Assembly: GCA_045592665.1 (NCBI GenBank)
Contig: JAZNVE010000148.1
Location: forward strand, 1 to 62,282
From: Acutalibacteraceae bacterium
GTDB taxonomy: Bacteria; Bacillota; Clostridia; Oscillospirales; Acutalibacteraceae
Length of the DNA stretch: 62,282 nt
Reading direction: 5' to 3'
Shown here: positions 1-62,282 of the stretch, one piece after another
Numbering within the stretch: the stretch's first letter is position 1
Layout of the letters: the number at the start of each line of letters is the position of its first letter
Program-made: the position numbers and the translations under genes
The notes under the pieces: generated by a model
Database searches by the model: none
What the model saw: the letters and a program-made list of their open reading frames with translations, nothing else
Told to the model about the DNA's origin: nothing

Positions 1-1169
1 ACGATGTAATCATCCGCGCCTTCTACTTCTCCCCAGCTTACCTTTACTCCGCTTCCCGTATTCTGTACCTTGCTGAGCTTGGGTGTTGCAGGTTTAAGCT
101 GAGGGATATCCTCTGTAGCAATCAATTCACCACACAAGGTGCACTCTATATAAGCCCAACCGGGACCGTATACCGTTGCATCCTCTTCAACATACCAGTC
201 GGATTCATAATGACCGGGGCATTCGTCTGCCCAATACTCAATACAGAAATTAACAAGGTATTCATCCTCATCGGTGCGATAGTTATCATCAACTATTGCG
301 TAAATATAGTCGCCCTCATAAAGGTATAAGCCACCGTCAAATTCATAGTCCTCAGAACAACAATCATCGAATTTGATGAAATCCCCGTCATAATATATCT
401 CGATAAACGGGTCACTAACATTATCAAATGACACAAATCTGTAGAAGCCTTCTTCTTCAGCCGTAAAAAAGAATTCATAACCGGCATCGGCCGTATAGTC
501 CACATCTGCTTCTGCATTACCGTATGAAAGAATGCCAAAATTCACGTATGCCCACGAATCAGTAATACTGAATATTATTTCTTCGCCTGCTTCAAGGCTC
601 AGAAAAGCTTCAAACTCGTAATCGTCCTCACTTATATCATCAAATGTTTCAATTGTACCATCTTCAAATTCAACCGTTAAGTAAGGATCGTCATTATCAA
701 AAGAATAGAACTTATATGTTCCGTCTTCCTCTGCTGTAAACTTATATTTAAGACCGGATTCAATTTCGTATTCTTCATCGGCATATACATCTTCGTAAAA
801 TCTTGCTATATAGAAGGATACATCATTGTCCTCACCGTCATCTATAAAGCAATGTATTTCCTCGCCGGCTTCCAGCTCGATAATTGTGCTGAACTCATAA
901 TTAAAATTGTCAAAATCCACATCATCATAAGTGATAATTGTACCGTCGTCAAACTCAACTGTCAACGAAGGGTCAAAGTTATCATATGAAGTGAACTCAT
1001 ACATACCGCTTTCGTCAGGACAAAACCAAAAGTCTGTTCCGCTTTCCACGGTGTAGAACTCATCACAATACAGATAATTGCTGTATTCAGCACCTACACT
1101 TAATGAAAGGCATGACATGGCAGAAAATGCCATAATTAATGCCAACATTATGCTAATTACTTTTTTCAT
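1..1169 (-). CDS. secreted repeat protein; partial, C-terminus lies beyond the window start
   Basis: ATG at 1169-1167, preceded by a GGAG RBS. The N-terminus MKKVISIMLALIMAFSAMSCLSLSVGA looks like a signal peptide. My hand translation stays open to base 1. Three ~95-aa internal repeats (G.Y.F.S.DN.DP.LTVEF.DGTI...LEAGEEI) resemble pre-peptidase C-terminal type beta-sandwich repeats. Absent from the ORF track because there is no stop codon in the window. Confidence 0.7.
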   Translation of the reverse strand, partial: MKKVISIMLALIMAFSAMSCLSLSVGAEYSNYLYCDEFYTVESGTDFWFCPDESGMYEFTSYDNFDPSLTVEFDDGTIITYDDVDFDNFNYEFSTIIELEAGEEIHCFIDDGEDNDVSFYIARFYEDVYADEEYEIESGLKYKFTAEEDGTYKFYSFDNDDPYLTVEFEDGTIETFDDISEDDYEFEAFLSLEAGEEIIFSITDSWAYVNFGILSYGNAEADVDYTADAGYEFFFTAEEEGFYRFVSFDNVSDPFIEIYYDGDFIKFDDCCSEDYEFDGGLYLYEGDYIYAIVDDNYRTDEDEYLVNFCIEYWADECPGHYESDWYVEEDATVYGPGWAYIECTLCGELIATEDIPQLKPATPKLSKVQNTGSGVKVSWGEVEGADDYI

Positions 1170-1378
1170 TTTAAATCTCCTTTGAAAAATAATTACAAAA
1201 ACTCCGCAGATTTTGAGTTGCAGAGCCTTTTTTATATTAAATCACTCTTTTTTAATCAAATCTATTCTATGCCACAGTACACTTTCGAAAATTTTTCTTT
1301 TTTGACGTTTTTATTATATTGACTTTGTCTTTGAAATACTTTATCTTAGATATATTGGATGTTTAAGGTGGGTTTATA

Positions 1379-2956
1379 TTGTACAAAAAATGTTCCAAAT
1401 GTGGCGCAGAAATTCCTAAGGAAGCAGCTTTCTGTCTTAAATGCTTTTCCTCTCTCGAGGTGGCTGCACCACTGGAAAAAAAGAAAAAATCATCTGTATT
1501 TTTTATGATACGCTCTCACATACTAAAGCTTTTTAAATCCCGATATTTCCGGTTAGGTTTTTCGGGTTTGGTGGGCTTCTTTTTGGTTTTAGGTGCTTGT
1601 ATTTTACTTATGAAATATGTAAATAAAACACCCCAACCCATAGTGCCCGAAACGAGCATTATACATTTAACCGAAACAATTCCCGTTACCCAAAGCAACG
1701 GTGAATTTGTAACCGAAGATAACGGTGAACAGGTTTTTGATGTGGTGGAGGTTACACAAACCGTTACGCTTGCACCCACGTCAACTACCGAAAAACAGGG
1801 CTTCTTAGAAACGCTTTTCAACACCAAAACTACCTCGTCGGACAGCCCAAAGACGACCTCTTCAAAAGTCGAAGAGGAAACAGATAAAAAAGGCTTCTGG
1901 GAGAACATTTTCGGTACAGATGACACAACTGAAAAAACGACCGAAGCTACCGTTCCCGCAACAACTAAACCCGTAAGCACTGCCCCCACCACAGCTGTCA
2001 GCACAACCGCAACAACTGCCGATATCACCTCAGCACCCACTACCCTGCCACCCACAACTACTGGTCAGGTATCTGCTAAGGATTTTGAATATACTATTTC
2101 AGGAAAATATGCCACCATCTCGAAATACACCGGAAATTCTTCAAATGTTATCATTCCCGCGGTAATTGAAAATTATCCTGTTACAAGAATCCAAAAAAAC
2201 ACTTTTCAAAACAACAGCTCTGTTGTAAATGTTTCATTTGAAAACAACAGTAAGCAACCCTATTTATGGATAGAGCCCGAGACCTTTAACAGTTGTCCGA
2301 ATCTCAGATTTATAAATTTTTCGGAAACAGACCTGGGTATAATGAATAATTTTGCCACCAACTGTCTGAGTATGGAAAACATAAGTGTAACCGGCTTTCA
2401 ATTTAAGTGTATCGACGGTACATTGTATTACAACACAGGCTCCACCTGGAAGGTACGCTATCATTGCCCCGCAAACCCCGTAACGGAAATAAGACTTCCA
2501 AACAACTGTGGCGGATTTGAATCTGCCATAAACCTTAAAGAAGCGCGAAACATAAAGAATATTTATATGAGCAAAAACGCTGTTTCCTATCCATCGTCAG
2601 ATCAATTGCCTCCTAATTGTGAAAATGTTTTTGTGGAATCAGGTAATGACAAAGGTTATGACGTGGGTGGTGTAGCCTTTTTCAAAAACGGCGCCAGGTA
2701 TATATGTATTTATCCTCCCAAAAACAAAACCCAATCCATTACACTGCCCGAAAACACATTGATTTATTGTAACCAAATCAATAACCCATATTTAAAAACT
2801 CTTTATATGCCGTCAACAAGTACCATACAATATCTTGACAATGTTCTGTCAAAGAAATGCTTTTCATCTCTCGAAAACCTTTACTTCGGCGCAGAGCATT
2901 CCAAGGCAAGTTATGTATTACAACACAGCGATGTGGCTAACACACAATTATATTAG
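1379..2956 (+). CDS. membrane-anchored protein: zinc ribbon, Thr-rich linker, BspA-type leucine-rich repeats
   Basis: TTG start 7 nt after AAGGTGG. N-terminal CSKCG...CLKCF zinc-ribbon motif, one TM (FSGLVGFFLVLGACILLM) and a T/S/P-rich linker. The C-terminal repeats (IPAVIENYPVTRIQKNTFQNNSSVVNVSF) look like BspA-like LRRs. Confidence 0.75.
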   Translation: MYKKCSKCGAEIPKEAAFCLKCFSSLEVAAPLEKKKKSSVFFMIRSHILKLFKSRYFRLGFSGLVGFFLVLGACILLMKYVNKTPQPIVPETSIIHLTETIPVTQSNGEFVTEDNGEQVFDVVEVTQTVTLAPTSTTEKQGFLETLFNTKTTSSDSPKTTSSKVEEETDKKGFWENIFGTDDTTEKTTEATVPATTKPVSTAPTTAVSTTATTADITSAPTTLPPTTTGQVSAKDFEYTISGKYATISKYTGNSSNVIIPAVIENYPVTRIQKNTFQNNSSVVNVSFENNSKQPYLWIEPETFNSCPNLRFINFSETDLGIMNNFATNCLSMENISVTGFQFKCIDGTLYYNTGSTWKVRYHCPANPVTEIRLPNNCGGFESAINLKEARNIKNIYMSKNAVSYPSSDQLPPNCENVFVESGNDKGYDVGGVAFFKNGARYICIYPPKNKTQSITLPENTLIYCNQINNPYLKTLYMPSTSTIQYLDNVLSKKCFSSLENLYFGAEHSKASYVLQHSDVANTQLY

Positions 2957-2966
2957 GGAGAATTTT

Positions 2967-3401
2967 ATGAATTACAAACGTACCGAGGACTTACTCGAAC
3001 AATTAAAATTACAAAATATCAGCTACGAGGATTACCTTTCCGACAACGAGGATTCCTTTGTGATAACAGATTTATCCGACTTCTGGAAAAAAACCATCAA
3101 AAAAAGTAAAATGGCAAAAATTGATATTATAAACGGCGCTGACATAGGCTACACCTATTTTTATAATATTATCGCCGGAAAAAGTATTCCTGCAAGAGAT
3201 ACAATTATAAAAATATATTTAAGTATGGGGCTCTGCTTAGACGATTGTCAAAATGCACTTAACCTCTACAAATGGTCATATCTTCATCCAAAAAACAAAA
3301 GAGACAGTATTCTTATTTATGCCTTAGCTCATAAATTATCCTTATACGAGGTTGAAGATATGCTCGTATCCCAGAGCGAAAAAGGATTCAAAGCATTATG
3401 A
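2967..3401 (+). CDS. HTH-like (XRE-type pattern) small protein, paralog of 6206..6631
   Basis: I chose the ATG at 2967 (RBS AGGGAG 7 nt upstream) over the track start at 2835, which overlaps the previous gene. The segment ADIGYTYFYNIIAGKSIPARDTIIKIYLSMGL...RDSILIYALAHKLSL aligns by eye with ADISYTYFYDILKGKKHPSRDVLIKICIAMEL...RDSIILYAISHNLDL of 6206..6631. Confidence 0.7.
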   Translation: MNYKRTEDLLEQLKLQNISYEDYLSDNEDSFVITDLSDFWKKTIKKSKMAKIDIINGADIGYTYFYNIIAGKSIPARDTIIKIYLSMGLCLDDCQNALNLYKWSYLHPKNKRDSILIYALAHKLSLYEVEDMLVSQSEKGFKAL

Positions 3402-4129
3402 GTCATTATGAAAGCTTTATAAAATCAACACTGCAAGAGGACTACGCTCACCTTGAATGCTTAAAAGATGATTCTTCTGTAAAAATTGATGTTTATAAGC
3501 ACAATTGCTCGGATAATAAGCTTGTTTGCATTTATTCACAGAACCGTAATGACCATATTTTCAGATTGTTAAAAGGTATCGTTTCACCCAACCTCCCTAT
3601 AGTGTACGACGTTTGCTCCTGCGAAAAACACGTCTTGATATTAGAGAGCTATGTGGAGGGTAAAAATCTTGGCGACATTCTTAAAACAACCCCTTTGAAC
3701 ACAAAAACAGCCGTTAAATATGCCCTGCAAATTTGTGAAGCACTAAAATTCCTTCATTCAAAACAGATAATGCACAGGGACATAAAACCTGAAAATGTAA
3801 TTATTACACCCGATGATACCGCTGTACTTATCGACCTGTCTGCCGCACGTCTTCTTACAGACACCGATCAAAAGGATACGGTCAGTCTGGGAACCGTGGG
3901 CTATGCCGCACCCGAGCAATACGGTATACATCAATCAACTCCCCCTACTGATATCTACGCACTCGGAGTACTTCTTAATGAATTGGCAGTCGGTTGTCAC
4001 CCGACACTAAAAACGCCAACCGGTAAATTAGGTAAAATTATAAAAAAGTGCACCGAAACCCAGATATATAACAGATATCAAACTGTCGAAAAGCTTATAA
4101 ATGACCTTAAAAAAATTAAACACTTTTAA
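3398..4129 (+). CDS. Hanks-type Ser/Thr kinase-like protein with a degenerate N-lobe (possible pseudokinase)
   Basis: ATGA overlap with the upstream gene. C-lobe motifs HRDIKPENV and GTVGYAAPEQ are present. I see no GxGxxG loop and no VAIK lysine (LVCIYS instead), and DFG is replaced by DLS. Confidence 0.75.
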   Translation: MSHYESFIKSTLQEDYAHLECLKDDSSVKIDVYKHNCSDNKLVCIYSQNRNDHIFRLLKGIVSPNLPIVYDVCSCEKHVLILESYVEGKNLGDILKTTPLNTKTAVKYALQICEALKFLHSKQIMHRDIKPENVIITPDDTAVLIDLSAARLLTDTDQKDTVSLGTVGYAAPEQYGIHQSTPPTDIYALGVLLNELAVGCHPTLKTPTGKLGKIIKKCTETQIYNRYQTVEKLINDLKKIKHF

Positions 4130-4183
4130 AATCAGCGCTTATGCGTGTAGCTTTTTAGCTTTAAATGTACTATGCAAGGGTAT

Positions 4184-4211
4184 TTGTAAATATTTTTCAT
4201 AATGATATAAT
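4184..4211 (+). promoter_or_regulatory. sigma-A-like promoter (TTGTAA-N16-TGaTATAAT)
   Basis: TTGTAA at 4184-4189, a 16-nt spacer, then an extended -10 TGATATAAT ending at 4211. It lies about 30 nt upstream of the 4241 start. Confidence 0.45.
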
Positions 4212-4240
4212 ATATCTATCTTTTAAAAGGAGATGTTTTT

Positions 4241-6169
4241 ATGAGAATGAAAAAAACTTTTGCGTTACTTCTTGTAGCTGTTATGCTTCTTTCCTTCGCA
4301 GCCTGCGGAGGAAAAGACAACCCCGACAACGAAGTAAACGAATTAACCAAGGGTGCAATGCCCGATAGCCTTATGGTTGAAAAAGTGGGCAGTTTATCAA
4401 CCGATGCTTTTTCAACTGCTGACGGTGGTCTTTATTATCAGGATGAAACCACACAGAAATACGGTGTTATGTCTTTGGACGGTAACTATGATACCGGCGC
4501 AGTATATGTTAACTGTGACCCCAGTGGCTTATACTTCAAGGTCGCTAAAACCAGCAATCGTAAAATCAGCAATGCCGCAACCTTGAATGACACCGGTCTT
4601 ATTGACGGAAAGGGCAATGTTATAATTCCTGAATTATATGCATATGTTCAGAGCATCAGCGACAGATACTTCCTCGCTGTTGAAGCAACTAAAATTGTCG
4701 CTTCCAAGGACAGAGCGCTTGTTGCATACGATGAAGGCGATGTATCCAAGCCTTTAAGTGCAAGCTTAGGTAATGAAGAAGATGACTTTTTGTTTGCAGG
4801 CAAATGGCTTGTTTACGACAAAACCACCGGCAAGCCCGTACCCGGAGTATACGGAACAGCCGATCAGAGTGTTGTTGCATACGGCAATTTCATCGTCTAC
4901 AATGATGATGAGGGTACCCGTCACGTTGTAGATGCAAACGGTAAGGAGCTCACTCATAAAAAGCTTTTTGGTGACGGTTCATATTCCGTGGAGGGTAAAA
5001 TCGGCACCGTTTATGATACGAACGGCGAAAAATTATTCGATTATGACCTCGCTTCCTACATTCCTTTATCCGTCAACGGTAACTACTATACCGCTTCCGT
5101 TTACAAGGATGGCGCAACAGCCTATGTTATAATGGATAAAACAGGTAAGGTTTTATCAACCGAATTTTCTTCAACCCCCTATTTCTATGGTGATTTAATC
5201 AAGGTTGATAATACTGTTTATGATGTTACAGGTAAAAATATAATTAAGGGCTCCTATGAGCACATCGCCCATAACGCAATGTTTGGTGATTACTACTTCC
5301 TCAACAATAACGACACTTACACATTGATTAACTCAAAGGGTGACGTTTTGTTTGAAGATACAGAAACCAAGAATAAAACAATTTATACTGACGAATTTGT
5401 GGCTTATGATAAGACGGAAGACAATAATATGTATTATTCATATAAGGATGCCGATTACACAATTGCCGGCTACAGCTTCGCACCCTGGCTTGTCAAAACA
5501 GCATCAACCAATAATCTCTACAATATTGTCAACGTAATTTCAGGCGAAACCGTGCTTGAAAACTACAATTCCTATACATACACAACCGTACGTGGTACTG
5601 CCTACTACGTTTACGCAAAGTATAACGGCGGTACAGACGTTTACCTTATTGTTAACGAAGCTCAGCTTAAAGAAATGATGGATAAAAAAGATAAGCTTCT
5701 CAGCGACCTTATCGCAAGCTTCGAAAAAGAAGGTATCACAGTCACAGTCAACAAGGAGACCGGCGAGCTTTCAATGGATTCCTCCGTATTGTTCGGTGGC
5801 GACTCCGCAGAGCTTACCGCGGACGGTAAAGCCTTCCTTGATAAGTTTGTAAAAGCATACACCGCAATAGCATATTCCGATGAATATGACGGTTTCATTT
5901 CAAAAACCTTCGTTGAAGGCCACACAGCACCCACAGCGGATGCAACCTACGCAAGCGATATGCAGCTTTCAGTCGACAGAGCAACAAATGTTAAAAATTA
6001 TTGCGTTTCAAACACTGACGGTGCCGCAGTTAAGCATTTCGTTGAAAATCTTGAAGCTGTGGGCTACTCAAACAGCCAGCCCGTCTATGCAGCGGACGGT
6101 AGTGTGGATATGGATGCTTCCCGTCGTGTTTCCTTCCGTTTTATGCTTAACATAGACCTTTTAAACTGA
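4241..6169 (+). CDS. lipoprotein with WG-like repeats and a C-terminal OmpA/MotB-like peptidoglycan-binding domain
   Basis: AGGAG RBS. Signal peptide plus lipobox (LLSFAAC). Repeated D..GK.i....Y units. The C-terminus (SVLFGGDSAELTADGKAFLDKF...VEGHT...LSVDRATNVKNY...RRVSFRF) has an OmpA-family pattern. Confidence 0.8.
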   Translation: MRMKKTFALLLVAVMLLSFAACGGKDNPDNEVNELTKGAMPDSLMVEKVGSLSTDAFSTADGGLYYQDETTQKYGVMSLDGNYDTGAVYVNCDPSGLYFKVAKTSNRKISNAATLNDTGLIDGKGNVIIPELYAYVQSISDRYFLAVEATKIVASKDRALVAYDEGDVSKPLSASLGNEEDDFLFAGKWLVYDKTTGKPVPGVYGTADQSVVAYGNFIVYNDDEGTRHVVDANGKELTHKKLFGDGSYSVEGKIGTVYDTNGEKLFDYDLASYIPLSVNGNYYTASVYKDGATAYVIMDKTGKVLSTEFSSTPYFYGDLIKVDNTVYDVTGKNIIKGSYEHIAHNAMFGDYYFLNNNDTYTLINSKGDVLFEDTETKNKTIYTDEFVAYDKTEDNNMYYSYKDADYTIAGYSFAPWLVKTASTNNLYNIVNVISGETVLENYNSYTYTTVRGTAYYVYAKYNGGTDVYLIVNEAQLKEMMDKKDKLLSDLIASFEKEGITVTVNKETGELSMDSSVLFGGDSAELTADGKAFLDKFVKAYTAIAYSDEYDGFISKTFVEGHTAPTADATYASDMQLSVDRATNVKNYCVSNTDGAAVKHFVENLEAVGYSNSQPVYAADGSVDMDASRRVSFRFMLNIDLLN

Positions 6170-6205
6170 TGAGCTGATAATTCGTATATTCGAAGAGGGG
6201 AACTT

Positions 6206-6631
6206 ATGAGCAGACTTGCGGAACGTCTTTTATCACAATTATCTCAGCCCGAAAAATCATACGAGGATTTCTGGAAGGAATACGGGCTTATAATCAAAGA
6301 AAAAAAGCCTGAAGGCTTCTGGAAAAAGGTATTCGAAAAAACTACCATACCTAAAAATACAATCATAAGCAGGGCGGATATAAGCTATACATATTTTTAT
6401 GATATTCTCAAAGGGAAAAAACACCCCTCTCGGGATGTTTTAATAAAAATCTGTATTGCTATGGAGCTTCCCCTTAAAACCTGTCAAAAGGCATTGGATG
6501 TGTATGATTGGGCTCCCTTAACAGCAACAATACATAGGGACAGTATCATTTTGTACGCCATCTCACACAACCTTGACCTCGACGAAACACAGGAGCTTTT
6601 AGAATCCCATTCATTAAAAGCCTTGTGGTAG
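6206..6631 (+). CDS. HTH-like small protein, paralog of 2967..3401
   Basis: RBS GAGGGGA. Colinear similarity to 2967..3401 over the C-terminal ~90 aa. Confidence 0.75.
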   Translation: MSRLAERLLSQLSQPEKSYEDFWKEYGLIIKEKKPEGFWKKVFEKTTIPKNTIISRADISYTYFYDILKGKKHPSRDVLIKICIAMELPLKTCQKALDVYDWAPLTATIHRDSIILYAISHNLDLDETQELLESHSLKALW

Positions 6632-6642
6632 ATTTACCACAT

Positions 6643-6676
6643 AAAAAAAGCAACCGATTTTCTCGGTTGCTTTTTG
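6643..6676. terminator. bidirectional intrinsic terminator between convergent genes
   Basis: Stem gcaaccga (6650-6657) / tcggttgc (6663-6670), flanked by an A-run and a T-run. Confidence 0.7.
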
Positions 6677-6699
6677 TTTAATAAATATACCATAACAAA

Positions 6700-8394
6700 T
6701 TAAGGATTGTCCTTATATGTATATATCGTTCCGTTATAGTTTATAAAACCGACCTCTGTCATATTTTTGATTTTGCCATCACCAGGATCTATAACCAAAA
6801 AATCTTGGGGTTGCAAATTATTTCTATCTGCTCCTTCTGTAACCCCAACTATAGTGACTGCATGTTTACCGCTTATCCTGTTGCCGTTATAAGCATAAAA
6901 CATAGATGGTTTACCCTTTTGAAGCTCATCGTAAGCAACCAACAACGGTTGATTGCTTGTAATTTTATCATATCCATGATATACCGCACCATTTGGACCC
7001 CAATAAGGAGGTTTTGTAGGATCATATTTCTTTCCTGTCATCATAGACAAACCCATACACCATGCAGTTGAGGTGCAGTTCCCACTCAAATCTTGTTTGT
7101 CAGCATATTGCTGAAAAAATTCAACAGTTGAAAATGTTGTATTATTATGTACATACGTAGGATAAATAGAATCTCTGATTTTTTCCAGTTTTGCACGGAT
7201 TGTACTATGCAAATCGTCACATTTACCCTTTACTTCATTGGCATATTGAGTATCCAAGTTATAAACATTGTTAAATATTTTTTCAATGTCCTTAGTACTG
7301 GCATCGTTCATATCAATTAACTTGCGATAATATTTATCTACATTACCACTATAACGATCCCAGTCTGCTGACAAACCGCCAAAAAATTTATCAACTTTAT
7401 ACCAGCAATCCCATCTGCTGATTTGCCACCATTTTTCTTCTTCCGTTTCCTTAGCTGCTTCAATCAACATTGCCTTTGCTTCTACGCTGAAATCACGACA
7501 TATAGCTTTTGCTTCTTTTTTTCTCCATTTCGAAAAACCAGAAGCAAAAATAAACGGTGTGAAAAAAACATTGGTGGTATCAGTTCCTTTATCTAAGATA
7601 TAGCCCAAAATCGTTTTATCTTTTCTTCCGGTGTGATTCCTTTTAAAATTTTCACCACTATTTGAGGGAACCAAACACCCCATCCCATGGGCATCTATAC
7701 CGAAAAAATGGAAAAGATCCCAACCTTTACACTCCAATATAACGATGTTGCCGGGCACATTAAAACACTCTGACACACAATCTCTTTCGTTTTGGAATGA
7801 GGTCATTTTATCTTCAATACGAGAGATTCTGAAAGCGTTACTAACTAAAAAAGCGTCATTGAACCCGGGAGCATTAAAAGTAACACAAGCTGTAAGTTTG
7901 TTCGGATTACTTAAAATAATTGCACCGTACATAGCTAAATTACCACCCAAAGAATGTCCGGTAAAGGAATACCCCTTATAGTTTTGTTTTTCCAAACGCT
8001 CAACAAATTTTTTCATTTGCTCCTGCTGCCCTGTCTGCAAGCTGACCGCCAACTCTACGTCCGATTTAACGTCCTTTTTGGAATCATAATCTAAGCTGAA
8101 TCCTTCTGTTCCTCGGCATGCTACCGTTACCTCGTTATTGGGATCTGCAACTGCAAAAGCGGCAAAACCGGTGCCATATTTATCGTTCTGTGTCTGTACA
8201 ATGTTATAACCCTTTCCCTTAACCTTCTTAAGTAAAGCATCTAAGGCATTTTTATATCCTTCTCCTAAGGCTTCTAATAGCATTTTTTTACTATCATTTA
8301 AAAAGGTATAGAGTGATTTTGGCTCGGCACTGTCTGGTAGCTTTAGATATGCCGCTTGAGAAAGGATCGCCATTTCAATTTCTGTAAATGCCAT
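6700..8394 (-). CDS. module 4 effector candidate: N-terminal class-3 lipase/DUF2974-like alpha/beta hydrolase, central helical region, C-terminal papain-fold cysteine peptidase; no LXG N-terminus
   Basis: RBS AAGGAG; the start lies 4 nt after the upstream stop. GHSLGG nucleophile elbow at FTGHSLGGNL. Helical segment at about aa 300-420. C-terminal Cys...His...Asp candidates: GNCTSTAWCMG, GKHAVTIVGV, VIDPGDG. Confidence 0.8.
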   Translation of the reverse strand: MAFTEIEMAILSQAAYLKLPDSAEPKSLYTFLNDSKKMLLEALGEGYKNALDALLKKVKGKGYNIVQTQNDKYGTGFAAFAVADPNNEVTVACRGTEGFSLDYDSKKDVKSDVELAVSLQTGQQEQMKKFVERLEKQNYKGYSFTGHSLGGNLAMYGAIILSNPNKLTACVTFNAPGFNDAFLVSNAFRISRIEDKMTSFQNERDCVSECFNVPGNIVILECKGWDLFHFFGIDAHGMGCLVPSNSGENFKRNHTGRKDKTILGYILDKGTDTTNVFFTPFIFASGFSKWRKKEAKAICRDFSVEAKAMLIEAAKETEEEKWWQISRWDCWYKVDKFFGGLSADWDRYSGNVDKYYRKLIDMNDASTKDIEKIFNNVYNLDTQYANEVKGKCDDLHSTIRAKLEKIRDSIYPTYVHNNTTFSTVEFFQQYADKQDLSGNCTSTAWCMGLSMMTGKKYDPTKPPYWGPNGAVYHGYDKITSNQPLLVAYDELQKGKPSMFYAYNGNRISGKHAVTIVGVTEGADRNNLQPQDFLVIDPGDGKIKNMTEVGFINYNGTIYTYKDNP

Positions 8395-8398
8395 ACCA

Positions 8399-9079
8399 TC
8401 ACTCCTTGATCACTCTTTTATCCTGTAGTATTTTTTCACTGTACAAAGTAAATTCTATCCGTTCAGCAAAATCGCTACTAATAAGATAGTTTCCAAAATC
8501 AAATTGATTTTCGTCATATGTCTGCTGAATCTGTTCCACATCAAAATCTTTTTTTACTACATAGTACACATAACCGGTATGCGGAGAATATTTTTTTAAT
8601 AATTTCTCAGCAAGTTCCTGCATTGAGTCAGTACAAACCCCATCAGTTACGATATATATTTTAATATATGCATCCGCATTCATCAAGCTACTCTGCCAAT
8701 CAGCCTTAAACATAGGCTGCTCATATCGAAATACCACCCGACACCTAACAAAAATATTATCACCGCTATGTCCAGTAAATTTGCTAAGAAGAATATTTTG
8801 CAATAGAACCTCAACATATTCATCCGTTATGTTATATTTTTGTAAATCTACTTCATCAAAATCGTCTTCATCCACATCTTCCTGAGTACAATAAACAACA
8901 AATTCGTCTGAAAAATCTTTGCTGAAACAAAGTGCACGAATCGATATTCCATTCATGCCATCAAACTCCTTATAGATTTCCTTCACAGTAAATTCTGTAT
9001 GATATTTTTCTTCCAAACAGGTTAAAATTTTGTCTGTAATCTGTACATTATTTTCTAAATTCACACAACCCACCCCCAA
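8399..9079 (-). CDS. acidic cytoplasmic protein of unknown function (chaperone or immunity candidate for the 6700..8394 effector)
   Basis: Long ORF, tightly coupled to the downstream effector gene. No signal peptide or TM. The start is uncertain: TTG at 9079, or GTG at 9064 after GGGGGTGGG. Confidence 0.6.
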   Translation of the reverse strand: MGVGCVNLENNVQITDKILTCLEEKYHTEFTVKEIYKEFDGMNGISIRALCFSKDFSDEFVVYCTQEDVDEDDFDEVDLQKYNITDEYVEVLLQNILLSKFTGHSGDNIFVRCRVVFRYEQPMFKADWQSSLMNADAYIKIYIVTDGVCTDSMQELAEKLLKKYSPHTGYVYYVVKKDFDVEQIQQTYDENQFDFGNYLISSDFAERIEFTLYSEKILQDKRVIKE

Positions 9080-9121
9080 GAAATTAATGTCAATAACCTA
9101 AAAGCGCCACCAAAATATAAC

Positions 9122-9415
9122 TTAATCTTTTCCTATTTCATCTGCCATCTTTGCCGTAGTCAAATCTGATATTTCAAATTGAACACCAGCTTGCTCAAGT
9201 GCTTTCGCCGTTTGCTCCACCACTTCATCCATAACCAACTCAATTGCTTTCATTTCATTAAAAAAACAATTGATTGAATCTGCCATATCACCATAACTTT
9301 CACTGATAAGCTTTGACCTGTTTCTGTATTTTGCAAACCCAGTTATTATTCCTCGAATATTTGAAATCAGTTCTGTTAATTCTGATTGAATAACTTTTAT
9401 TTCAGTATTACCCAT
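9122..9415 (-). CDS. small helical Lap1-like (TIGR04197/DUF3130-like pattern) T7SS accessory protein
   Basis: RBS AAAGGAGAAGG. 97 aa, all-helical pattern. N-terminal EIKV and a C-terminal AGVQFEISDLTTAKMA motif, comparable to the three other ~90-aa module proteins. Confidence 0.7.
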   Translation of the reverse strand: MGNTEIKVIQSELTELISNIRGIITGFAKYRNRSKLISESYGDMADSINCFFNEMKAIELVMDEVVEQTAKALEQAGVQFEISDLTTAKMADEIGKD

Positions 9416-9426
9416 AACCTTCTCCT

Positions 9427-9720
9427 TTAATATAAAAACTGGTCAGCAGAATCCACGTCTGCAATGTACTTTCTGCAAGAATCCTGTACCTCGCTGGTAA
9501 TAATATTCAACGGTTCTTGCAACGCAGTCATCTGTTCACATAGAGATGACAACTTTTTCGACAACCGCTGACTTTGTATTCCGTTCCGGGTAATTTCAGA
9601 AACTCCCTCAACATAGAGAGTAATTACATCATTAAGTTGTAGACTATACTCCGCTATATCTTTAGCCGCAGTTTGAAATTCCGCATCCTTGATTACAACG
9701 CCCTTCTGGATATTAGACAT
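9427..9720 (-). CDS. stand-alone LXG-N-terminus-like helical protein
   Basis: ATG at 9720, 9 nt after AGGAGG; the track start at 9729 is a TTG too close to the RBS. The sequence ...ITRNGIQSQRLSKKL...RKYIADVDSADQFLY aligns by eye with the first ~100 aa of the 13412..15166 protein (...AVTGQTADVIKDL...NSFLKDIDKADDILF). Confidence 0.65.
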   Translation of the reverse strand: MSNIQKGVVIKDAEFQTAAKDIAEYSLQLNDVITLYVEGVSEITRNGIQSQRLSKKLSSLCEQMTALQEPLNIITSEVQDSCRKYIADVDSADQFLY

Positions 9721-10147
9721 CCTCATCAACCTCCTGATAAGTATCGTACGAATATTGAAGTTTTTCTACAGCTTGCTCTAAATGTAATATTTCTTTTTCT
9801 GTGCTTGTAATATCGTTCTTGATTTGAGTTTTTTTAGCGGATGCCGTCGTTTCCAAATTGTTTATTGATGCAGAAGCTTTAATAAACTCCGGGCCCACTA
9901 ACATATCGTTCATTTTATTTTTATAACGCTTTGCACTTTTCACACTACCCAAAAGGCTATCTATTCTCGTCAACCTATTCTTTCTTCGCCTCATAGAATC
10001 GTCAAAGGCTTGAATACGGGTATTACATTGATGTGTAAAGTCCTCAAGAGTTTCATATTTCTCTTCTAGGTTTTTTAGTCGTTTTCTTGCTTCTCCCAGT
10101 TGATTTTTTTTGTCATTCAAATCAGAAAGAATTTTATCTTTTCCCAA
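9713..10147 (-). CDS. ~140-aa coiled-coil module leader protein (Lap2-like role inferred)
   Basis: TTG start 5 nt after GGAGGGG. 144 aa with a charged heptad-like sequence. Same size and position as 12764..13210 and 15464..15880. Confidence 0.65.
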   Translation of the reverse strand: MGKDKILSDLNDKKNQLGEARKRLKNLEEKYETLEDFTHQCNTRIQAFDDSMRRRKNRLTRIDSLLGSVKSAKRYKNKMNDMLVGPEFIKASASINNLETTASAKKTQIKNDITSTEKEILHLEQAVEKLQYSYDTYQEVDEDV

Positions 10148-10222
10148 ATTATCCCCTCCGAAACTTTCTCACGTTTTACGAAAGTTTTGTTTTCAAATCA
10201 AGTCATTTAATTCATTAACCGT

Positions 10223-10250
10223 ATCATTGCACATGTTTTCCCGTTTTAAA
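10223..10250 (-). promoter_or_regulatory. module 4 promoter-like box (TTTAAA-N16-TGcAATGAT), copy of a conserved element
   Basis: Minus strand reads AAGGGTATTTAAAACGGGAAAACATGTGCAATGAT. It aligns with the boxes at 13248, 15934 and 19971. Confidence 0.5.
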
Positions 10251-10274
10251 TACCCTTGACGTATAATGTGCTTT

Positions 10275-11051
10275 TTAATTAGCTACAAAAACTTTAACAC
10301 CCAAAGCTTGTGACATTTCATCGACCATACGTGCAGATAATGCATTAAGGAATTTTGCTTTTTCTTTGTCTCGATTATCGTCTGCATTTCCGTACTCATC
10401 ATATTCTACTGTAGTATTAATTTCGATAACAACAGCATTATTAGGAACACTCATCATATACTCATAATAGAACATACTATATACAACTTCATCTGCCGCT
10501 TGATTACCATAACGCACACTGATTACGTCGATGTAAGTATCTTCAACCATTTTAAGATTTGATTCGGTAACGTTAACGATATTGCCATCAATTGAGTTTT
10601 TTAATTCCTCAAGCTGTTCAATTGACAGTCTTTCTATGAAAAAAGCATTTCTGATGCAAATATTATTTCTGCCGAATGCACCAATTTTCATCGAAATCGT
10701 TGCTTTTTTGCAGGGGAAATTATATTGATAATCGTCCATTTCTTTCTGATACTTGTCAATATCGGCTTTTTCACACAGGTAGTAATTGAACAAAGATATA
10801 TATGCTGCCTGTAATCTAACGTAATCATCTTCAAATATACTGTTTTTTACAATATTCTTGGTTTTTGCCTCATCCAAATTATAATCCTGAGGAGTTAATT
10901 TAACTAAATCGTCAACATCGTATTCAGACATAGCAATAGTTGTTATCATCATTTCTGTGTCCTCCTTTTTGTTTGTTCTTTTTTTACAGGCGGGCAAACC
11001 GAAACAAACTATAAAAAGTAAAATTAATGCCCCTACTCTTCTTTTAACCAT
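10275..11051 (-). CDS. lipoprotein, immunity candidate for the 11044..12480 peptidase effector
   Basis: 8-nt overlap with the upstream toxin gene. Signal peptide plus lipobox (CFGLPAC). Confidence 0.7.
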   Translation of the reverse strand: MVKRRVGALILLFIVCFGLPACKKRTNKKEDTEMMITTIAMSEYDVDDLVKLTPQDYNLDEAKTKNIVKNSIFEDDYVRLQAAYISLFNYYLCEKADIDKYQKEMDDYQYNFPCKKATISMKIGAFGRNNICIRNAFFIERLSIEQLEELKNSIDGNIVNVTESNLKMVEDTYIDVISVRYGNQAADEVVYSMFYYEYMMSVPNNAVVIEINTTVEYDEYGNADDNRDKEKAKFLNALSARMVDEMSQALGVKVFVAN

Positions 11052-12480
11052 ATTTCACCTGTTGGAACGCGAACCTCCTGTCACCGGGTCCATAGCCACT
11101 TTCGTCAATGTCAGCATAATCATTCGGGTCAATATAGTACTTTCTACCCCACGAAGATACAATAAGCATACCGTCCTCCGTAACGCCTGTAACCACCATA
11201 GCGTGGCCACCATCTATATCCTCAACAATTTTACCGTTCTCATCCCTGAGTCGTATAGGTTTTACTGCAACTATTATTTCGCCATCGGATGAAAGATCTT
11301 CAAACTTTTCTACGGTCAGCTTGTCATAATTTACAACGTCAACTTTCACACCACGGTCATTCAAATAGTTTTCCCATATATTTTCACGAGAATCTATGCT
11401 CGTTCCTTCTGAGTTTTTATTATCCTCTGAGCAATATAAATCCACCATTACAAGATCATAATTAGGATTTCCGTTCTCATCATACATCGGGAAGCCAAAA
11501 ACTTCTTCAAACTCTTGTTCTTTACCTGCAAAATGACCAAAGATTGTGTTTGTCAATGCCATATATCCACAACCCTCTGCAGCCATACCTATCAAAAATT
11601 CTTCGATTTCCTCGTCTGTATATTTCGGATAGTACTTTTTTACAACTTGTCTGATTTCTTCCCTGTCACCATTTATCCATCTTTTCTTTGCGTTGCTTTG
11701 ATTGCCACCATAATTTGGCGGATCATTAGCATACGCAGGATTATTACCAACGCGCACTCCTTTAAGTTTCTCAATAATATCACTATACAGTTTGTTTAAC
11801 AATGGATAGAATATCATAGAATCCCAATCACTAACACTTCTGTCGCTTATCATTTTTAATATACTTATATATGATTTAAGATCTTGTATACACACCGTTA
11901 AGGTAACCGCATAACTCTGATACTTGATTTCTGTGTCATTAAGTTTTTTTTGAATTTTGTCAAGTTTCTTTTTAGTTATGTCGTTAATCTCCATAATCCT
12001 TTTACGGGATTTTTCGACCGAAACCTCTTTTCCCCAAAGTCCATCCCATGCGGTAGCAATTTTTGCACCGCAATCTTCAAACCAATCTCCGGTTTTTTTC
12101 CAAAAATCGGCATCCTCATCAATCAAATCGCACTGCTTTTTATATTCTTTAAATGCGGAATCCGTATAATCACGTAACCCCGTGTAAGCAAATTCGTATA
12201 AAATATACTCACCGCTTACACGCTGAGCCTCATTCATACTATTGAGATATGATTTCGAAAAGTCCTTAACCTTTAAAAGTATTCTCTCTATAAGCTCCGG
12301 TACTTTTTCTACCGCAGAAGTATATCTTTCTAAATTGTTGTGAATGTTACCGGAAATAACTCCCTCAGATGAAAGACACTTAAGGATTTTTATGTACTGT
12401 TCAAAACAAACTTTGGTTTTACCTAATTCCTTTAGATAATCCTCTCTCAAAAAATCATATTCTGGATATTTTATCTTCAT
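11044..12480 (-). CDS. module 3 effector: LXG-like helical N-terminus with C-terminal papain-fold cysteine peptidase/amidase
   Basis: RBS AGAGGAA. N-terminal helices with ISGNIHNNLERY (LxG-like). C-terminal Cys/His candidates AAEGCGYMALTN and DGGHAMVVTGV. Confidence 0.75.
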   Translation of the reverse strand: MKIKYPEYDFLREDYLKELGKTKVCFEQYIKILKCLSSEGVISGNIHNNLERYTSAVEKVPELIERILLKVKDFSKSYLNSMNEAQRVSGEYILYEFAYTGLRDYTDSAFKEYKKQCDLIDEDADFWKKTGDWFEDCGAKIATAWDGLWGKEVSVEKSRKRIMEINDITKKKLDKIQKKLNDTEIKYQSYAVTLTVCIQDLKSYISILKMISDRSVSDWDSMIFYPLLNKLYSDIIEKLKGVRVGNNPAYANDPPNYGGNQSNAKKRWINGDREEIRQVVKKYYPKYTDEEIEEFLIGMAAEGCGYMALTNTIFGHFAGKEQEFEEVFGFPMYDENGNPNYDLVMVDLYCSEDNKNSEGTSIDSRENIWENYLNDRGVKVDVVNYDKLTVEKFEDLSSDGEIIVAVKPIRLRDENGKIVEDIDGGHAMVVTGVTEDGMLIVSSWGRKYYIDPNDYADIDESGYGPGDRRFAFQQVKYG

Positions 12481-12481
12481 T

Positions 12482-12760
12482 TTATGATTCCTCTATCTTT
12501 CGTGCCATCGTCTTATCCATTTGTTGTAGTTCTTCACCCAAATTAGAAATAAATTCAGTTGAAATCCTCAGAAACTCCTGACTTTCGGTGACAAGTGTAT
12601 TTGTTTCATCTATTAAACCGCTAACACTTTCTTTGACTTTACCACTTGATTTTTCCAACCTACCTTTGAGCTTATCGTAAGCAAAAGTCAATTCATTTAA
12701 TAAAGCTTCATTTTCCTGTGCCAATGCTTTAATTATTTCTGGATCATATTGGTTAACCAT
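12482..12760 (-). CDS. small helical Lap1-like protein
   Basis: RBS GAGGAGG. 92 aa with C-terminal LGEELQQMDKTMA motif. One nt separates its stop from the next start. Confidence 0.7.
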   Translation of the reverse strand: MVNQYDPEIIKALAQENEALLNELTFAYDKLKGRLEKSSGKVKESVSGLIDETNTLVTESQEFLRISTEFISNLGEELQQMDKTMARKIEES

Positions 12761-12763
12761 TGA

Positions 12764-13210
12764 TTAATCCTCCTCGGAAATTATATCTTGTAAAGCAGCC
12801 TTTGCAGATTCAAGCATTTTCAACAATTGTGACAACCACGACTTTTTTTGAGCAATTTTATTACTGTCTGCCGCTATAAGATCGTCTAAATCAAATATTT
12901 TATTCCTCAGTTTTCTGACAGTTTCGCCTGACGATCTTTCAAAATCATTGATTCTCCCCTCTTTAAAAGAGTCATCAACCCGGGCAAGATATGATTCCCG
13001 TAATTTACTAGGCATAGTAGCCGCTCTTACGTTTATTTTTTGTTGAAACTCACTGGTAGATTTCTGAACTGCATCTCTTGAGCGAATAAAATCATCCAGT
13101 AAAGTTTCTGTTTTTTTTCTTTTGTTTTCATTTTGTTTTTTGTTGTTATCAATTCGCTGTATATCTTTTCGTATTTGGTTTATTTGTCTTTGAATTTCGC
13201 TAATCTCCAA
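12764..13210 (-). CDS. ~140-aa coiled-coil module leader protein
   Basis: TTG start 5 nt after AGGGGGGA. 148 aa, charged coiled-coil pattern. Confidence 0.65.
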   Translation of the reverse strand: MEISEIQRQINQIRKDIQRIDNNKKQNENKRKKTETLLDDFIRSRDAVQKSTSEFQQKINVRAATMPSKLRESYLARVDDSFKEGRINDFERSSGETVRKLRNKIFDLDDLIAADSNKIAQKKSWLSQLLKMLESAKAALQDIISEED

Positions 13211-13247
13211 ACTAATCCCCCCTATGTAATTATGTTAACTCAGGTTC

Positions 13248-13276
13248 ATTATCCCACAAAAACCTAACGCTGATAA
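13248..13276 (-). promoter_or_regulatory. module 3 promoter-like box (TTATCA-N17-TGgGATAAT) with adjacent palindrome
   Basis: Minus strand reads AGTACTCtgtgaGAGTATTATCAGCGTTAGGTTTTTGTGGGATAAT. The palindrome TACTC-N5-GAGTA at 13277-13291 abuts the -35. Confidence 0.45.
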
Positions 13277-13360
13277 TACTCTCACAGAGTACTCGTGTTA
13301 TTTCGTCGATATTTACAAGATACGATTAAATAAATGTAGCAAAAAGACGAAAGAGAGCAT

Positions 13361-13398
13361 TAAAATCCCCCGGACAAAGCCCGTACTATGTCCGAGGG
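13361..13398 (-). terminator. weak hairpin terminator after the 13412 gene
   Basis: Stem ccccggaca / tgtccg(a)ggg with a 12-nt loop. On the minus strand it is followed by ATTTTAAT, so the T-run is poor. Confidence 0.35.
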
Positions 13399-13411
13399 TT
13401 TATGTTTATTA

Positions 13412-15166
13412 TCAATTACCGAATATGTTTTCCGGTTCTGTCAAGTCCGTAAAAGGATTATCGTTTTTGCCCATATAGTCATCCTTGGACATTAAGTCAA
13501 CCTGTGCAAAATCATTCATCGATGTATTTTTAATTGTTTCGCGACAGTATTCATAGTACGCTTTCTCCTCACCGGAGGACACATCAGCCATTCTATCAAA
13601 AAAATCCACCCTTGCTTTTTTTGCAGCCTCAAAGGCTTCCTGTACAGATTGCACCATTGTTTCATAACCGGGATCCGAAGAACTCATATTGCTAAGCTTT
13701 TGTGCCGCTGTCTCAAATGTATTGCCTGTGGATTCAATCCAGTCATACATAGCAACAATTTCCATCTCACTGAGTGCTTTATCAACTATCTTGCCGCCTA
13801 TCTTACCTATAAAGGCTTCTATAAAGCCCTTCTTTTCCAGATATTTCTGCATTGCTTTAACGGTTGCCTGTATTCCTTTTTCTTTCGAAACCTCTCTCAT
13901 ATGGTCAAAGGTTTCGTTAAGATATGCATCAAATTCCTTGTTATAAAGCTCTTCTAAGCGTTCTATGGCTTTGCGTACATTCTCATTACTTAAATCGCAA
14001 TTAGCCTTGTATCTTTCGAGTGCTGCTTTACTTTCGGACATATCAAAGAATAATTGATACCATATATCTACGTATGCCTCTGAATCACCCGAGAATTTTT
14101 TAATTTTCTTTATTATTTTATTAAATGTTTCTACGTCATCTCCGGGATTTGCATACTTCGCATATTTATCTCCGTATTTCTCAAACAACTCTAATAATCT
14201 ATCAAACTCTGCCTTTTTTTCATCATAATTCTTTTTGGATTCCACATAATCATTTGAAAACTGATTAAAATATTCTTTGGCATTATCCACGGTTTCTCTG
14301 AACTTTTCGAAATCCGTTATAAAGAGATTTCCGATACTTTCTTCGCAAATAGAATGTATCACTTTTGTGGAATCATCCCAATAATCATCCAAAGTTTCTG
14401 CAAAATGCTTCACATCCTCGCCGTCTACGGACGGGTCCTCGGGATTTCCAATTAATTTTTTTTGCAAATCCTGTAATTCTTTTATCTGCTTCTTTAAATC
14501 GGCAACATTTTGTTTTGTCAGATTGTCAGCTCCGCCTTTGCTACGGGGAGTCATAATATAAATAAGCTTATCGAGTATATCTCCGTAAGCTTTCATTTCT
14601 TTGTAAATATTCCTTAGTCTGTTGCGGTAATCACCGTCAACATTTCTGACGTCTGTCCAAATTTTGCGTAGCTCCTGTCTGGTAACGGAGCCCAACTCCT
14701 TTACCCGATTAACCATAGTCTTGGATTTATCGGCAAGCTCGTTTCCCATACCGCCGAAAATGAGATTTACAAGATAACTTATCATACCACCCATACCAAG
14801 CTCAATCTTCGCTACGTAAATGGCGTTGGTGAATTCTTTGTCCGTTAATATTTTTCTGCCTTTGTTCTTAAAAAGAATATCGTCCGCTTTGTCTATATCC
14901 TTTAAAAAGCTGTTAACAGTACTTGAATAGTCATTACAAAAATCGGAAATCATACCCTTTGCGGTACCGACCTGCACAACAAGGTCTTTAATAACATCCG
15001 CCGTCTGACCCGTAACGGCAGCCTCCTCGGATAAAGCTGCAAGATATTTATAATAATTTTCAAACAACTGCTCGTATTCTTTGCCGCACTTTTTAACTGC
15101 TTCACACCTGTTTTTGTAGTATGTAACCCCTACAACCAATTCGCTTTGCTTATAAGTTTTAGCCAT
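13412..15166 (-). CDS. module 2 large all-helical LXG-like protein; no recognisable toxin domain
   Basis: ATG at 15166, 6 nt after GAGGTG (track start is a TTG at 15184). N-terminus has AAVTGQTADVIKDL and FLKDIDKADDILF (LXG-like). One Gly-rich hydrophobic patch (GMGGMISYLVNLIFGGMG). The remainder is charged and helical. Confidence 0.75.
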   Translation of the reverse strand: MAKTYKQSELVVGVTYYKNRCEAVKKCGKEYEQLFENYYKYLAALSEEAAVTGQTADVIKDLVVQVGTAKGMISDFCNDYSSTVNSFLKDIDKADDILFKNKGRKILTDKEFTNAIYVAKIELGMGGMISYLVNLIFGGMGNELADKSKTMVNRVKELGSVTRQELRKIWTDVRNVDGDYRNRLRNIYKEMKAYGDILDKLIYIMTPRSKGGADNLTKQNVADLKKQIKELQDLQKKLIGNPEDPSVDGEDVKHFAETLDDYWDDSTKVIHSICEESIGNLFITDFEKFRETVDNAKEYFNQFSNDYVESKKNYDEKKAEFDRLLELFEKYGDKYAKYANPGDDVETFNKIIKKIKKFSGDSEAYVDIWYQLFFDMSESKAALERYKANCDLSNENVRKAIERLEELYNKEFDAYLNETFDHMREVSKEKGIQATVKAMQKYLEKKGFIEAFIGKIGGKIVDKALSEMEIVAMYDWIESTGNTFETAAQKLSNMSSSDPGYETMVQSVQEAFEAAKKARVDFFDRMADVSSGEEKAYYEYCRETIKNTSMNDFAQVDLMSKDDYMGKNDNPFTDLTEPENIFGN

Positions 15167-15180
15167 TCCACTCACCTCAA

Positions 15181-15447
15181 TCAAACGCTTGCATTCTTGT
15201 CCGCTTTTTCAAAAGCTTCTGCAACTTCGTTCATTTTTTCTTTTGTGTTTCGAAATAATGAATGGAATTTCTTTTTCATATCCTCGTCAAGATAATCAAG
15301 AATTTTGTCGCTGTAATGTGCAGTCAAGCCGTCATTTGAAACTTCGCTTGTTCCGTTAGCTACGGGAATTGATTCGTTTACAAGATTCCCTATTTTTTTA
15401 GCATATTCTCTGACCTCATCGGGCTTATTTCTGATTTCACTTGCCAT
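15181..15447 (-). CDS. small helical Lap1-like protein
   Basis: ATG at 15447, 6 nt after GAGGTG. C-terminal MNEVAEAFEKADKNA motif. Confidence 0.7.
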   Translation of the reverse strand: MASEIRNKPDEVREYAKKIGNLVNESIPVANGTSEVSNDGLTAHYSDKILDYLDEDMKKKFHSLFRNTKEKMNEVAEAFEKADKNASV

Positions 15448-15463
15448 TATACACACCTCATAA

Positions 15464-15880
15464 TCACAACGAATTAAGTTGTTGCCTTAATCTTAATATT
15501 TTACTGTTATAATCGCGTATTTTTCTGCGTTCGTAAGCAATCTGGTTTTCGTATTCATCAATTTCACGAAGAATATCCTGCTTACCCTTACGTATTCTGT
15601 CAAAAAACTCTTCACGCTCTCTGCCCTCTAATATTGCCCGAATCTTTTGATTATAATACTCCTTAAAAACAGAGTCTCTATCAAGTCGGTTTAAGGCTGA
15701 AAGCACGCTTCTGCCGTATGATTCAAGACGGTCCTGCATACGGTTTCCTGCGGTTGTTGCCTGGTCGTATTCTTTTTCAAGTTTTCGTATTTTTGCATTA
15801 TAATTATCTATAGCATCTTCTGACTTGTTAACATATCTTTTATATCGCCTGATTTCAATTTCTATTTGTTCTTTATTCAT
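15464..15880 (-). CDS. ~140-aa coiled-coil module leader protein
   Basis: RBS GAGGTAA. 138 aa, charged coiled-coil. Confidence 0.7.
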   Translation of the reverse strand: MNKEQIEIEIRRYKRYVNKSEDAIDNYNAKIRKLEKEYDQATTAGNRMQDRLESYGRSVLSALNRLDRDSVFKEYYNQKIRAILEGREREEFFDRIRKGKQDILREIDEYENQIAYERRKIRDYNSKILRLRQQLNSL

Positions 15881-15933
15881 ATCATTACCTCAAGCTTCCG
15901 TCAATAACTTTTTAAACACACATATCTATGATA

Positions 15934-15962
15934 ATTATTGCACATTTTTCCGTCTTTGTTAA
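15934..15962 (-). promoter_or_regulatory. module 2 promoter-like box (TTAACA-N17-TGcAATAAT)
   Basis: Minus strand reads GAGAGTATTAACAAAGACGGAAAAATGTGCAATAAT, directly downstream of the 15981-16030 terminator. Confidence 0.5.
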
Positions 15963-15980
15963 TACTCTCGCAACATACAG

Positions 15981-16030
15981 TTTTTTATAAAAAACATCTT
16001 CGCAAGGAAAAATCACCTTGCGAAGATGTT
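15981..16030 (-). terminator. intrinsic terminator ending module 1
   Basis: Perfect 15-bp stem aacatcttcgcaagg / ccttgcgaagatgtt (15993-16030), followed by a T-run on the minus strand. Confidence 0.7.
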
Positions 16031-16047
16031 TTATTATTAATATAAGT

Positions 16048-16362
16048 TTATTCTTCCACAACCCAATTCTCGGGATCACCACGCACGATATCGGGATGAG
16101 CCACAAGATAATCATTAATTGTATCAACCATATTTTCATCATCAATATCGCTATAGCCTTTAAATACAACTTTATTTATTTTATCAGCATTAAAATAAAC
16201 CATCTGGTCGCCTATAAGCCCTTCGGGATAAGCTACACCGCCGTAATCAAAGAAAAAATCATTTTCGCCGTTGCGTACATTAATCGCCCTTGATATAACA
16301 AGAACCTTCTGCACACCGTTTTTAAGTAAAACAATACTTCCGAGAGGTAAATAATCTATCAT
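16048..16362 (-). CDS. DUF4176-family T7SS-associated small protein
   Basis: MIDYLPLGSIVLLKNG..KVLVISR...FFDYGGVAYPEGL...VYFN..KINKVVFKGYSD matches my recollection of the DUF4176 signature. Confidence 0.8.
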   Translation of the reverse strand: MIDYLPLGSIVLLKNGVQKVLVISRAINVRNGENDFFFDYGGVAYPEGLIGDQMVYFNADKINKVVFKGYSDIDDENMVDTINDYLVAHPDIVRGDPENWVVEE

Positions 16363-16380
16363 AATTTTTGTCCTTTCTGC

Positions 16381-16806
16381 TTAATCGCAATAAATATTTA
16401 ATAATTCAAAAAATTCATCTACGCTTCGGGCAATAGGAATCGGATTGTCTATATTACCCATCGTCAAATAATACACTCTGCCGGTATTAATATCCCAATA
16501 ATAATAATCTCCGTCAACGTCGCACGCAAAAGGCACTAAATGTTGTGGAATGTGTTCGTCTCCTCGGTATAAATCCAACAGGCTTTCTACCGAACAAGTG
16601 CCGTATTTCAGGGGCAGAATAAATTCCACACAAAATTCCAATTTATGCATTACAAATGCAACCTCATCAGCTTCGCACATATTGTAATTTGCATAATAGG
16701 AGCGTAAGAGCGACGGAAATTCAATATCATACTTCTTTTGTACCGAATCGATGTATTCCTGCGATACGTTCTGTTCGGGATTTTCTTTTTTTACAAATTT
16801 AAACAT
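16381..16806 (-). CDS. SMI1/KNR4 (SUKH-1) family immunity protein
   Basis: Sits directly after the toxin gene. FPSLLRSYYANYN and FACDVDGDYYYWD are typical of SMI1_KNR4 immunity proteins. Confidence 0.8.
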   Translation of the reverse strand: MFKFVKKENPEQNVSQEYIDSVQKKYDIEFPSLLRSYYANYNMCEADEVAFVMHKLEFCVEFILPLKYGTCSVESLLDLYRGDEHIPQHLVPFACDVDGDYYYWDINTGRVYYLTMGNIDNPIPIARSVDEFFELLNIYCD

Positions 16807-16822
16807 TCAATTTCCACCTCTT

Positions 16823-18805
16823 TCACACCGATGCTTCAGTATTTACCGAAAAATCAAAATCAAATTTGCCGAAAAACTCATCCAGGTCCGCCTTACTTGA
16901 GGTAATCGTATCAGTCGGAATAGCCGCATAATAAGAGCTGTATACTGATTGGGGCTGATTATATATATTTTCTGTGGTACCCGAAAAACCTTCTTCTACT
17001 GTTGAAGCTTTACCTGTGATATCAAGGCCATAATCAACCTTTTTGACATCCTTGCCGTAACCTTTTCCGTTAGCAACATAATATTGAGCTGCTGAACCCG
17101 TATGTGTTTTTATAGCCTTATGACCCTTAATGGTAATGAATTGCAGTGTAGTTTCGTTTGTAGCAACATTATAGTCATCTAAATGATGCCACACATATTC
17201 CTTGTTCGGACCTTTTCGCATAGAAGCAAAATCTATATCTACACCTTGCTTTTTAAGTATCTTCTCTGCTTCGCGGAAATCTCTTTCGCGATTACCGGTT
17301 GCCTTAATTTTAACCTGTACGGGCTCACCGGAATCGAAACGAAGTATTTCATCCGTTTCAGAAAAATCAGCACCGTTTTGAGGTGTACGTTTTATGTTTT
17401 CAATACCTGCTTTTTCTCCGTCAAGAACAGGGTCATGTTTACTGTTATAATCAGATGCAAAACTATCTGCCTTATTCTGTGCCCGTTTATTTGTAACTAT
17501 ATTATCAACTGCACCACCGGCGCCACCAATTGCCGCATCTGTAAGAAGACTTTTTCCGTCAAACACTTTAGCAAATTCTTCCTCAGCATCGCCACCAAAT
17601 GCAACGGATATGGTAGCCGCCGCTGTACGAGACACTATGCCCGAGCCCACCTCGGAAGCAGAGCCTATTACCGCTGATGTTCCGATTCTTACAAGTGAAT
17701 TAGAAGAATGTAACAAATTTTTTCCGATCACCGACGAGTTTAATTTATTGGTTATACCTCCGCCTATACCGGCACCTATGGCACCCGTAGCAAAACCGGT
17801 TATACCTGCCGCCACTGTATCCTTAGCTATCTTACCCCAATCATATTCACTACGGTCATAACCGTGCTCAATGTATTCATCAGCCATACCGTGTAAACCT
17901 GTGCTTATTATGGCAGAACCTGCCGAAACAGCACCTGCTATAAGAGGAGCTCCTGCACCGCCTGTAGCGGCAGTAACCACAATAGCGCCTACAATACAAA
18001 CTGCCGTTACTACCCACTTAAACACCTTAGCTTTTCGCTCACGCTCGGCACGTTCCTCTTCAAGAATCTCAACGCGTTCTTTTTGATTTTCAATTTCAGT
18101 TTCAATAAGCTCCTGCTTTGATTGTTGCTCCTTGTCAACCTCTACGTAGGCAGCATACAATTTTTGAAAGCTTTCGGAACCGGCTAAATCATATATGCTG
18201 AAATTCTTTTTGTAGGACCTGCCTTTTGACTGACATTCCTTTATAAATGCGGTAAGAGTATGTATCAGCTCGCCCGTATTTACAAAATCATTCTGATAAT
18301 GTTTGTTCTCCAGAGCTTTTATATCGTTATCTAAATCAGTGATAAACTTTTCGATATTTTCGTGTGCGTAATATACCTCGCCCACATCTTTGTATGAAAG
18401 ATAGTATATATCCCTGATATCGGACATTATACTCGCCAAGGCATCATCAACTTGTATTGCACGTTTTTTCTTGTTAGTTACGTCCGACTTTATTTCCTTT
18501 AATTCTGCTTCTTTAATAATAACGTGAGTATTCTTATCAATATTTGAAAAATAATCTCTTTTATATAAAAAGCAATTTTTTTGGTGTGCCGACATCAACT
18601 GACCCAGCAAGCCCTGAATCATCCCGTGCACAGACTCAAAATACGTTTTTATATTGTCTGCGCCGGCACCGGACATATTTCCGGTAGTTTGAATGGTTTT
18701 AAGTGCTTCAGAAACATCTTCGAGCTCTGTACCCCAAGTGTTTATCTGATTTGATAAGCTCGAATCAAAAGCATCCAAAGCATCGAAATCAACTTGATAT
18801 CCCAT
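16823..18805 (-). CDS. module 1 LXG polymorphic toxin with a glycine-zipper membrane-like region and a C-terminal WHH (HNH/EndoVII-fold) nuclease
   Basis: RBS GAGGGAAG. N-terminal LXG pattern (NMSGAGADNIKTYFESVHG). At about aa 255-445 a Gly/Ala-rich hydrophobic stretch (AAGITGFATGAIGAGIGGGI). C-terminal YVWHHLDD...LQFITIKGHKAIKTHTG matches the WHH nuclease motif. Confidence 0.9.
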   Translation of the reverse strand: MGYQVDFDALDAFDSSLSNQINTWGTELEDVSEALKTIQTTGNMSGAGADNIKTYFESVHGMIQGLLGQLMSAHQKNCFLYKRDYFSNIDKNTHVIIKEAELKEIKSDVTNKKKRAIQVDDALASIMSDIRDIYYLSYKDVGEVYYAHENIEKFITDLDNDIKALENKHYQNDFVNTGELIHTLTAFIKECQSKGRSYKKNFSIYDLAGSESFQKLYAAYVEVDKEQQSKQELIETEIENQKERVEILEEERAERERKAKVFKWVVTAVCIVGAIVVTAATGGAGAPLIAGAVSAGSAIISTGLHGMADEYIEHGYDRSEYDWGKIAKDTVAAGITGFATGAIGAGIGGGITNKLNSSVIGKNLLHSSNSLVRIGTSAVIGSASEVGSGIVSRTAAATISVAFGGDAEEEFAKVFDGKSLLTDAAIGGAGGAVDNIVTNKRAQNKADSFASDYNSKHDPVLDGEKAGIENIKRTPQNGADFSETDEILRFDSGEPVQVKIKATGNRERDFREAEKILKKQGVDIDFASMRKGPNKEYVWHHLDDYNVATNETTLQFITIKGHKAIKTHTGSAAQYYVANGKGYGKDVKKVDYGLDITGKASTVEEGFSGTTENIYNQPQSVYSSYYAAIPTDTITSSKADLDEFFGKFDFDFSVNTEASV

Positions 18806-18823
18806 AACTTCCCTCGCTGAAAA

Positions 18824-19093
18824 TTATCTGTTTCCTGATGCTATTTTTTCATCCATTTGCTCAACATCCTTAATCATTTTATTCATATCCTTAGCATCTT
18901 TTTTCACAAGCTCCGCATACAATCTGAGCAAATTTCTTATATCTTTTTGTTGTTGAATGTATTCCATACTGGTTTTTAGTGTTTTTACATCACTTTTATC
19001 TACATTCACGCCATCCGCTGCCAATGCTTCACCCTTAGATTTAAAAGTATTGACCTCTCCCGACAAGCCGGGTGACACTTTAAATTCTGCCAT
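18824..19093 (-). CDS. small helical Lap1-like (TIGR04197/YwqI-like) protein
   Basis: RBS AAAGGA. 89 aa. AEFKVSPG...LLRLYAELVKKDAKDMNKMIKDVEQMDEKIA fits the SACOL2603/YwqI-type pattern. Confidence 0.75.
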   Translation of the reverse strand: MAEFKVSPGLSGEVNTFKSKGEALAADGVNVDKSDVKTLKTSMEYIQQQKDIRNLLRLYAELVKKDAKDMNKMIKDVEQMDEKIASGNR

Positions 19094-19106
19094 ATTATTT
19101 CATCCT

Positions 19107-19535
19107 TTAATTGAAGAAATTTTCTATCTTGTTTGCTAAACTGTTTATTGTTGAACCAAGTCTTCCCAGCAAACCGTATTCTTGCATTCGTTTATTCTCT
19201 ATTCTTGTTATTTCGTTGTTGATGGAGTCAAGTACATAGTCAAGGGTATTTTTATAATAGTCTTCGTTACGATCCACCGCAACATCACCTTTTACTTTGA
19301 AGCTATTATAATTCTGACCCTCCCACTCATATTTTTCTTTATATATTTTTTCATCTTCTTTTTTTATCGTTTTGAATTGCCTTTTCTGTTCCGCAACCCG
19401 TTCCTTCGCTTTCCTTAATCTGCGAAGCAGATAATTACACTCTTCAATACGGTTGGAGCACGCATTATACTGATTCCTGGCAGTATTCCTTCTTCTTACA
19501 AGGCTGTTATATTGACTCATATCCTTTTCAGCCAT
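19107..19535 (-). CDS. YwqH/DUF5082-like helical protein with an internal WxG
   Basis: RBS AAGGGGGG. 142 aa. YEWEGQNYNSF (W-x-G) and a DSINNEITRIENK...LGRLGSTINSL tail. Confidence 0.7.
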   Translation of the reverse strand: MAEKDMSQYNSLVRRRNTARNQYNACSNRIEECNYLLRRLRKAKERVAEQKRQFKTIKKEDEKIYKEKYEWEGQNYNSFKVKGDVAVDRNEDYYKNTLDYVLDSINNEITRIENKRMQEYGLLGRLGSTINSLANKIENFFN

Positions 19536-19550
19536 TGTTGAACCCCCCTT

Positions 19551-19587
19551 AATTACAAAATTCGCCCGACAACGCCTGTTGTCGGGC
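19551..19587 (-). terminator. hairpin terminator/attenuator immediately after esxA
   Basis: 11-bp stem cgcccgacaac / gttgtcgggcg (19562-19587), followed on the minus strand by AATTTTGTAATT. Confidence 0.55.
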
Positions 19588-19603
19588 GATAACCAACCAA
19601 CAA

Positions 19604-19897
19604 TTAAGCCTTGAACTGGTTAGCAATGCTTGTATCTGTTTCTTCAACAATTTTAGCTGTTGAATCAAGAGCTGTAGCAATTTCGTAAATGAGAGCCTCT
19701 GCTTTCTGGAAACCGGGTTTAAGCTCCTGGTAACGTGCTGCATAGGATTCGCTTGCTGCACCTTCCCATTCAGCCTGGAGCTGCTGAAGCAAGTTGTCTA
19801 ACTGAGCGATAACGCCGTTAACTGCTTCGCCCTGTCTGCGATACTGATTTGCTTTTTCTCTCATCTGATCAGGAGTAATTCTGATTTGACCTGCCAT
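19604..19897 (-). CDS. esxA: WXG100 family protein EsxA
   Basis: 97 aa. RBS GGAGGGA. IRITPDQM...LQAEWEGAASESY (WxG) in a helix-turn-helix layout. Confidence 0.9.
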   Translation of the reverse strand: MAGQIRITPDQMREKANQYRRQGEAVNGVIAQLDNLLQQLQAEWEGAASESYAARYQELKPGFQKAEALIYEIATALDSTAKIVEETDTSIANQFKA

Positions 19898-19970
19898 AAT
19901 TTTTCCCTCCGAAAAATTCTCTCGCTTTGCGAGTTATTTTTTAAACCGATTCTTTCGGTTCAACGTCTAC

Positions 19971-19999
19971 ATTATTGCACATATTTTTTCGTTTTTAAA
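19971..19999 (-). promoter_or_regulatory. esxA promoter-like box (TTTAAA-N17-TGcAATAAT) with adjacent palindrome
   Basis: Minus strand reads AGTACTCcaagaGAGTATTTAAAAACGAAAAAATATGTGCAATAAT. The palindrome TACTC-N5-GAGTA at 20000-20014 abuts the -35. Confidence 0.55.
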
Positions 20000-20207
20000 T
20001 ACTCTCTTGGAGTACTGTTTCTTTTTTAGCGAAATGCAACAATAATATGCTCGATACTTGTTAAACATCACCAAAAAACTCCGATTTCATATATTAAACG
20101 CGCTCTTATCAACGTCAATAAATTCAAATTTCCCCTTTTTGAAAAGGTATATTTATTTAATTTTTTAAAACGGAATTTTTTGTTTTGTATTTTTTAATCC
20201 AAGAAAT

Positions 20208-23200
20208 TTATGACTGCTGTGTTAAAACACTCTTAATTTTCAGACAATCGTTATCCTTGATATAATAACAATCACCTAAGTCTATGGGTTTTTTAAACGC
20301 ACGCATAACCGCCAACGGCAAATCTATTATTTTCATATTTGAAATATCATCAAAGTACATAAATCTGCGAGCATCACGAAGACTTTTAATAAGCTCGGGT
20401 GATGAATAGGATATATTTGTATTCTCATATCCGCCGAATATTACACAAACATTCATATTTTTGTACTTGCCTACAATGTTTTTATAAGCATCCATAACAC
20501 TCATATTAGTGCTGATATATTGCATTGCATCCGCGTTGTTTACAATAAGCACAAGGAGCTTTGATTCCTCTAATACGGAATCCTCACCCGAAGCCAGACG
20601 TGAATATCTTGACTGTAATTCTTCTTCGATTGTTTTTATTGCATCCGCACTCTTTTCAGGCATAACCTCATATGAAACAACGTTTGCGTTAGCCTTGAGA
20701 GGCATAAGCTTCTTATTGATACCGTCAATAATATGAACTTCTGTTTTATCTGCATAATATTCTTCAAGAGAATTTACCAGATACTTAATGAAATTATGCT
20801 TTCCTGAGCCATCGCGACCTGTAACCGTAAGGGGACCGCCCATATTGGCAAGATCAAGCACAAAGGGACTTACGCAAGCATAATCCAGACCCGCAACAAC
20901 AGAGAAGCCATCCTGCATATATCCCGTAAGATTCTCTCTTACAAAGGATTCCGTCAACATTTCGGGAATTACGGGTATCATCTTTGCAAAGGATTTCTTG
21001 TATTTGCTGTTTGTTTGTGCTATAAATTCCTTTATTTCTTTTACTCGGTCGATTTCTTTTTCTCCCTTGAATGCCAAATATGCCTGACAATCAAGGTGAG
21101 TTTTATCTATTTCAACAATACATCTGCCGTGAATATCATCAATGCGTTCACTGCAATGGTCGAACAAAGAGCTGTACTCGTTTGAATCATTACAGAACAA
21201 AGCAATACGTGTAGAGAAGTTTGAAAGATACTTATAACCGATTCCCTGAGTCTGGGAGTTTGCGATAATTATACTTATACCCACCGACAAGCCCTCACGA
21301 CAAATGGCAAGAAGCTCATCATCGTCCTGGAAATAAAGCTCCTTAAGGGCAGTAAGGTTATCTATCATAAGAACTATCTGAGGAAGATCCGTTCTGCCCG
21401 CTTCACGATAGGCGGAAAACGAGCTTACACCCACGGACAGAAGCTTCTCTTTTCGTTGTGCAATTTCGGTATTGATGAGCTTAAAAAGATTTTTAAGCTT
21501 TTCATCCTCTGATGATGTTACAACACCGCCCACATGATTAAGCTTCTCAAAGTTTTTAAGAACCATTGAAGCAAAGTCTATAATATAAATAGAAACCTCA
21601 TCGGGTGTATATTTAGTTGACAAGCTTCTGATGATATTTTGTAAAATATTTGTTTTACCGCTCTGTGCAGAACCGATAAGCATAACATTCTGATTCCCCA
21701 CATCGATTTTATATGTTCCCTGATACTGGTTATCCGGGTCATCATAAACACCGATCTCAACCTCAATTTTGCCGTCATCGGCTCTTTCGTGGTCCACAAA
21801 ATCAATGCACGTGCTCAACGACGGCAGACAGATATCGGGCAATTTTTTAATTTGTTTGCTTTCAAAATGGTTGTGCACATACTCAACGATTGCATCCAGC
21901 TGTGTGGAGCCTCCGTCAGTTTTATCTTTTTTCTGCACATATACGGGAACGCGTTTACCGGAATCGGTCATCTGGAAAATAGCAAACTCTTTAACCTTGC
22001 TTTCGTCAGCCTTTTCAGATGCACCGCTGTACGCGGATTGGAACAATTCAAATATTTCGTTGTTACCCACCTGTAAATATGCGCGACCGGGCTCTTTGAT
22101 TTCAGCGGCGAGGGGGGATTTAATAACCTCGTTACTGTCCTCCTGACTCTGAACCTTAAGACAGAGCTTAAATCTTGAGTTACTCCATATCTGCTCGTTA
22201 ACCTGACCCGCAGGCTTCTGAGTCGCAAGAATAAGGTGTACACCAAGGCTTCGACCTATACGGGCAGCAGAAATAAGCTCCTTCATAAACTCGGGCTGTT
22301 CCGCTTTAAGCTCAGCGAACTCGTCAACAACAATAATAAGGTGGGGTAACGGAGTTTTAGTTTCGCCGGCTTTATATTTTTTGATATATTTATCAATATG
22401 GTTAACATCCGCTTCCGCAAAAAGTCTCTGTCGTTTTTGAAGCTCAGCTTTAATTGATTTAAGAGAACGGTTAATCTCCTTACCGTCAATATTGGTAATT
22501 GCGCCCATCATATGGGGTAAATCACGAAACTGGTTAGCCATACCACCACCCTTGAAGTCGATAATAACAAAACCTACTTCATAAGGATGGAACAACGTAG
22601 CCATTGAAAGAATATATGTCTGAAGAATCTCGGATTTACCTGAACCGGTTGTACCGGCAACAAGACCGTGAGGTCCGTGTGCCTTATCGTGCAGGTCGAG
22701 ATATACGGTGCTTGTTTTGGAAACACCTAAAGGCGCTGCCATGGATTTGAAAACCTTGGATGTGCTCCAACGTTTGTCCAAATCAATATCATCAACCGCG
22801 AGAATATTTAACAATTCAAACAAGGATATGTTTTTCGTAAGAGAGCCTTCAAGTGAAATTTCCTCCGTATAAACAGGGGCAAGAATACGTACAATATCCG
22901 CTGCAGAAGCATTATCAATCTTGGGATATGTAAAGACTTGTGTTTTGCTTCTGTCCTCTGTATGTACGAGTGCCGCTGTATTATTACCCTGAATGTCAAT
23001 AATATAGGAGCAACCCATAGGCACATCTGCTTTTGTATTACCGAAGAACACAAAAATCACACCTAAATCCTTAGCTTCATCAACAAATCTTGAAATAGGA
23101 TGATTCTGGAACCCATATTCATCGTGGAAGAATACCACAATTCTGTTATCAAACTTCTTTTCCTGCTTTCTGTAGGAAAGCTCTTTGTAAAGGTACTCGA

Positions 23201-24719
23201 AAACAAGATTTTTGCTTTCATCATCCGTAACAATAAGGCGACTGCCTATTTCCTCCGAATATGCGTGAGGCAGCATACGTAACCAACGAACATTTTTGGC
23301 GTGTCTGTTTTCTGCCACGAAAATCATTTTAACATCGCTGAAATACTGTCTTGCGGCAATATCGACGATAAGATTTTTCATTATCTCAAAGCGCTCGTAT
23401 TTATCACCCACAACACCTATTGCGTTAGCTTCCTTAAGGTCACACACAATTGGAGCATCTTTGATATATTTGTATTCCTCGCTGAGTTTTTCGGGCATCT
23501 GCTGAAGGTCATCACCCACTTCAAGCTTTTCTTGTTTCTTATAGTTTATTTCGCGGGTTGCCTCAACAAGACCATTGCCAAGCCTTACGCAAAGAAAATC
23601 GTCATCTGTGGGGCGTCTGTCGAACAAATCCGATGAGAAAATGCCGAATCTCTGTCTTTCAACATCCTGCGAAACATATATTTCCTCGCGGACCTTATGC
23701 TCCTCAGCACGACATTTTTCAATATCCTTGCGTTTCTGGGCAATATATGCGTTATATGTATCTATACGCTCCTTAAGACTATGCTCATAGTCTTTTTTGC
23801 CCTCGGACCTATTCAATATAACCGTAAGAATTGATACAACAACAGAGAAAAGGCTGACAACTATCATAGCCGGATTCACAAACGCCATCATTATAGACGA
23901 CATTACCATTGTCAGAGAAGGTAACAATTTTGTTATCAATGATCCATTTTTAGGCTTCTGGGGCTTTGCTGAAGGGTCAAGAATCTCAATTTTTTCATCA
24001 TTGATAATTGACTTTATTCTTGTATTACGGTTGAATTTGGGATACGAATTCTGCTCCGGACAATCCTTGTAGGTTACGGAGTTTAAGCCCATATCATCTC
24101 TTATCTGAGTCCAGATTTTACCGTCTTTATAATAGAAGAAATAATCGGACAATGAGAAGAAGTCACCGTTTTTAATGATTTCATCACCAAGGGCTTTTTT
24201 ACCGTTGTGGTAAACGCCATATTGGCTGTATCCGATTTTAAGCTGATACCCTTCTCCTTTTTTCAATAATGTAATCGTATCATTTTTTATAAAAGGACTT
24301 GCTAAAACAATATTACCGCCGGCATTCGCCCCGATGGATATTGAGCTGAGGCTTGCAACGTCAAGAATTCTCTCATATTTAACCTTACCGTTATCAAAAT
24401 CTATAAGGAATTCAATAGTGAAAGCGGTAATATCCGAATCCTGGTATTTAACATCAATAATGTCGCCGTTTCTTAAGGATATATTCATAAGCTTTCTTAC
24501 GTCGCCTACGGAAAGATATAAATTATCCGAACAGAACACGGACCATTGAGCATTGTTTTTAGTAAATAACAGTTCAATGGGACCAAAGAACAGATTTTTG
24601 TGTAAACGGGCTTCACAATCAACACCCGTACCTATTTTGTACTGATTGTACTCGGGCGTTAATTCAACCTCCTTATATAAATTCTGATTAGAAATGATTA
24701 TTTTATATCTGCTGTTCAT
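20208..24719 (-). CDS. essC: T7SS FtsK/SpoIIIE-family ATPase EssC
   Basis: 1503 aa. RBS AAGGGGG. Two N-terminal FHA-like repeats and two TM helices at about aa 260-300. Three P-loop domains with Walker A motifs GTTGSGKSE, GSAQSGKTN and GRDGSGKHN. Confidence 0.95.
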   Translation of the reverse strand: MNSRYKIIISNQNLYKEVELTPEYNQYKIGTGVDCEARLHKNLFFGPIELLFTKNNAQWSVFCSDNLYLSVGDVRKLMNISLRNGDIIDVKYQDSDITAFTIEFLIDFDNGKVKYERILDVASLSSISIGANAGGNIVLASPFIKNDTITLLKKGEGYQLKIGYSQYGVYHNGKKALGDEIIKNGDFFSLSDYFFYYKDGKIWTQIRDDMGLNSVTYKDCPEQNSYPKFNRNTRIKSIINDEKIEILDPSAKPQKPKNGSLITKLLPSLTMVMSSIMMAFVNPAMIVVSLFSVVVSILTVILNRSEGKKDYEHSLKERIDTYNAYIAQKRKDIEKCRAEEHKVREEIYVSQDVERQRFGIFSSDLFDRRPTDDDFLCVRLGNGLVEATREINYKKQEKLEVGDDLQQMPEKLSEEYKYIKDAPIVCDLKEANAIGVVGDKYERFEIMKNLIVDIAARQYFSDVKMIFVAENRHAKNVRWLRMLPHAYSEEIGSRLIVTDDESKNLVFEYLYKELSYRKQEKKFDNRIVVFFHDEYGFQNHPISRFVDEAKDLGVIFVFFGNTKADVPMGCSYIIDIQGNNTAALVHTEDRSKTQVFTYPKIDNASAADIVRILAPVYTEEISLEGSLTKNISLFELLNILAVDDIDLDKRWSTSKVFKSMAAPLGVSKTSTVYLDLHDKAHGPHGLVAGTTGSGKSEILQTYILSMATLFHPYEVGFVIIDFKGGGMANQFRDLPHMMGAITNIDGKEINRSLKSIKAELQKRQRLFAEADVNHIDKYIKKYKAGETKTPLPHLIIVVDEFAELKAEQPEFMKELISAARIGRSLGVHLILATQKPAGQVNEQIWSNSRFKLCLKVQSQEDSNEVIKSPLAAEIKEPGRAYLQVGNNEIFELFQSAYSGASEKADESKVKEFAIFQMTDSGKRVPVYVQKKDKTDGGSTQLDAIVEYVHNHFESKQIKKLPDICLPSLSTCIDFVDHERADDGKIEVEIGVYDDPDNQYQGTYKIDVGNQNVMLIGSAQSGKTNILQNIIRSLSTKYTPDEVSIYIIDFASMVLKNFEKLNHVGGVVTSSEDEKLKNLFKLINTEIAQRKEKLLSVGVSSFSAYREAGRTDLPQIVLMIDNLTALKELYFQDDDELLAICREGLSVGISIIIANSQTQGIGYKYLSNFSTRIALFCNDSNEYSSLFDHCSERIDDIHGRCIVEIDKTHLDCQAYLAFKGEKEIDRVKEIKEFIAQTNSKYKKSFAKMIPVIPEMLTESFVRENLTGYMQDGFSVVAGLDYACVSPFVLDLANMGGPLTVTGRDGSGKHNFIKYLVNSLEEYYADKTEVHIIDGINKKLMPLKANANVVSYEVMPEKSADAIKTIEEELQSRYSRLASGEDSVLEESKLLVLIVNNADAMQYISTNMSVMDAYKNIVGKYKNMNVCVIFGGYENTNISYSSPELIKSLRDARRFMYFDDISNMKIIDLPLAVMRAFKKPIDLGDCYYIKDNDCLKIKSVLTQQS

Positions 24720-24733
24720 TACTTTATGCCCCC

Positions 24734-24988
24734 TTACTCGGTAAAGTTAATTACGCTTCCGTTACGAATACCGTATTCCTTAAGCGTTTTATTACCACGA
24801 AGTAATGCTATGGGATTTTCCGCTTTAAGATAGCAATTCTTAACATCCGCTGTATCAATACCTAACTGATATGCCTGATTCAAAGCAATTGTAAGGTCAT
24901 TTCCCGAAATATCAAGGGGCACCTCTAAATCCACCGAAAAACCTCTGTTTAAAATATTGAAAATAATAATCGCTGTTTCTTTAGCCAT
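24734..24988 (-). CDS. esaB: YukD/EsaB-like ubiquitin-fold protein
   Basis: 84 aa, immediately upstream of essC. RBS GGGGGGA. Beta-grasp-like pattern ending KTLKEYGIRNGSVINF. Confidence 0.75.
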   Translation of the reverse strand: MAKETAIIIFNILNRGFSVDLEVPLDISGNDLTIALNQAYQLGIDTADVKNCYLKAENPIALLRGNKTLKEYGIRNGSVINFTE

Positions 24989-25018
24989 ATATTTCCCCCC
25001 ACAAAAATCTGATTGAAT

Positions 25019-26077
25019 TTATATAATCAAAAATGTCGTTTTTTGTATCCCTTTTTCATTTGAAAAATCGTCCGCCTTCATTCTCGGATAATTTGAAAAA
25101 TGCTCAATATATTCATTTACTGCAAATTTCATCGATAATTCTGACGAAACAAGGGCGTTTGCATTACCTCTGTCAAAATCATTGCATACGAACAGATACT
25201 TTTCCGAATTGAGACCGTTTATATTTGATGCCATAATATTGGTAGCATAAACCGCGCCCATATCCTGCTTAGTAACAATAATAACTTTATCCGCTGCATT
25301 GATTAATCCTGCTTTAAAATCATCAAAGGCTATGTCCGCATCCACTACTATATAGTCATATTCTTTGGATTTTTTCGCAGCAACCGCAAGCTCGGAAAAG
25401 ACCATATAGCTGATTCCCAAGGACATCAACGATGATTTAAAGGGTGGTATGTAACTGAACTGCTCTTTTCTTACAACATGCTTTATTTCTGAAAAAACAA
25501 GGGTTGAACGGTTCGTAAACCTCGAATACACATCCAATGCAGTTATGGGTGTTTTGTTATCTAACAGGTGCTGAAAGTGCTGTAGTCGGTCCGCATTTAT
25601 GTATAAAACCTTTTTATAGTTCTTGGTAAGGCAGGAGCTTATACCCATAGCGACGGTTGTTTTGCCCACTCCGCCACAGGCAGAAGTAACAAGTATTATC
25701 TGAGGCTCCTTTTTCTCGTTTACGTGTACCCTTAAGGAGCCCTGACTCTTACCTATAATTTCGGTGAAAATCTCTTTAATGCTTGTATATTTATAAATAT
25801 GACTTACATTAAGCTGAGCCGTGGATTCTTCTGTATACTGCTCGGTCATCAAAAAAATATGACCTATATCGTGTCTTAAAACGCTATTATCAAATAAATC
25901 TTCTGATATTATAAGAATTTCCGCCTTTTTGGGCTCGGAAAAATATTGGTTAAAATAATCCTCTTTCGTTATAACCTCAATATCTACCTTTTCGAAAAAT
26001 TCTTCTATGAATTTATATTGTATGGGAATTACGTAATCCTTATCAGAATCAGCAATTATAATCTTGGGTTTTGCCAT
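25019..26077 (-). CDS. receiver-like domain fused to a ParA/MinD/CpaE-type P-loop ATPase
   Basis: N-terminal KIIIADSDKDYV...ILIISEDL resembles a CheY-like fold. P-loop ILVTSACGGVGKTTVAMG and Walker B-like YDYIVVDAD. The signature Lys of KGGxGK is Cys here. Confidence 0.8.
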   Translation of the reverse strand: MAKPKIIIADSDKDYVIPIQYKFIEEFFEKVDIEVITKEDYFNQYFSEPKKAEILIISEDLFDNSVLRHDIGHIFLMTEQYTEESTAQLNVSHIYKYTSIKEIFTEIIGKSQGSLRVHVNEKKEPQIILVTSACGGVGKTTVAMGISSCLTKNYKKVLYINADRLQHFQHLLDNKTPITALDVYSRFTNRSTLVFSEIKHVVRKEQFSYIPPFKSSLMSLGISYMVFSELAVAAKKSKEYDYIVVDADIAFDDFKAGLINAADKVIIVTKQDMGAVYATNIMASNINGLNSEKYLFVCNDFDRGNANALVSSELSMKFAVNEYIEHFSNYPRMKADDFSNEKGIQKTTFLII

Positions 26078-26102
26078 ACCGATTTATATCCCTTCTGCAA
26101 TT

Positions 26103-27038
26103 TTAATCAATAACAAATTGGAAATCACTGTTTGCCAAACGAATTATATCGCCGTTTTTAATATAATATGGTTTGTTGGGCTCTAATTTTGATTTGTTTA
26201 TATATGTACCGTTTGCACTCTTAAGGTCAGTAAGTGCATATTTGCTTCTATATTTATCTATACGACAATGAACCTTACTTACCATACCGTTAAAAGAAAC
26301 TACTCCGTCCACGGCAGATGAATTTCTGCCGATAAGGAAGCTGTCCTTATTTATAACAAACTCCGTGTGTGTGGGGGCATTCATCGCCACAAGTCTTGCC
26401 GTCTGGTCCAGTATTGATTTTCTGATCGAGCCCGAGGAGGTCTTTTTATAATCAGTATTGCCTGTATATCCGGTTTTACCGTTAGCCATACCGTTGTAAA
26501 CGTCCTCTAAGGATTTTCTTCCGTCCGACAAGTCGGATTGCAATTTGAAAAGATTAGGAGTAGAAAAGCTCGGGAAAGCCGAAATGGTTTTTATCAACGT
26601 TGTTCTCAGTTCACTTTCAAATGAAGCATAATCCTCAAACATACCCTTTTCAACAGGAACATAAACAAGATTAACCTTGTATGTATTGGCATCTACGAAA
26701 ATATGCTCAAAAGAAATATCGATATTTTCACAGCTTAAAAAACCGTTATTTTTTACCGCAAGTATTGCACCGAATAAGTTTGAAACTATAGTCATAAAAT
26801 TTTCGGGCGAGATATTTGACATCATACTGAGAAGCGGTTTATTGGATTTGACAATATAAAACAGCTGAATTTTGCCGTTGTATTTCATTTTCATACATTT
26901 AAGCAGATTATTGCTGCCCTGACTTTGTAAAACCTTATATTCGGTAGTCAAAAACAAGCTATTATCATTTAACACATATGAAAAATTAGAACCGCAAGCC
27001 ATTTCCTCCAGCAAGCCTTTTTGTACCAATAAATTCAT
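26103..27038 (-). CDS. FHA-domain protein whose N-terminal globular domain is paralogous to that of 37201..39126
   Basis: ATG at 27038, 7 nt after AGGGG. C-terminal FHA with canonical GR...SKVH...NG (FLIGRNSS...MVSKVHCRI...SANGTYIN). The N-domain ...FLSCENIDISFEHIFVDANTYKVNLVYVP aligns with ...LSIDKLLLDFRYVFINETSWEVQLAYTP. Confidence 0.8.
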   Translation of the reverse strand: MNLLVQKGLLEEMACGSNFSYVLNDNSLFLTTEYKVLQSQGSNNLLKCMKMKYNGKIQLFYIVKSNKPLLSMMSNISPENFMTIVSNLFGAILAVKNNGFLSCENIDISFEHIFVDANTYKVNLVYVPVEKGMFEDYASFESELRTTLIKTISAFPSFSTPNLFKLQSDLSDGRKSLEDVYNGMANGKTGYTGNTDYKKTSSGSIRKSILDQTARLVAMNAPTHTEFVINKDSFLIGRNSSAVDGVVSFNGMVSKVHCRIDKYRSKYALTDLKSANGTYINKSKLEPNKPYYIKNGDIIRLANSDFQFVID

Positions 27039-27116
27039 AAGCATACCCCTACATATATTTTGTTTATCTCAAGTGAAGGCGCTGTCAGTGCCCTCAGTTC
27101 AAATAAACCATACTCT

Positions 27117-27140
27117 CCGGTGCAGGTTACCCTGCACCGG
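27117..27140 (-). terminator. perfect 10-bp hairpin after the giant gene (attenuator or RNA-stability element)
   Basis: ccggtgcagg-ttac-cctgcaccgg. The downstream minus-strand sequence AGAGTATGGTTTATTTG is only moderately T-rich. Confidence 0.4.
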
Positions 27141-27161
27141 AAAGCTTTAGTTAATTAAGTT

Positions 27162-30100
27162 TTATTTCTCGTCTTTCTTTTTGCGTTTTTTAAGTAAGAT
27201 AAGAATTATGATAAGTGCCGCTGCACCGACTGTTCCGCCAACAACACCCCAGAATACGGGCTGGTTGTTCCAGAAACGAACGAAGAAGTTAGAAGATACA
27301 AGCATACTTCCTGTAAAGCTTTCAGGAATGCTATCCTTAGCTTCTTTAATATTAGCTGTATCAAGTACTCTACCGGATAAGTCAGTAACCTTGATAACAA
27401 CCTTCTGTTTATCATCTTCTTCAGAAAGCTTAAATTTACCGGTAAAGTTATTGATATCATCGCCTAACTCTTTACCCTCAAAGACTTCAACAGTGATACC
27501 ATCGACAATGACCTCTACCTTTGCAATACCGATTGCATCATAAACCGTAAATTCTACATTTGCGTTTTCTGCTTTAATTTCGGTATATTCTCCGTCATAG
27601 TCTCCTTTATAGTCCTTCTTGTTGCTTGCTTCCTCGGTGATAGTAAAGCTTGTAATTGAAGGTAATGTTTTATCAACCTTGAACCACAGAACATCTTTAA
27701 TTTCAGTAAACTTCTTATCGAGAGTATTTTTGTCTTCCTTGTTCTCGGAATTGTTGTTTACCTCGTCTGTTGAAGAAACAGCTATCTTATAAAGACCCTC
27801 TGAATTAAAGTTTTCTCTGTTAATGGTGTGAGCATATTCATACCAACCGCTGTTCTTTGCGGGTGCTGTTGAAGCAATTGCTTTATCAACAGGTCTGCCA
27901 TCTCTGGTAATATCCACCTTCAATGTGCTCTCTTTAAGCTTATTGGCATTGTACTCTGTAATAACAAGGTCTTCTGCTACTTCCTTAGTATAACGATCAT
28001 TAATAAGGTCAATAAGAGCATCGTTGTATACATAAACTGAACCGAAACGGTTTACAACGAAGGTTCTTGATGTTGTGCTGCTGTGGTCAACCTTATCAGT
28101 CATTTTTACTGTCAAGGTGTAAACACCGTCATTATCACGGATTTTTTCAAATGTATTGAATGTACCCGAACCACCGTTAGCGTTAATTGCAACACGGTTT
28201 CCGATAAACTGATCCTTAACATCGATATTCTTTTCATCGTATCGAGTTCTGGTAAGTGTTATCTGATAGCTCTTATAGTTATCATCCTCAAATTTAACAC
28301 CGGGGATAACCTCGTCATTAAAGCCTAATCCACCGTTTGAGTCGCCCTGGAATGTGATAACAGGAGCGTTAATCTTGGTATCGATGGTAAGCTGATTTGA
28401 CTTATAGGTTGCCATTTCATTCTTCGATCTATCCTTGTAGGTAGCGGTAAGAATGTAATCGCCGTCCTGTGTAAGAGTGAAGGTTGCAATATGAGTGTTC
28501 ACGCTCTTGTGTGTCCACTTGAGAGGTATTCTCACGCCCTTTGCTCCATCCTTAGAATATGAAAGCTTAAATTCCTCGGGATTATCAAAGTTTGCTTCAG
28601 TTACTGTGATTGTACCGGTAATTTTACCGTCATAGTAAGAAATCTTGTTTTCCGTTGTGTAAGGCTTACTGAGTTCAATTTTTGCCTTAGGTGTAATATT
28701 ATCAACGATAACACCGGTAATATCCTTACCGTCCACATTACCGTTCGATTTGTTACCTGCTCTGTCTGTAGCAACAAACTTAACGGAACCATTCATATTA
28801 TTACCCTTTTCAAGAATACCCTTGGGCATAACGAATGTAGTTTTTGCTGTTTTACCTTCATTGAGAATCTCAATTTTTTCGGCTTTTGCTGTCTGCTTTT
28901 CATCCGTTTTATTTACTGAGCTTGTGCCATCGGCTTGTTCATAAGTTGCTTCAACAATGTTTGCAAATGAAATGTCATCAGTAACCGTAACCTCAACCTG
29001 AGCCTTTTCACCAAAATAGCCAAAGGTTATGTTATTAATAAATGTTGATGCAACATCGTTCTTCTGCTCTGCCTTAACAATAACAGGAAGAGTATTATCA
29101 ACTGTAAAGTAATCCTTTGTATAATCTGCTGCTGCATTATCCGCAAGGTCAGCATAATCAATATCAAAGGTGTAGTTAGCGTTACCGGGATAGGTAATTG
29201 TCATTGTATGAACATCGCCGTCAGAAACCCAATCGGATTCTATGCGGGTCTGCGCTACAGGATTACCTGAAACATCCTGTTCAAGAATAGACGAAAGATC
29301 AACCTCATCTTTGAAGAAGTTGTGCTCTGTAATTGTTATTGTAGCAACCTGCTGACCCCGGAAATATTCTCTTTCTGCGCCTTCAATATACGGATCGGGA
29401 AGCTTATTTTCAGGAGTAGTATTTGAATAAGCTACGTTAATAACGGGAGCCGTTGTATCAATTACAAGAATATCTGACTCGTATGCTTCGGCTTCTTTGG
29501 TAGATCTGTCAGTATAAGAAACCTTTACAATATAGTCACCGTCTGTTGAGTGATCTGCAAGAGCGGGAAGTGTGAATGTGCCTGTATATACGTCTTCCTT
29601 ATCTCCGTCAGCGTCCACAGTGCCTGACCATTCAATAGCGGGTGCTTCAATTTCCACACCGTCTCTTGTTACGCTGAGAACAACATCCTCTGCGTAGAAG
29701 TTAGCCTCTTCAACAGTAATTGTTCCCACAATATCATTGTTATAGTATGCTTTATTGTCTTCCGTTACTTTGGGCTGAGCCTTACTGTAGGCAACGCTTA
29801 CTTCGGGAGCAATGTCATCAACTACTATAACCGTGCCGTCATCCGTTACCGATTCAGATTTTATACCGTGCTTATCAATAGCGTATGCGGTCATACTTCC
29901 GCGAAGCTGGTCAGCTTCTTCCTTGGGAAGTGTAACCTGAGCGGTAAATACATCATTATCTGTTTCACTCGGGGTTGCTTCTATATTGTCAATATATAAT
30001 TTTTCAACGTTGGACTTGCTTTCGCCCTTTTGACGGTTATAGGTCAACACGAAGCTTTCAACACCCCATGTAGCATCTGTTGATGTAAGCGTAATTGTTG

Positions 30101-33100
30101 TAGGTGCGTTGAAATACTTATAAACGATTTCATCGCTGAGTCCCAATGTAAGAACCTCAGCAATTACAGGCCACAAGGATTCTTCGTACTCAATTACCGG
30201 TGCTGTAGGAGCAGTTGTATCAATAATGAATTCTTCGCTGTTTTTCTCACCACTGTTCTTAGCAAGATCTGTGTATTGGAATTTTATGTTTTTGTAATTG
30301 GCATCCGGAAGAACACCGTTTTCACCATAAGTAAGTGTGCATTCATATTTATTGTTTCCTACGGATTTCCAATTTTCAATATCTGTGATGTAGTTATTTA
30401 ACTTATCAACAGCCACAATATTTTCTTTAATATCTTTTGCTTCAACTGTTGCAACAAAGCTTGCAGGGTCAAAGTTAACCTCTGTAACTGTCAAGGTTAC
30501 AGCGTAATCATCGCAAGGCTCGCCGTCATGTTTTTTGTTTTCATTGTATTCAAAAGATATAACGGGGTCTGTTACGTCGATAACCATTTCGTCAGAAACG
30601 AATTTAGCAACTTCTTTTTCTACACCGTCTTCAATGATTTTTACGGTTTCAACACCGTTACCTTCCATCTGGTTTGTTGATTTATCAACATAATATGCTT
30701 CAACTGTATAAACGCCCTGATTCTCTTCAGTTGAGGGAACTGTTACAGTGTAAATGTCGTAACCGTCATCGTCATCGTCATCGTCAAGTCTTTCATATTT
30801 AACGGTTGCTTTAGCAAACTCTGCACCATCTTTAAATACTTTGATGCTGCCGTTTTCTTCAAAACCGTTTGTTTCTTTAACCTTCACCTTATAAACAAGG
30901 GGAGTTGTTTCGTTGAAGTAGTATGTCTTAGGTGTTGTCTCATCATCAGGAACAACTTTCACGGGATTCAGGTATTCAACAGCCAGTTTAGGTGAAATGT
31001 AGTCAATAATAACGGTATCGTTACCCTTTTTCTTTGATACGTTACCGGCGCGGTCATAAACCGTCAAAGAAACATTTCCGTCAACTGCGTCACCTTTTTT
31101 CACAGTGATTTCGGCAGTTGCTGTTGCGCTCTTGCCGTCATCAAGGCTCTGGAAGTTTTCTACAGGAATTTCTTTTTCGTCATATTCACAAACAAAGCGA
31201 TCAATTCCCGATAATGTATCAGTTGCTTTAAAGGTAACCGTAACAGTATCTCTGTAGAACAATGTTTTTATTGCATCACCAACGCTGTCGATTTCGGTTG
31301 AATAATCAATTTCAAGTGCAGTAGGAACAGTTCTGTCCACCTTCAAATCCTGCTCAGCACCATTAAGGTTGATTTTAAGGTCAACGGGACCGCAGATATA
31401 TCCTGCATTGTCACAAAGATAGACTGTTCTCTTAGTGATTCCTTCATCACCGAATTTGACGGTATTTTTGAAGGCTGTTGCAATATTGTTGCCATCCTTG
31501 ATTATTGTTGTAGCTCTGTACAGCGGGTCAGGATTGCTGTCATTGCCGTATTTTACACCCTTTGCAACGGTATATCCCGTTTTCGGTGTAACAATAATTT
31601 CGTCATTAATCCATCCGTATTTGGTAATGGGGAACGATAAGCTGACAGGAGCTTCGGGTGTATCAGCAAAACGCAACTGAATTTCATAGGTTGCGGAATC
31701 CTTACCGCTTAATTTACCATCGGATTTTTTTGCAGTTACCACTGCATTAATAACACCGTTTGTTTCGGAACGATTAAGCGCTACTACAAGAGCGTTGTAA
31801 TCGCTTACTTTAATTTCGCCTGTAACAGAATCACAATAAACTCCGCCGACTTCATACTCTTTTCCGTTTTCTCTGATTCCTTTTATGCTGTATGTAACAT
31901 TGGAATCGTCATCTGCAACGGTAATTTTTGACTGACGGTTTGAAATAAGGTTATTGTCCTTGTTAAGAACATATACCACCTTATCGGTGTTCTCAAATTC
32001 AACGAAGGAAACATCGTAATCCTTTGTTGTCTTTGCTTTTACAGTAATGGTATATTCGATTTCAGCTTCATGGTAATCTGCTGTTGCAGCGATAGATGCC
32101 TTTACCTTGTATGTACCGGGAACACTTGTTCTGAAGGTTCCTGCATCGTCTATTGTTGCATCACTGCTGTCAACACTATAAACAATTTTTTCGTCCTTTG
32201 TTTTATTCTCTGCTGTTGCACCGAAATCAGTAACGAACTTAACCTGAACCTTACCGTCGGTAATCGAAACTGCAGGAGTCATACTTACAGAGCTTGAGCC
32301 TGCAACAAATTTGTTGAATTCAAGTTTTCTGTCAGCTGTGGAAATCATAGCTGTAACTGTTTTTTCGGTTTCCTTATAGTTATCGTCATCAAGCTTAACC
32401 TTAACGTAAACCGGATAACTGCCAGCATTCTTTATCTGGGGTACTTCCGCACTCCAGTTTGTTCCGTCCTGGCTGTAAGAAACACTTTCAAGCTTCTTAC
32501 CCTGCAGTGCTTCAACCTGTACTGCAGGATGTGAAGCTGCATCATATGCTCCGCTGTAAGGAGTAATGCTTACAACACCGTCATTTAACTCTGCAGGGGT
32601 GATTTTTGTATTGAAAACCTTATCTATGCGTGACAAGCCTTCAAATGAAGATTCACCTACAACCCTTACCGCATATTCACCTACATTGGTTCTTTTGGGG
32701 ATTGTTGTTGTTTTTTCATCACCTACATAGAACTCAAAGCTATAACCGTAGTATTTTGTAAGACCTTCGCAATTAGTGCCCTTAAGAAGCTCCTGAGGCT
32801 CACCGTTAAATACGCTTTCTTTTCCTTTTTCAGTAAAATACAAGTCTGTTATTTTTGCTTCCGTATCTTTAACAAAATCAACGTAACCGTTTCTTTTTAC
32901 GGTAACCTTTACTTTGTACTTACCGGGTATTGAAATCTGAGGAACTTTATCGGTTGCTTCGCCACCGTCAAGCTGATAAAGAACTGTGTCACCTTCAGCT
33001 GTGCCCTGTACGCTGACTGCATCAAATTTCTTGGCTTTTCCTGTTTCTTTGTCGGGCTTGCACTGTGTATTAAGAGCAACAACAGTAATACCGGTGATAA

Positions 33101-33494
33101 CCTTAGCAGATATAGTAACCTCTATATCTTCGTTATCACTTGTAATATTTTTTTCGATGCTTTTGCTCTCGTAACCGTCCTTTGTAACGGAACCGCTGAT
33201 TTTCAAGCCATCCTTATAATCTGCCTTAGCAAGAACCTCGGCAGAGCCGTTTGCATTTGTAGTGACCTTATCATTTTTTATCTCTACATCTGCACTATCG
33301 GTAATTGTATACGATACCTCTGCACCGCTTACAGGGTTACCTTCGCCGTCTTTTACGGTTACGGTAACAGCTTCGGGATATTCCGTGGTTGCCGCTGACA
33401 CAGGGACAGCGGAAACGGGAACCATACCGAACACAAGTAACATCGTAAGTGCTACTGCTAAGATTCTTTTTGTAGCATTACTCATCTTACTCAT
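27162..33494 (-). CDS. 2110-aa cell-surface protein with many Ig-like repeats and a C-terminal TM anchor
   Basis: ATGA overlap with the upstream gene; RBS AAGGGGAGA. Signal peptide ...VPVSAVPVSA. At least 9 domain boundaries of the form (I/V)D.T.P.i.v.Y. A D7 run. C-terminal TM AAALIIILILL followed by KKRKKKDEK. No LPXTG. Confidence 0.9.
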   Translation of the reverse strand: MSKMSNATKRILAVALTMLLVFGMVPVSAVPVSAATTEYPEAVTVTVKDGEGNPVSGAEVSYTITDSADVEIKNDKVTTNANGSAEVLAKADYKDGLKISGSVTKDGYESKSIEKNITSDNEDIEVTISAKVITGITVVALNTQCKPDKETGKAKKFDAVSVQGTAEGDTVLYQLDGGEATDKVPQISIPGKYKVKVTVKRNGYVDFVKDTEAKITDLYFTEKGKESVFNGEPQELLKGTNCEGLTKYYGYSFEFYVGDEKTTTIPKRTNVGEYAVRVVGESSFEGLSRIDKVFNTKITPAELNDGVVSITPYSGAYDAASHPAVQVEALQGKKLESVSYSQDGTNWSAEVPQIKNAGSYPVYVKVKLDDDNYKETEKTVTAMISTADRKLEFNKFVAGSSSVSMTPAVSITDGKVQVKFVTDFGATAENKTKDEKIVYSVDSSDATIDDAGTFRTSVPGTYKVKASIAATADYHEAEIEYTITVKAKTTKDYDVSFVEFENTDKVVYVLNKDNNLISNRQSKITVADDDSNVTYSIKGIRENGKEYEVGGVYCDSVTGEIKVSDYNALVVALNRSETNGVINAVVTAKKSDGKLSGKDSATYEIQLRFADTPEAPVSLSFPITKYGWINDEIIVTPKTGYTVAKGVKYGNDSNPDPLYRATTIIKDGNNIATAFKNTVKFGDEGITKRTVYLCDNAGYICGPVDLKINLNGAEQDLKVDRTVPTALEIDYSTEIDSVGDAIKTLFYRDTVTVTFKATDTLSGIDRFVCEYDEKEIPVENFQSLDDGKSATATAEITVKKGDAVDGNVSLTVYDRAGNVSKKKGNDTVIIDYISPKLAVEYLNPVKVVPDDETTPKTYYFNETTPLVYKVKVKETNGFEENGSIKVFKDGAEFAKATVKYERLDDDDDDDGYDIYTVTVPSTEENQGVYTVEAYYVDKSTNQMEGNGVETVKIIEDGVEKEVAKFVSDEMVIDVTDPVISFEYNENKKHDGEPCDDYAVTLTVTEVNFDPASFVATVEAKDIKENIVAVDKLNNYITDIENWKSVGNNKYECTLTYGENGVLPDANYKNIKFQYTDLAKNSGEKNSEEFIIDTTAPTAPVIEYEESLWPVIAEVLTLGLSDEIVYKYFNAPTTITLTSTDATWGVESFVLTYNRQKGESKSNVEKLYIDNIEATPSETDNDVFTAQVTLPKEEADQLRGSMTAYAIDKHGIKSESVTDDGTVIVVDDIAPEVSVAYSKAQPKVTEDNKAYYNNDIVGTITVEEANFYAEDVVLSVTRDGVEIEAPAIEWSGTVDADGDKEDVYTGTFTLPALADHSTDGDYIVKVSYTDRSTKEAEAYESDILVIDTTAPVINVAYSNTTPENKLPDPYIEGAEREYFRGQQVATITITEHNFFKDEVDLSSILEQDVSGNPVAQTRIESDWVSDGDVHTMTITYPGNANYTFDIDYADLADNAAADYTKDYFTVDNTLPVIVKAEQKNDVASTFINNITFGYFGEKAQVEVTVTDDISFANIVEATYEQADGTSSVNKTDEKQTAKAEKIEILNEGKTAKTTFVMPKGILEKGNNMNGSVKFVATDRAGNKSNGNVDGKDITGVIVDNITPKAKIELSKPYTTENKISYYDGKITGTITVTEANFDNPEEFKLSYSKDGAKGVRIPLKWTHKSVNTHIATFTLTQDGDYILTATYKDRSKNEMATYKSNQLTIDTKINAPVITFQGDSNGGLGFNDEVIPGVKFEDDNYKSYQITLTRTRYDEKNIDVKDQFIGNRVAINANGGSGTFNTFEKIRDNDGVYTLTVKMTDKVDHSSTTSRTFVVNRFGSVYVYNDALIDLINDRYTKEVAEDLVITEYNANKLKESTLKVDITRDGRPVDKAIASTAPAKNSGWYEYAHTINRENFNSEGLYKIAVSSTDEVNNNSENKEDKNTLDKKFTEIKDVLWFKVDKTLPSITSFTITEEASNKKDYKGDYDGEYTEIKAENANVEFTVYDAIGIAKVEVIVDGITVEVFEGKELGDDINNFTGKFKLSEEDDKQKVVIKVTDLSGRVLDTANIKEAKDSIPESFTGSMLVSSNFFVRFWNNQPVFWGVVGGTVGAAALIIILILLKKRKKKDEK

Positions 33495-33970
33495 AAATTT
33501 TCTCCCCTTTTATTTTTCTTTTTTATTTGATTATAAATGTTTCCGTTTAATATACTGTGTAAACTAAAAGAAACAATCATTAAAAATAACAAAATATAAA
33601 CCACATAAGAATTACTGTACCTCGTGAACATAAGTACAATAAATGAAATTGTGCTTGCTAAAAAAACTCCATCCGCAACAGAGGCACGTATACTTCTGAA
33701 AAATCTGAGAACCCCGGGAATTCTTTTTACCGGTATCTCATCCCCGTGCTCCTGCTTGTGCCATTTTTTGTATTTAACCAAAGTAAGCACCAAAAATAAC
33801 AAGCTGAACAGGAAGCCTACCCAGAATACAGTGCCCACAACTACAACGGGTGTGTTAGTCTGCGCTTGTGCCGAAAAGGGCATCGCAGGAAAGGTTGCTC
33901 CTAAAAGAAACGTAAAAAACATATACAACCCCATCATAAGACGTATTGTTTGTTTTTTGACCTTCTTCAT
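33491..33970 (-). CDS. small polytopic membrane protein
   Basis: ATGA overlaps at both ends; RBS GAGGTGA. 159 aa with about 4 hydrophobic helices. Confidence 0.75.
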   Translation of the reverse strand: MKKVKKQTIRLMMGLYMFFTFLLGATFPAMPFSAQAQTNTPVVVVGTVFWVGFLFSLLFLVLTLVKYKKWHKQEHGDEIPVKRIPGVLRFFRSIRASVADGVFLASTISFIVLMFTRYSNSYVVYILLFLMIVSFSLHSILNGNIYNQIKKKNKRGENL

Positions 33971-34665
33971 TCAATCACCTCAGCGGTGTGTATTAACATT
34001 ACATCATCCAGTGACGATAACTCTTTTTTAGGAACGAAGCTGGGCTTTTCAACGGGCTCTTCACCACCGAGGAGAGCCGTTTCATTAAGTGCTGTTGTTT
34101 CCTCTCCGGTTATATCGGTATCCTGCGTAAATAAGGGTGCCGTTTCATTAAGAGGTGCTGTTTCGTTAAGTGCCGCTGTTTCCTCACCTGTTGAAGGCTC
34201 CCTTGAGAATATGGGAACATTGAGAGGTGCGGTTTCATTGAGAGGCGCTGTTGCGTTATCTTCAAAAGCGGGTCTTCTTTCAGTACTTTCAAGCAACGCT
34301 GTTTCCTGTGAATTAATCTTTTGAGGACTGTTTTCTCCAAGAACACCGGTCTGGGCTTTCCTTGAAGCTTTTCTTGCTGCCCTTTGCTCTTTTGTATTAG
34401 AGGGCTTCGGAGCAGCTTTGGGTTGTTCTATTGTAGCCGTAACCTTACCTCTGTTCTGGTTAACGGGACTTGAGCCGTGTGACTTTTTGCCGGACTTCTC
34501 ATTGAACTCACGCATCTGAGCAATGGATTTACGAGCTGTTCTACCGGACAAATCACCAATAACACTCGGGATTTTAAATTTAACAAAAAGGATTGCTGCA
34601 ATAAGAAACGCGATTCCCGCAATAACGAAGGAGATTATTGAAATTACTGATAATACTTCTGCCAT
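33967..34665 (-). CDS. N-terminally anchored membrane protein with degenerate ETAPLN hexapeptide repeats
   Basis: RBS AAGGAGGAG. TM VISIISFVIAGIAFLIAAILFV, a basic segment, then about 8 copies of (E)ETA(P/A/L)L(N) across about aa 118-200. Confidence 0.75.
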   Translation of the reverse strand: MAEVLSVISIISFVIAGIAFLIAAILFVKFKIPSVIGDLSGRTARKSIAQMREFNEKSGKKSHGSSPVNQNRGKVTATIEQPKAAPKPSNTKEQRAARKASRKAQTGVLGENSPQKINSQETALLESTERRPAFEDNATAPLNETAPLNVPIFSREPSTGEETAALNETAPLNETAPLFTQDTDITGEETTALNETALLGGEEPVEKPSFVPKKELSSLDDVMLIHTAEVIE

Positions 34666-34668
34666 AAA

Positions 34669-36402
34669 TTACTTCTCCTCCTTATAATCATACTCACGAT
34701 TTATTTTAGCGAGATAATCTTCATAATTATCGATGATTTTTTGTTTCATATCTTTTGTGAATTTATTAGAGCCACCATCTTTGGTGTCATTAGCCATTTC
34801 GTAAACCCTGTTTAACAAGGCTGTAAGTGTCTCTTTTTCAATTTCAACACCGCTGAACTTTGACTTACAGCTATCCAACAAACAGAAAACAGCGTAATAA
34901 TAACACAATTTATCATAATTACCTATTGTTTCATTATCGTCTATAACATCAAGTGTTTTATTTACACCGACAAACAATTTTTTACATTCTTCTGTCGTAA
35001 GATCATATCTTGTATCCTCGGGGATATATCGTTTTTGGAATACGCATATTTCCTTGAAGCTTTTTTCGTAATCAGAAGGCACGTAATTTTCAATAGCGGT
35101 ATTTCTGTCCAGATATACTATGGCTTTATCACATTTTTCAATTGTCCCGTCGTTTATTTCTCCCTCTGAATTCACAGAAGTATAATAGAAATAACAAAGT
35201 GTTGCCATACGGAAATTAATATCTGCATAGGTTTTCGGATCAGCCTTAAGAAGCTCGGCACTATTGTTTTTCAGAATATTACCCTTTTCATCTTTTGAGC
35301 CACCGTGATAAATTGCCTCAAAATCTGCAAGATCCGAAGAGGTGAAGCCCTTGCCCTCCAAAACCTTATCCTCATAATATTCAACCAATTTCACATATGC
35401 AGCTGCTCTTTCGGGATATAAAGTAACGGCTTTTTTATAAAATGCTATGTCATCTGTATGATTTACATACGCATCATACGTATTTTCATTAATCGCTTTT
35501 GCACCCAATGCCGTACCAATACCAGAAAATGCCATTATTATACTGAGAACAAAGGGGATAACCGTTCCTATAACCTTTCTTTTCTGTATTTTTTTGTATC
35601 CCGATGTAATAAGGTCGGGGTGTTCAAGGTCATATATAAGGTCTGCACAGCTCTGATACCTGTTTTCTTCCGCAGGCTGAACGCACTTATCAATAATGAG
35701 CTCAATACCCTCCGAAAGGTTTGGATTAATCTGTCTTACGGGCACATATCCGTCACCCATTCTGGGGTCAACGCCCGTAAGAAGGTTGTGCATTGTCATA
35801 CCCAGGGAGTAAATATCGGATCTGGGTGTTGTCTGTCCGTTATATGCTTCGGGAGGTGCGAAACCTCTTGTACCGAGAACCTTTGTATCTGCAAGATTTT
35901 GCTCTTTATACTCACGGGCAATACCGAAGTCAATAATCTTAATATTACCCTCGGGCTTAAGCATAATGTTTGCGGGCTTCATATCGCGGTAAACGATAGG
36001 TCTCGGCTTCTGTGAATGAAGGTATGATAAGGCATCACAAATCTGCTTTGCCCATTCAATAACCTTTTCTTCATCCTGAACGCCGTACTCTTTTAAAATT
36101 TTGTCAAGAGATTCGCCTTCAATATAGTCCATTACAACGTAAATTGTAATTCCGTTGTCAATAATATCAACTATTCGCGGTAAAGCAGGGTGATCAAGAC
36201 GCTTCATAAGGTTTGCTTCAGCAAGTAAGCTGTTTACAACAATTTCATCATTTGCGCCTGTACCCTTTTTTCTGATTTCCTTAACTGCCCACTGTTTATT
36301 GAGATGGCTGTCCATGGCAAGATATACCGTAGACATACCGCCTCGACCAATTTCCTTAAGTATCTCGTACTTACCGTCAATTATTGTTCCTATCTCTGTC
36401 AT
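34669..36402 (-). CDS. Hanks-type Ser/Thr protein kinase with TM and an extracytoplasmic helical domain
   Basis: RBS GAGGTGAGGGG. Motifs GRGGMSTVY, WAVKEI, YRDMKPANIM, IDFGIA and GTRGFAPPE. TM VIGTVIPFVLSIIMAFSGIGTAL. About 270-aa C-terminal domain with no PASTA pattern seen. Confidence 0.9.
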   Translation of the reverse strand: MTEIGTIIDGKYEILKEIGRGGMSTVYLAMDSHLNKQWAVKEIRKKGTGANDEIVVNSLLAEANLMKRLDHPALPRIVDIIDNGITIYVVMDYIEGESLDKILKEYGVQDEEKVIEWAKQICDALSYLHSQKPRPIVYRDMKPANIMLKPEGNIKIIDFGIAREYKEQNLADTKVLGTRGFAPPEAYNGQTTPRSDIYSLGMTMHNLLTGVDPRMGDGYVPVRQINPNLSEGIELIIDKCVQPAEENRYQSCADLIYDLEHPDLITSGYKKIQKRKVIGTVIPFVLSIIMAFSGIGTALGAKAINENTYDAYVNHTDDIAFYKKAVTLYPERAAAYVKLVEYYEDKVLEGKGFTSSDLADFEAIYHGGSKDEKGNILKNNSAELLKADPKTYADINFRMATLCYFYYTSVNSEGEINDGTIEKCDKAIVYLDRNTAIENYVPSDYEKSFKEICVFQKRYIPEDTRYDLTTEECKKLFVGVNKTLDVIDDNETIGNYDKLCYYYAVFCLLDSCKSKFSGVEIEKETLTALLNRVYEMANDTKDGGSNKFTKDMKQKIIDNYEDYLAKINREYDYKEEK

Positions 36403-36414
36403 TTACCCCTCACC

Positions 36415-37185
36415 TCACGACATTGTTTTTATAAGCAAAACCGAGATGTTGTCCCTCTCACCACGAGATTTTACCAACTCAATCACGTGTTTTGCATTGC
36501 TGTGCATAGATTGTTTATGGGGAAGCACGCTTGCATCAAAATACTGGGCTATTTCCTGGGGTGAAACCTGATGTCTGAATCCATCCGAACAAAGAAGGTA
36601 CACGCCGTTCTGTGCTTCGCTTATAATAACCTCGGGTTCAACATCACGTGAAGCACCTACACACTGAAGAAGAAGGTTACGACGGCTGTCAACTCTCGCT
36701 TGCTCCGGAGTCATATTACCACGCCTTACTTCTCTTTCTACAAAGCTCTGGTCTATTGTCAGCTGTTTCAAGCCCTTATTTATGTAATACGCTCTGGTAT
36801 CACCAACGTGCACAATAAGATATTTACCCTCTGCAAAAAGCATACCCGTAAATGTTGTACCCAGATTCACACCCAGATTAAGACCAAACTGAGATATTTT
36901 AGCATTAAGCTGTTTGAGCATATGAGTCCACTTACCGGCAACAACCTCTAAATTAAGGTGCTGAAGCTCATAGGGAAGTTCTTCATCAAACCACCTTGAA
37001 AATTCCCTTATGACCGTCGCACTGGCAAGTTCACCCTTGGCAAGTCCACCCATACCGTCACATACAACGGCAAGGAGCACCTGCTTATTGTCTTTATCAT
37101 AAACAGCCTGTTTTATTAAGAGACTGTCTTGATTTGTTTTTTTCACAATACCTACATCGGTATCTGCAGTAGCTATATAATGCAT
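36415..37185 (-). CDS. PP2C-family Ser/Thr phosphatase
   Basis: RBS GGGAGGT. Motifs NQDS, LLAVVCDGMGG, LLCSDGF and RGERDNISVLL. Confidence 0.9.
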   Translation of the reverse strand: MHYIATADTDVGIVKKTNQDSLLIKQAVYDKDNKQVLLAVVCDGMGGLAKGELASATVIREFSRWFDEELPYELQHLNLEVVAGKWTHMLKQLNAKISQFGLNLGVNLGTTFTGMLFAEGKYLIVHVGDTRAYYINKGLKQLTIDQSFVEREVRRGNMTPEQARVDSRRNLLLQCVGASRDVEPEVIISEAQNGVYLLCSDGFRHQVSPQEIAQYFDASVLPHKQSMHSNAKHVIELVKSRGERDNISVLLIKTMS

Positions 37186-37200
37186 CTTTTACCTCCCTGT

Positions 37201-39126
37201 TTATACTTTAAACAAAAAGTCTTCATTAGCAAGCGTAATGGTATCGCCGTCAAATATTTCTATTTCACAATTGGGCATTATCATTCTGCCGTTAATATAA
37301 GTCTTATTTTTCGAGTTAAGGTCTGTAATGAAATACCTGTTATCACGTATAATTATGTCCGCATGACTTCTGCTGATAACATTGCTGTTGCTTACAAAAT
37401 AGTCAACATAACTACGTTCCTTACCAATTCTGAAAACAGGCTTTGATATTTTTACAACATCACCGTTGAAAATACGCTTAAGAGTAGGATATTTAATATA
37501 TTCCTTTTCAGGCGCAGAACCATTACTATATGTGTCCATAGGTGCAAAAGGCTCATCTGTAAGAAGGCCCGTTTTATCCTCATCAAATCCACCTGACATC
37601 ATGACTGACTGAGGCGCCGGTGTCGGCTGTGCCACGGGCTGAGGTGCAGGCTTAACCATCGGTTGCGGTGCAGGTGCCGGCTGTGCCACAGGCTGAGGCG
37701 CGGGCTTAACCACCGGTTGCGGTGCAGGTGCCGGCTGTGCCACGGGCTGAGGTACGGGCTTAACCACCGGTTGCGGTGCAGGTGCCGGCTGTGCCACGGG
37801 CTGAGGTGCAGGCTTAACCACCGGTTGCGGTGCAGGTGCCGGCTGTGCCACGGGCTGAGGTGCAGGCTTAACCATCGGTTGCGGTGCAGGTGCCGGCTGT
37901 GCCACGGGCTGAGGCACGGGCTTAACCATCGGTTGCGGTGCAGGTGCACCCTTTGATATCTTCATTACTTCATCAGAAGACAGCTCATATGCCGGTTTTA
38001 CTGCAGCTGCAGAAGCCGGAACAGGCTGTGCCATAGGTTTAGCCACAGGCTGTGGTTGCGGTGCAGGTGTCGGCTGCACCTTGGGTTTAACCGCGGGCTG
38101 TGGTTGTGGTGCAGGCTTAACCACCGGTTGCGGTGCAGGTTGCACTACAGGTGCGACTTCGGGTTTGAAAACAAATCCGTCATCCGATTTTTCTGCTACT
38201 TTTTCGATGTCAGAAGCATCTTCTTCTATCAATAATGAAGTATCGTCCAATTCAGCATTAAACTCAACCGATTGAGCCACAGAGCTTCCCTGAGCTTGCT
38301 CAGCATCTTCTATTAGCAGGGCAGTGTTGTCCTCTGCCTCATCGCGCTCCGATATGGGCATTGACTGTGCCACGGGGTTCTGAACCTTAGTCGGTTGTTC
38401 TTCCCCTACGGAGTTATCATCCAGCATATCGGCAATATTAATTTCAGGAACCTGACTTAAGTTGACCGCTTTCGCAATCGGTTCGGGTTTTACGGAAGGT
38501 GCCGTTTTACCGACTTGTTCCACACTTTCATTCTGATTATTGATTACAACATTTCGTGAAGGGTGGGATTTATTTACCGCATCAACAACTTTAGCATCCT
38601 CATTTAAGATGTAACTCTCAATACGGGTGTAATCAAACCCATCCACAGACTTAAGAAAAGCCAAAAAGCGTTGCGCGTATTCCATATCTGCTTCGCGAAA
38701 AGGCTTTGTCATTGCGGAAATCGCGGACATAAAGCTTATCAAATTATTGGCATTAGCTTTAGCAGCACATGGTGTATAAGCTAACTGAACCTCCCACGAT
38801 GTTTCGTTTATAAAAACATATCTGAAATCAAGCAACAATTTATCAATAGAAAGATTAAGCGATTTTATATCACGGGCAATTGCCGCAAGCTGTTGCATAA
38901 TAAGGAAATACTGCACCTTGGACATAGGCTGTTTAAGTCTTTCACCCAACGGAACTCCATTCATACAAACAAACTGCACCTGATCATCCTGAACAGAAGA
39001 ACCCAGGATACCCTTTATAGGTGTTTTTGATACATACAATGCTTCACCCTTAACAAATCCGTCAGCAGAAGTAAAGCCTATATTAATCACCTTTGCATTA
39101 CCGTTATTTAATACTTTAATCTCCAT
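37201..39126 (-). CDS. FHA-domain protein: N-terminal globular domain, acidic linker, Pro-rich tandem repeats, C-terminal FHA
   Basis: RBS TAGGAGGT; first gene after the 39195-39223 promoter. Six 18-aa PAPAPQP(V/M)VKP(A/V)PQPVAQ repeats. FHA FRIGKERS...ISRSHADII...SKNKTYING. Confidence 0.85.
   Translation of the reverse strand: MEIKVLNNGNAKVINIGFTSADGFVKGEALYVSKTPIKGILGSSVQDDQVQFVCMNGVPLGERLKQPMSKVQYFLIMQQLAAIARDIKSLNLSIDKLLLDFRYVFINETSWEVQLAYTPCAAKANANNLISFMSAISAMTKPFREADMEYAQRFLAFLKSVDGFDYTRIESYILNEDAKVVDAVNKSHPSRNVVINNQNESVEQVGKTAPSVKPEPIAKAVNLSQVPEINIADMLDDNSVGEEQPTKVQNPVAQSMPISERDEAEDNTALLIEDAEQAQGSSVAQSVEFNAELDDTSLLIEEDASDIEKVAEKSDDGFVFKPEVAPVVQPAPQPVVKPAPQPQPAVKPKVQPTPAPQPQPVAKPMAQPVPASAAAVKPAYELSSDEVMKISKGAPAPQPMVKPVPQPVAQPAPAPQPMVKPAPQPVAQPAPAPQPVVKPAPQPVAQPAPAPQPVVKPVPQPVAQPAPAPQPVVKPAPQPVAQPAPAPQPMVKPAPQPVAQPTPAPQSVMMSGGFDEDKTGLLTDEPFAPMDTYSNGSAPEKEYIKYPTLKRIFNGDVVKISKPVFRIGKERSYVDYFVSNSNVISRSHADIIIRDNRYFITDLNSKNKTYINGRMIMPNCEIEIFDGDTITLANEDFLFKV
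37613..37948. repeat. 54-nt tandem repeat, about 6 copies, in-frame in the 37201..39126 gene
   Basis: The motif ggctgtgcc recurs at 37625, 37679, 37733, 37787, 37841 and 37895, exactly 54 nt apart. Degenerate related copies at about 38030-38150. Confidence 0.9.
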
Positions 39127-39194
39127 AAAAACCTCCTAAGCTCAAGTTTTTTATGCTAAATTATAATACACCTATCCTAATTATAATCGGTGTA

Positions 39195-39223
39195 ATTATA
39201 TTCTTTTTAGAAAATTTTGTCAA
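39195..39223 (-). promoter_or_regulatory. consensus sigma-A promoter of the secretion operon (TTGACA-N17-TATAAT)
   Basis: The minus strand reads TTGACA (39223-39218), a 17-nt spacer, then TATAAT (39200-39195). It lies about 70 nt upstream of the 39126 start. Confidence 0.6.
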
Positions 39224-39294
39224 TCTATAATCCCCAATTCTCACGCTCATATTTTATTTATATATAATATGTATAAAACTTATCATTTTTATTT

Positions 39295-39342
39295 GTTTAA
39301 AAAACCGTATCCTCCCACAGAACAGTGTTCTATGAGAGGATA
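39295..39342 (-). terminator. intrinsic terminator ending the glnA / kinase-fusion transcription unit
   Basis: Long imperfect hairpin tatcctc...agaaca / tgttct...gaggata (39308-39342), followed by TTTTTT on the minus strand. Confidence 0.75.
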
Positions 39343-39353
39343 GCTTTATTGAT

Positions 39354-41459
39354 TTATATACTGTTTTTCAGCTCTTCTGCCAATGCCTCACAGCTGCCGT
39401 ATCTGGCAGAAGGGCTTATGGCAACGCATTTGTCGATTATTTTTTCAAGCTCAACGGATAATAACGGATTTATCTGTCTTATGGGTCTGTATTCATATTT
39501 TTTACTGTTCGGTCCGACACCGGTTAAAAGGTGGTGTAAAGTCATACCTAAAGCGTAAATATCGGTTCTGGCATCCGATTGGCGTCTTCCGAATTGCTCC
39601 GGCGCGGCGTAACCCTTTGTACCGAAACAAGCAGTATCACTCTTTTTAAGGGGATCATAGCAACGCATAATACCGAAATCAATCAAAGTGATTTGTCCGT
39701 TTTCTCTGAGCATAACATTGGCCGGCTTAAGGTCTCTGAATATTCTTGGAGGGTTAAGACCGTGAAGATAACCCAAAACATCGCATAATTGCAAGCCCCA
39801 TTCGATTACAGCTTCCGGAGGTTGCGCAGATTCTCTGTTAACAATCGCTTCCAGAGTTTCGCCCGTAATGTAATCCTCAATAATGCAAAGATAATCCTTA
39901 GTTTCTACAATTTCGTAAATCCGCGGAATCATAGGATGCTCAAGCTCTTTAACCGCTGAGGTTTCTTTAAAAACCATATCCCTTACTATCGGGCTGTATT
40001 TTTCGCTGTTTTTAAAACACATTTTTGCAGCAAAAAGACCACCGTTAGACACATCCTCAACAAGATACACCCTGAATGTTCCACCCTTGCCCAACATACG
40101 CAAAACCCGATATGAATTGTCTATTATGGTGCCTACTATATTTTTTTCGTTCAGACTTTTTCGCTTTTCGCATTTTTTCTGTTGCTCGTCTTTATAGAAT
40201 ACCAATTTTTCAATATGGGCGAAGTCTATTACATCATTAGCACAAAGCTTGTGCACTTCATTTTTTTCAATTTTTTTCGAATTAATCCAAATACCGTTTG
40301 TAGACAAATCTTTTATGTACCAAGTGTAGTCATCATAATAAAAGATTGCGTGGCTTCTTGAAATCTTGGGACTGTTGATAACAATATCGTTATCGCTCGT
40401 ACGACCTACCGTAACCTTACCCTTCTTAAAAACCGACTTGTCGTTTTTTTCTGAAGTGAGTACAAGGATATTTGAAAAGAGTCTTTCCGTATTGTGAGCT
40501 TCAACCGGAGTTTCAAACACTCCGGACCTCGTTTCAATCTTGAATCTGCCACATTTATGACAACACAATTGATTTTCGGTTTGATTTTTTCCCACAACAG
40601 AAAACTCATGAGCGTTATTTTTACAATCCAGATATTTGTTGCCTCTTTCATCGGCAATTTCTCTGACTGCAAGCACAGCAAGACTTTTCATCCCGCTTAC
40701 GTTTAAATTAATACCGTCAAAGGTATCAATAAGAATTTTAAATTTGTTGAAATCTATTAGCCTACATCCGTTTTTAGCAACACATTCCCTGATTGCACAA
40801 TTATATTTTTCAATGTCATTATCCTTATACTGTTTGAAAAAATCGAACTTTGGGTTCTGGGACATACAGGTTGCAAATAAGGTGCAACACCAAATTTCTG
40901 CTTTTGGATATCTGCTTTTAATTTTGTTCAACATAGCATCGTACGCATAGGAAAATGTTGATTCATCCTCAACATACCCATACATATTCTTACCGATTTC
41001 TTCATTATAATAGCTTTCCACACTACCCGAAACCGGAACTGAGCCCAACCAATCACTTGTACCCATACACACAAGTATTACATCAGGTAAAGCTTTACCT
41101 GAGTGTAAAGCCGATGTTCTTTCCGTTGAACAGCCCGACGGGAATAAATCTGAAACCTCGGGAAGCTGTGTTACCCGACTGTATGCATATGAATTATTTA
41201 CAAGAAGCTCTCCACCGAAATAGTTTATGACTCTTTGCCACCAAGTACGGTTTTTTTCGGTTATACCCGCTTTTTCACAATTCTCACCCTGGTAAAATAT
41301 TTTATAACCCGGTGGATTAAACCCTGAAAAGGTGCTTATGGAGTCGCCTAAAACAGAAAACTTTTTACCGTAGTAACGGTTTGCTTTTCGCCATTCCGAA
41401 AATTGGACATTACCTATACCTGCCAGTCTTTCGCTTGTCTTATCATTGTATAAAGCCAC
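39354..41459 (-). CDS. fusion protein: SGNH/GDSL-like domain, Cys-rich segment, FHA domain, C-terminal Ser/Thr kinase
   Basis: GTG start 8 nt after AAAGGAGG. SGNH blocks GDSIS and GTSDW, with DGINLN where DGxHxN is expected. Cys-rich CCHKCG. FHA VTVGRTSD...ISRSHAIF...STNGIWIN. Kinase GKGGTF, FAAKM, FRDLKPANVM, IDFGIM and GTKGYAAPE. Confidence 0.85.
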   Translation of the reverse strand: MALYNDKTSERLAGIGNVQFSEWRKANRYYGKKFSVLGDSISTFSGFNPPGYKIFYQGENCEKAGITEKNRTWWQRVINYFGGELLVNNSYAYSRVTQLPEVSDLFPSGCSTERTSALHSGKALPDVILVCMGTSDWLGSVPVSGSVESYYNEEIGKNMYGYVEDESTFSYAYDAMLNKIKSRYPKAEIWCCTLFATCMSQNPKFDFFKQYKDNDIEKYNCAIRECVAKNGCRLIDFNKFKILIDTFDGINLNVSGMKSLAVLAVREIADERGNKYLDCKNNAHEFSVVGKNQTENQLCCHKCGRFKIETRSGVFETPVEAHNTERLFSNILVLTSEKNDKSVFKKGKVTVGRTSDNDIVINSPKISRSHAIFYYDDYTWYIKDLSTNGIWINSKKIEKNEVHKLCANDVIDFAHIEKLVFYKDEQQKKCEKRKSLNEKNIVGTIIDNSYRVLRMLGKGGTFRVYLVEDVSNGGLFAAKMCFKNSEKYSPIVRDMVFKETSAVKELEHPMIPRIYEIVETKDYLCIIEDYITGETLEAIVNRESAQPPEAVIEWGLQLCDVLGYLHGLNPPRIFRDLKPANVMLRENGQITLIDFGIMRCYDPLKKSDTACFGTKGYAAPEQFGRRQSDARTDIYALGMTLHHLLTGVGPNSKKYEYRPIRQINPLLSVELEKIIDKCVAISPSARYGSCEALAEELKNSI

Positions 41460-41502
41460 TCCATTCGCCTCCTTTCAGTCAAGATGAATTGTTATAAATA
41501 AA

Positions 41503-41982
41503 TCAACAATGAATATATTGAGGTAAAACAGATTCCGTAACCCAGAAAATCGGTGGATTATGAGATGCATTTTCATAAAACACATAACCATCAGCCAACA
41601 TTTTTTCCGAATCGACAACTATCACACAAGGGTCTTTTAAGCCCCTGCTTATCCCCTCCGCATATTTATCGCAATCAGTTAAAAATACCATTTCTGTTTT
41701 TTTATTTAAAAGTCCGTGCTTACAGATGCTTTCAAGATTTTTTTGCGAAGTTATATGGTAGAGACTCGGAGGAACGCAAACATTTTTGACTTCCACATAA
41801 TTCAACGGAGCATAGACTCTCCCCAAAACAAAAAATGCTCTTAAGTTAAGCCTAAGCTGTTTTTTGTAAAACTTACTTGATGGTTTTGCCTTATAAAGAG
41901 TGATACTGTTTTTTAAAGCAACACTGACCTCTCCACCCGGCAATCTGTTTTTCATTCCCTCTTTTATACGTTTAGCAAACAT
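41503..41982 (-). CDS. KptA/Tpt1 C-terminal-lobe-like (ADP-ribosyltransferase fold) protein, divergent
   Basis: TAATG overlap with the glnA stop. PPSLYHITSQKNLESICKHGLL...DPCVIVVDSEKMLADGYVFYEN...IFWVTESVLPQYI aligns by eye with the E. coli KptA C-terminal half. The N-terminal lobe and the Arg/His catalytic residues are not evident. Confidence 0.45.
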   Translation of the reverse strand: MFAKRIKEGMKNRLPGGEVSVALKNSITLYKAKPSSKFYKKQLRLNLRAFFVLGRVYAPLNYVEVKNVCVPPSLYHITSQKNLESICKHGLLNKKTEMVFLTDCDKYAEGISRGLKDPCVIVVDSEKMLADGYVFYENASHNPPIFWVTESVLPQYIHC

Positions 41983-43406
41983 TAAAGATTATAGTATTTT
42001 TCAAACTCAACGGGATGAGGTACCTTTGAGATTTCGCTGCACTCGGCACGTTTTGTTTTAATGAAGTTCTTAATAAGTTCTTCGGGGAATACGCCACCTG
42101 CGGTAAGGTAATCGTGGTCTGCCTCAAGAGCATCGAGAGCTGCCTCAAGTGAAGTGGGAAGACCTTTAAGCTTTGCTTTTTCCTCATCGGGAAGATTGAA
42201 AAGGTTAAAGTCATAGGGTCCCCAACCGTTTGCATGGGGGTCGATTTTATTCTTAATACCGTCAAGACCTGCCATAAGAATTGCTGCGTAGCAGAAATAG
42301 GGGTTACAGGTTGCGTCGGGGTTACGAAGCTCGAAACGACGTTTCTCGGGAGCCTTTGCATAAGCAGGAATACGGATAACCGCACTTCTGTTTGATGTTG
42401 CGTAGCCAACGGTTACGGGTGCTTCGAAACCGGGAATAAGACGTTTAAAGGAGTTTGTGCTTGGGTTTGTAATAGCACAAAGTGAAGAAATATGCTTCAA
42501 AAGACCGCCTATAAAGTAATGTGCAGTTTCGCTGAGATTTGAGTAGCCGTTATCATCGGAGAATACGGGCTCACCATCTTTAAGAAGAAGCATATGAACG
42601 TGCATACCGCTACCTGCTTCACCATAAATGGGCTTGGGCATAAATGTAGCCGTTTTGCCGTATTTAAGGGCAGTGTTGCGGATAATGTATTTAATCCACA
42701 TTGTGTTATCTGCCATCTTTGACATCTGACCGAGTTGAGGCTCAATCTCAAACTGACCTGATGCGGCAACCTCGGGATGATGATAGTTGATTTCTATACC
42801 TGCATCCGCCATATGTAAACACATTTCGCTACGGCATTCGTATGTAACGTCAAAAGGCTTTGCTATATGGTAATTTTTCTGTTTAGGAACAATAACACCG
42901 TTACCTGCAACAGAGCTATTCCAGTATGACTGCTGTGCATCAACATCCGCACTGATATTGTCGGGTGAAACATTCCAACCCACCTGGTCGAAAAGATAAA
43001 ATTCAAATTCGGGAAGAATGAGCATTGTATCTGCAATACCGCTATCCTTCATATACTGCTCTGCAGCAAGAACAATATTTCTGGGGTATTGAGCAAGGGG
43101 TCTGTTGGCAGGTGAATCAATAATCATAGCATTACCCGTCATAGACAATGTGGGAATATCACAGAAGGGGTCAACAATGGCTGTGTCAGGGTCAGGAATA
43201 AAGACCATGTCGCTTTTCTCAACAACGGCATAACCGTAGTTTGAAGCATCAAAACCAATACCGCTCTTCATAGTATCCTCAGAAAAATTCTCTGCGGGAA
43301 TTGTAACGTGACGGTACTGACCGTTGATGTCAACCATCTTAAAGTCCACCATTTTAATATCTTTTTCTTTAATAAGTTCAATGATTTTCTTGATTTTTTC
43401 TTGCAT
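41982..43406 (-). CDS. glnA: glutamine synthetase, type I
   Basis: 474 aa. Characteristic blocks DMVFIPDP, GSGMHVHMLL, NSFKRLIPGFEAP and NRSAVIRIP. Confidence 0.95.
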   Translation of the reverse strand: MQEKIKKIIELIKEKDIKMVDFKMVDINGQYRHVTIPAENFSEDTMKSGIGFDASNYGYAVVEKSDMVFIPDPDTAIVDPFCDIPTLSMTGNAMIIDSPANRPLAQYPRNIVLAAEQYMKDSGIADTMLILPEFEFYLFDQVGWNVSPDNISADVDAQQSYWNSSVAGNGVIVPKQKNYHIAKPFDVTYECRSEMCLHMADAGIEINYHHPEVAASGQFEIEPQLGQMSKMADNTMWIKYIIRNTALKYGKTATFMPKPIYGEAGSGMHVHMLLLKDGEPVFSDDNGYSNLSETAHYFIGGLLKHISSLCAITNPSTNSFKRLIPGFEAPVTVGYATSNRSAVIRIPAYAKAPEKRRFELRNPDATCNPYFCYAAILMAGLDGIKNKIDPHANGWGPYDFNLFNLPDEEKAKLKGLPTSLEAALDALEADHDYLTAGGVFPEELIKNFIKTKRAECSEISKVPHPVEFEKYYNL

Positions 43407-43442
43407 TTGAACAACGACCTTTCTTGTCCTATTTTCTATTTT

Positions 43443-43470
43443 ATTATAATATTTTTACTTTATTTGTCAA
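43443..43470 (-). promoter_or_regulatory. sigma-A promoter of glnA (TTGACA-N16-TATAAT)
   Basis: On the minus strand, TTGACA at 43470-43465 and TATAAT at 43448-43443. Confidence 0.6.
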
Positions 43471-43474
43471 ATTA

Positions 43475-44338
43475 TTATTTTTTATAATTTTCGAATTGTG
43501 AAACCAGATATTTACCCGTTTTTGCCATTAAATTTGCACAATCAGGCAATAAAATATCAGGCTTATCATCCATAAAGCAATCAGCTTCAAAAGTAAGGTC
43601 GCCCTTATAATCAATTTCCCCAAGGGCTTTCATAACCTTTTCCCAATTTATTGAACCAAAATACGGCAATGTATGAGAATCATTTGTACCGTCAACATCG
43701 TGGACGTGTAAGCATTGGAGCCTTTTATTACCTAACGCTTTTATGAAGTTACCAATATCTTCCCTGACTAATGCAGCGTGACCAATATCAAGACAGGCAA
43801 CGAAGCTATCGTTATTAAGCTCGTCAATATATCTTACAAATTCTTCGGGTCTTGAACAGGTTGAATGATTAATCATACCCGTATGCTGCCACATATTTTC
43901 AAGAGCAACTTTTATATTATACTCCTCGCAATAGGGAATGAGTTTTTTATAAAACTCCATATTATATTCAAAAAGCTTCTCGGGATTACCCTCTACGTCA
44001 TATTTAAGATGCTGACAGGGATGAACAATAATATTTTTAACACCCAAATATGATGCTCTTTTTATTGCCGTTACGATTTCATCAAACCTTTTGGCGGTTT
44101 TTTCTTCATCCTCAAAGGATGAACCATACGGTGCGTGGGACTGATTAAAGAAAACACCCTTATCCTCAGCATATTTTCTTATTTCAGTATAATATTCCTT
44201 GCCGTACTCCGCAGTATAAACCTCTTTATCAAACTGTGAAAAATCGAGGGCATCATACCCCGCATCAACTAAGAAATCAATAGCCTTGTGAAAACCGAAT
44301 TTGCGATGAAATCTGCCCGTAGTTGTAGAAATTTTCAT
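43475..44338 (-). CDS. sugar phosphate isomerase/epimerase (xylose isomerase-like TIM barrel)
   Basis: 287 aa. NIIVHP, ALENM and DIGH...HVHD metal-ligand-type motifs. Confidence 0.8.
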   Translation of the reverse strand: MKISTTTGRFHRKFGFHKAIDFLVDAGYDALDFSQFDKEVYTAEYGKEYYTEIRKYAEDKGVFFNQSHAPYGSSFEDEEKTAKRFDEIVTAIKRASYLGVKNIIVHPCQHLKYDVEGNPEKLFEYNMEFYKKLIPYCEEYNIKVALENMWQHTGMINHSTCSRPEEFVRYIDELNNDSFVACLDIGHAALVREDIGNFIKALGNKRLQCLHVHDVDGTNDSHTLPYFGSINWEKVMKALGEIDYKGDLTFEADCFMDDKPDILLPDCANLMAKTGKYLVSQFENYKK

Positions 44339-44439
44339 AATATCACCTTATCAGAATTTGTTGTTTTGCAACGCAAAATATATCGACTGTCTATATGTTC
44401 TATCCGACCGAAGATTAACCGAAAGAGAACTACCCACCA

Positions 44440-44640
44440 CCAAAAGCGGAGCTTTTGGTCCCCCTCCCTATTTGCTAAAGCAAACAGGGATGATAGGACC
44501 TCCCACCACCTGACGGTGGTCCCCCCTCCTCCTTACGCAGGAGGGCGAGGACTCGCTTTTACTTTATCTATAATCGGCACTTAGTGCCCCTTTAATTACG
44601 AATTATGCATTACGAATTACGCATTATAATTCGGCGTTAT
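44440..44640. repeat. structured intergenic element A: hairpin series, AATCGGCAC-N3-GTGCCCC hairpin, 7-nt-period tract
   Basis: Hairpins ccaaaagc/gcttttgg, accacc/ggtggt and cctcct/aggagg. The motif aatcggcacttagtgcccc at 44572-44590. Heptads aattacg aattatg cattacg aattacg cattata at 44594-44628. Confidence 0.5.
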
Positions 44641-44656
44641 CCCCTTAATTTTGCAT

Positions 44657-45433
44657 TTATATAAGCGCCTTACCTTCCCATTCCTTTGCAGGGGGAACTT
44701 CGAGGAGCTTTGCAATTGTTACGGCAACGTCCTTAATGGACACGTCGCCCTCAATCTCCTTGCCCTTTTCAAAAGGTTTACCGCAGAAAAGAATCGGAAT
44801 GGTCATATCCTCGGGCATATCCGAGCCGTGACTTCTGTCGTGACCGCCGTGGTCTGCAAGAAGAATTATTGTATAATCCTCTGAAATACTATTCTGTAAT
44901 TTTTCAACACAGGAAAGAGCCTTGCTTACGCTCTTCATATACTGCTCACTCATCCAACCGCAGTCGTGACCGCCAACCTCGTCAGTTTCGCCTAAATAAA
45001 GGAAAAGGAAATCGGGATTTGATTCGTTTATATATTTAATTGCAGCATCGGTGATTTTAATATCCGTATCGGACTGTTTATGCTGGTTAATACAAAGGGA
45101 AACGTCAAGAGTATCAAACCTGCATAAATCACGGAGTTCTTCCCAAGTGTAGAAGAAAGCACATTTTTTATCGTAATCATCAAATCTGTCGAACATACCC
45201 TTTATGGGTCGTACCTGAGGCACGTAACCGTTTGTTGAAATGCCGTGACGCTCAGGGTCAACACTGTGGAAAAGGGACATATGACAAGGAAGCGTAACGG
45301 AGGGCATTACCGTTCTTGCCTTTAAAGAATATGTACTGTTTTCAACCATTTTTTGTGCAAAGGGGTTACCGCACTGCATCATACCGTCGGGACGCATACC
45401 GTCAACGAGTATAAGAATAACTTTTTCTGACAT
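44657..45433 (-). CDS. alkaline-phosphatase-superfamily phosphodiesterase/nucleotide pyrophosphatase-like enzyme
   Basis: ATG at 45433, 5 nt after AAAGGTGA. ILVDGMRPD and LADHGGHD metal-site motifs. Confidence 0.75.
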   Translation of the reverse strand: MSEKVILILVDGMRPDGMMQCGNPFAQKMVENSTYSLKARTVMPSVTLPCHMSLFHSVDPERHGISTNGYVPQVRPIKGMFDRFDDYDKKCAFFYTWEELRDLCRFDTLDVSLCINQHKQSDTDIKITDAAIKYINESNPDFLFLYLGETDEVGGHDCGWMSEQYMKSVSKALSCVEKLQNSISEDYTIILLADHGGHDRSHGSDMPEDMTIPILFCGKPFEKGKEIEGDVSIKDVAVTIAKLLEVPPAKEWEGKALI

Positions 45434-45451
45434 AAAAATCACCTTTTATTA

Positions 45452-46369
45452 CTATTTTTTTACTATACTTGCAGGAAGTTTATATACCTGCTGACATTTT
45501 TCAGCTTCCGTATTTAAATATTCTACTATAATCTGCGAACCATCCTCAGAAAAATATGCTGAGGAAATATTTTCAACAAAATCCCCAATCGGTTCGTCGA
45601 AATTATCTATTGTATAAACAACCTCACCGCTGAAAATGTCGGAAACCTCAACAACACCCGGGCCCGTGTTACAGGTAAGCGTACCATAACTATCGGTTTG
45701 ACCGTTGTACGTTGGTGAAATTTCACCGGTTCTGTGGTTATAATACACACTCCAACGAGAATAAATTCCTGTACCACCCTGAATCCAGAGACAAATTATA
45801 TCTTCGCTTTCTCTTGTTATGTGAGGAGTACGTGAACTAATCTCACAAACTAATACGTTTCGCTCCCTATCGTACACCGCATATTCATACCGTTGAGTAA
45901 CCGGAGTAGTACCTTTTTTATAATACAAATCCGTTTCCGAAAGTATCGGCTCAAGATACTCTTTAATTTTTTCAAAAATATCCTCACCGATGAAAAACTC
46001 TTTATCAAAATAATCGCCTACATATAGCGCCATAACATCGTTTGTGTAAAAATTTATCCTTATACGTTCCCAATCAGATGTTAAAAAACTGACATAAATA
46101 TATTCATCTGTTATTTGTGGTTCATTTACAGATTTTATTTCAAACTCATTTAAAAACTCAGAAAAATCTTTTACGTATGGTTTATATTTATTGTTGAAAT
46201 TATATTCTCTATTACCATAGTTTATAGTAAGCAGGGTGTTCCTTGAATCAAAAGTAAAGTTTTGTCCCGAAACCACCTGTTTGAATGTGGTTTTGTTTTC
46301 GCTATTACCACAGCCGCACATACAAAAAATTAAAACTGCAACGAGCATAAGATTAATTTTTCTGAGCAT
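45452..46369 (-). CDS. lipoprotein of unknown function
   Basis: RBS AGGTGA. Signal peptide plus lipobox (IFCMCGC). Confidence 0.7.
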   Translation of the reverse strand: MLRKINLMLVAVLIFCMCGCGNSENKTTFKQVVSGQNFTFDSRNTLLTINYGNREYNFNNKYKPYVKDFSEFLNEFEIKSVNEPQITDEYIYVSFLTSDWERIRINFYTNDVMALYVGDYFDKEFFIGEDIFEKIKEYLEPILSETDLYYKKGTTPVTQRYEYAVYDRERNVLVCEISSRTPHITRESEDIICLWIQGGTGIYSRWSVYYNHRTGEISPTYNGQTDSYGTLTCNTGPGVVEVSDIFSGEVVYTIDNFDEPIGDFVENISSAYFSEDGSQIIVEYLNTEAEKCQQVYKLPASIVKK

Positions 46370-46402
46370 AAAATCACCTGCAAATTACTAACATATTTTA
46401 TT

Positions 46403-46431
46403 AAAAAAAGACCCCTAACAACGTTAGGGGA
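46403..46431 (-). terminator. intrinsic terminator
   Basis: Stem cccctaac/gttagggg (46412-46430), followed by a T-run on the minus strand. Confidence 0.7.
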
Positions 46432-46439
46432 GATTTTTA

Positions 46440-46685
46440 TTATTCTTTCGGGATACCGTCTAATAATGTATCCTTCTGTGCAGCATACTCTTCGTCCGTC
46501 ATCTTTATAATCTTAATACCAAGCATGATACCTTTAATAAAGTTGATGATACCGATGATACCGCAAGTAACGAAATTTAATACGATTCTCAAAATACCGG
46601 CTTTTACCTTACCAAGAATAAAGCAAGGAACACCAATATTGTTAAAGAGAATTGTTAAAACTCCGAATAAAACTCTGTTATCCAT
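46440..46685 (-). CDS. small two-TM membrane protein
   Basis: RBS AAAGGAGG. 81 aa with two hydrophobic helices. Confidence 0.65.
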   Translation of the reverse strand: MDNRVLFGVLTILFNNIGVPCFILGKVKAGILRIVLNFVTCGIIGIINFIKGIMLGIKIIKMTDEEYAAQKDTLLDGIPKE

Positions 46686-46793
46686 TGTATAACCTCCTTT
46701 GTTTTATGGTAAATCTATCGTAGCACTTATCACAAAAAAAGTCAATACTTTTCATTTATCGACAAAATAAATATTTGTTAATTTTATACAAAT

Positions 46794-47369
46794 CTACTTC
46801 TTTATTCCCGATACCTGATACATTTCACTATCCGAGATTATTGTGTCAATATGGAAAAATGATTCGAAGATTTTTGCAAGTTCATTTGCTTCGGAAAGCT
46901 CAAGAGAAACCTCACTTGCCCTTTCGTTATGAAGCTTTAATAAATCCTCCCGGCTCATTCCGTGGGCAACCGATAACCTGCCACCCTTACGCAGAAAAGT
47001 TGATAATTTTTCAATTACTCTTTGGGGATGGGGAAAATGAGGAAACGCGTTGTAGACCATTACCACTTCGAATTTCTCCGTGAAGTTGAGGTTTTCTACG
47101 TCTTCGCATATAACTTCAATTTCGGGAAAATTCTTTTTTGCGATTTTCACCATTTCGGGGGAAATATCCACACCCGTAACAACTGCACCCCGATTTATAT
47201 AATCGGGAAATAAAACCCCTGTTCCACAAGCTACGTCAAGAACACGAGTATTTTCTTTCACTTGAGAGTTATCTAAAATAGTATTTATAACTCTTTCATT
47301 ACGGATAGTTTCCGCATCCCAATTCTTAGCACACCCATCAAAAAAAGAAATTATTTTTTCTCGGTCCAT
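46794..47369 (-). CDS. class I SAM-dependent methyltransferase
   Basis: VLDVACGTGVL motif I. RBS GAAGGAGAG. The start directly follows the upstream stop. Confidence 0.85.
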   Translation of the reverse strand: MDREKIISFFDGCAKNWDAETIRNERVINTILDNSQVKENTRVLDVACGTGVLFPDYINRGAVVTGVDISPEMVKIAKKNFPEIEVICEDVENLNFTEKFEVVMVYNAFPHFPHPQRVIEKLSTFLRKGGRLSVAHGMSREDLLKLHNERASEVSLELSEANELAKIFESFFHIDTIISDSEMYQVSGIKK

Positions 47370-48071
47370 TTAATTGCTCTCCTTCTTTGATGAGGTACTG
47401 AAATGAAGCTCCTTCATACCCTCAACCTCATCACATATGGGTTTTAGTTTACAGGTATCGCAATCAAAGTTCACACTATTCATTATATGATTAAGGGTTT
47501 CGGTAATATCGTTGTTTTTATGTGCAATTTCCTCGAAACTTTTAAAATCAACGGTTGGCTCAGTAATAAAGATAACCTTTACCCCTTTAACCGCTTTATT
47601 TTCCTTATATTTTTTAATAAGTAAATTGCCGATTTTTTTAAAGTCTATACCGTTTTTAACTGCACTCTTTGAAACACGCACCGCCTCCTTGTGGGAGCGT
47701 GACGCAGTTCTTATCATATATCCTTCGGGAAAGACGTGGTACTTTGTATATTCCACTTTTCGTATAAGGTTATATGTTTTTTGCGTATCCTCCGTATCCT
47801 CTAACTCGATAATACAAATTCTCGCAAATCTGCTGTTGCCGTTACTATCGGGTATGTCTTTACCTACAACAATAATTTCTTCATCCGTGGGCTCGTTGGT
47901 AATAAGATTAAAACCCACTCCCTCAAACTCAACGGCAGTATCCCTTTGTAAAATAACCTCATTATAACCTACGTCATTCCAAAGATTATTTTCATCATAG
48001 GTGAAGCTTTGTTGAGGAAGTGATTTAATTAACCCCAAAGATTCTGAAATCAACGAATCGAAAAAGTTCAT
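47370..48071 (-). CDS. hypothetical protein with a C-terminal CxxCx5C motif
   Basis: 233 aa, tightly packed in the operon. FDCDTCKLKPICDEVEG near the C-terminus. Family not identified with confidence. Confidence 0.65.
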   Translation of the reverse strand: MNFFDSLISESLGLIKSLPQQSFTYDENNLWNDVGYNEVILQRDTAVEFEGVGFNLITNEPTDEEIIVVGKDIPDSNGNSRFARICIIELEDTEDTQKTYNLIRKVEYTKYHVFPEGYMIRTASRSHKEAVRVSKSAVKNGIDFKKIGNLLIKKYKENKAVKGVKVIFITEPTVDFKSFEEIAHKNNDITETLNHIMNSVNFDCDTCKLKPICDEVEGMKELHFSTSSKKESN

Positions 48072-48229
48072 TACAGTTTTTTATCCCTTTTCATATTATC
48101 ATAGTGTTTCTGGAGTTTATCGTAAATGAAACGAACGAGTTTCATATCAAGGTTAAACCAATAGATAATGAAAGTAACTGCAAAAAAGCTCATTAAAACT
48201 GCTAAAACGATTAAGAAAATATATAACAT
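48071..48229 (-). CDS. 52-aa hydrophobic small protein (not in the ORF track)
   Basis: Hand translation gives MLYIFLIVLAVLMSFFAVTFIIYWFNLDMKLVRFIYDKLQKHYDNMKRDKKL. It exactly fills the gap between 48231..49034 and 47370..48071, and its stop overlaps the next ATG (TAATG). Confidence 0.45.
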   Translation of the reverse strand: MLYIFLIVLAVLMSFFAVTFIIYWFNLDMKLVRFIYDKLQKHYDNMKRDKKL

Positions 48230-48230
48230 C

Positions 48231-49034
48231 TTAGTTCATCTCCTTAGCAAGACCCTTTTGACGGGCATATTCTGCCGCACCTAAAGCACCCATAAGCTGG
48301 GGGTCAGTTGAAAGTTCAACAACCTTAATTTTCAAAACCTTTTCAATGGCTTTTTTAAGTCCCTCGTTTTTAGCACAACCGCCCGTAAGGGTTATACTGT
48401 CCGTAGCACCCGCTTTTTTAGCCATAACAAAGCATCTCTTTGCAACTGCAAGTTGGATACCCGCGGCAATTTCATCCATGGGTTTACCCTCACCCACCAA
48501 TGATATAACTTCACTTTCTGCAAAAACGGTACACTGTGCAGTAATGGGGATAGTATTTTTAGCATTAAGAGAAAGTTTTGAGAATTCGGGAAGGCTCATT
48601 TCAAAAGCGTTTGCCATTGCTTCATAAAATCTACCTGTACCTGCGGCACATTTGTCGTTCATTGCGAAGTTTTTAACTGTACCGTCGGTGTCAATTGAAA
48701 TACCTTTAACGTCCTGTCCGCCGATATCTATAATTGCCTTAACCTCGGGGTTTGTTACGTGAACACCCATTGCGTGGCAACTGATTTCGGAAATGTTTTC
48801 ATCCGCAAAGGGAACTTTATTTCGTCCGTAACCCGTACCGATAAGATACGAAAGACCCTGAGCCGATTCAAGACCGTCCACCTGAGAAATAGCATCATTC
48901 AAAGCAATTTCTGCACTTGCTACGGGATTTATTTTACTTCTGTTAGTTACATTGGCAACCATTTTGCCGTTTTCATCAAGAATAACGCATTTTGTATATG
49001 TAGAGCCTACATCACATCCGCCAAAATATTTCAT
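48231..49034 (-). CDS. BcrAD/BadFG-type ATPase (2-hydroxyacyl-CoA dehydratase activase-like)
   Basis: GCDVGSTYTKCVILDENG, IGGQDVKGI and CAAGTGRF motifs. Confidence 0.9.
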   Translation of the reverse strand: MKYFGGCDVGSTYTKCVILDENGKMVANVTNRSKINPVASAEIALNDAISQVDGLESAQGLSYLIGTGYGRNKVPFADENISEISCHAMGVHVTNPEVKAIIDIGGQDVKGISIDTDGTVKNFAMNDKCAAGTGRFYEAMANAFEMSLPEFSKLSLNAKNTIPITAQCTVFAESEVISLVGEGKPMDEIAAGIQLAVAKRCFVMAKKAGATDSITLTGGCAKNEGLKKAIEKVLKIKVVELSTDPQLMGALGAAEYARQKGLAKEMN

Positions 49035-49053
49035 TTTTTAAATCTCCTTTCAC

Positions 49054-50583
49054 TTACCAAGCCATATCGTCCTCGAAATCTACCAGTGACGCATCAAGTG
49101 GCTCTTCCTGAAGAACTGTCTGCATATATTTGCTAACCTGCTCACGCATATCGCGTCTTGAAATGGTACGCGGGTCCATAAGGTCCTGTTTAACCCAGAT
49201 GAAGTTAATATTGCGTTCTCTCGCCTGGTCATCAAATATACCCGTAAGACCGTCCATACCCTTACAGGAAATCTGGTCGTACATAATAACGGTATCTGCG
49301 TTATATTCTTCTACAATTCGCCAGAGTTCATCAACAACATTACGATAACCGCCCTTTGTATGCTTACGCATAATTGAACGTTGGTATGTTTTCGCAAGGT
49401 CTTTTAATGCTTCTTCTTTATCCTCGGTGTTGAATTTCTGATATGAAATCATTGTTTCCATATCCATAACAACGTTCATACCCCAACAGTTTTCAAGCCA
49501 GTTTGCAAAACTTGTATAGTAGTTTGCGGGGCAGGACCACACCACAGTACGGTGACGCATTTCTTTAGATACAGGGGTTTTCTTTTCGTAGGCTTTCATC
49601 ATAATTTTATTTACTTTTTTATCCACCTTCAAAAAGCGTTTATCAACGCCACCCGAAAGGTTGAAATAATAAATTCTGTAAAGCCAGAAAGCCGCACCCG
49701 TCATCTGAGGATAGGGCGTTTTATTTACATCCCATTTCTGAAGTTCGTATTCAGTCTGTTGGTTAAAATTCTTCATAGCGGCGAAGAATGCATCCCAATC
49801 GAATTTCTCGCCGGTCTGTTTCTCAATAAAGACAATAAGTGACTTAATCTCGTCAACTGCATACTCCTGAACATCCTCCCCATTATAACGAAGGGGAACA
49901 TTGAAACAATGCACGGGAAGTTGAAGTCGTCTGTCGAGGAAGGTGGAGTTCATAACCGAGCCGTCGCAGGGCATATTGGTTGCAATCATACAACAACCCA
50001 TTTTGGGGTAATCGTCTTCAATTGCAACACCTGCTTCGGCACTGGGGAGAGGACAAACGTCCGCAGGAACACCGAAACTTTCCGTTACTTCAAGGTAGGG
50101 CGGTGTAATCTGTTGGTCAACCATTGACGACAGGAAAATCGGAATAGTCTGCAAGGGTACAACCTTTAAATTAGGGAAGCCCTGAAAAACTTCGTTAGGG
50201 ATAATTTCATCCGTAAGGACTATCTTTTTAGAAATTTTATTGTTGGGATTAATCTTTTCATCCGCAACAAAGGATATATTTATAAGGTCGGTACAATGCT
50301 TAACTATCATATTATAGTGAAGATGTGCCATACGCAACTGAGGTCCGCGAAGACCTGCAACGTGACGGTCAACAAAGGACGGAGCAGAAAGATATGACGC
50401 CATCCAACGGTATTTCCAAAGACCTTTCAATGTAGAAATCGGTGCTTTAAGAACCATTTTTATCATATCTTTCCAGGTGATAAGCCATCTGTAATAGTCA
50501 TACATAGTATCCTTAAAGCCACGCCATTCTCTGTGCTTAAGCACAGCGGTATGGTCTTTGTAAAGTTTACCTAAATCAGCCAT
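49054..50583 (-). CDS. 2-hydroxyacyl-CoA dehydratase/benzoyl-CoA reductase family subunit
   Basis: ATG at 50583 after GAGGGAGG, with an 8-nt overlap on the upstream gene. The track start at 50721 would overlap that gene by 146 nt. Confidence 0.8.
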   Translation of the reverse strand: MADLGKLYKDHTAVLKHREWRGFKDTMYDYYRWLITWKDMIKMVLKAPISTLKGLWKYRWMASYLSAPSFVDRHVAGLRGPQLRMAHLHYNMIVKHCTDLINISFVADEKINPNNKISKKIVLTDEIIPNEVFQGFPNLKVVPLQTIPIFLSSMVDQQITPPYLEVTESFGVPADVCPLPSAEAGVAIEDDYPKMGCCMIATNMPCDGSVMNSTFLDRRLQLPVHCFNVPLRYNGEDVQEYAVDEIKSLIVFIEKQTGEKFDWDAFFAAMKNFNQQTEYELQKWDVNKTPYPQMTGAAFWLYRIYYFNLSGGVDKRFLKVDKKVNKIMMKAYEKKTPVSKEMRHRTVVWSCPANYYTSFANWLENCWGMNVVMDMETMISYQKFNTEDKEEALKDLAKTYQRSIMRKHTKGGYRNVVDELWRIVEEYNADTVIMYDQISCKGMDGLTGIFDDQARERNINFIWVKQDLMDPRTISRRDMREQVSKYMQTVLQEEPLDASLVDFEDDMAW

Positions 50584-51781
50584 TCTTCTTCGCCTCCCTC
50601 TCTTTTGCAATTTTCTTAATTTCAAGGCTTTCAACAAAAGCCTGTACACGTGTGCGTAACTGACCCGAAGCGGACGCAGTATACTGACGGTCAACCGCCG
50701 CGGTGGGTATGCCGTAATCATTTGTCATTACGTAGGATGCAAGGGCTCTTTCGTAGCCCCAGTATTCACAGAATTTTATCTGTTCGTACATAACACCGTC
50801 CGCATTATATTCCTTAACAAGATTCTGGATATAATCCCTACGCTCCTGAACCTTCCGGTGGCTCATAAATCGTGGACACTGACTTGTTTTAAGGTAATGT
50901 CGGCAAATCTGAGTCAAAACATCCTCGCTGTCATTTATAATTATTTCTTCACGACCGGGCATTGAGCCGAAACAATATCTGTCCGCCACAACGAGAGCCC
51001 CGCTGTCCTCTATAAGTGCGGTGAAATCCGGATCATCCATTTCCGAGCCTACAACAACTATTTTTGCTCTGTAATTTTTCTTTGCATCGGGCTCCCTTGT
51101 TTTAAGCTCCTCTGCAGTTTCACGTAATTTAGGTAATATCAGGCTCTTGGGGCAACAATATGTAATGAGATTAAGTATATGATACTCGTAACCCGTAATA
51201 CGCGGATTGTCTTCCTTTCGGTAATTACCGATTTCCGTCATAAGTCGGCAGACCTCGTTATGTTCCTCAACCGCTTTAAGAAGTGCTTCGTCAGAGGTAT
51301 CAACCCCATACACATCACGCATCATATCAAGAATTTTAAGCTTTGTCTGATTAACGTAATGTTTAACGGTATGCTCCTCAATTTTAAAGGGTGCATCAAG
51401 AAATGTAACAAAAAACTTATCATTGGGAACCAAATCAAGAAGCTCAAAATGTTCAAGTGCCCTGTTCATTTCGGAGCAGGTTTCGGATGCTAAAACAGCA
51501 TTCAAAAAGTTATAACCACCCTCAATGGCACGTTCCAATATAGCCTTGGAATAACCGCACAGGAAGTTACTCATATAATAAGTAGCAATATCCATTGAAC
51601 CCGTCCTCGGGGCGCGAAGTCTTACGGAAAAACAGTTTCCGCAATTCAATAATACCTCGGGGATATGGTAACAGGTATAGCCTAAAGCAATGCCACCCTC
51701 ATCCTTCGCTTTTTTTACAAGTTCATTATTTGCTTCCTGAAGAAGATTTTCGAACTCATAAAGATGTTTTAAATCTTTCAT
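50576..51781 (-). CDS. 2-hydroxyacyl-CoA dehydratase family subunit
   Basis: 401 aa. Conserved Cys-containing blocks (CYHIPE, CSEMN, CRHYLK..CPRF), pairing with the adjacent subunit and activase. Confidence 0.8.
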   Translation of the reverse strand: MKDLKHLYEFENLLQEANNELVKKAKDEGGIALGYTCYHIPEVLLNCGNCFSVRLRAPRTGSMDIATYYMSNFLCGYSKAILERAIEGGYNFLNAVLASETCSEMNRALEHFELLDLVPNDKFFVTFLDAPFKIEEHTVKHYVNQTKLKILDMMRDVYGVDTSDEALLKAVEEHNEVCRLMTEIGNYRKEDNPRITGYEYHILNLITYCCPKSLILPKLRETAEELKTREPDAKKNYRAKIVVVGSEMDDPDFTALIEDSGALVVADRYCFGSMPGREEIIINDSEDVLTQICRHYLKTSQCPRFMSHRKVQERRDYIQNLVKEYNADGVMYEQIKFCEYWGYERALASYVMTNDYGIPTAAVDRQYTASASGQLRTRVQAFVESLEIKKIAKEREAKKNG

Positions 51782-51787
51782 TTTTTA

Positions 51788-52555
51788 TCACCCTAAAATA
51801 CCTATTTCTTTAAGTGCTTTTCTTGCACCCTCCACAACGTTTGAATCCTCGGGAAGGTGAATTATATTTTTACCCTCAATATCATATATAGCAAGATTAC
51901 TGTCGTTAGTTATATATGACAAAACGGGAATTCCGTTTGTATTTACGTGACTTAACACGCTTTCATCGGGAAGTCTGTTGATAATAGCACCAATTTTTTT
52001 GTACATAACGAGTTCATCCGCAACATCTTTTATAGTTGAGATAACCTGTGTACCTTTTTTGGAGGCGTCGGTAATCAGAAGAAGATGGGTTACTTTTTCC
52101 ATTACCCTTCTGTTAATCTGCTCAATACCCGCTTCACCGTCAATTACCACATAATCAAAATCCTGTGAAAGAATGCTGATAACCTCCTTCAAATAGGAAT
52201 TTATTTTACAGTAACATCCCGCACTTTCGGGTCTGCCCACGGCAATAAATGCGAAACCGTCCGTTTCAACGAGGGCATCAAAAATTTTGTACCTCGCATC
52301 TCCCAGAAGCTCAATTGCCGCTTTTGTCTGACCGTCTTCTACGGTTTCAACTATTTCTTTACGTATATCGTCAATGGTTATTTTAACATCCACACCTAAG
52401 GCGGTTGAAAGTCCTACCGCAGGGTCTGCATCAATGGCAAGTATTTTTTTATCGGGGAAATTCTCAACCAATAATTTTACAATTGCCGCGGAAATAGAGG
52501 TTTTACCTACTCCGCCCTTGCCTGAGAGGGCTATAATTGCTTTATTTTTATCCAT
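51788..52555 (-). CDS. CooC/MinD-like P-loop ATPase
   Basis: IALSGKGGVGKTS deviant Walker A; DYVVIDGEAG. The start is ambiguous: 52555, 52567 or 52585. Confidence 0.75.
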   Translation of the reverse strand: MDKNKAIIALSGKGGVGKTSISAAIVKLLVENFPDKKILAIDADPAVGLSTALGVDVKITIDDIRKEIVETVEDGQTKAAIELLGDARYKIFDALVETDGFAFIAVGRPESAGCYCKINSYLKEVISILSQDFDYVVIDGEAGIEQINRRVMEKVTHLLLITDASKKGTQVISTIKDVADELVMYKKIGAIINRLPDESVLSHVNTNGIPVLSYITNDSNLAIYDIEGKNIIHLPEDSNVVEGARKALKEIGILG

Positions 52556-52650
52556 TGTAACACCCATCCTGTTTAATGATTTCAATTTATATCAATAAAA
52601 ACATGATATCACAGCAACCCGTAAAACTCAACAATTTTTCATATTGATTT

Positions 52651-52692
52651 AATAAAAATAAAAGTCACACAATTCCGAAAAACCGTGTGACT
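52651..52692 (-). terminator. intrinsic terminator
   Basis: Stem agtcacac (52663-52670) / gtgtgact (52685-52692), followed by a T-rich run on the minus strand. Confidence 0.6.
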
Positions 52693-52709
52693 TTTAACTG
52701 TTTGTAAAT

Positions 52710-54161
52710 TTATTTCAAAGGTGAAAGAGCAAGTGAATCATCCGCAATCATAAACTGAGGATACTGTTCAAAGGTATTTACATCGGGCTGAACTTCACTT
52801 TCAAGAAGCGTAAATGTAAAGTCGCTGAAGCCCGTACCGTAATCTGCGGCAACATGGGGTGCATCCTTTACAAACCATGTATTATCGGGGAATAGTGCCG
52901 TTGAAGCATCAATAACCTTGTCGGGTGAAACATATTTATATGGTGCTTTTGCCAACTGGTCCGCGGTAAGAATCTCTCTTAACGGTGCAACGGTTGCAAA
53001 GTTTGAGGTAAGCTCTGTTTCAAGAACACCGTCACCATTCGCATTTGCTTTTGCGTGTACGGGAACAAGTATACCGTTGTAGTTGGACACAAATGAAATT
53101 TTTACACCGCTATCCTTGGCTTGAGTAAGTGTTTCCTCGGTGCTGAAAACAAACGCCTTTGTTTCATCTATCAATTCAAGCAAAACAGGATACTCGTCTT
53201 CGTGACCACCGAATATTGTTTGCACACCACCCTCAAAGGCATCGTCAGGGCAGAGCGCCCAGAATCCGCAAAGGGTACCGAAGCAATCTCGCAAAACTCT
53301 GTCGTTGGCTTCATCAAAGCTTTCGTCAACAATGTTATTTGCAAGCTTTGTAATAAAATCAACCACACCGAGACCGTCAAAAAGGCCCAAAAACAATCTT
53401 AAGAAAATATTGTTGTCGGTTGACTGATAAATAAGGTTAAGAAGTATGTCTTTTTCAAAAACAATTCTTCCGTTCAATGCTTCACCACAAACATAGGTTC
53501 CGTTTTGTGCTCCTGAAAGATAAACTACCGAATCAAGACTGTCTGTTCCGTAATAATACATATAGGCAGTTGTCACCATACCACCCATGGAAGCGCAGAT
53601 TATATTAACCTTATTCTTACCGCTGTCACTTTTTGCGGTATCAATAAAGCCTTTGAGCTCCTCCGCAAGCTTTTCAGGTGTTTTACGCCAGTCATAAGTG
53701 AAGAAATAGGTATTCTCTGCGCCGTATTTTTCAACCGCGGTTTTGATAATACCGATTTCTGCACCATCTGTAAGATTAGAAACAAACTCGGGATAATTTG
53801 CCATTGAACCGGGGTACTGAACCATAGAAACAGGTTCTACGGAATTACCCTCATTGTCACAAGCAAGGGGTGAAAGAATTTCGTAAGCCACATCCAATGC
53901 CGTATCTACAACAATATCATCGTCGATAACATTCATACGAGCAAAAAGCGACTGCATCAAAAGAGGAAAAAGTGTGGTCAAATCCACATTCAAGGCTTTA
54001 CTTCCATTCTCATAGGTAAGACCTGCAAAGTCGATACCTCTTACAATAACTACAGGGGGGCCGTCATAATTTACAGCGCTCTGTCCCTGAGCAAATGCGG
54101 GAATTGTAACGGAAAACACCAAAACAACAGCCAATACTACTGAAACTATCTTTTTCATCCT
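52710..54161 (-). CDS. secreted alpha/beta-hydrolase (lipase/esterase-like)
   Basis: ATG at 54161 after AAGGAG. Signal peptide MKKIVSVVLAVVLVFSVTIPAFA. GxSxG as CASMGG. Confidence 0.8.
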   Translation of the reverse strand, partial: RMKKIVSVVLAVVLVFSVTIPAFAQGQSAVNYDGPPVVIVRGIDFAGLTYENGSKALNVDLTTLFPLLMQSLFARMNVIDDDIVVDTALDVAYEILSPLACDNEGNSVEPVSMVQYPGSMANYPEFVSNLTDGAEIGIIKTAVEKYGAENTYFFTYDWRKTPEKLAEELKGFIDTAKSDSGKNKVNIICASMGGMVTTAYMYYYGTDSLDSVVYLSGAQNGTYVCGEALNGRIVFEKDILLNLIYQSTDNNIFLRLFLGLFDGLGVVDFITKLANNIVDESFDEANDRVLRDCFGTLCGFWALCPDDAFEGGVQTIFGGHEDEYPVLLELIDETKAFVFSTEETLTQAKDSGVKISFVSNYNGILVPVHAKANANGDGVLETELTSNFATVAPLREILTADQLAKAPYKYVSPDKVIDASTALFPDNTWFVKDAPHVAADYGTGFSDFTFTLLESEVQPDVNTFEQYPQFMIADDSLALSPLK

Positions 54162-54254
54162 TATTTCTCCTTTATAAATTACCATAAGGTAATTATACTT
54201 TTATCTTTCAACAAAATCAACTATAATTTGAATCCATACCGTTTTTTCGTTCAC

Positions 54255-54920
54255 TTAAGCGGTCTGCTCCGAATTCTGCTGTTCTGTATAGAATTTATGA
54301 ACATTGATAAACGCACAAATCACGCAGTAAAGAGCGTACACACCGTAAATAAGATAAGTAAGTTGACTTATATCGTTTGACACCATCTGAATATTTAAAA
54401 ACAGTCCCGTAACCGCTTGAAAAATCCACAGATATGTATACTCGATATACGCGAGCATTGTTAATATGGGTACAATGAAACCCAATAAAAACGATACACT
54501 GTCAAATACCGCATATTCATATTTAAGATAATAAAAAACACCCGCGAGAATTGCCCAGAGTGCCAACCCTGAAACACACGAAATTATACGCACCTTTGTT
54601 GACATTCTTTTAAAAACAACAGTCTTTTTATATGCGTTTTTCTTCCAGTTAAAAAAGGTCATTAACTGCAACGGAAAGCTGAAAAGAAAAGCCGATGCCG
54701 CCGAGCCGTAAACACCCATACAGATGTAGGTTACGGTATATAAAACAGCGTTACACGCACCGATTAACGCACCCACACGGTTTGCCTCGGACTGAAAGGA
54801 CATTACAAAAAGGGATACAAACAACGGTAGCATCAGGAAAAAATGTTGCTTTGTTAATATTCCCGATACAAGTATTGCTATGCCCGTGAGTATAATTATA
54901 ATAACTTTTGATTTTTTCAT
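54255..54920 (-). CDS. polytopic membrane protein, possibly a PnuC-like nicotinamide riboside transporter
   Basis: About 7 predicted TM helices and about 220 aa. The PnuC assignment rests only on size, topology and the FFNWKK segment. Confidence 0.5.
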   Translation of the reverse strand: MKKSKVIIIILTGIAILVSGILTKQHFFLMLPLFVSLFVMSFQSEANRVGALIGACNAVLYTVTYICMGVYGSAASAFLFSFPLQLMTFFNWKKNAYKKTVVFKRMSTKVRIISCVSGLALWAILAGVFYYLKYEYAVFDSVSFLLGFIVPILTMLAYIEYTYLWIFQAVTGLFLNIQMVSNDISQLTYLIYGVYALYCVICAFINVHKFYTEQQNSEQTA

Positions 54921-54976
54921 CAAATCACCACTTTATGGCAAATATATTATCACAAACATATAATAATTTCAATTTA

Positions 54977-55081
54977 AATCGGCTTTGCCCCGAAACTGGC
55001 AAATGGCAACTAACAACTGGCAACTTACAATCGGCACGCAGTGCCCCAAAACTCCTCACTCCTAACTCCTCACTCCTAACT
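54977..55081. repeat. structured intergenic element B: 7-nt-period tracts flanking an AATCGGCAC-N3-GTGCCCC hairpin
   Basis: Heptads ctggcaa atggcaa ctaacaa ctggcaa cttacaa at 54996-55030. The motif aatcggcacgcagtgcccc at 55029-55047. Heptads actcctc actccta actcctc actccta at 55051-55078. Confidence 0.5.
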
Positions 55082-55090
55082 AAAAAACTA

Positions 55091-55119
55091 TTTACTTATA
55101 ATAAAACAAGTAGTATAAT
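55091..55119 (+). promoter_or_regulatory. sigma-A-like promoter (TTTACT-N17-TATAAT)
   Basis: Hexamers at 55091-55096 and 55114-55119, upstream of the peptidase gene. Confidence 0.5.
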
Positions 55120-55143
55120 ACTGTGGTAATCTTGCGAAAGGAT

Positions 55144-56610
55144 ATGATTCTAATGATTTTCAAAATTATCGGCATTGCTTTGCTCGTAATTCTTGCGATT
55201 ATTGTTTTATTACTCATAATTGCCGCTTTAAGAGCAGTTAAAATCAAAGCGAAACCCAACACAAATACTCCCGCCATTAATCCTACTGCGGATGAGGCAA
55301 ATGACTATGCTCAGAAACTTTCCGAAATGGTTAAAGTACCCACAATTTCTTTAAGAGGTAACACTGACCTTTCCGAATTTTATAAACTTCACGAGGTTAT
55401 GAAAAATAACTTCCCCCTTATTTTCTCAAAGCTTGAATGTACCGAAATTGAAGGTAACCTTATTTTCCGTTGGGCGGGTAAGGACCCCAACAGAAACGGT
55501 ATTCTCCTTATGGGTCATCAGGACGTTGTTACTGCGGACGAACCCAACTGGGAACGTGACCCCTTCTCAGGTGAAATTGCCGACGGCAACATTCACGGCA
55601 GAGGTGCAATGGACTGTAAATCAACTGTTTTCTCAGAATTTCAGGCTATTGAAGAATTACTCGCCGAAGGTTACGAGCCCCCTTGCGATATCTACCTTGC
55701 AACTGCAGTTGACGAGGAAATCTCAGGTGACGGTGCTCCTAAGCTCGTAAATTATCTTAAATCAAAGGGCGTACACCTTGACGTTGCTATGGACGAGGGC
55801 GGTGCAATTCTTAAAGACCAGCTTCCCACAATGAACGGTTGGTGTGCCGCTATCGGTCTTCTTGAAAAGGGTTATATCGACCTTAAGGTTATTGCTAAGG
55901 GTAAGGGCGGTCACTCCTCCACACCCAAGAGCAACACTCCTCTTGCAAGACTTTCAAAGTTTGTTGCGGATATCGAAAAGGATAAACCCTTCAAAGCCGA
56001 AATCTCAGGTGCAGTTTACGCAATGCTTGACGAAGCGGCACCCTACCTCGGTTTCCCCCTTCGTATGGTTCTGGGTAATATGTGGCTTTTCAAGGGTCTT
56101 CTTACTAAAGTTCTTCCCATGGTTTCACCCATGTGTAACGCTTTCGTAAAAACTACTTTCTGTTGCACTATGGCAGAGGGTTCTCACACACCAAACGTTA
56201 TCCCCTCCGAGGCTTATATAGTTTGCAACTTACGTACATCACCCCATCAGAATGTAGAAGAATCCCTTGCGGTGCTTAAAAAATACGCGGATAAATATGA
56301 CCTTGAGTTTGAAATTATCCACGCACGTAACGCCTCAAACACCGTTGACTACAAGGGCGAGGAATTCGGATACCTTAAGAAATGTCTTAACGAATGTTAT
56401 CCCGATGCGGGTGTTATTCCCTACCTTATGACGGGCGGTACGGACTGCCGTCATTACGAGGAGGTTGCAGATAACTGCTTAAGATTCTGCCCAATTAAAA
56501 TGAGCAATGAACAGTTAGCCGCTATGCACGCCGCCAACGAAAGCATCGGTGTTAAGGAAGTTGCCGACTGCGTAAAATTCTACAAATACTACATTAAAAA
56601 TCACAAATAA
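55144..56610 (+). CDS. membrane-anchored M20-family metallopeptidase
   Basis: N-terminal TM. LLMGHQDVV, HGRGAMDCK and DEEISG motifs. The start could be 55123 (GTG), 55144 or 55153. Confidence 0.85.
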   Translation: MILMIFKIIGIALLVILAIIVLLLIIAALRAVKIKAKPNTNTPAINPTADEANDYAQKLSEMVKVPTISLRGNTDLSEFYKLHEVMKNNFPLIFSKLECTEIEGNLIFRWAGKDPNRNGILLMGHQDVVTADEPNWERDPFSGEIADGNIHGRGAMDCKSTVFSEFQAIEELLAEGYEPPCDIYLATAVDEEISGDGAPKLVNYLKSKGVHLDVAMDEGGAILKDQLPTMNGWCAAIGLLEKGYIDLKVIAKGKGGHSSTPKSNTPLARLSKFVADIEKDKPFKAEISGAVYAMLDEAAPYLGFPLRMVLGNMWLFKGLLTKVLPMVSPMCNAFVKTTFCCTMAEGSHTPNVIPSEAYIVCNLRTSPHQNVEESLAVLKKYADKYDLEFEIIHARNASNTVDYKGEEFGYLKKCLNECYPDAGVIPYLMTGGTDCRHYEEVADNCLRFCPIKMSNEQLAAMHAANESIGVKEVADCVKFYKYYIKNHK

Positions 56611-56616
56611 TAATTT

Positions 56617-56646
56617 AGCCCGTCCGACAATGGACGGGCTTTTTGA
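56617..56646 (+). terminator. intrinsic terminator
   Basis: Stem agcccgtcc/ggacgggct, followed by TTTTT. Confidence 0.75.
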
Positions 56647-56656
56647 CTTTTATGTG

Positions 56657-57325
56657 TTACGGAGTTTGTGTTGTTTCCGGTATGGAAACGGTTGTCTCTG
56701 TTTCATTGGATTCGGGAGCCGCATATTTTTGTTCAAACCAAGCATAAAAATCCTCTGTTGTTTTTCCAATAAGGTTTTCAACTTCCTTTTGAGAATCCTC
56801 TTTATTTGCCGATAGACTTCCTACACCATCGTTTTCCTCAACCACTTCTATAGCACCAGTTTCAGCACCGCTCATATAATATACACTATGCTCGTCAAAA
56901 GCAACTGTATATCGGTTTTTGTTTATCCGACATTCCTCGCTACACTGATGAACGGGATTTAAAAACAGTATGAATGTGCCACTTTTTTTTAATTGCGCGG
57001 CTTTATGAACCACGGTTATAATTTGAGGAATATCATCCTTGCTACTATCAATAACCTCAACCAATGAATAATAAACCCCTTCTCTTTTGACGGTTTCTTT
57101 TTTAAAAAGATCGGTACTTACTAACACGCAAACCGCTGAAGAATCGACAACTTCATTTAATTCCAATGGTTTTTTTATTAGTGAAATAACGTTTTCCTTG
57201 CTTTTTACATAATATATTTCTTCACTATGAATAGTGCTGTTATAATCCCAAACAAAAACACCTATGCTTGTACACACTACAATAATGCAAATCACTAATG
57301 CAATTATCTTTTTTGCTTTTTTCAT
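56657..57325 (-). CDS. N-terminally anchored protein of unknown function
   Basis: RBS AAAGGAGGC. TM IIALVICIIVVCTSIGVFVW. Confidence 0.7.
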   Translation of the reverse strand: MKKAKKIIALVICIIVVCTSIGVFVWDYNSTIHSEEIYYVKSKENVISLIKKPLELNEVVDSSAVCVLVSTDLFKKETVKREGVYYSLVEVIDSSKDDIPQIITVVHKAAQLKKSGTFILFLNPVHQCSEECRINKNRYTVAFDEHSVYYMSGAETGAIEVVEENDGVGSLSANKEDSQKEVENLIGKTTEDFYAWFEQKYAAPESNETETTVSIPETTQTP

Positions 57326-57337
57326 TTTTGCCTCCTT

Positions 57338-59830
57338 TTAATAAACCTGTTTCAAATGCAAAAAATCTCTTTCTTGCGGTCCGGTAACGTTTATCGGATC
57401 TTTATAAATACTATCTACTGATGTAAACATTATACTTCGAACAGATGTGTCGTGTCCTTCGTAACCTAAAGCATGCCCCAATTCATGTGCAACAACCGCC
57501 TTCCATTTCAGTGCACTATTATTTGAGGTCTTCGCTGTCCCATCGTTGCCATTTGTATCCCAAACTATGTATACCGAGCGTTTTGTTGTTGTATATACTG
57601 ATTTCCATCCCGCCGATGAAAGAGCTTGACCCTCATACGTTGCTGTTGTTCCGTTATATCCAATATTAATACAAAACCCTTCTGCTTGTCCGAAGCCTTC
57701 ATCAATACTTAATGCTTCGTTTCTTGTGATTCCTCTTAAATGTATGTTGCATTCATCTGCAGAATCAACGAAGGTATACGAGTAGCCTAAATCTCTCCAA
57801 GACTCCAAAGCATAGTCTGCATATGTTATCAAAGTATTTATAGTTTTTCCGAATCCAGCAGTTTTATCTACAAATATTTTGATTTGATTGTTTTTCAAAT
57901 GGCTAATTTGTGTCGCATCGGAGTACCAGTAATTCAAATAGCCACACGGAGCTGCTTTATAGAAATTCCATTGCTGTTGTGTAACACCGGAATATTCCCA
58001 GGACTGTATATTCGTACCTGCTACATTACTCGGACCACAAACGTCCAATCCTTTATTTTTATTGCCACAAATCGAAAGGATTCTGTATGAGCCGTCTGCA
58101 TTTTTGATTATTCTGAATTTCCTTCTATTTCCTGCTGATGAATCATAAAGACCCACATTCGTCGCATTGCCGGGCTCTGATAACGCAACGCCCATAGCCA
58201 TAGAGGTGTTTGCTGTTGAATAAATCTCATAATAACCATTGCCAATATAATCTACCTTCCAAATTTGGTTTGCGTTACCTTTGGCTGTATATTGAATAAC
58301 ATTTGAGCCAGATGCATACAAGTAGCAATATGGTTTTGCTTCGGGATGGTACTGAGAGCGAATGATATAATTGCCCTCTTCTAATCCTGTATATTCTGTA
58401 TAATTAATGATAATAGACGGTGGATATGAACTATGGTTTGCCGAACAAAAATGCCTACTCGATACTCCTGTATCGAGCATTTTTAATGCAAGTCCGTATC
58501 CTTGAGACTTCCCGCCTTCATTTAAGGCAAATCTCAACCAGTTTCGTATAAATCCAGAAATATCAAAATTATACCAACCTGAATTTGTAACAGTAAGCGT
58601 ACTATACGGTTCGGCATTCAGACTTGGCTTATTATTATAAGTGATTGATGTATTACTCCAGGTTGCCTTTGTGTTATAAACACCAATTTTTGCTGTCGAT
58701 GTTTTTCCCGAACTTTCGTAAACCTTCAAATATGCACTTGTAATGTTCTCGGGCCGTATATATAAATAATTTTGAATATTGTTTATTTTTACAAACCCGA
58801 TACCCTCTCCGTATGTTGAGCCATGATAACCCACCACATTATATGTATTAGAATTAAAATTTGTACTTGGATAACCACTGAAAACCGGTGCGTCATAAAT
58901 TGGATCTGCATTGAATGTAATAGTTGGATCTACAATTACAGGATAAACGGTTGTTGTTGCCTTCAAAAAATTATCGTCTAAAATAATTCTGAGAATATAG
59001 GTGCTATCTTCTATTAATTCTAACTCTATGTGATTAAACAAAGATGTGTTGTATGTTGTTGCAGAAGCAGAATCCCTCATATCAATCTGACTGATAGCCG
59101 CAACTTGTTCTCCGGTCTCTTTATCTCTTAAAGGTATTGAATCGCCCGTTAAATATACCGGTTGTAAATTCTCTAAGTCTATTTTAAATTCAAATATATT
59201 TCTGTCAGGACATTCGTTTAAAATTATCTCCTCTTTTACGCCATTGGAAATAGGTGAATAAGAAATGTCAACGCTTTCCCCGAAAACCGAGTAATAAAGA
59301 ACCTTATCTTTTCCTGATAACGTCGGCCTTGAAAACAATTTGTTGCTATATTCATCTGTTATATTCGGGGAACATTCCACACTATATTTTCCATTCTCAA
59401 CCGAAATTCCGTCTGATATTTGTTTGGGATAAAAAGATTTGACCGGAGTTGTTTCGCACTTATAAAAATATTCGGATACAAGCTGCTCTAAAATCGATGT
59501 CGATTTTATTGATATATCAATAAACTTTATTTCATCTTCCTCAATATACTTAATTGGCGTTTGGTACAATTCAACCGTTTTAGTTCCGTCATTATTATTT
59601 GTAGTAACAGAAAATAAATTTTGATCATATATATCTAACGATTCTGCTTTTTTGTTTGCTTTGTATGATTCATAAATATATTCTGGAAGTTCTTCAACCG
59701 TGCCACCATATTTAATATCGGAAACTGATTTTTGTGTATAGTTGTCAGACGCATTAACCCATATATTTAGACAGCTTAAACACAAAGAAAAAACAATTAG
59801 CATTGAAATAAATTTACATTTTATTTTCAT
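57338..59830 (-). CDS. secreted multidomain metzincin metalloprotease with a ricin-type beta-trefoil lectin domain
   Basis: Signal peptide. YPVIVDPT-type N-terminal region. Q-x-W repeats (NQIWKV, QQQWNF). HELGHALGYEGH zinc site with an SIMF Met-turn. Confidence 0.8.
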   Translation of the reverse strand: MKIKCKFISMLIVFSLCLSCLNIWVNASDNYTQKSVSDIKYGGTVEELPEYIYESYKANKKAESLDIYDQNLFSVTTNNNDGTKTVELYQTPIKYIEEDEIKFIDISIKSTSILEQLVSEYFYKCETTPVKSFYPKQISDGISVENGKYSVECSPNITDEYSNKLFSRPTLSGKDKVLYYSVFGESVDISYSPISNGVKEEIILNECPDRNIFEFKIDLENLQPVYLTGDSIPLRDKETGEQVAAISQIDMRDSASATTYNTSLFNHIELELIEDSTYILRIILDDNFLKATTTVYPVIVDPTITFNADPIYDAPVFSGYPSTNFNSNTYNVVGYHGSTYGEGIGFVKINNIQNYLYIRPENITSAYLKVYESSGKTSTAKIGVYNTKATWSNTSITYNNKPSLNAEPYSTLTVTNSGWYNFDISGFIRNWLRFALNEGGKSQGYGLALKMLDTGVSSRHFCSANHSSYPPSIIINYTEYTGLEEGNYIIRSQYHPEAKPYCYLYASGSNVIQYTAKGNANQIWKVDYIGNGYYEIYSTANTSMAMGVALSEPGNATNVGLYDSSAGNRRKFRIIKNADGSYRILSICGNKNKGLDVCGPSNVAGTNIQSWEYSGVTQQQWNFYKAAPCGYLNYWYSDATQISHLKNNQIKIFVDKTAGFGKTINTLITYADYALESWRDLGYSYTFVDSADECNIHLRGITRNEALSIDEGFGQAEGFCINIGYNGTTATYEGQALSSAGWKSVYTTTKRSVYIVWDTNGNDGTAKTSNNSALKWKAVVAHELGHALGYEGHDTSVRSIMFTSVDSIYKDPINVTGPQERDFLHLKQVY

Positions 59831-60264
59831 ATTTATACCTCCATTTTATATCTTTTTATAAATTTTATCAAGTTCTATATACATTGGTATCTCCTCTTTT
59901 CAATAATTTTTCAAGATAAACGTCTTATAATTAAAGCAAAATTTTTCCTTTTTATGCCTCTGTATATATATGACTATTTTTGAAAAAAACTACACAAATT
60001 TTCCTGTTTTTCTTGTTTTTTGTAGCCATGCACAAAAGCACGCTCTGCTTTTCGGACTTTTTTAACAAACAAATACACATCTGCTCCTAAAGTACTATTT
60101 AAAATTTGCATTTAATACATTATTATGTTAATATATTTTCCTCAAATGATTTTTGAAAACAGTTGACTAATCTACACAGTCACTCATTACCGATGGCAGA
60201 AAAAATCATATTTAAATCAAAATTCTCAAGATAGTAAATTAATTTTAAAAAGGGTTTTTAATTT

Positions 60265-61578
60265 ATGACAAACACATTTTCCCAATTTCTTTCTAAAACA
60301 CTCACTTCGGTTTTCGGGTTTTGTTTTTTACCCTCGGGTATTAAAAACGGTCTTACTTCCAAAAAGGTAAATACGCCCGAGGATTTTAAGCCCGTGCTCC
60401 GCTTTGCGGTATGCTCCGATATCCACCTAAACGGCGAAGAAAATCAGGAAGCCGCCACAAGGCTCAGAAATTTATTTGAGGATATGTATAAATTCTCCGA
60501 AAGTAAATCCTACAAAAACTTTGATGCAATTGTTGTTGCGGGTGACTTCACGGGTGGCGGTGCTGAAAAAGAATACGAGATTTTCAACAAAATAATTGCA
60601 GAAAACAAACGAGAAGAAACTCAGTTACTTATAGTCCTCGGTAACCACGAATTTATTAATTACCGCGACGTAGACGCAACTGTTGGCTATAAGGTTTATA
60701 AGAAATACATAAGTGAAAATGTTGATACGGATGTAGTTTTAAACGGCTATCATTTTATCGGTGTTTCCTACGACGATAACGGTAAAACATTCACGGGTAA
60801 AATAAACTGGTTGGAAGAAAAACTTTACAATGCTACTCAGGAAAACCCCGAAAAGCCTATTTTCGTCTACCAACATCCCGCCCCCACTTTAACAGTTTAC
60901 GGTAGTGGTAACTGGGGCGATATGACTATGAGAAAAGTTCTGAACAAATACCCTCAGGTTGTGGATTTTTCGGGTCACTCACACTACGCTCCCTCGGACC
61001 CCCGAAGTGTATGGCAGGGTGCATTTACCGCCGTTGGTTGCGGGTCATTAAGTGCATTTATGGGTAACCTTAACTATATCGAGGGTGACCAGGATGCTCC
61101 CGGTGAATCGGGCGGTGCGTGGCTTTGCGAAGTTGACGCCGAGGGCAACGTAAGTATGAAGCTTTACGATATTGCTAACAGAATATTCTTCGAAAATATT
61201 GATTATTACTTTACTAATTTAAGTAAATCTTCAAAAAGAGCATACACCTGGAGTCAGCAAAAATCCCTTGACACTAAACCCAAATTCCCCGAAAACGCAA
61301 AAATTGCAACCACAGTTAACGAAAATGGTGAAACAGTACTCACCTTCCCCGAAGCAAAGGGTTTTTATCCCGCCGAAAACTACAAAATCGCAGTAACAAG
61401 CGGGAATAAAAAGGTTTTTGAAAAAACAGTTATTTCGGAATACGTAAGAGCCACAAACGAGGATGTAAAAGTTAACCTCGGCACTCTCGAAAAGGGAAAT
61501 TACGCGGTTAAAATCACCGCTTACAGTCCCTACGCTAAAAAAGGACAAACATTAAAAAGTATGGAAACAATCAATTAA
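60265..61578 (+). CDS. calcineurin-like metallophosphoesterase with a C-terminal Ig-like domain
   Basis: CSDIHL, AGDFTGGG, LGNHE and GHSHY motifs. Confidence 0.85.
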   Translation: MTNTFSQFLSKTLTSVFGFCFLPSGIKNGLTSKKVNTPEDFKPVLRFAVCSDIHLNGEENQEAATRLRNLFEDMYKFSESKSYKNFDAIVVAGDFTGGGAEKEYEIFNKIIAENKREETQLLIVLGNHEFINYRDVDATVGYKVYKKYISENVDTDVVLNGYHFIGVSYDDNGKTFTGKINWLEEKLYNATQENPEKPIFVYQHPAPTLTVYGSGNWGDMTMRKVLNKYPQVVDFSGHSHYAPSDPRSVWQGAFTAVGCGSLSAFMGNLNYIEGDQDAPGESGGAWLCEVDAEGNVSMKLYDIANRIFFENIDYYFTNLSKSSKRAYTWSQQKSLDTKPKFPENAKIATTVNENGETVLTFPEAKGFYPAENYKIAVTSGNKKVFEKTVISEYVRATNEDVKVNLGTLEKGNYAVKITAYSPYAKKGQTLKSMETIN

Positions 61579-61585
61579 TCAACTA

Positions 61586-61617
61586 ACCCGACAGTTAATC
61601 TGTCGGGTATTTTATTT
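61586..61617. terminator. terminator hairpin between convergent genes
   Basis: Stem acccgacag/ctgtcgggt, followed by ATTTTATTT. Confidence 0.7.
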
Positions 61618-62282
61618 CTTCAAATCATCCGTTGCAGGGTTGTCTATAAGTTCGCCCTCCTCGGTAAAACGCGAACCGTGGCAGGGACAATCCCAGGAAT
61701 GTTCCTCTTTATTATATTTTAATGCACACCCGAGATGGGGACATCGGGGTGTAGTAGGGGTAATGAGTCCGCACACCGAGTGAAAAACATTGGCAAATAG
61801 TTTGGGGTGAAGTACCGAGCGACTTGGTGCAAAAACATCCTCGTAAGGGTTTTTCTTTCCCGTAACCATATCACTCAGGATATCCGCCGCCACTACGGAT
61901 GATGTCATACCCCATTTATTAAAGCCCGTTGCAACGTAAATATCCTCAGAAAAGTCCGAGTATTTTCCTATATAGGGAATACCGTCAAGGCTCATACAGT
62001 CCTGAGTTGCGAAACGATAGCGAATTTCCGAATTCGGGAAATTTTCTTTGCAAAAATTCTCCGCAATTGAGTATCCCTCGCTGTTTTTACCCGTCCTGTG
62101 ACCTCCGCCACCGACTAAAAGAAAATTTTTATAATTCCTGAATGATAAACTTCTGCCCTTATCCTCAAGATACATTCCGTTTATATTTTCGTCTCTCTCA
62201 ATTGCTACAACATACGAGCGGTCCTGATACAGTTTAACGGAGTAACCCCCGTGTTTATTAAGTATGGGGAAATGGGTTGCCA
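61612..62282 (-). CDS. FAD-dependent oxidoreductase with a C-terminal Rieske [2Fe-2S] domain; partial, N-terminus beyond the window end
   Basis: CPHLGC...CPCHGSRF Rieske motif. Hand translation upstream of the track start (62175) stays open to base 62282. Confidence 0.8.
   Translation of the reverse strand, partial: ATHFPILNKHGGYSVKLYQDRSYVVAIERDENINGMYLEDKGRSLSFRNYKNFLLVGGGGHRTGKNSEGYSIAENFCKENFPNSEIRYRFATQDCMSLDGIPYIGKYSDFSEDIYVATGFNKWGMTSSVVAADILSDMVTGKKNPYEDVFAPSRSVLHPKLFANVFHSVCGLITPTTPRCPHLGCALKYNKEEHSWDCPCHGSRFTEEGELIDNPATDDLKK

Follow-up and report, generated by a model that had tools for sequence, protein, structure and literature searches.

How might a toxin be coupled to a type VII secretion system (T7SS) when it starts with an enzyme instead of a helical targeting domain? 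The question was raised by module 4 of the window, by which we mean the whole 62,282-nucleotide stretch of DNA analysed here, a locus that encodes EssC, WXG100 and LXG-WHH/SUKH. Forward effectors, comprising those of window modules 2 and 3 and their relatives, had an N-terminal helical domain of ~240 aa ahead of the toxin. Module 4 is probably a cassette of five genes serving a reverse lipase effector that leaves the cell by type VII secretion, with the helical targeting domain of that effector shared out over two polypeptides. Such a split secretion tag suggests how type VII systems handle "backwards" toxins, and its apparent division lets a gut-bacterial toxin bear an enzyme at each end.

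Layout of module 4 and its lipase family

Module 4 comprised five intact open reading frames, all on the minus strand: three small helical genes, an acidic 226-aa gene and then the 564-aa effector. An earlier, sequence-only reading had singled the module out for its three small helical genes, and modules 1-3 indeed had two each. In the list below, seg1 and seg2 denote the first and second halves of the targeting domain.

9713..10147, minus strand: p144, 144 aa; coiled-coil partner of the YwqH-like (DUF5082/Lap4-type) class
9427..9729, minus strand: p100, 100 aa with a TTG start; the gene caller (P0271) begins it at the ATG at 9720, giving 97 aa; putative free-standing seg1
9122..9415, minus strand: p97, 97 aa; partner of the DUF5344 (Lap3-type) class
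8399..9079, minus strand: p226, 226 aa, pI 4.46; lipase-linked family, usually lipoproteins
6700..8394, minus strand: the whole 564-aa effector; lipase, seg2 and papain-fold peptidase
7525..8394, minus strand: effector aa 1-290; class-3 / Mbeg1-like (DUF2974) lipase domain, from Pfam and invariant columns
7162..7509, minus strand: effector aa 296-411, seg2; second half of the targeting domain, from hhalign and HMM matches
6703..7161, minus strand: effector aa 412-564; peptidase of papain fold with Cys440/His511/Asp, distantly Peptidase_C39_2; a recurrent C-terminal cargo
6643..6677, minus strand: intrinsic terminator at the end of the operon, identified by direct reading of the sequence
14456..15184, minus strand: comparator, aa 1-243 of the 590-aa module-2 forward effector; fused seg1 and seg2, from profile and alignment
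11755..12480, minus strand: comparator, aa 2-242 of the 478-aa module-3 forward effector; fused seg1 and seg2, from profile and alignment

The terminator consisted of a stem GCAACCGA/TCGGTTGC (6670-6663 / 6657-6650), a 5-nt loop and T7 at 6649-6643; it was not called by the consensus scanner, and it may also end the convergent gene at 6206..6631. No genes lay between it and the effector stop codon (6700-6702), in agreement with the earlier statement that a downstream immunity gene was lacking. The cassette was situated directly after essC in L001, L002 and L083, which, like the EssC and WXG100 genes of the window locus, links it to a T7SS.

The domain order first proposed for the 564-aa protein, namely a lipase start, a helical middle and a papain-fold end, was confirmed. 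Its lipase domain matched Pfam Mbeg1-like at 48 bits (cut-off 21.1) and Lipase_3 at 29.3 (cut-off 22). GHS148LGG, D205 and H236 were invariant across the lipase family (alignment A2), and the family profile matched PDB lipases and a T6SS lipase effector. With this effector, module 4 adds a lineage to the known reverse-lipase T7SS effectors, which include TslA and TslM, secreted proteins that require helical partners (PMC10730906, PMC13560087). The module had been proposed as a third mode of coupling a toxin to a T7SS; instead, 51 of the 65 family clusters were plain reverse lipases that stop at seg2, comparable to the TslA/TslM class already published. Two features appear new compared to TslA and TslM: a split targeting domain and cargo on both sides. 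C-terminal extensions of at least six kinds were found on 13 of the 65 clusters, indicating that such cargo is a recurrent, selected design, and the sister lipases P0033 and P0100 terminated in a true WXG100 domain or a WXG100-like hairpin. All counts of loci rest on 86 loci.

The C-terminal peptidase and the immunity candidate

The peptidase domain (aa 412-564) was modelled by AF2 with a pLDDT of 96 and a pTM of 0.92, and Foldseek placed the model near staphopain, SpvD, a CdiA-CT and C39 domains at TM 0.45-0.59. It was C-terminal in all 207 homologues; Cys, His and Gly were invariant in the family and Asp nearly so. Apart from the lipases of two clusters (P0001 and P0002), it was carried by fused or WXG100-like T7SS targeting domains or by Sec-type cell-surface proteins. 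A possible, though less favoured, explanation is that the peptidase is an accessory module and no second toxin, which might cut wall peptides for lipase access, or process or release the lipase after export. Consistent with this, no immunity-like gene was found beside the peptidase cargo in any context examined (L003, L083, L085), and a Pfam run on 84 relatives showed fusions to the wall- or surface-binding modules ChW, SH3_3, SLH, M23 and Big_2. In L017 and L004, a p97-class partner bearing an extra Cys/His domain adjoined a lipase, suggesting that lipases are repeatedly paired with a second hydrolase. However, in P0121-P0130 and P0172 the peptidase was the sole cargo of a T7SS-type helical carrier, indicating an effector role of its own, and among its nearest structural neighbours were, besides proteases, genuine toxins, namely a CdiA-CT and a papain-like toxin/immunity pair. 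This alternative concerns the role of the cargo only and is compatible with a split targeting domain.

For p226, a chaperone or a cytoplasmic immunity factor had been suggested. Of 96 lipase genes, 66 had a member of its family as their immediate upstream neighbour, regardless of the type of helical tail, and at least 40 of those 66 members had a lipobox-type N-terminus. Since the family is usually lipoprotein and tracks the lipase domain, p226 is better seen as an immunity candidate than as a chaperone, and it is most likely the immunity protein of the lipase. The window copy has lost its signal peptide: it begins inside the lipobox (MGV-GC vs IGVCGC; alignment A3), and an in-frame TAG lies 7 codons upstream of its start. 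It would therefore remain cytoplasmic, and the missing export signal fits poorly with a self-toxic pair of extracellular enzymes.

The lost signal peptide and upstream stop would also suit a recent, possibly non-functional recombinant, in which a plain reverse lipase took over its cargo from a forward effector next to it and the cassette is now decaying. A potential source is seen in L083, where a plain 418-aa lipase cassette was followed immediately by a forward module with the same peptidase family on a fused targeting domain (P0172), and the presence of this cargo on the lipases of just two clusters, P0001 and P0002, points the same way. Nevertheless, we regard this scenario as improbable: all five reading frames were intact, both enzymes retained their catalytic residues, and the 72%-identical orthologue P0002 (L003) had the same three domains and was accompanied by a p226 that is still an intact lipoprotein. 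Some C-terminal cargo was present in the 13 clusters described above, and p226 copies without a signal peptide recurred in L002, L006 and L009.

The targeting domain in p100 and the effector

Residues 8-100 of p100 corresponded to aa 8-100 of the forward effectors (hhalign 98.4%, E 4.7e-15), and seg2 of the 564-aa protein to their aa 106-230 (hhalign 97.5%, E 8.8e-12). The junction was exact: p100 proteins ended ...ADQFLY*, the helical blocks of the lipases began RDFS..., and 5-7 residues joined the ...FLY and RDFS parts in fused proteins (alignment A4). p100 corresponded to the opening helix-turn-helix of that domain, its end falling exactly at ...DSADQFLY*, and seg2 (RDFS...KETEEEKWWQISRWDCWYKVDKFFGG...YYRKLIDMNDAS...) was C-terminal in most relatives and internal in the window effector. 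As seg1 and seg2 tile the forward domain, the effector keeps half of a targeting domain, with the other half a separate gene. Homology shows an apparent division between p100 (first ~100 residues) and effector seg2 (next ~115-125), and since seg2 is the natural continuation of the p100 domain, the best reading is that the targeting domain would be assembled in trans. The sequence-only reading had postulated a targeting domain split off and supplied in trans to an effector without an LXG-type N-terminus. This was correct in that homology exists between p100 and the first ~100 aa of forward effectors, and in that the effector has no helical N-terminus, but the effector is not devoid of a targeting domain, retaining its second half at aa ~296-411.

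The alignment claimed earlier between the 9427..9720 protein and the first ~100 aa of the module-2 protein (m2_590) stood at profile level only; pairwise BLASTP was not significant (E>3). An HMM of the 7-member p100 family matched aa 13-105 of m2_590 over the whole profile (E 4.4e-5), MAFFT reproduced the proposed register, and the quoted motif was present. Seg1 matches shared the terminal motif D.AD.[FY]LY, and DSADQFLY of p100 faced DKADDILF at aa 98-105 of m2_590. Within the window, p100 reached E ~4e-5 at best against m2_590 or m3_478, by profile; related effectors were matched by the p100-family HMM at E 2.8e-16 and 2.6e-10. BLASTP with p100 gave E 1e-8 against the 626-aa effector of L004 and E 1e-7 against the 660-aa effector of L002, and the seg2 HMM matched these same proteins at aa 107-196 (E 1.8e-7) and aa 102-190 (E 7e-7), respectively. 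The best E in the reversed-sequence null was 0.016. A reciprocal HMM built from forward effectors only matched the window 564-aa protein at aa 293-407 (E 3.8e-11; 7.5e-10 in a second search) and recovered p100s via positions 8-100 and ~70 lipases via positions ~100-210.

Sorted by architecture, 7 proteins were fused, 9 seg1-only and 12 seg2-only, and no seg1-only gene was found in a locus that lacked a seg2-only protein. Free p100 genes were found alongside 8 of 9 seg2 lipases compared to 2 of 87 other lipases (Fisher p=3e-9). The split also occurred without a lipase in L017, where a 96-aa seg1 gene and a 99-aa gene preceded a 372-aa protein with seg2 at aa 37-145. The only structure model of a fused domain (P0172) had a pLDDT of 46.

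The other two small proteins belonged to known partner classes. Over aa 6-130, the p144 family profile matched the small gene that comes first in forward modules, among them module 1 with its Pfam YwqH-like protein (hhalign 90.7%, E 1.2e-6), and p144 homologues gave weak full-length YwqH-like Pfam matches (E 0.008 and 0.13). p144 had an acidic C-terminal tail with YQEVD and was kept within the cassette in L001-L004, L008 and L083. p97 matched the small gene that comes second in forward modules, which in module 1 encodes a Pfam DUF5344 protein (hhalign 82%, E 1.1e-5), with weak full-length DUF5344 Pfam matches for its class (E 0.058, 0.0075 and 0.032), and an FxxxD motif (F80-E-I-S-D84) was read from its sequence close to the C-terminus. 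In contrast, p100 showed no similarity to either class (<=1.2%) and no Pfam WXG100 match. Two canonical partner classes plus a split-off hairpin thus explain the three-gene oddity of module 4. That p100 is instead a third generic Lap/WXG100-like helper, resembling effector N-termini through shared helical-hairpin composition, might be argued from the helical nature of all these proteins, their low identity (11-23% to the first row of alignment A4), the failed pairwise comparison with m2_590 and the three Laps reported for some LXG toxins (PMC10730906), but is very unlikely given end-to-end, colinear matches at E 1e-8 to 1e-16 with a common terminal motif against a null of E>=0.016, a sequence unlike both partner classes and WXG100, seg2 matches to exactly the residues after seg1 in fused proteins, and free p100 genes only where seg2-only proteins are.

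Most comparisons did not connect this N-terminal domain, described earlier as LXG-like, with LXG. It had no Pfam LXG match even at E<=10, reached only 7.5% in hhalign against LXG-positive N-termini and its profile matched no LXG structure in PDB; one weak colinear HMM match linked it to the true LXG protein of the window (E 2.4e-5). The domain is not demonstrably LXG, and the analogy to LXG-Lap complexes consequently rests on the partner classes and the genetic context.

Proposed assembly and comparison with known systems

We postulate that p100 packs non-covalently onto seg2, rebuilding the bundle of forward effectors, and that p144 and p97, the latter with its FxxxD, are then bound in the role of the usual pair of Lap-type proteins. 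The resulting four-chain particle would be the unit recognised by the EssC machine. With both ends of its chain free, seg2 can carry a lipase at its N-terminus and a second cargo at its C-terminus; this second, variable cargo, seen in about one fifth of family clusters, is here the papain-fold peptidase. Both enzymes probably attack the envelope of a competitor from outside, the lipase acting on membrane lipids and the peptidase possibly on a wall-associated substrate.

Among known systems, TslA/Tsl1 of the Staphylococcus aureus T7SSb (PMC10730906) likewise starts with a class-3-type lipase and continues into a helical targeting region. It needs small helical partners for export, its gene lies in or near T7SS loci, and a lipoprotein-type immunity gene adjoins the toxin-coding end, a role for which p226 is the candidate here; the likeness rests on the published description, without a sequence match to a solved or named TslA. 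Unlike module 4, with three genes upstream, one of them a piece of targeting domain, TslA has two partners downstream (TlaA1 and TlaA2), and its immunity protein TilA is a DUF576 protein, for which p226 has no match. In TslA nothing follows the helical domain, but the window protein runs on into a second enzyme. TslM/Tsl2 (PMC13560087) is also a reverse lipase, with non-staphylococcal members of about 400 aa and no linker, and resembles P0033 and P0100 with their WXG100-like hairpin. However, it uses a single WXG100 partner and divergently encoded DUF1433 transmembrane immunity proteins, neither of which is in module 4.

The 224-aa LXG domain of TelA binds a single partner of each class, LapA3 for DUF5344 and LapA4 for DUF5082 (PMC10801868), and so resembles the assembly proposed for module 4 in combining a helical targeting domain of ~224-240 aa with one partner from each of two classes, FxxxD on a partner and a composite export signal. 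In TelA the domain is a single N-terminal polypeptide recognised as LXG by Pfam, whereas that of module 4 lies in two chains and is not detectably LXG. In PE-PPE and EsxA-EsxB of T7SSa, the recognised unit is also a helical bundle of separate polypeptides, one of which may bear C-terminal cargo (PMC10801868, PMC13355648), but they come from another phylum and other families, are unrelated in sequence and have no N-terminal cargo. Reverse lipases of T7SSe/T7SSg loci (Neobacillus sp. 114 and Paenibacillus aquistagni strain 11; PMC11217815) share the same broad lipase family but have another C-terminal helical type and partner set, and profile searches found no seg2, and no p100 above noise level, for them. 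Our set includes a locus from P. aquistagni strain 11 (L034), and its Paenibacillus lipases usually had a p226-family lipoprotein gene directly upstream.

Layout of the secretion locus and the module 4 cassette

Module 4 was situated at the distal end of a type VII secretion system (T7SS) locus on the minus strand of the window, and all five of its open reading frames were present as the sequence-only reading had described them. The principal genes were:

37201..39126, minus strand, FHA/DUF6382 protein upstream of essC
26103..27044, minus strand, FHA/DUF6382 protein upstream of essC
20208..24719, minus-strand locus, EssC-type ATPase
19604..19897, minus-strand locus, WXG100 gene
9713..10147, minus strand, p144, first small gene of module 4
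9427..9729, minus strand, p100, second small gene
9122..9415, minus strand, p97, third small gene
8399..9079, minus strand, p226
6700..8394, minus strand, 564-aa effector (lipase, internal helical block, C-terminal peptidase)

The locus also carried a canonical module of YwqH-like, DUF5344, LXG-WHH nuclease and SUKH immunity genes, and two more modules (2 and 3), each with two small helical genes and a long forward effector (590 and 478 aa, respectively). Secretion genes upstream of essC occupied 25019..41459 on the minus strand and included, besides the FHA/DUF6382 proteins, two Ser/Thr kinases, a PP2C phosphatase, a ParA-like ATPase and a 2110-aa Big_1 (Ig-like) protein; no Pfam matches to EssA, EssB or EsaA were seen among the proteins scanned there. 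The FHA/DUF6382, kinase, PP2C and Ig-like genes suggest that the system is a clostridial T7SS variant rather than a canonical T7SSb. A 701-aa protein at 39354..41459 (minus strand) combined GDSL lipase/acylhydrolase, FHA and Ser/Thr kinase domains, an unusual architecture beside a T7SS.

The cassette order (~145 aa, ~97 aa, ~97-100 aa, 204-250 aa, lipase) was repeated directly after essC in the homologous loci L001, L002 and L083, and the cassette was also found in L003, L004, L008 and L013. Since gene order was unchanged with or without an extension on the lipase, the small genes go with the core of lipase and helical block and not with the peptidase. A clean hairpin and T7 run followed the effector stop codon; this terminator, missed by a consensus scanner, was read directly from the sequence, in agreement with the earlier observation that no immunity gene lies downstream before it. 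If p100 begins at TTG, its reading frame overlaps that of p144 by 17 nt (9713..9729); gene callers place its start at the ATG at 9720 (97 aa). Whichever start is used, the tight packing of these two genes is consistent with co-translation of partners.

The helical domain of p100 and the lipase effector

The N-terminal helical domain of forward effectors comprises a first segment of ~100 aa (seg1) and a second of ~115-125 aa (seg2). Full-length alignments of p100 to aa 6-100 of the forward effectors in L002 (BLASTP E 1e-7) and L004 (1e-8) both terminated in D.AD.[FY]LY. A 7-member p100 HMM matched the same two effectors (E 2.6e-10 and 2.8e-16, respectively) and, at E 4e-5, the effectors of modules 2 and 3 in the window, covering the full profile on aa 13-105 of the module 2 protein. 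The resemblance between the 9427..9720 protein and the module 2 N-terminus, first noticed in the sequence-only reading, was thus confirmed by the HMM, although pairwise BLASTP returned nothing and the relation was visible only by family profiles. As a separate line of evidence, a lipase helical-block HMM matched aa 102-190 of the L002 effector (E 7e-7) and aa 107-196 of the L004 effector (E 1.8e-7). Comparison by hhalign gave 98.4% (E 4.7e-15) for p100 against forward aa 8-100, and 97.5% (E 8.8e-12) for the lipase helical block against forward aa 106-230. In an alignment of both segments with forward N-termini (A4) the junction was exact, with free proteins ending ...FLY, lipase blocks starting RDFS and fused proteins bridging the two with 5-7 residues. 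A reciprocal HMM, built from five forward N-termini only, recovered p100 proteins via positions 8-100 and ~70 lipases via positions ~100-210, and matched aa 293-407 of the window effector (E 3.8e-11); the best E-value of a reversed-sequence null was 0.016. Paenibacillus ORFs of ~100 aa had weak HMM matches close to this null (E 0.004-0.02) and were discarded as p100 candidates.

A domain census of 86 loci, on which the fused and split counts rest, yielded 7 fused, 9 seg1-only and 12 seg2-only proteins, and each seg1-only gene lay beside one for a seg2-only protein. Free p100 accompanied 8 of the 9 lipases with seg2 vs 2 of the 87 other lipases (p=3e-9). Large-database searches recovered only p100 itself when queried with the single p100 sequence, and 8 proteins, with zero forward effectors, when queried with the A4 profile. 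Modeling of the fused domain from a 7-sequence alignment gave low confidence (pLDDT 46) and no conclusion on packing was drawn from it; we infer packing of seg1 with seg2 from their covalent linkage in homologues. The strong reciprocal homology supports the earlier suggestion that an N-terminal targeting piece is supplied in trans to the internal helical region of the effector. The accompanying view that the effector has no targeting domain of its own did not hold, as half of that domain is kept.

The same peptidase family was encountered on a fused carrier. P0172, a 415-aa homologue found via the peptidase domain and encoded in L083 directly after a plain lipase cassette, consisted of seg1, seg2, a linker and a peptidase of the module 4 family, and was 35% identical to aa 296-564 of the window effector; its architecture places on a fused carrier the cargo that the window places on a split one. 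A split arrangement without a lipase was present in L017:299-2007. There, genes for a 96-aa seg1 protein and a 99-aa protein preceded that for a 372-aa protein, whose aa 37-145 were RDFT-seg2 and whose C-terminal 227 aa were unclassified.

Of the remaining small proteins, the p144 family matched the first small gene of forward modules, which includes the Pfam YwqH-like protein (hhalign 90.7%, E 1.2e-6), and the p97 family matched the second, which includes the Pfam DUF5344 protein (82%, E 1.1e-5); weak full-length Pfam matches added to both assignments. p100 matched neither class by hhalign, and the three small genes therefore represent two canonical partners and a detached first hairpin. No Pfam WXG100 match was found in any of the three. 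F80xxxD84 in p97, conserved as [FY]xxxD in its relatives, lay ~15 residues before the C-terminus and belongs to a motif class needed for LXG toxin export (PMC10801868, PMC13355648). As a DUF5344 and DUF5082/YwqH-like pair encoded upstream of the effector, one of them with F/YxxxD, p97 and p144 are predicted to be LXG-type partners. Two lipase cassettes had a p97-class partner enlarged by an unclassified domain of ~200 aa:

L017:2975-3952, extended p97-class partner (325 aa)
L004:5308-6213, extended p97-class partner (301 aa)

Neither extra domain had a Pfam match, and that of L017 contained the Cys/His motifs NCTWYTGKKC…GHVLYID. The added domains may be cargo carried by the partner protein.

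The LXG label previously attached to the helical domain is unproven. Pfam LXG (PF04740) did not match the fused seg1+seg2 domains at E<=10, hhalign against LXG-positive N-termini gave 7.5% only, and a PDB profile search matched no solved LXG structure. One weak colinear HMM match to the true LXG protein of the window (E 2.4e-5 with bias filters off; null 0.028) points to a possible remote relation.

Enzymatic cargo and the p226 family

The N-terminal domain of the effector exceeded the cut-offs of Pfam Mbeg1-like (48 bits) and Lipase_3 (29.3 bits), GHS148LGG, D205 and H236 were invariant among 37 relatives, and the family profile matched PDB lipases. The Pfam matches, the conservation of aa ~296-411 and AF2/Foldseek bore out the order first proposed for this protein: a lipase start (GHSLGG), a helical middle and a papain-fold end. 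The closest named relatives were Faecalimonas, other Lachnospiraceae and Oscillospiraceae MAGs. The search found 129 lipase homologues. Most were 400-425 aa long and covered the query only over its first 73%, the shorter homologues stopping exactly where the extra domain of the window protein starts. By HMM, the helical block, itself half of the forward-effector domain, was C-terminal in 51 of 65 lipase clusters with nothing after it; in the window protein it was internal, with 153 aa beyond. In 13 of the 65 clusters the conserved lipase and seg2 were followed by a further 88-485 aa, and these extensions were of at least six kinds unrelated to one another. Interchangeable C-terminal cargo behind a putative conserved trafficking region is the pattern of polymorphic toxins, and the cargo domain of the window effector was also found on other carriers. 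Some sister lipases ended in a true WXG100 domain.

A second common type of extension, of 188 aa, was present on the lipases P0004, P0005, P0009, P0010 and P0101 (e.g., L002:6001-7818, aa ~418-605); it contained the Cys/His motifs TWCNIYVWDV…GHVAMVAP and had no Pfam or PDB sequence match. Long Gly/Ala-rich tails replaced this domain in P0053, P0063 and P0072. Lipases of the same family in L005, L006, L009, L011, L012, L014 and L015 had another C-terminal helix type (…NRCIxYLxETAxDFENxE…), were followed (~8200-9200) by three small genes, one of ~85 aa and two ~100-aa WXG100-like, and often had a gene for a 77-78-aa membrane zinc-ribbon protein ahead of them; in both L012 and L014, two lipase/lipoprotein pairs stood in tandem. 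Near such T7SS lipase loci, three unrelated contigs encoded a large lipoprotein whose C-terminal domain was OmpA-like and ended …D[MI][DE]ASRRVSFRF… (window 4241..6169, plus strand; L011:10709-12661; L017:8503-10020).

The final 153 aa of the effector were modeled by AlphaFold with pLDDT 96 and contained an invariant Cys and His (66-84 relatives). Foldseek identified a papain fold, distant from staphopains, SpvD, a CdiA-CT toxin and C39 domains (TM 0.45-0.59), and the domain is thus predicted to combine this fold with a Cys/His catalytic dyad. Pfam PF13529 (Peptidase_C39_2) did not match the window domain itself, and matched 21 of its 84 relatives at E<1e-3, mostly under the gathering score. 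The domain was C-terminal in all 207 homologues found, the closest being made up of the peptidase and, before it, a helical region of roughly 60-190 aa; in others it stood behind ChW, Big_2, SH3_3, SLH, Ricin or M23 modules. Its constant C-terminal position behind such varied carriers suggests a mobile cargo domain, probably acting extracellularly. In polymorphic toxins a cognate immunity gene comes right after the C-terminal toxin, whereas the window has a terminator there, and no immunity-like gene accompanied the peptidase in any context examined (the next genes in L003, L083 and L085 were WXG100 or regulatory).

The module 3 effector (11044..12480, minus strand) had a fused seg1+seg2 N-terminus and a C-terminal Cys/His domain (EGCGYMA…GGHAMVVTGV) outside the module 4 peptidase family; a single family was rejected on 15/49 residues around the His and no HMM match. 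It was followed by a 258-aa lipoprotein (10275..11051, minus strand), presumably its immunity protein, which had no homologue in any other fetched locus; cross-protection of module 4 by this lipoprotein was rejected with the shared-family idea.

Of 96 lipase genes, 66 had a p226-family gene directly upstream (8/9 of the seg2 lipases, 58/87 of the others), from Paenibacillus to Lachnospiraceae and whatever the helical tail of the lipase. At least 40 of these 66 members had an N-terminal lipoprotein signal. The window p226 aligned with them from within the lipobox (MGV-GC vs IGVCGC), and an in-frame TAG lay seven codons upstream of its start; it has thus lost its signal peptide and would be cytoplasmic. 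In this region (window 9060..9125) the gene begins within a former lipobox (MGVGC), with a G-run (TGGGGGTGGG) at the start and, in another frame, a hydrophobic remnant (…LLTLISWGWVV), which suggests that a deletion or frameshift removed the lipoprotein signal; the signal peptide was likewise lost in the copies of L002, L006 and L009. TslA, a staphylococcal reverse lipase, has a DUF576 tandem-lipoprotein immunity protein (TilA); p226 and 11 homologues had no DUF576 match, but the family is mostly lipoprotein. Like TilA (PMC10730906), p226 tracks the toxin domain, adjoins the toxin-coding end and belongs to a lipoprotein family. By this analogy, of the two roles earlier offered for p226, chaperone or cytoplasmic immunity factor, immunity is the better guess and p226 is a candidate immunity protein.

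Relation to known reverse T7SS substrates

Reverse lipase families have been published as TslA (2023, PMC10730906) and TslM (2026, PMC13560087), with further reverse lipases reported at other T7SS variants, including that of the Paenibacillus strain from which L034 derives. Our comparison of module 4 with TslA, TlaA and TslM relied on the published descriptions. An N-terminal GxSxG lipase of the Tsl1/TslA type was also present in the window effector. Secretion of the Tsl1/TslA type depends on EssC; for the module 4 effector such dependence would be putative, with the place of the cassette directly after essC in L001, L002 and L083 as context. The small partners of TslA, TlaA1 and TlaA2, are encoded downstream, whereas the three small genes in the window were all upstream, with none between the effector and the terminator. 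Tsl2/TslM has a single WXG100 partner (TlaM) and DUF1433 membrane immunity proteins, neither of which was found by Pfam in module 4. Module 4 had been proposed as a third way of coupling a toxin to a T7SS; we instead regard it as one more lineage among the known reverse lipases. Our literature search retrieved no account of a T7SS targeting domain that is split, nor of any T7SS effector bearing cargo on each side.

The reports on reverse substrates leave open how recognition works when the targeting domain sits at the wrong end, why only lipases are reversed and whether other toxin domains fit (PMC10730906, PMC13560087, Discussions). To the first question the module 4 cassette offers a concrete possible answer, in which the bundle is that of forward effectors with its N-terminal hairpin provided in trans. 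If the first hairpin came as a separate protein, the secretion machine would always meet the same helical bundle and would never need to read a signal "from the other end." Division of the domain would also free both ends of the remaining half-domain and, combined with enzyme-bearing partners such as those of L017 and L004, could allow one export event to deliver the lipase and one or two further hydrolases. That reverse T7SS substrates in general are forward substrates with a cut targeting domain and a free first hairpin, exported as a multi-warhead particle, is a tentative extension that we consider less likely than not.

Docking and export of the effector are putative, and module 4 should be of high interest to the T7SS field as an effector with predicted enzymatic cargo on both sides of its targeting segment. 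Fused and split versions side by side in the same loci would provide ready-made natural controls. Such two-sided cargo and the use of the same split by the non-lipase protein of L017 argue for broader T7SS substrate searches in gut Clostridia, where seg1, seg2 and p226-family profiles find such effectors that motif-based LXG/WXG searches miss.

Follow-up and report, generated by a model that had tools for sequence, protein, structure and literature searches.

The canonical T7SSb (S. aureus Ess, B. subtilis Yuk) contains EssB, EssA and EsaA, and the FHA domains of its EssC are bound by the EssB pseudokinase. A further range of type VII secretion systems (T7SS) was defined by Garrett, Higginson and Palmer (2024; PMC11217815) as eight subtypes, T7SSc-j, with components designated by letters: kinase D, PP2C phosphatase F, one-TM protein H, giant Ig-like protein I, DUF6382-FHA protein J, TadZ-like V, YukD B, EssC C and EsxA A. 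Phospho-regulation of T7SSc-j has already been proposed (PMC11217815), and the literature holds no experimental evidence for these systems.

The locus described here lies in the window, that is, the whole 62,282-nt stretch of contig JAZNVE010000148.1 (assembly GCA_045592665.1) from an Acutalibacteraceae bacterium. It is a real, intact type VII secretion operon of a gut/rumen Clostridia bacterium, without the usual EssA, EssB and EsaA. The original prediction of a distinct T7SS architecture was correct, but such an architecture had already been published, with the same part families catalogued in 2024 (PMC11217815); the locus is a further variant of the catalogued systems and no new kind of machine. 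Its gene set matches none of the eight published subtypes exactly; judged by sequence, its relationship is with T7SSf, to whose parts it adds the D, H-like and I components that are typical of T7SSd/e/j.

T7SSf, found in Clostridia such as C. acetobutylicum and C. felsineum, has in common with the locus EsxA, YukD, an FHA-bearing EssC, F, a DUF6382 and FHA protein J, and V, and the gene order J...V-B-C-A of one T7SSf-type locus (L075) recurs here. The EssC N-terminus, the FHA motif pattern and the V protein point to this relationship at the level of sequence. The N-terminal 700 aa of EssC scored 160 bits against TsfC, compared with 86 against S. aureus EssC, 85 against TseC and 77 against TsjC, and the T7SSf assignment rests on a partial, OCR-derived TsfC reference to which identity is about 25%. 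In a crude NJ tree the clade grouped with none of the references. Over its full length EssC is 44% identical to the EssC of L075, and V is 37% identical to the V of that locus. The FHA2 domain of EssC lacks the phosphothreonine-binding Arg, Ser and His but retains the NG motif. Throughout the clade (n=55) the GR arginine occurs in 0/55 sequences, the commonest residues at the two SxxH positions do not include Ser or His and NG is kept, a pattern found also in TsfC (Table S1, PMC11217815), whereas the phosphothreonine-binding motifs are retained in TseC and TsjC (98-100%). T7SSf, however, has been described without a kinase or giant I and with a J anchored by two TMs; the locus has a soluble J and, beyond the published T7SSf set, D, the H-like protein h, I, a second J paralogue (J2) and the four-TM protein k.

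[quoted passage not shown] A single-pass H with a disordered cytoplasmic tail, resembling h, occurs in T7SSd/e, whereas T7SSj has no H. T7SSe differs further in its two core WXG100 genes and its zinc-ribbon single-TM K. With T7SSb the locus shares EssC (TIGR03928), YukD/EsaB, EsxA and downstream LXG toxins accompanied by small helical partners and immunity genes. Both also hold a pseudokinase-fold domain and FHA domains, although at the locus the predicted pseudokinase fold belongs to a soluble protein that has an FHA domain of its own. The locus also goes beyond T7SSb in having an active kinase (by residues), a phosphatase, a TadZ-like ATPase and a giant surface protein with two TMs.

Gene content and layout of the operon

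The layout given in the original prediction was borne out. All ten ORFs were found where it had placed them, on the minus strand (as are all features below) from 39126 down to 20208, and they are intact, bear Shine-Dalgarno sequences and are tightly coupled. Intergenic distances from the first gene to essC are 15, 12, 3, -4, -4, 117, 25, 30 and 14 nt, with both -4 overlaps being literal ATGA and the 117-nt gap the one exception to the coupling. The consensus promoter claimed ahead of the set is a sigma-70-type TTGACA-N17-TATAAT (39195-39223) and the sole 12/12 match in the 20 kb scanned (19500-39450); the weight rests on this perfect site, because promoter-like sites overall (56, compared with 54 in shuffles) showed no excess. 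The terminator of the upstream gene (39342-39308; 16-bp stem, U6 tail, dG -23.1, z -6.2) insulates the operon, also as predicted.

The first gene encodes J2 (37201-39126; 641 aa), with a Pfam FHA domain (3.8e-14), a DUF6382 score of 21-24 bits, which is below the cut-off, and about 330 aa of Pro-rich repeats. It is followed by F, a PP2C/PPM Ser/Thr phosphatase (36415-37185; 256 aa; Pfam PP2C_2 5e-8) that matches NCBIfam Stp1/IreP at 2.4e-49, under the equivalog cut-off, and by D, a Hanks-type Ser/Thr kinase (34669-36402; 577 aa; Pkinase 1e-50). D is not a soluble protein: its kinase domain (12-255) is followed by one TM (277-295) and a helical, TPR-like C-terminal domain of ~280 aa. The sole match of this domain was a weak one to a designed TPR (E 0.02), compared with the TPR-type C-terminal domain reported for TsjD of T7SSj.

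Three further membrane proteins follow, the topologies of h and the others being derived from hydropathy and the positive-inside rule. The TsxH-like h (33967-34665; 232 aa) has an N-terminal TM (10-28), a basic juxtamembrane motif and a disordered, Thr-rich tail in which ETxxL is repeated seven times, and no Pfam family matched it at E<=10. The small k (33491-33970; 159 aa) has four TMs by hydropathy and sub-threshold Pfam matches only. The TsxI-like giant surface protein I (27162-33494; 2110 aa) has an N-terminal signal/TM (11-29) and a C-terminal TM anchor (2083-2101); Big_1 matched residues 42-103 just under the cut-off (7e-8), and BLAST found neither a PDB sequence match nor internal repeats.

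Beyond the 117-nt gap lie J, a soluble DUF6382 and FHA protein (26103-27044; 313 aa; Pfam DUF6382 1.1e-9, FHA 3.2e-16), and V, a TadZ-like protein (25019-26077; 352 aa) with an atypical receiver and a ParA/MinD-type ATPase domain (AAA_31 6e-13), whose best PDB sequence match is the two-domain protein 3fkq_A (2.4e-19, residues 3-276). J and J2 had been called paralogous, which holds for 80 FHA residues (44% identity) but less so for their N-domains, which are weakly similar. As had been read from the sequence, the operon ends with a YukD-like gene and essC, and esxA comes next, their domains being confirmed by Pfam and TIGR03928. B is a YukD/EsaB-like ubiquitin-fold protein (24734-24988; 84 aa; Pfam YukD 3.5e-8, above the cut-off). 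EssC (20208-24719; 1503 aa) combines an FHA region at the N-terminus with two TMs and three ATPase domains of the FtsK type, and passes the T7SSb EssC equivalog cut-off (TIGR03928, 1138.6 bits over residues 225-1496). The three P-loops originally ascribed to it correspond to Walker A motifs at 689 and 1016, but the third, at about 1301, is degenerate (GRDGSGKH).

EsxA, a WXG100 protein (19604-19897; 97 aa; 1.6e-19, above the cut-off), is encoded 310 nt 3' of essC by a gene that has promoter-like sites of its own and a terminator hairpin (19589-19562; dG -23.2). Both esxA and the LXG toxin cassettes come after the ten-gene operon. In the effector cassette (16048-19535), Pfam matches identified small helical partners of the YwqH-like and DUF5344 types, an LXG toxin with a WHH nuclease domain (660 aa), an immunity protein of the SUKH family and a protein with DUF4176.

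A candidate phosphothreonine switch

We consider it likely that the locus encodes a non-canonical T7SS in which a putative phosphothreonine switch, together with V and I, would take the place of EssA, EssB and EsaA. By homology with T7SSb, a hexameric EssC ATPase would form the motor together with YukD and EsxA, and EsxA and the downstream-encoded LXG/WXG-partnered toxins would be exported. Where EssA, EssB and EsaA would stand, threonine phosphorylation could provide a reversible switch. First, membrane kinase D, with an extracytoplasmic TPR-like domain as a putative sensor, would write phosphothreonine; its catalytic residues are kept (K41, YRD at ~139-141, N at ~146 and DFG158). Second, PP2C phosphatase F would erase these marks. 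Third, the soluble adaptors J and J2, putative pseudokinase-FHA proteins, would read them, given that the EssC FHA domains lack the binding residues; the Ser, His and Asn-Gly of the J family FHA domain are invariant or nearly so. A likely target would be the cytoplasmic, Thr-rich tail of h with its conserved ETxxL motifs. In 38 h homologues, TxxL/I/V occurred 254 times against 105 expected (2.4-fold), usually as an ETGLL-type motif, and this enrichment in a low-complexity tail is suggestive but not specific. Finally, V probably positions or scaffolds the machine, and the giant membrane-anchored I probably extends across the wall, serving as a conduit or contact sensor.

The fold search that had been suggested for the N-domains of the FHA proteins gave a result of modest significance for J. 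Its DUF6382 domain models as a pseudokinase fold: the AlphaFold model, of low confidence for the first 65 residues, is kinase-like and has no HRD or DFG motifs, and neither motif is found among the invariant columns of the J family. Foldseek returned kinase domains and, at rank 2 of the PDB matches, B. subtilis YukC/EssB (6z0f; E about 1e-3, TM 0.56, rmsd 6-7 A), generic kinases matching at least as well. The original statement that nothing in the set has the EssB layout was thus only partly right: no profile match to EssB was found, but D has a kinase-TM-ectodomain topology and J the modelled fold just described.

The threonine-phosphorylation pathway of the T6SS (PpkA-PppA-Fha in P. aeruginosa, PpkA-TssL-Fha in A. 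tumefaciens) follows the same logic, in that the operon of the secretion system includes genes for a Hanks kinase in the membrane, a PP2C phosphatase and an FHA adaptor. The proposed docking of an FHA protein on the phosphorylated tail of a small membrane component would parallel TssL. The T6SS is, however, an unrelated secretion machine, and its likeness to the locus, where the FHA adaptor carries a putative pseudokinase domain, is one of analogy only.

Conservation of the gene set and alternative readings

The original prediction proposed examining whether the gene set co-occurs with this EssC clade, and the linkage proved tight and wide. The TadZ-like gene lies beside the FHA gene J in 66/69 loci, beside YukD in 58/66 and beside EssC in 50/52. 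The order [J2]-F-D-h-(k)-I-J-V-B-C is repeated in the majority of 76 species-level Clostridia genomes, which are largely MAGs from gut or rumen, and occurs on additional metagenome contigs; the closest genome matches are Oscillospiraceae and Acutalibacteraceae MAGs. Where the whole 10 kb upstream was available (49 loci), a giant protein was present in 40-44, the kinase in 38 and k homologues in 22. In seven of the 11 loci where no kinase matched, a giant gene (2287-2941 aa) fills most of the flank. Counted over every fetched locus, k homologues amount to 26 distinct sequences; several Clostridium loci have none. A J2-type gene lies directly 5' of the PP2C gene in L013, L021, L038, L054, L057, L064 and L065. 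One relative with the minimal T7SSf set, L075, shows neither a kinase nor small membrane proteins nor a giant protein in the 10 kb retrieved upstream, which points to an accessory or regulatory role for the upstream half of the operon and against an obligatory one in the core.

One alternative, which we regard as unlikely, is that the locus comprises two separate units, namely a minimal T7SSf-type operon (J-V-B-C with esxA) and an upstream surface signalling or adhesin operon (J2-F-D-h-k-I), perhaps co-regulated but outside the apparatus. A very stable hairpin (27112-27145; dG -30.5, z -7.2) with a U-rich but broken tail lies exactly between I and J and could mean that the two operon halves are separate expression units. 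A hairpin of <= -20 kcal/mol is kept in this gap in ~40 of 50 relatives examined, with stem sequences that vary by species, and a TATTTRTYAG-like motif occurs in 28 of 47 I/J gaps, mostly a few nt 3' of the hairpin. Kinase, PP2C and FHA modules are, moreover, common general regulators, and in L075 the order is J(2TM)-F-V-B-C-A, with D, h, k and I missing from those 10 kb upstream. Against a division into two units, the halves are adjacent and co-oriented across Clostridia families, and one strong promoter precedes the whole set, with no promoter-like site above 9/12 upstream of J on the coding strand. In addition, F lies in the upstream half here, yet within the minimal T7SSf set in L075, and D and I are paired with EssC in T7SSd/e/j too.

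The membrane core could also be that of a canonical T7SSb diverged past recognition, with D as an EssB whose kinase is still active, h as EssA and I as EsaA, although we consider this quite improbable. EssC passes the T7SSb cut-off, small single-pass h parallels EssA, the huge extracellular membrane-anchored I parallels EsaA, and the kinase-TM-ectodomain layout of D parallels the pseudokinase-TM-ectodomain layout of EssB, a topological similarity remarked on by Garrett et al. (PMC11217815). However, the profile search that had been proposed found no match to YukC/EssB, EssA or EsaA in any operon gene with Pfam and NCBIfam, the level at which their absence is defined, nor in candidate domains or any sub-domain with Pfam even at E<=10, and no polytopic membrane ORF was found elsewhere in the T7 island. 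Moreover, I has two TM segments rather than the five or six reported in EsaA, D retains its catalytic residues, the closest fold to the EssB pseudokinase is that of J and not D, and F, the two J proteins and V are absent from T7SSb.

A decaying, non-functional remnant whose odd composition arose by T7SSb gene loss, to which nothing but the absence of the canonical core genes points, is effectively refuted by the conservation data: the ten tightly coupled ORFs are intact with their Shine-Dalgarno sequences, dozens of species keep the same gene set, the toxin and immunity cassettes downstream are intact, and the best 120 of 1311 V homologues are nearly all 58-63% identical and 351-358 aa long.

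Operon organization and published component families

The ORF map resolves ten co-oriented minus-strand genes between positions 39126 and 20208, lettered J2, F, D, h, k, I, J, V, B and C in transcription order and separated by 15, 12, 3, -4, -4, 117, 25, 30 and 14 nt. Both overlaps are literal ATGA, and a Shine-Dalgarno-like sequence lies 5' of all ten genes. The map and these distances bear out the original prediction of a ten-gene operon joined by ATGA overlaps or short gaps, except at a 117-nt gap containing a hairpin. Its predicted consensus promoter was confirmed as the sole 12/12 match to TTGACA-N17-TATAAT in the scanned 20 kb (39223-39195, minus strand); because promoter-like sites in that 20 kb were overall no more numerous than in shuffles, only the 12/12 site is informative. 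The predicted terminator upstream of it was likewise confirmed as a hairpin at 39342-39308 (minus strand; dG -23.1, z -6.2, U6 tail). Two further minus-strand hairpins lie in the I-J gap (27045-27161; hairpin at 27145-27112, dG -30.5, z -7.2, broken U tail) and after esxA (19589-19562, dG -23.2, z -5.4). All three fall far outside their own shuffles, and an Rfam search of 15000-42000 at E≤0.1 gave no match.

The first genes encode a 641-aa protein with a weak DUF6382-like N-domain, about 330 aa of Pro-rich repeats and an FHA domain (J2, 37201-39126), a 256-aa PP2C phosphatase (F, 36415-37185) and a 577-aa Hanks kinase with K41, YRD, N and DFG, a TM segment at 277-295 and a helical C-domain of about 280 aa (D, 34669-36402), for whose ectodomain a PDB sequence search gave a weak designed-TPR match and nothing else. 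Next come a 232-aa protein with an N-terminal TM, a basic stretch and a Thr-rich disordered tail (h, 33967-34665), a 159-aa protein with four TM segments (k, 33491-33970) and a 2110-aa protein with a signal/TM segment at 11-29, a C-terminal TM at 2083-2101 and a sub-threshold Big_1 match (I, 27162-33494), which had no PDB sequence match. Beyond the 117-nt gap lie the soluble 313-aa DUF6382 and FHA protein J (26103-27044) and the 352-aa V (25019-26077), with a receiver-like N-domain and a ParA/MinD ATPase domain (AAA_31 match); its best PDB sequence relative, 3fkq (2.4e-19), covers both domains. V stands directly upstream of the gene for YukD (B, 24734-24988; 84 aa, PF08817 34.5 bits against a cut-off of 27), for which the PDB search gave nothing significant. 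The last gene encodes the 1503-aa EssC (C, 20208-24719), matching TIGR03928 from residue 225 (1138.6 bits against a cut-off of 778), with two TM segments and three FtsK_SpoIIIE stretches. That the operon ends with YukD and EssC genes followed by esxA was predicted correctly; of the three P-loops claimed for EssC, two are Walker A motifs at 689 and 1016, and the third is degenerate (GRDGSGKH). Starting 310 nt past essC are esxA (A, 19604-19897, minus strand; PF06013 [WXG100] 1.6e-19, TIGR03930 74.5 bits) and an effector cassette with YwqH-like and DUF5344 partners, an LXG-WHH toxin, a SUKH immunity protein and a DUF4176 protein.

These component families are exactly those of a published catalogue of eight T7SS subtypes beyond a and b, T7SSc-j (Garrett, Higginson and Palmer, Microlife 2024; PMC11217815). 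In it, A is a WXG100 protein, B YukD, C EssC, D a membrane Ser/Thr kinase, F a PPM phosphatase, H a protein with a single TM and a disordered cytoplasmic tail, J a DUF6382 and FHA protein, K a single-TM protein and V a TadZ-like receiver and ATPase. Phospho-regulation was proposed there by analogy with T6SS, and I was suggested to span the envelope as EsaA does (Garrett et al., 2024). Since the same families had been defined in 2024, the earlier inference of a distinct T7SS architecture is right in general but not new. The catalogue was drawn from RefSeq, describes V for T7SSf only and names none of Oscillospiraceae, Lachnospiraceae, Ruminococcaceae and Acutalibacteraceae; a literature search found no later paper characterising any T7SSc-j subtype.

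Conservation among relatives and the I-J boundary

V has 1311 homologues, nearly all of the best 120 having 58-63% identity and a length of 351-358 aa, and the same gene order recurs in five metagenome or genome contexts. A scan with the V alignment, taking one genome per species, gave 76 loci from Oscillospiraceae, Acutalibacteraceae, Lachnospiraceae, Ruthenibacterium, Faecalimonas, Alloiococcus sp. CFN-8, Clostridium folliculivorans, C. polynesiense, C. nigeriense and C. sartagoforme; V identity is highest, at 87-92%, in Oscillospiraceae and Acutalibacteraceae MAGs. Linkage of the gene set to this EssC clade, a check proposed with the original prediction, held across genomes: J lies directly upstream of V in 66 of 69 loci, B directly downstream in 58 of 66, and C is present in 50 of 52. 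An I homologue of at least 1000 aa occurs in 40 of the 49 loci with a full 10-kb flank, any upstream ORF of at least 1200 aa in 44/49 and D in 38/49; at seven of the eleven loci without a D match, a giant gene of 2287-2941 aa takes up most of those 10 kb. Where D is complete and more upstream sequence exists, F is found in 10 of 11 loci, and a J2-type gene lies 5' of F in L013, L021, L038, L054, L057, L064 and L065. The kinase, the giant I and the two small membrane proteins are a conserved feature of relatives, with exceptions in L075 (a minimal T7SSf form), L021, L051, L053 and L054 (a larger D and a different large protein) and the rearranged L064 and L065. The locus is real, intact and widely conserved, and its kind is already known. 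T7SS-delivered LXG toxins shape competition among Bacillota, and among uncultured Clostridia of the gut and rumen, many (Oscillospiraceae, Acutalibacteraceae, Lachnospiraceae and several Clostridium species) carry a machine without the T7SSb membrane core. C. folliculivorans, C. fungisolvens, C. nigeriense, C. sartagoforme and C. polynesiense are cultivable carriers suited to genetics.

Two observations concern individual records. A metagenomic V homologue (P0117) is called as a 456-aa protein with AAA_31 and YukD domains; whether a true V-YukD fusion or a merged gene call, it would fit a functional link between V and B. Several loci or EssC records carry "Bacteroides", Muribaculaceae or Bacteroidales labels (L012 [NZ_CAJLKP010000069.1], L041, L056 and L066; the EssC WP_289698725 is recorded as 'Bacteroides acidifaciens'), and such labels on a Bacillota system are probably binning or contamination errors.

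A serious rival to a single ten-gene system is that two adjacent modules meet between I and J. The hairpin falls exactly at that point, reaching -20 kcal/mol or lower in about 40 of the 50 relatives examined (I-J gaps of L006-L078), usually 10-35 nt past the stop codon, with stems whose sequence varies between species in a compensated manner. A TATTT(A/G)T(C/T)AG-like motif occurs in 28 of 47 I-J gaps, usually a few nt past the hairpin (background 0.027 per 130 nt), and the relative with the minimal gene set, L075, is without D, h, k and I in the sequence fetched, both of which also favour two modules. However, the adjacency of the halves persists, only one strong promoter is present, and D and I are paired with EssC in T7SSd, T7SSe and T7SSj. 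The hairpin could act as a leaky terminator, or mark a processing site, and in this way fix the ratio of the operon halves.

The T7SSb core and subtype placement

The locus has the T7SS hallmarks of a multi-domain membrane EssC ATPase and a WXG100 EsxA, as well as the T7SSb feature EsaB/YukD; EssB, EssA and EsaA were not found within the window. Neither Pfam nor NCBIfam matched any of the ten proteins to EssB/YukC, EssA or EsaA, and Pfam at E≤10 gave no YukC/EssB, EssA or EsaA match for the D ectodomain, h, k and both DUF6382 domains, so that the predicted lack of a recognisable EssB, EssA or EsaA withstood the profile-HMM searches. No ORF in the T7 island has the EsaA topology (one N-terminal and four or five C-terminal TMs), and no polytopic membrane ORF was found elsewhere in the island.

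The broader claim that nothing here is EssB-like holds for YukC matches but fails on two counts. First, D shares the kinase-TM-ectodomain topology of EssB, as was pointed out for TscD (Garrett et al., 2024). Second, the modelled N-domain of J has a fold near YukC/EssB. Built from a 68-sequence alignment, the full-length J model (pLDDT 73) returned FHA domains only in a fold search; residues 1-195 (pLDDT 72, pTM 0.72) returned protein-kinase domains, with B. subtilis YukC/EssB (6z0f_A) at rank 2 (E 9.8e-4, TMq 0.56) and the EssB-like N-domain of the T4SS protein TraF (8cba) at rank 30. A PDB sequence search with the J profile gave FHA domains only and no YukC. The model suggests, by a modest match, a kinase-like fold with EssB among its nearest solved examples, and because neither HRD nor DFG occurs among the invariant columns of the J family, DUF6382 is best read as a putative compact pseudokinase. 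The fold match does not support orthology of J and EssB, being modest and no better than that to generic kinases.

The support for a T7SSb diverged past recognition is topological, and against it stand the HMM results, the TM counts and the extra components. A decaying or pseudogenised remnant is dismissed by ORFs that are all intact and conserved across relatives, and a prophage or mobile-element artefact found no support.

Within the published framework, no set corresponds to that of the window, where V is accompanied by D, I, an H-like protein, a soluble J, the second J (J2) and a four-TM protein, a combination absent from the catalogue. As in T7SSf, where TsfV is encoded next to tsfB and tsfC, the TadZ-like V adjoins B and C; unlike T7SSf, whose set is A, B, C, F, J with two TMs, and V, with no kinase and no I (Garrett et al., 2024), the operon adds a Hanks kinase along with a giant I and two small membrane proteins, and its J has no hydrophobic segment, whereas TsfJ has a two-helix TM anchor. 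T7SSj (A, B, C, D with a TPR C-domain, F, I, J and K; no H) and T7SSe (A1, A2, B, C, D, F, H, I, J and K) share with the window the membrane kinase D, the PP2C F, a soluble J and a giant I with a signal peptide and C-terminal TM. In contrast to the window, however, their EssC FHA keeps the phosphothreonine-binding GR, SxxH and NG, for the first two of which the window has GA and KNDT. T7SSe also differs in its two core WXG100 genes, A1 and A2, against one core esxA adjoining essC in the window, where the other small helical genes match YwqH-like and DUF5344 partner families, and in a zinc-ribbon single-TM K, whereas the second small membrane protein of the window has four TMs and no zinc ribbon.

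Several EssC features point toward T7SSf. Its first 700 residues align with the TsfC representative from residue 7 at 160 bits and about 25% identity, compared with 86 bits for S. aureus EssC, 85 for TseC and 77 for TsjC; the subtype references were transcribed by OCR from Fig. S2, and identities to them are therefore underestimates. Among 55 EssC sequences of the clade, the GR arginine of FHA2 is found in none, Ser and His are not among the commonest residues in the SxxH columns, and NG is essentially invariant. Table S1 of the catalogue gives the same 0/0/high pattern for TsfC and 98-100% conservation for TsdC, TseC and TsjC (Garrett et al., 2024). L075, whose fetched locus reads J(467 aa, 2 TM)-F-V-B-C-A, the published T7SSf layout with J in the two-TM form, has an EssC 44% identical to that of the window over the full length. 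Because a crude NJ tree of EssC with noisy, OCR-derived partial references did not settle the placement, we call the system T7SSf-related, not T7SSf. Six EssC accessions (four named Clostridium species and two records labelled Bacteroides) are missing from the accessible part of the catalogue's accession lists (Supplementary Data 5); most other relatives are MAG-only and without a WP accession. What is new is the combination of T7SSf-like C, V and B with D, H, I, a second J and a four-TM protein, and it suggests that T7SSf as published has a pared-down version of a larger gene set. It extends the published framework and introduces no new principle.

A possible phospho-switch and the surrounding genes

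The gene content would offer a concrete, testable kinase/phosphatase/FHA-pseudokinase switch for T7 activation. We infer a mechanism in which D would write and F erase phosphothreonine marks, with h as a candidate target, and in which phosphothreonine reading is probably delegated to J and J2. V would probably position or scaffold the machine, by analogy with TadZ in Tad pili, and I would probably span the wall. Many FHA domains favour a hydrophobic residue three positions after phosphothreonine. The 38 h homologues share an N-terminal TM, an IGDLSGRTA(R/K)KSIAxMR segment, a low-complexity tail with ETGLL-type motifs and a C-terminal EEVxLxHTxEVI, and hold 254 TxxL/I/V motifs against 105 expected by shuffling; the tail of the window h has seven ETxxL repeats (ETAPL, ETAAL and similar). 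Such a tail is a candidate for FHA docking at multiple sites, and the D/h/FHA arrangement recalls the PpkA-TssL-Fha pathway of the Agrobacterium T6SS, cited in the same catalogue (Garrett et al., 2024).

A joint reading of all these features is tentative and, as a whole, doubtful. The TadZ-linked EssC clade of gut and rumen Clostridia would be an undescribed T7SS subtype, in effect the full form of which the published T7SSf would be a reduced derivative, and the EssB-EssC(FHA) contact of T7SSb would have been rewired into a true phospho-switch. An active membrane kinase would phosphorylate the TxxL motifs in a single-pass membrane protein's tail; the marks would be read by a soluble pseudokinase-FHA adaptor, which would couple them to EssC with its phosphothreonine-blind FHA domains. 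Finally, the conserved hairpin with its UAUUURUYAG tail would fix the proportion between the sensor/surface and motor modules.

Several features were observed around the operon. Just upstream of its terminator and promoter, 39354-41459 (minus strand) encodes a 701-aa fusion of GDSL-lipase-like, FHA and Ser/Thr kinase domains with no TM, the exact product being absent from database records. At 6700-8394 (minus strand), among genes for small helical proteins, lies a 564-aa protein whose N-terminal domain is Mbeg1-like/Lipase_3 (NCBIfam SA1320 family) and whose C-terminal region is long, a candidate for the 'reverse-orientation' lipase T7 substrates mentioned by Garrett et al. (2024).

Directly after essC, many relatives (L003, L005/L014, L012, L013, L024, L032, L033, L036, L060, L061, L068, L070, L072, L076 and the minimal T7SSf-type L075) have a conserved module that could represent further core components or a conserved effector set; it was sought in the window and is absent there. 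It typically comprises a WXG100 protein (about 105 aa), an ORF of about 135 aa, one of about 480 aa with 2-3 TMs and one of about 190 aa with two TMs, then a TPR protein (about 440 aa) and, last, a second WXG100 and EsxA. In a few loci the two-TM ORF is missing or the sizes differ.

Some close relatives have no esxA adjoining essC. In L001 and L002, the 91%-identical relative contigs, a convergent four-gene cluster follows essC immediately. The window carries this cluster at 1379-6169 (plus strand), encoding a one-TM zinc-ribbon protein, an ORF of 188 aa (144 aa in L001/L002), a 243-aa kinase and a 642-aa OmpA-like lipoprotein, and about 14 kb separate it from essC. Because the cluster directly follows essC in L001/L002, this stretch of about 14 kb, which contains esxA, the lipase and two toxin cassettes (one with an LXG-WHH toxin) that include small helical partner genes, is read as a strain-variable effector island.

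Follow-up and report, generated by a model that had tools for sequence, protein, structure and literature searches.

A putative kinase, phosphatase and FHA-protein module in a type VII secretion locus of gut Clostridia

Introduction

[quoted passage not shown] In our literature searches we found no test of phosphorylation gating secretion in a Bacillota T7SS variant. The T6SS pathways PpkA/PppA/Fha1 of Pseudomonas and PpkA–TssL–Fha of Agrobacterium (PMC3953482) combine a membrane Hanks kinase, a PP2C phosphatase and an FHA protein, and follow a logic in which a phosphorylated membrane component recruits the FHA protein and the secretion machine is switched on; PpkA of Agrobacterium reportedly phosphorylates the membrane protein TssL, which then binds Fha. 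Kinase/phosphatase pairs are also embedded in T7SS operons in the Esx-linked Esr threat-sensing pathway of Actinomycetales (preprint, September 2026, PMC13622651), for which experiments in Schaalia showed that a Thr in the disordered part of an FHA-domain output protein is phosphorylated.

Here we analysed a 62,282-nucleotide stretch of DNA (the window; contig JAZNVE010000148.1 of assembly GCA_045592665.1, Acutalibacteraceae bacterium), which encodes a T7SS locus with the same three kinds of regulatory parts. Its secretion machine is unrelated to the T6SS, its FHA proteins reach 22-32 bits against TIGR03354 (TagH/Fha; cut-off 120), the outer domain of its kinase is a helical repeat, and the phosphate acceptor would be a multi-copy array and not a single Thr. 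The Esr pathway is found in another phylum, is linked to another T7SS type and relies on a beta-propeller surface sensor together with a MoxR ATPase, a vWA protein and a transglutaminase; we found none of these four in the window. The novelty that a sequence-only reading of this DNA had implied for the kinase/phosphatase/FHA idea is not borne out, as the idea was published in 2024 together with the T6SS analogy (PMC11217815); what is new here are the motif arrays on a transmembrane (TM) protein and on the upstream FHA protein.

Class of the secretion system

The EssC-type FtsK/SpoIIIE ATPase is encoded on the minus strand, like all features given below, at 20208..24719 (1503 aa) and matches TIGR03928 over residues 225-1496 with 1139 bits (cut-off 778). 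Around it lie the genes of a WXG100 (EsxA-like) protein (19604..19897; TIGR03930, 74.5 bits, cut-off 44.9), a YukD/EsaB ubiquitin-like protein (24734..24988; PF08817, E=3.5e-8, above cut-off) and a TsfV-like TadZ/ParA/MinD-like ATPase (25019..26077; 352 aa; AAA_31, E=6e-13, weak MinD/ParA matches), the N-terminal sequence of which is suggestive of a receiver-like domain. The locus had been labelled a T7SSb, which we had to revise, since no scanned ORF of the window had a match to an EssA, EssB or EsaA domain. As had been claimed, the two FHA-like repeats at the EssC N-terminus are degenerate, with neither GR nor SxxH in the translation; the second repeat reads IGAN at the GR position and KNDT at the SxxH position. 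In 122 EssC family members, which share 64-68% identity with the window protein, Arg is absent from the four commonest residues at the GR position (together 115/122), no Ser..His occurs at the SxxH positions and NG is invariant.

The best published representative of this EssC is TsfC of the C. acetobutylicum T7SSf (TsfA, B, C, F, J, V; PMC11217815), although the identity of 24% is about the same as that between TsfC and TsjC; the first 640 aa score 161 bits against TsfC, compared with 70-92 bits against TseC, TsjC, TsiC and S. aureus EssC. The locus shares with T7SSf the FHA pattern of EssC (no GR, no SxxH, NG kept), the order J–TadZ-like ATPase–YukD–EssC, as judged from accession spacing, a PPM phosphatase and a DUF6382–FHA protein. 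However, neither a cluster-encoded kinase nor an Ig-like TsxI is reported for T7SSf, the TsfJ of which contains two TM helices, whereas the locus here encodes a kinase, TsxH-like and TsxI-like proteins and, besides a J protein that lacks a TM, a further DUF6382–FHA protein. T7SSe and T7SSj (PMC11217815) possess, like our locus, a membrane-bound kinase whose outer domain is helical (TPR-like in TsjD), together with a PPM phosphatase and a DUF6382–FHA TsxJ, and with T7SSe the locus further shares a single-TM unstructured TsxH; the FHA domain of our 641-aa protein (see below) closely resembles that of TseJ (Fig. S4). In contrast, GR and SxxH are retained by 98-100% of the TseC and TsjC sequences but not by the EssC lineage here, T7SSe and T7SSj have no TadZ-like ATPase among their listed components, the zinc-ribbon TsxK was not found here and only one canonical WXG100 gene follows EssC. 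The locus, which combines a TsfC-like with a TadZ-like ATPase and a kinase, fits no published T7SS subtype. Two RefSeq relatives of EssC are absent from the lists of PMC11217815, and the arrangement is widespread yet uncatalogued.

Kinase and phosphatase

The receptor-type Hanks Ser/Thr kinase (34669..36402; 577 aa; Pfam Pkinase, E=1e-50) had been described as having all catalytic motifs, and indeed GRGGMS, WAVKE, YRDMKPAN, DFG and APPE could all be read in the translation. K41, E62, D140, N145 and D158 are 100% conserved in 78 sequences (77 orthologues and the window protein), and so are T173 and T178 of the activation loop, so that judged by its sequence the kinase looks active. The claimed membrane topology was likewise recovered, with one TM-like segment (residues 277-295) and about 280 aa beyond it, and this outer part (residues ~300-577) is predicted to be an extracytoplasmic all-helical repeat domain (model pLDDT 91, all-alpha), which had no match in the PDB better than E=0.1, EssB included. 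The PP2C/PPM Ser/Thr phosphatase (36415..37185; 256 aa; Pfam PP2C_2, E=5e-8), proposed as the reset enzyme of a phosphorylation switch, is intact as claimed, its metal-binding Asp motifs being present in the translation and D20, D43, G44, D201 and D245 being 100% conserved (78 sequences, counted likewise). Strong HMM matches and conserved catalytic residues argue that the kinase, PP2C and FHA assignments are not due to chance.

The nearest solved structures are StkP, Stk1 and PknB for the kinase domain and Mtb PstP and S. aureus Stp1 for the phosphatase, which also matched the T6SS PppA. Together with the best NCBIfam matches, which likewise point to Stk1/StkP/PknB and Stp1/PstP, this would fit a general PrkC/PrpC (PknB/Stp) housekeeping pair located beside secretion genes by chance, an objection that the sequence-only reading had itself raised. 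We regard it as very improbable. The kinase reaches 219 bits against the PknB_PASTA equivalog (cut-off 450), matching profile positions 1-267 of 563, and no PASTA region was found in it by the NCBIfam profile search, its outer domain being predicted as a helical repeat; the PP2C reaches 168 bits (E=2e-49) against the Stp1-type equivalog, for which the cut-off is 230. Furthermore, T7SS genes adjoin the pair in all of the 80 related loci examined, which were taken from at least 449 species genomes encoding a relative of the kinase and cover Oscillospiraceae, Lachnospiraceae, Clostridium and others. Across these loci the gene order FHA–PP2C–kinase–TM protein–giant Ig protein–FHA–TadZ-like ATPase–YukD–EssC recurs: in 76/77 loci the PP2C gene immediately precedes that of the kinase, in 72/75 the TM protein comes after the kinase, the Ig protein lies downstream in all 58 loci that are long enough, and J, TadZ, YukD and EssC come next in every locus reaching far enough. 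From the synteny, the scores below the equivalog cut-offs and the lack of PASTA we conclude that the kinase, PP2C and FHA genes are wired into the secretion locus, as had been claimed.

The kinase could also be mainly a structural core, i.e. the counterpart of the EssB/YukC pseudokinase, its fold docking on the degenerate FHA2 of EssC with the help of YukD and catalysis being secondary or autoregulatory only. The T7SSb pair EssB/YukC–EssC/YukB (PMC9600267; PMC12637312) has a membrane kinase fold, EssC FHA repeats without phosphothreonine-binding residues and YukD in common with the locus, and according to cryo-EM its pseudokinase binds FHA2 (PMC12637312). The topology of EssB (kinase fold, one TM, helical outer domain) is shared, a point which Garrett et al. 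made for TscD (PMC11217815), and EssB, EsaA and EssA are absent from the window. However, the kinase here is not similar to EssB at the sequence level and gave no YukC match in Pfam, its outer domain resembles no solved structure, and unlike the T7SSb protein it keeps every catalytic residue and a partner phosphatase. A purely structural kinase would need neither these invariant residues, the two activation-loop Thr among them, nor the PP2C that adjoins it almost throughout, and the Thr-only motif arrays described below need a writer. We thus consider a mainly structural role unlikely, albeit compatible with the switch proposed below.

Motif arrays and FHA proteins

Arrays of the motif [DE]-x-T-[GAS]-L-L occur in two protein families of the related loci. 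The first is represented by a TsxH-like single-pass membrane protein (33967..34665; 232 aa; TM at residues 10-28, followed by basic residues), the tail of which is disordered and probably cytoplasmic and contains six motif matches, namely five E-T-A-x-L-[LNF] and one overlapping ETTALNE. The second is a protein of 641 aa (37201..39126), in which a domain homologous to DUF6382 (hhalign 98.5%, E=3e-15) is joined to an FHA domain (E=4e-14) by a long, Pro-rich and disordered linker with the three motifs DNTALLI, DDTSLLI and DKTGLLT. Per 1000 aa, the two families contain 6.5 and 8.2 copies of the strict motif, compared with 0.02 in 890 further ORFs from these loci, so that the arrays exceed the local background about 300-fold. 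Its centre is Thr in 240/242 cases and never Ser, which is equally common, a selectivity that FHA ligands would be expected to show. In the positional orthologues of the TM protein from 71 loci we counted 181 [ED]T..[LI] sites versus 23.1±4.6 in shuffles, a statistic which overstates independence because orthologous sequences are related to one another, and Leu stands at T+3 for 36% of the Thr versus 8% in the background. Between one and ten T-x-L-L motifs are present in 60/62 orthologues of the 641-aa protein (window protein included); with a relaxed pattern the motif is missing in 10/71 TM-protein and 5/68 FHA-protein orthologues. Among the cytoplasmic proteins of the window locus it occurs only in the two array proteins, in the activation loop of the kinase (ADTKVLG) and once, in isolation, at the YukD N-terminus (KETAIII).

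Both FHA domains have the phosphothreonine-binding signatures that had been claimed, IGK / SRSH / NK in the 641-aa protein and IGR / SKVH / NG in a DUF6382–FHA protein without TM (26103..27044; 313 aa; Pfam DUF6382, E=1e-9, and FHA, E=3e-16), the FHA domain of which is TsfJ/TsjJ-like. In the 641-aa protein, G568, S585, R586, H588 and N607 are 100% conserved (61 orthologues and the window protein), although GK at the place of the usual GR counts against the switch proposed below. Across 43 homologues of the 313-aa protein, G237, H257 and N276 do not vary and S254 is kept in more than 90%, and the AF2 model of the FHA part of this protein superposes on the FHA domains of Mtb FhaA and GarA at 1.3 Å and also on that of OdhI. 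In the GarA/OdhI-type switches of Actinobacteria, a Hanks kinase phosphorylates an acidic Thr motif (ETTS) located in a disordered part of the FHA protein, and the FHA domain binds this motif; GarA has a single motif and serves metabolic regulation, with no secretion context.

On the basis of these sequence features, the arrays are probably docking sites written by the kinase and read by FHA domains, although the motifs could bind non-FHA partners or be phosphorylated by another kinase. A similar ETELL motif in C. acetobutylicum TsfJ, whose cluster encodes no kinase, counts against the kinase-target reading. We propose the 232-aa protein as a membrane-anchored multi-site kinase substrate and FHA docking platform, the 641-aa protein as both kinase substrate and phosphothreonine reader/scaffold, and the 313-aa protein as a reader only, since it has no conserved Thr motif.

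The best explanation of these features, which we hold with slightly better than even confidence, is a switch built from kinase, motifs and FHA domains. The kinase, with its catalytic domain in the cytoplasm and its helical-repeat domain outside the membrane, would phosphorylate the Thr of the acidic-T-x-L-L motifs on the tail of the membrane protein and in the linker of the 641-aa protein. The canonical FHA domains of both DUF6382–FHA proteins would then bind the pT-x-x-L sites, the resulting multivalent membrane-anchored assembly would recruit or activate the TadZ-like ATPase, YukD and EssC, and the PP2C would remove the marks. The FHA repeats of EssC would not read phosphothreonine and probably represent phosphorylation-independent docking surfaces, as in T7SSb. 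The switch would act on secretion in response to a signal sensed by the kinase.

Such a signal could instead have a transcriptional output, the module being a threat or envelope-stress sensor that does not control machine assembly. The predicted sensor-like extracytoplasmic domain of the kinase would agree with this, and precedents are Esr1 in Schaalia (PMC13622651) and IreK in the E. faecalis T7SS (cited in PMC11217815). Nevertheless, domain-profile scans detected no DNA-binding domain in any module protein, the FHA proteins contain DUF6382 instead of a zinc-finger or HTH output, the substrate with the motifs is anchored in the membrane and the reader genes are located between structural T7SS genes, and we judge a transcriptional output to be distinctly improbable.

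Locus layout

The module reads from 39126 to 27162, and its genes are separated by gaps of 3-30 nt or joined by 4-nt overlaps, a packing that is operon-like. The first gene is preceded by a predicted sigma-70-type promoter at 39195..39223 (TTGACA, 17 nt spacer, TATAAT), which matches the consensus at 12/12 positions and is the sole perfect pattern match within 19 kb, and by AGGAGG located 7 nt ahead of the ATG at 39126. A second terminator-like hairpin, at 27112-27145, besides the one described below, may separate the kinase block from the J–TadZ–YukD–EssC block. Adjacent to it, a giant TsxI-like surface protein is encoded (27162..33494; 2110 aa) with a Sec signal peptide, Ig-like repeats (Big_1 below the Pfam cut-off, 32.9 bits vs 34.9, E=7e-8), a C-terminal TM and a basic tail, followed towards the kinase by a small 4-TM membrane protein (33491..33970; 159 aa), which overlaps each neighbouring frame by 4 nt and is weakly conserved among related loci. 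The contents of the span 34669-39126 had been listed correctly, while the 232-aa TM protein (33967-34665), the promoter and a second FHA-kinase (39354-41459) had been omitted. Taken jointly with the whole proposed mechanism, and with the same modest leaning in its favour, the span would form the half of the T7SS locus that serves regulation and scaffolding in a gut bacterium of the Clostridia (Oscillospiraceae/Acutalibacteraceae-like).

The second FHA-kinase is a GDSL-hydrolase–FHA–Hanks kinase fusion without TM (39354..41459; 701 aa), a separately transcribed neighbour whose stop codon is followed, ahead of the promoter, by a terminator-like hairpin at 39308-39342. It is a possible second writer/reader, and its full-length orthologues are limited, among the related loci, to L002 and L003, the closest relatives.

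Organization of the locus

The kinase, phosphatase and FHA genes and the secretion genes are all encoded on the minus strand. A perfect match to the promoter pattern TTGACA-17-TATAAT lies at 39223-39195 (-), behind a terminator-like hairpin, recognized by sequence pattern, at the end of the upstream gene (39342-39308, -), and an AGGAGG is located 7 nt ahead of the ATG at 39126. The first six genes are packed with gaps of 3-30 nt or overlaps of 4 nt. They encode a 641-aa protein consisting of a DUF6382-like domain, a linker and an FHA domain (37201-39126, -), a PP2C phosphatase (36415-37185, -), a 577-aa kinase (34669-36402, -; Pfam Pkinase E=1e-50), a 232-aa single-pass membrane protein, which starts 3 nt past the kinase gene (33967-34665, -), a 159-aa protein with four TM segments, which overlaps each neighbour by 4 nt (33491-33970, -), and a 2110-aa protein with a signal peptide, Ig-like repeats and a C-terminal TM segment (27162-33494, -). 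A gap of 117 nt separates the gene of this giant Ig protein from that of a 313-aa DUF6382–FHA protein (26103-27044, -), which has no TM segment and is followed by a TadZ/ParA-like ATPase (25019-26077, -), YukD (24734-24988, -) and EssC (20208-24719, -), giving the order J–V–B–C. A single canonical WXG100 gene is located 3' of EssC, and further downstream comes a toxin island that encodes an LXG–WHH nuclease and a SUKH immunity protein.

The gap contains a strong terminator-like hairpin (27112-27145, -) with a 15-bp stem including 9 GC pairs, which, judged from its pattern, could separate a kinase block from an EssC block or could act as an attenuator. Related loci conserve the 159-aa four-TM protein only weakly, and the published T7SS variants name no counterpart. 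A Tad-pilus origin of the TadZ-like gene was considered and rejected, as no other Tad genes are present in the window. The toxin island (6700-19535, -), 3' of EssC, comprises a YwqH-like protein (19107-19535, -), an 89-aa helical protein (18824-19093, -), the LXG–WHH nuclease (16823-18805, -), the SUKH immunity protein (16381-16806, -) and several ORFs without a Pfam match, the last gene being Mbeg1-like/lipase (6700-8394). On the upstream side, the operon promoter adjoins a gene with its own terminator-like hairpin (39354-41459, -), encoding a 701-aa cytoplasmic protein in which a GDSL-type hydrolase is fused to a canonical FHA domain (GR/SRSH/NG) and a Hanks kinase that looks active; full-length orthologues of it are confined to L002 and L003, the most closely related of the loci.

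Conserved features of the kinase, the phosphatase and the FHA proteins

The sequence-only reading had described an intact membrane kinase, an intact PP2C phosphatase and phosphothreonine (pThr)-binding signatures in two FHA proteins, and every sequence detail of it proved correct. The translated kinase carries the complete catalytic motifs (GRGGMS, WAVKE, YRDMKPAN, DFG and APPE) and one hydrophobic segment (residues 277-295), located between KKIQKRK and a stretch of about 280 residues. Across 78 sequences (77 orthologues and the window protein), its residues K41, E62, D140, N145 and D158 and the Thr residues 173 and 178 of the activation loop do not vary, and neither do the metal-binding aspartates of the PP2C, whose assignment is backed by Pfam, NCBIfam and structure matches. 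The FHA signatures read IGR/SKVH/NG in the 313-aa protein and IGK/SRSH/NK in the 641-aa protein. With a pThr pocket made up of Gly-Arg/Lys, Ser-x-x-His and Asn and with an FHA beta-sandwich fold, both are predicted to be canonical pThr-binding domains, and the modelled FHA domain of the 313-aa protein superposes on Mtb FhaA, GarA and other pThr-binding FHA domains at 1.2-1.5 Å.

According to hhalign (98.5%, E=3e-15), the domain at the N-terminus of the 641-aa protein is a homologue of DUF6382, so that the locus encodes two paralogous DUF6382–FHA proteins. For the DUF6382 part of the 313-aa protein, the AF2 model is of low confidence at residues 17-62, a PDB profile search for an EssB-like pseudokinase returned only spurious interferon-beta matches, and the comparison with the kinase family of the locus gave an hhalign probability of 1.5%. 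In the fold search with the full 313-aa model, FHA matches predominated; FoldSeek kinase matches have been reported for TsfJ (Garrett et al., PMC11217815). The linker of the 641-aa protein holds a long and very regular Pro-rich repeat at residues ~330-510 (PAPQPVVKPAPQPVAQ…), which is missing in most orthologues (340-450 aa long).

The outer domain of the kinase (residues 300-577) is modelled as a 12-helix repeat with a pLDDT of 91. A known sensor fold was rejected for this confident model, as its best match among solved structures reached E=0.1, with TM scores of at most 0.37 (designed repeats, TPR, 14-3-3). A phmmer search of 1.84 billion representatives retrieved only 30 relatives, with no other context hinting at a ligand; those of full length have the same arrangement of kinase, TM segment and outer domain.

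The kinase and the PP2C as a probable dedicated module

Full-length relatives of the kinase, 46-85% identical with the outer domain included, are found in at least 449 species-representative genomes, among them Oscillospiraceae, Acutalibacteraceae, Lachnospiraceae, Clostridium species, Eubacterium ramulus and others, and we verified the gene order in 80 related loci, fetched with flanks of up to 10 kb. The PP2C gene is located directly upstream of the kinase gene in 76 of 77 loci, an FHA protein is encoded upstream of the PP2C in 59 of 69 and a small TM protein downstream of the kinase in 72 of 75. All 58 loci that are long enough to be scored encode the giant Ig protein further downstream, and J, the TadZ-like ATPase, YukD and EssC follow in every locus where the 10-kb flank extends that far.

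If the pair were instead the general housekeeping kinase and phosphatase of the organism, membership in the corresponding equivalog families would be expected, for which NCBIfam sets cut-offs of 450 bits (NF033483, PASTA kinase) and 230 bits (NF033484, Stp1/IreP). The kinase does match NF033483, but with 219 bits and over the catalytic half of the profile only, the PP2C reaches 168 bits against NF033484, and the outer domain is all-alpha in the model rather than of the PASTA type. Cut-offs, architecture and synteny, judged from the 62-kb window and from flanks of up to 10 kb around related loci, speak against a PASTA kinase/Stp1 pair, and we regard a general housekeeping role as highly improbable. 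From this we conclude that kinase and PP2C are very probably a dedicated module of the secretion locus, in agreement with the earlier proposal.

The full gene order is also present in Clostridium folliculivorans, a cultured Clostridium that could serve as an experimental model. Its locus (BQXY01000010.1, 1-16774) encodes the PP2C, the kinase, a 176-aa TM protein and a 2354-aa Ig protein, followed by DUF6382–FHA, an AAA_31 ATPase, YukD, a 1503-aa EssC and WXG100; EssC, kinase and ATPase proteins of C. fungisolvens fall into the same 90%-identity clusters. The glutamine synthetase that flanks the locus in the window (41982-43406) is 99% identical to that of the Oscillospiraceae MAG SIG569 (L002, 3538-5000), whereas the locus kinase is only 84% and the giant Ig protein 55% identical, which indicates that the secretion locus diverges much faster than its housekeeping neighbour.

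Threonine-only motif arrays in two proteins of the locus

In the 232-aa membrane protein, basic residues come directly after the TM helix at the N-terminus, and its tail is therefore probably cytoplasmic. This disordered tail repeats a short motif (QETALLE, NETAPLN twice, NETAPLF, EETAALN, EETTALN and NETALLG), and the positional orthologues of the protein from 71 loci are poorly conserved apart from the motif. They contain 181 [ED]T..[LI] sites compared to 23.1±4.6 after shuffling, figures that are not probabilities, since the sequences are mutually related; Leu occupies the +3 position of 36% of their Thr residues (background 8%) and Glu the −1 position of 25%. The same motif, with the consensus E-A-T-G-L-L, recurs in 1-10 copies in 60 of 62 sequences of the 641-aa FHA family (61 orthologues and the window protein), and the latter has DNTALLI, DDTSLLI and DKTGLLT. 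Linker length and motif copy number in this family vary widely between species. The strict form [DE]xT[GAS]LL reaches 6.5 and 8.2 sites per 1000 residues in the two families, compared to 0.02 in the 890 further ORFs that these loci contain. That copy number varies in a region which otherwise diverges points to the motif itself being under selection.

FHA domains bind phosphothreonine and not phosphoserine, and many of them favour a hydrophobic residue at +3. Of the 242 residues at the centre of [DE]-x-?-[GAS]-L-L, 240 are Thr and none is Ser, despite the two amino acids being equally abundant. These Thr-only arrays, as read from sequence, are concrete candidate sites for a kinase and its FHA readers. 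Among the other cytoplasmic proteins of the window's locus, the motif is found in the kinase activation loop (ADTKVLG), invariant as D-T-x-V-L-G-T in kinase orthologues, and once at the N-terminus of YukD (KETAIII). No Thr motif is conserved across the family of the 313-aa protein J, the DQTARL of the window being confined to close relatives, and the protein accordingly looks like a pure reader. In the catalogued variants, GTTVL, ETELL and STQLI precede the FHA domains of TseJ, TsfJ and TsjJ, respectively (PMC11217815 Fig. S4), so the motif may be general to TsxJ proteins.

Relation to catalogued T7SS variants

EssC (TIGR03928, 1139 bits; cut-off 778), YukD (PF08817, above cut-off) and the WXG100 protein EsxA (TIGR03930, 74.5 bits; cut-off 44.9) are components that the locus has in common with T7SSb. 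However, no ORF of the locus or the window has a Pfam or NCBIfam match to EssB/YukC, EsaA/YueB or EssA/YueC, and the locus is hence not a T7SSb, as it had been labelled at first. Further variants, T7SSc–j, were defined by a survey of EssC neighbourhoods (Garrett, Higginson & Palmer, microLife 2024, PMC11217815), which catalogues TsxD membrane kinases, TsxF PPM phosphatases, DUF6382–FHA proteins (TsxJ), unstructured proteins with a single TM (TsxH), giant Ig-like proteins (TsxI) and a TadZ-like ATPase (TsfV).

The FHA repeats of EssC are degenerate, as noted earlier: the second repeat has IGAN and KNDT at the GR and SxxH positions. Across 122 family members that share 64-68% identity with the window protein, the GR position is most often occupied by Ser, Thr, Ala or Val, Arg not being among the commonest residues, Ser..His does not occur and NG is invariant; the lack of GR and SxxH is a lineage-wide property. 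This pattern resembles that of TsfC (GR 0%, SxxH 0%, NG 88%; PMC11217815), and over its first 640 residues the window EssC reaches 161 bits (only 24% identity) with TsfC compared to 70-92 bits with TseC, TsjC, TsiC and S. aureus EssC (TseC/TsjC 86-92), these scores resting on representative sequences that were transcribed from a supplementary figure, possibly with reading errors. TsfC and TsjC, which are treated as separate subtypes by Garrett et al., share about the same identity. The collinear J–TadZ–YukD–EssC genes, the PPM phosphatase and the DUF6382–FHA TsfJ are further likenesses to T7SSf. T7SSf, however, consists of six core components only, without a cluster kinase or TsxI and with a TsfJ held by two TM helices (PMC11217815), whereas the present locus has a kinase as well as TsxH-like and TsxI-like proteins, and encodes two J proteins, one of them TM-less and the other (641 aa) with an FHA domain that resembles that of TseJ. 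By domain architecture, the locus is like T7SSe and T7SSj in having TsxD, TsxF, an Ig-like TsxI and a DUF6382–FHA TsxJ (as well as TseH). Their TsxC FHA domains conserve GR/SxxH/NG at 98-100% (PMC11217815), in contrast to the window-type EssC, where Arg is not among the commonest residues at the GR position and Ser..His is absent, and the catalogue lists no TadZ-like protein for either.

Table S1 of PMC11217815 pairs the presence of a kinase with GR/SxxH conservation on TsxC. The window lineage breaks this pairing, reported in 2024, of a kinase with a pThr-competent ATPase FHA domain, and the reading function is, going by the signatures, delegated to separate FHA proteins. WP_261854120 of C. 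folliculivorans (45% identical to the window EssC, identical synteny) and WP_183275801 of C. fungisolvens, which belongs to its 90%-identity cluster, are in none of the TsxC lists of PMC11217815 (Supplementary Data 5), a comparison of two RefSeq accessions, since MAG proteins carry no WP accessions. We therefore file the locus as departing from the catalogued T7SSc–j subtypes, with the list comparison covering these two accessions only.

Threonine phosphorylation control of such systems, including the analogy to the T6SS, was explicitly proposed in PMC11217815, so the switch suggested by the sequence-only reading is a rediscovery and its implied novelty has to be withdrawn. The switch hypothesis gains comparative backing from the present analysis, while its general form was already published and its assignment to T7SSb was incorrect. 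What is new here is the uncatalogued and very widespread gene arrangement, a cluster kinase decoupled from the FHA competence of the ATPase, and the motif arrays. The T6SS PpkA/PppA/Fha pathway is an analogue in logic only: matches to the T6SS TagH/Fha family (TIGR03354) reach 22-32 bits compared to a cut-off of 120, and T6SS genes are absent. Our literature search found no experimental test of the idea in any Bacillota T7SS variant, and nothing beyond PMC11217815 on this lineage or motif. In Schaalia (Actinomycetota), a kinase/phosphatase pathway in Esx operons was shown by experiment to phosphorylate an FHA protein on a Thr of its disordered region (PMC13622651, preprint, September 2026). 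The closest mechanistic precedent is the Agrobacterium T6SS, in which PpkA phosphorylates the membrane protein TssL, which then binds Fha (PMC3953482).

A possible phospho-dependent assembly mechanism

We lean towards a mechanism of receptor kinase, motif arrays and FHA readers, of which we infer all steps past the domain assignments. Upon a signal from the envelope or a neighbour, the receptor kinase would autophosphorylate its activation loop and next phosphorylate the E-T-x-L-L arrays of the membrane-anchored tail and the 641-aa scaffold. The FHA domains of both DUF6382–FHA proteins would bind the pT-x-x-L sites, as may the neighbouring GDSL–FHA–kinase, and a multivalent membrane-proximal assembly would form that brings in the TadZ-like ATPase, YukD and EssC, until the PP2C resets the system. 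The degenerate FHA repeats of EssC would probably be phosphorylation-independent docking surfaces, possibly for the kinase domain, which would mirror T7SSb, where the pseudokinase YukC binds FHA2 of YukB, aided by YukD (PMC12637312). A mainly structural, EssB-like role of the kinase, which we consider unlikely, is compatible with the favoured mechanism. A transcriptional output is still less likely, as no DNA-binding domain is present.

More tentatively, the findings could be read jointly as an uncatalogued subtype outside T7SSa–j, very common in gut Clostridia, in which a phospho-switchable scaffold takes the place of the EssB/EsaA/EssA core. An active receptor kinase would write multivalent pThr 'E-T-G-L-L' arrays on a membrane anchor and a DUF6382–FHA scaffold, and stand-alone FHA domains would read them and nucleate the EssC machine, possibly positioning it via the TadZ-like ATPase. 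If this joint reading is true, T7SSb would retain a degenerate remnant of such a switch in its phosphorylation-independent contact between pseudokinase and FHA domain.

T7SS toxin delivery shapes Gram-positive competition. If the arrays are kinase targets and FHA ligands, the published idea of a phospho-regulated T7SS becomes directly testable, with defined residues for mutation, peptides for binding assays and a substrate in the membrane that would be the analogue of the T6SS protein TssL.

A third kinase-like ORF (3398-4129, +; 243 aa) is located at the far end of the toxin island. It contains HRDIKPEN and APE, has DLS in place of DFG and is without a clear Gly-loop or VAIK, its Pfam match covering profile positions 51-212 only, and it is followed by a gene for a 642-aa OmpA-family protein (4241-6169, +).
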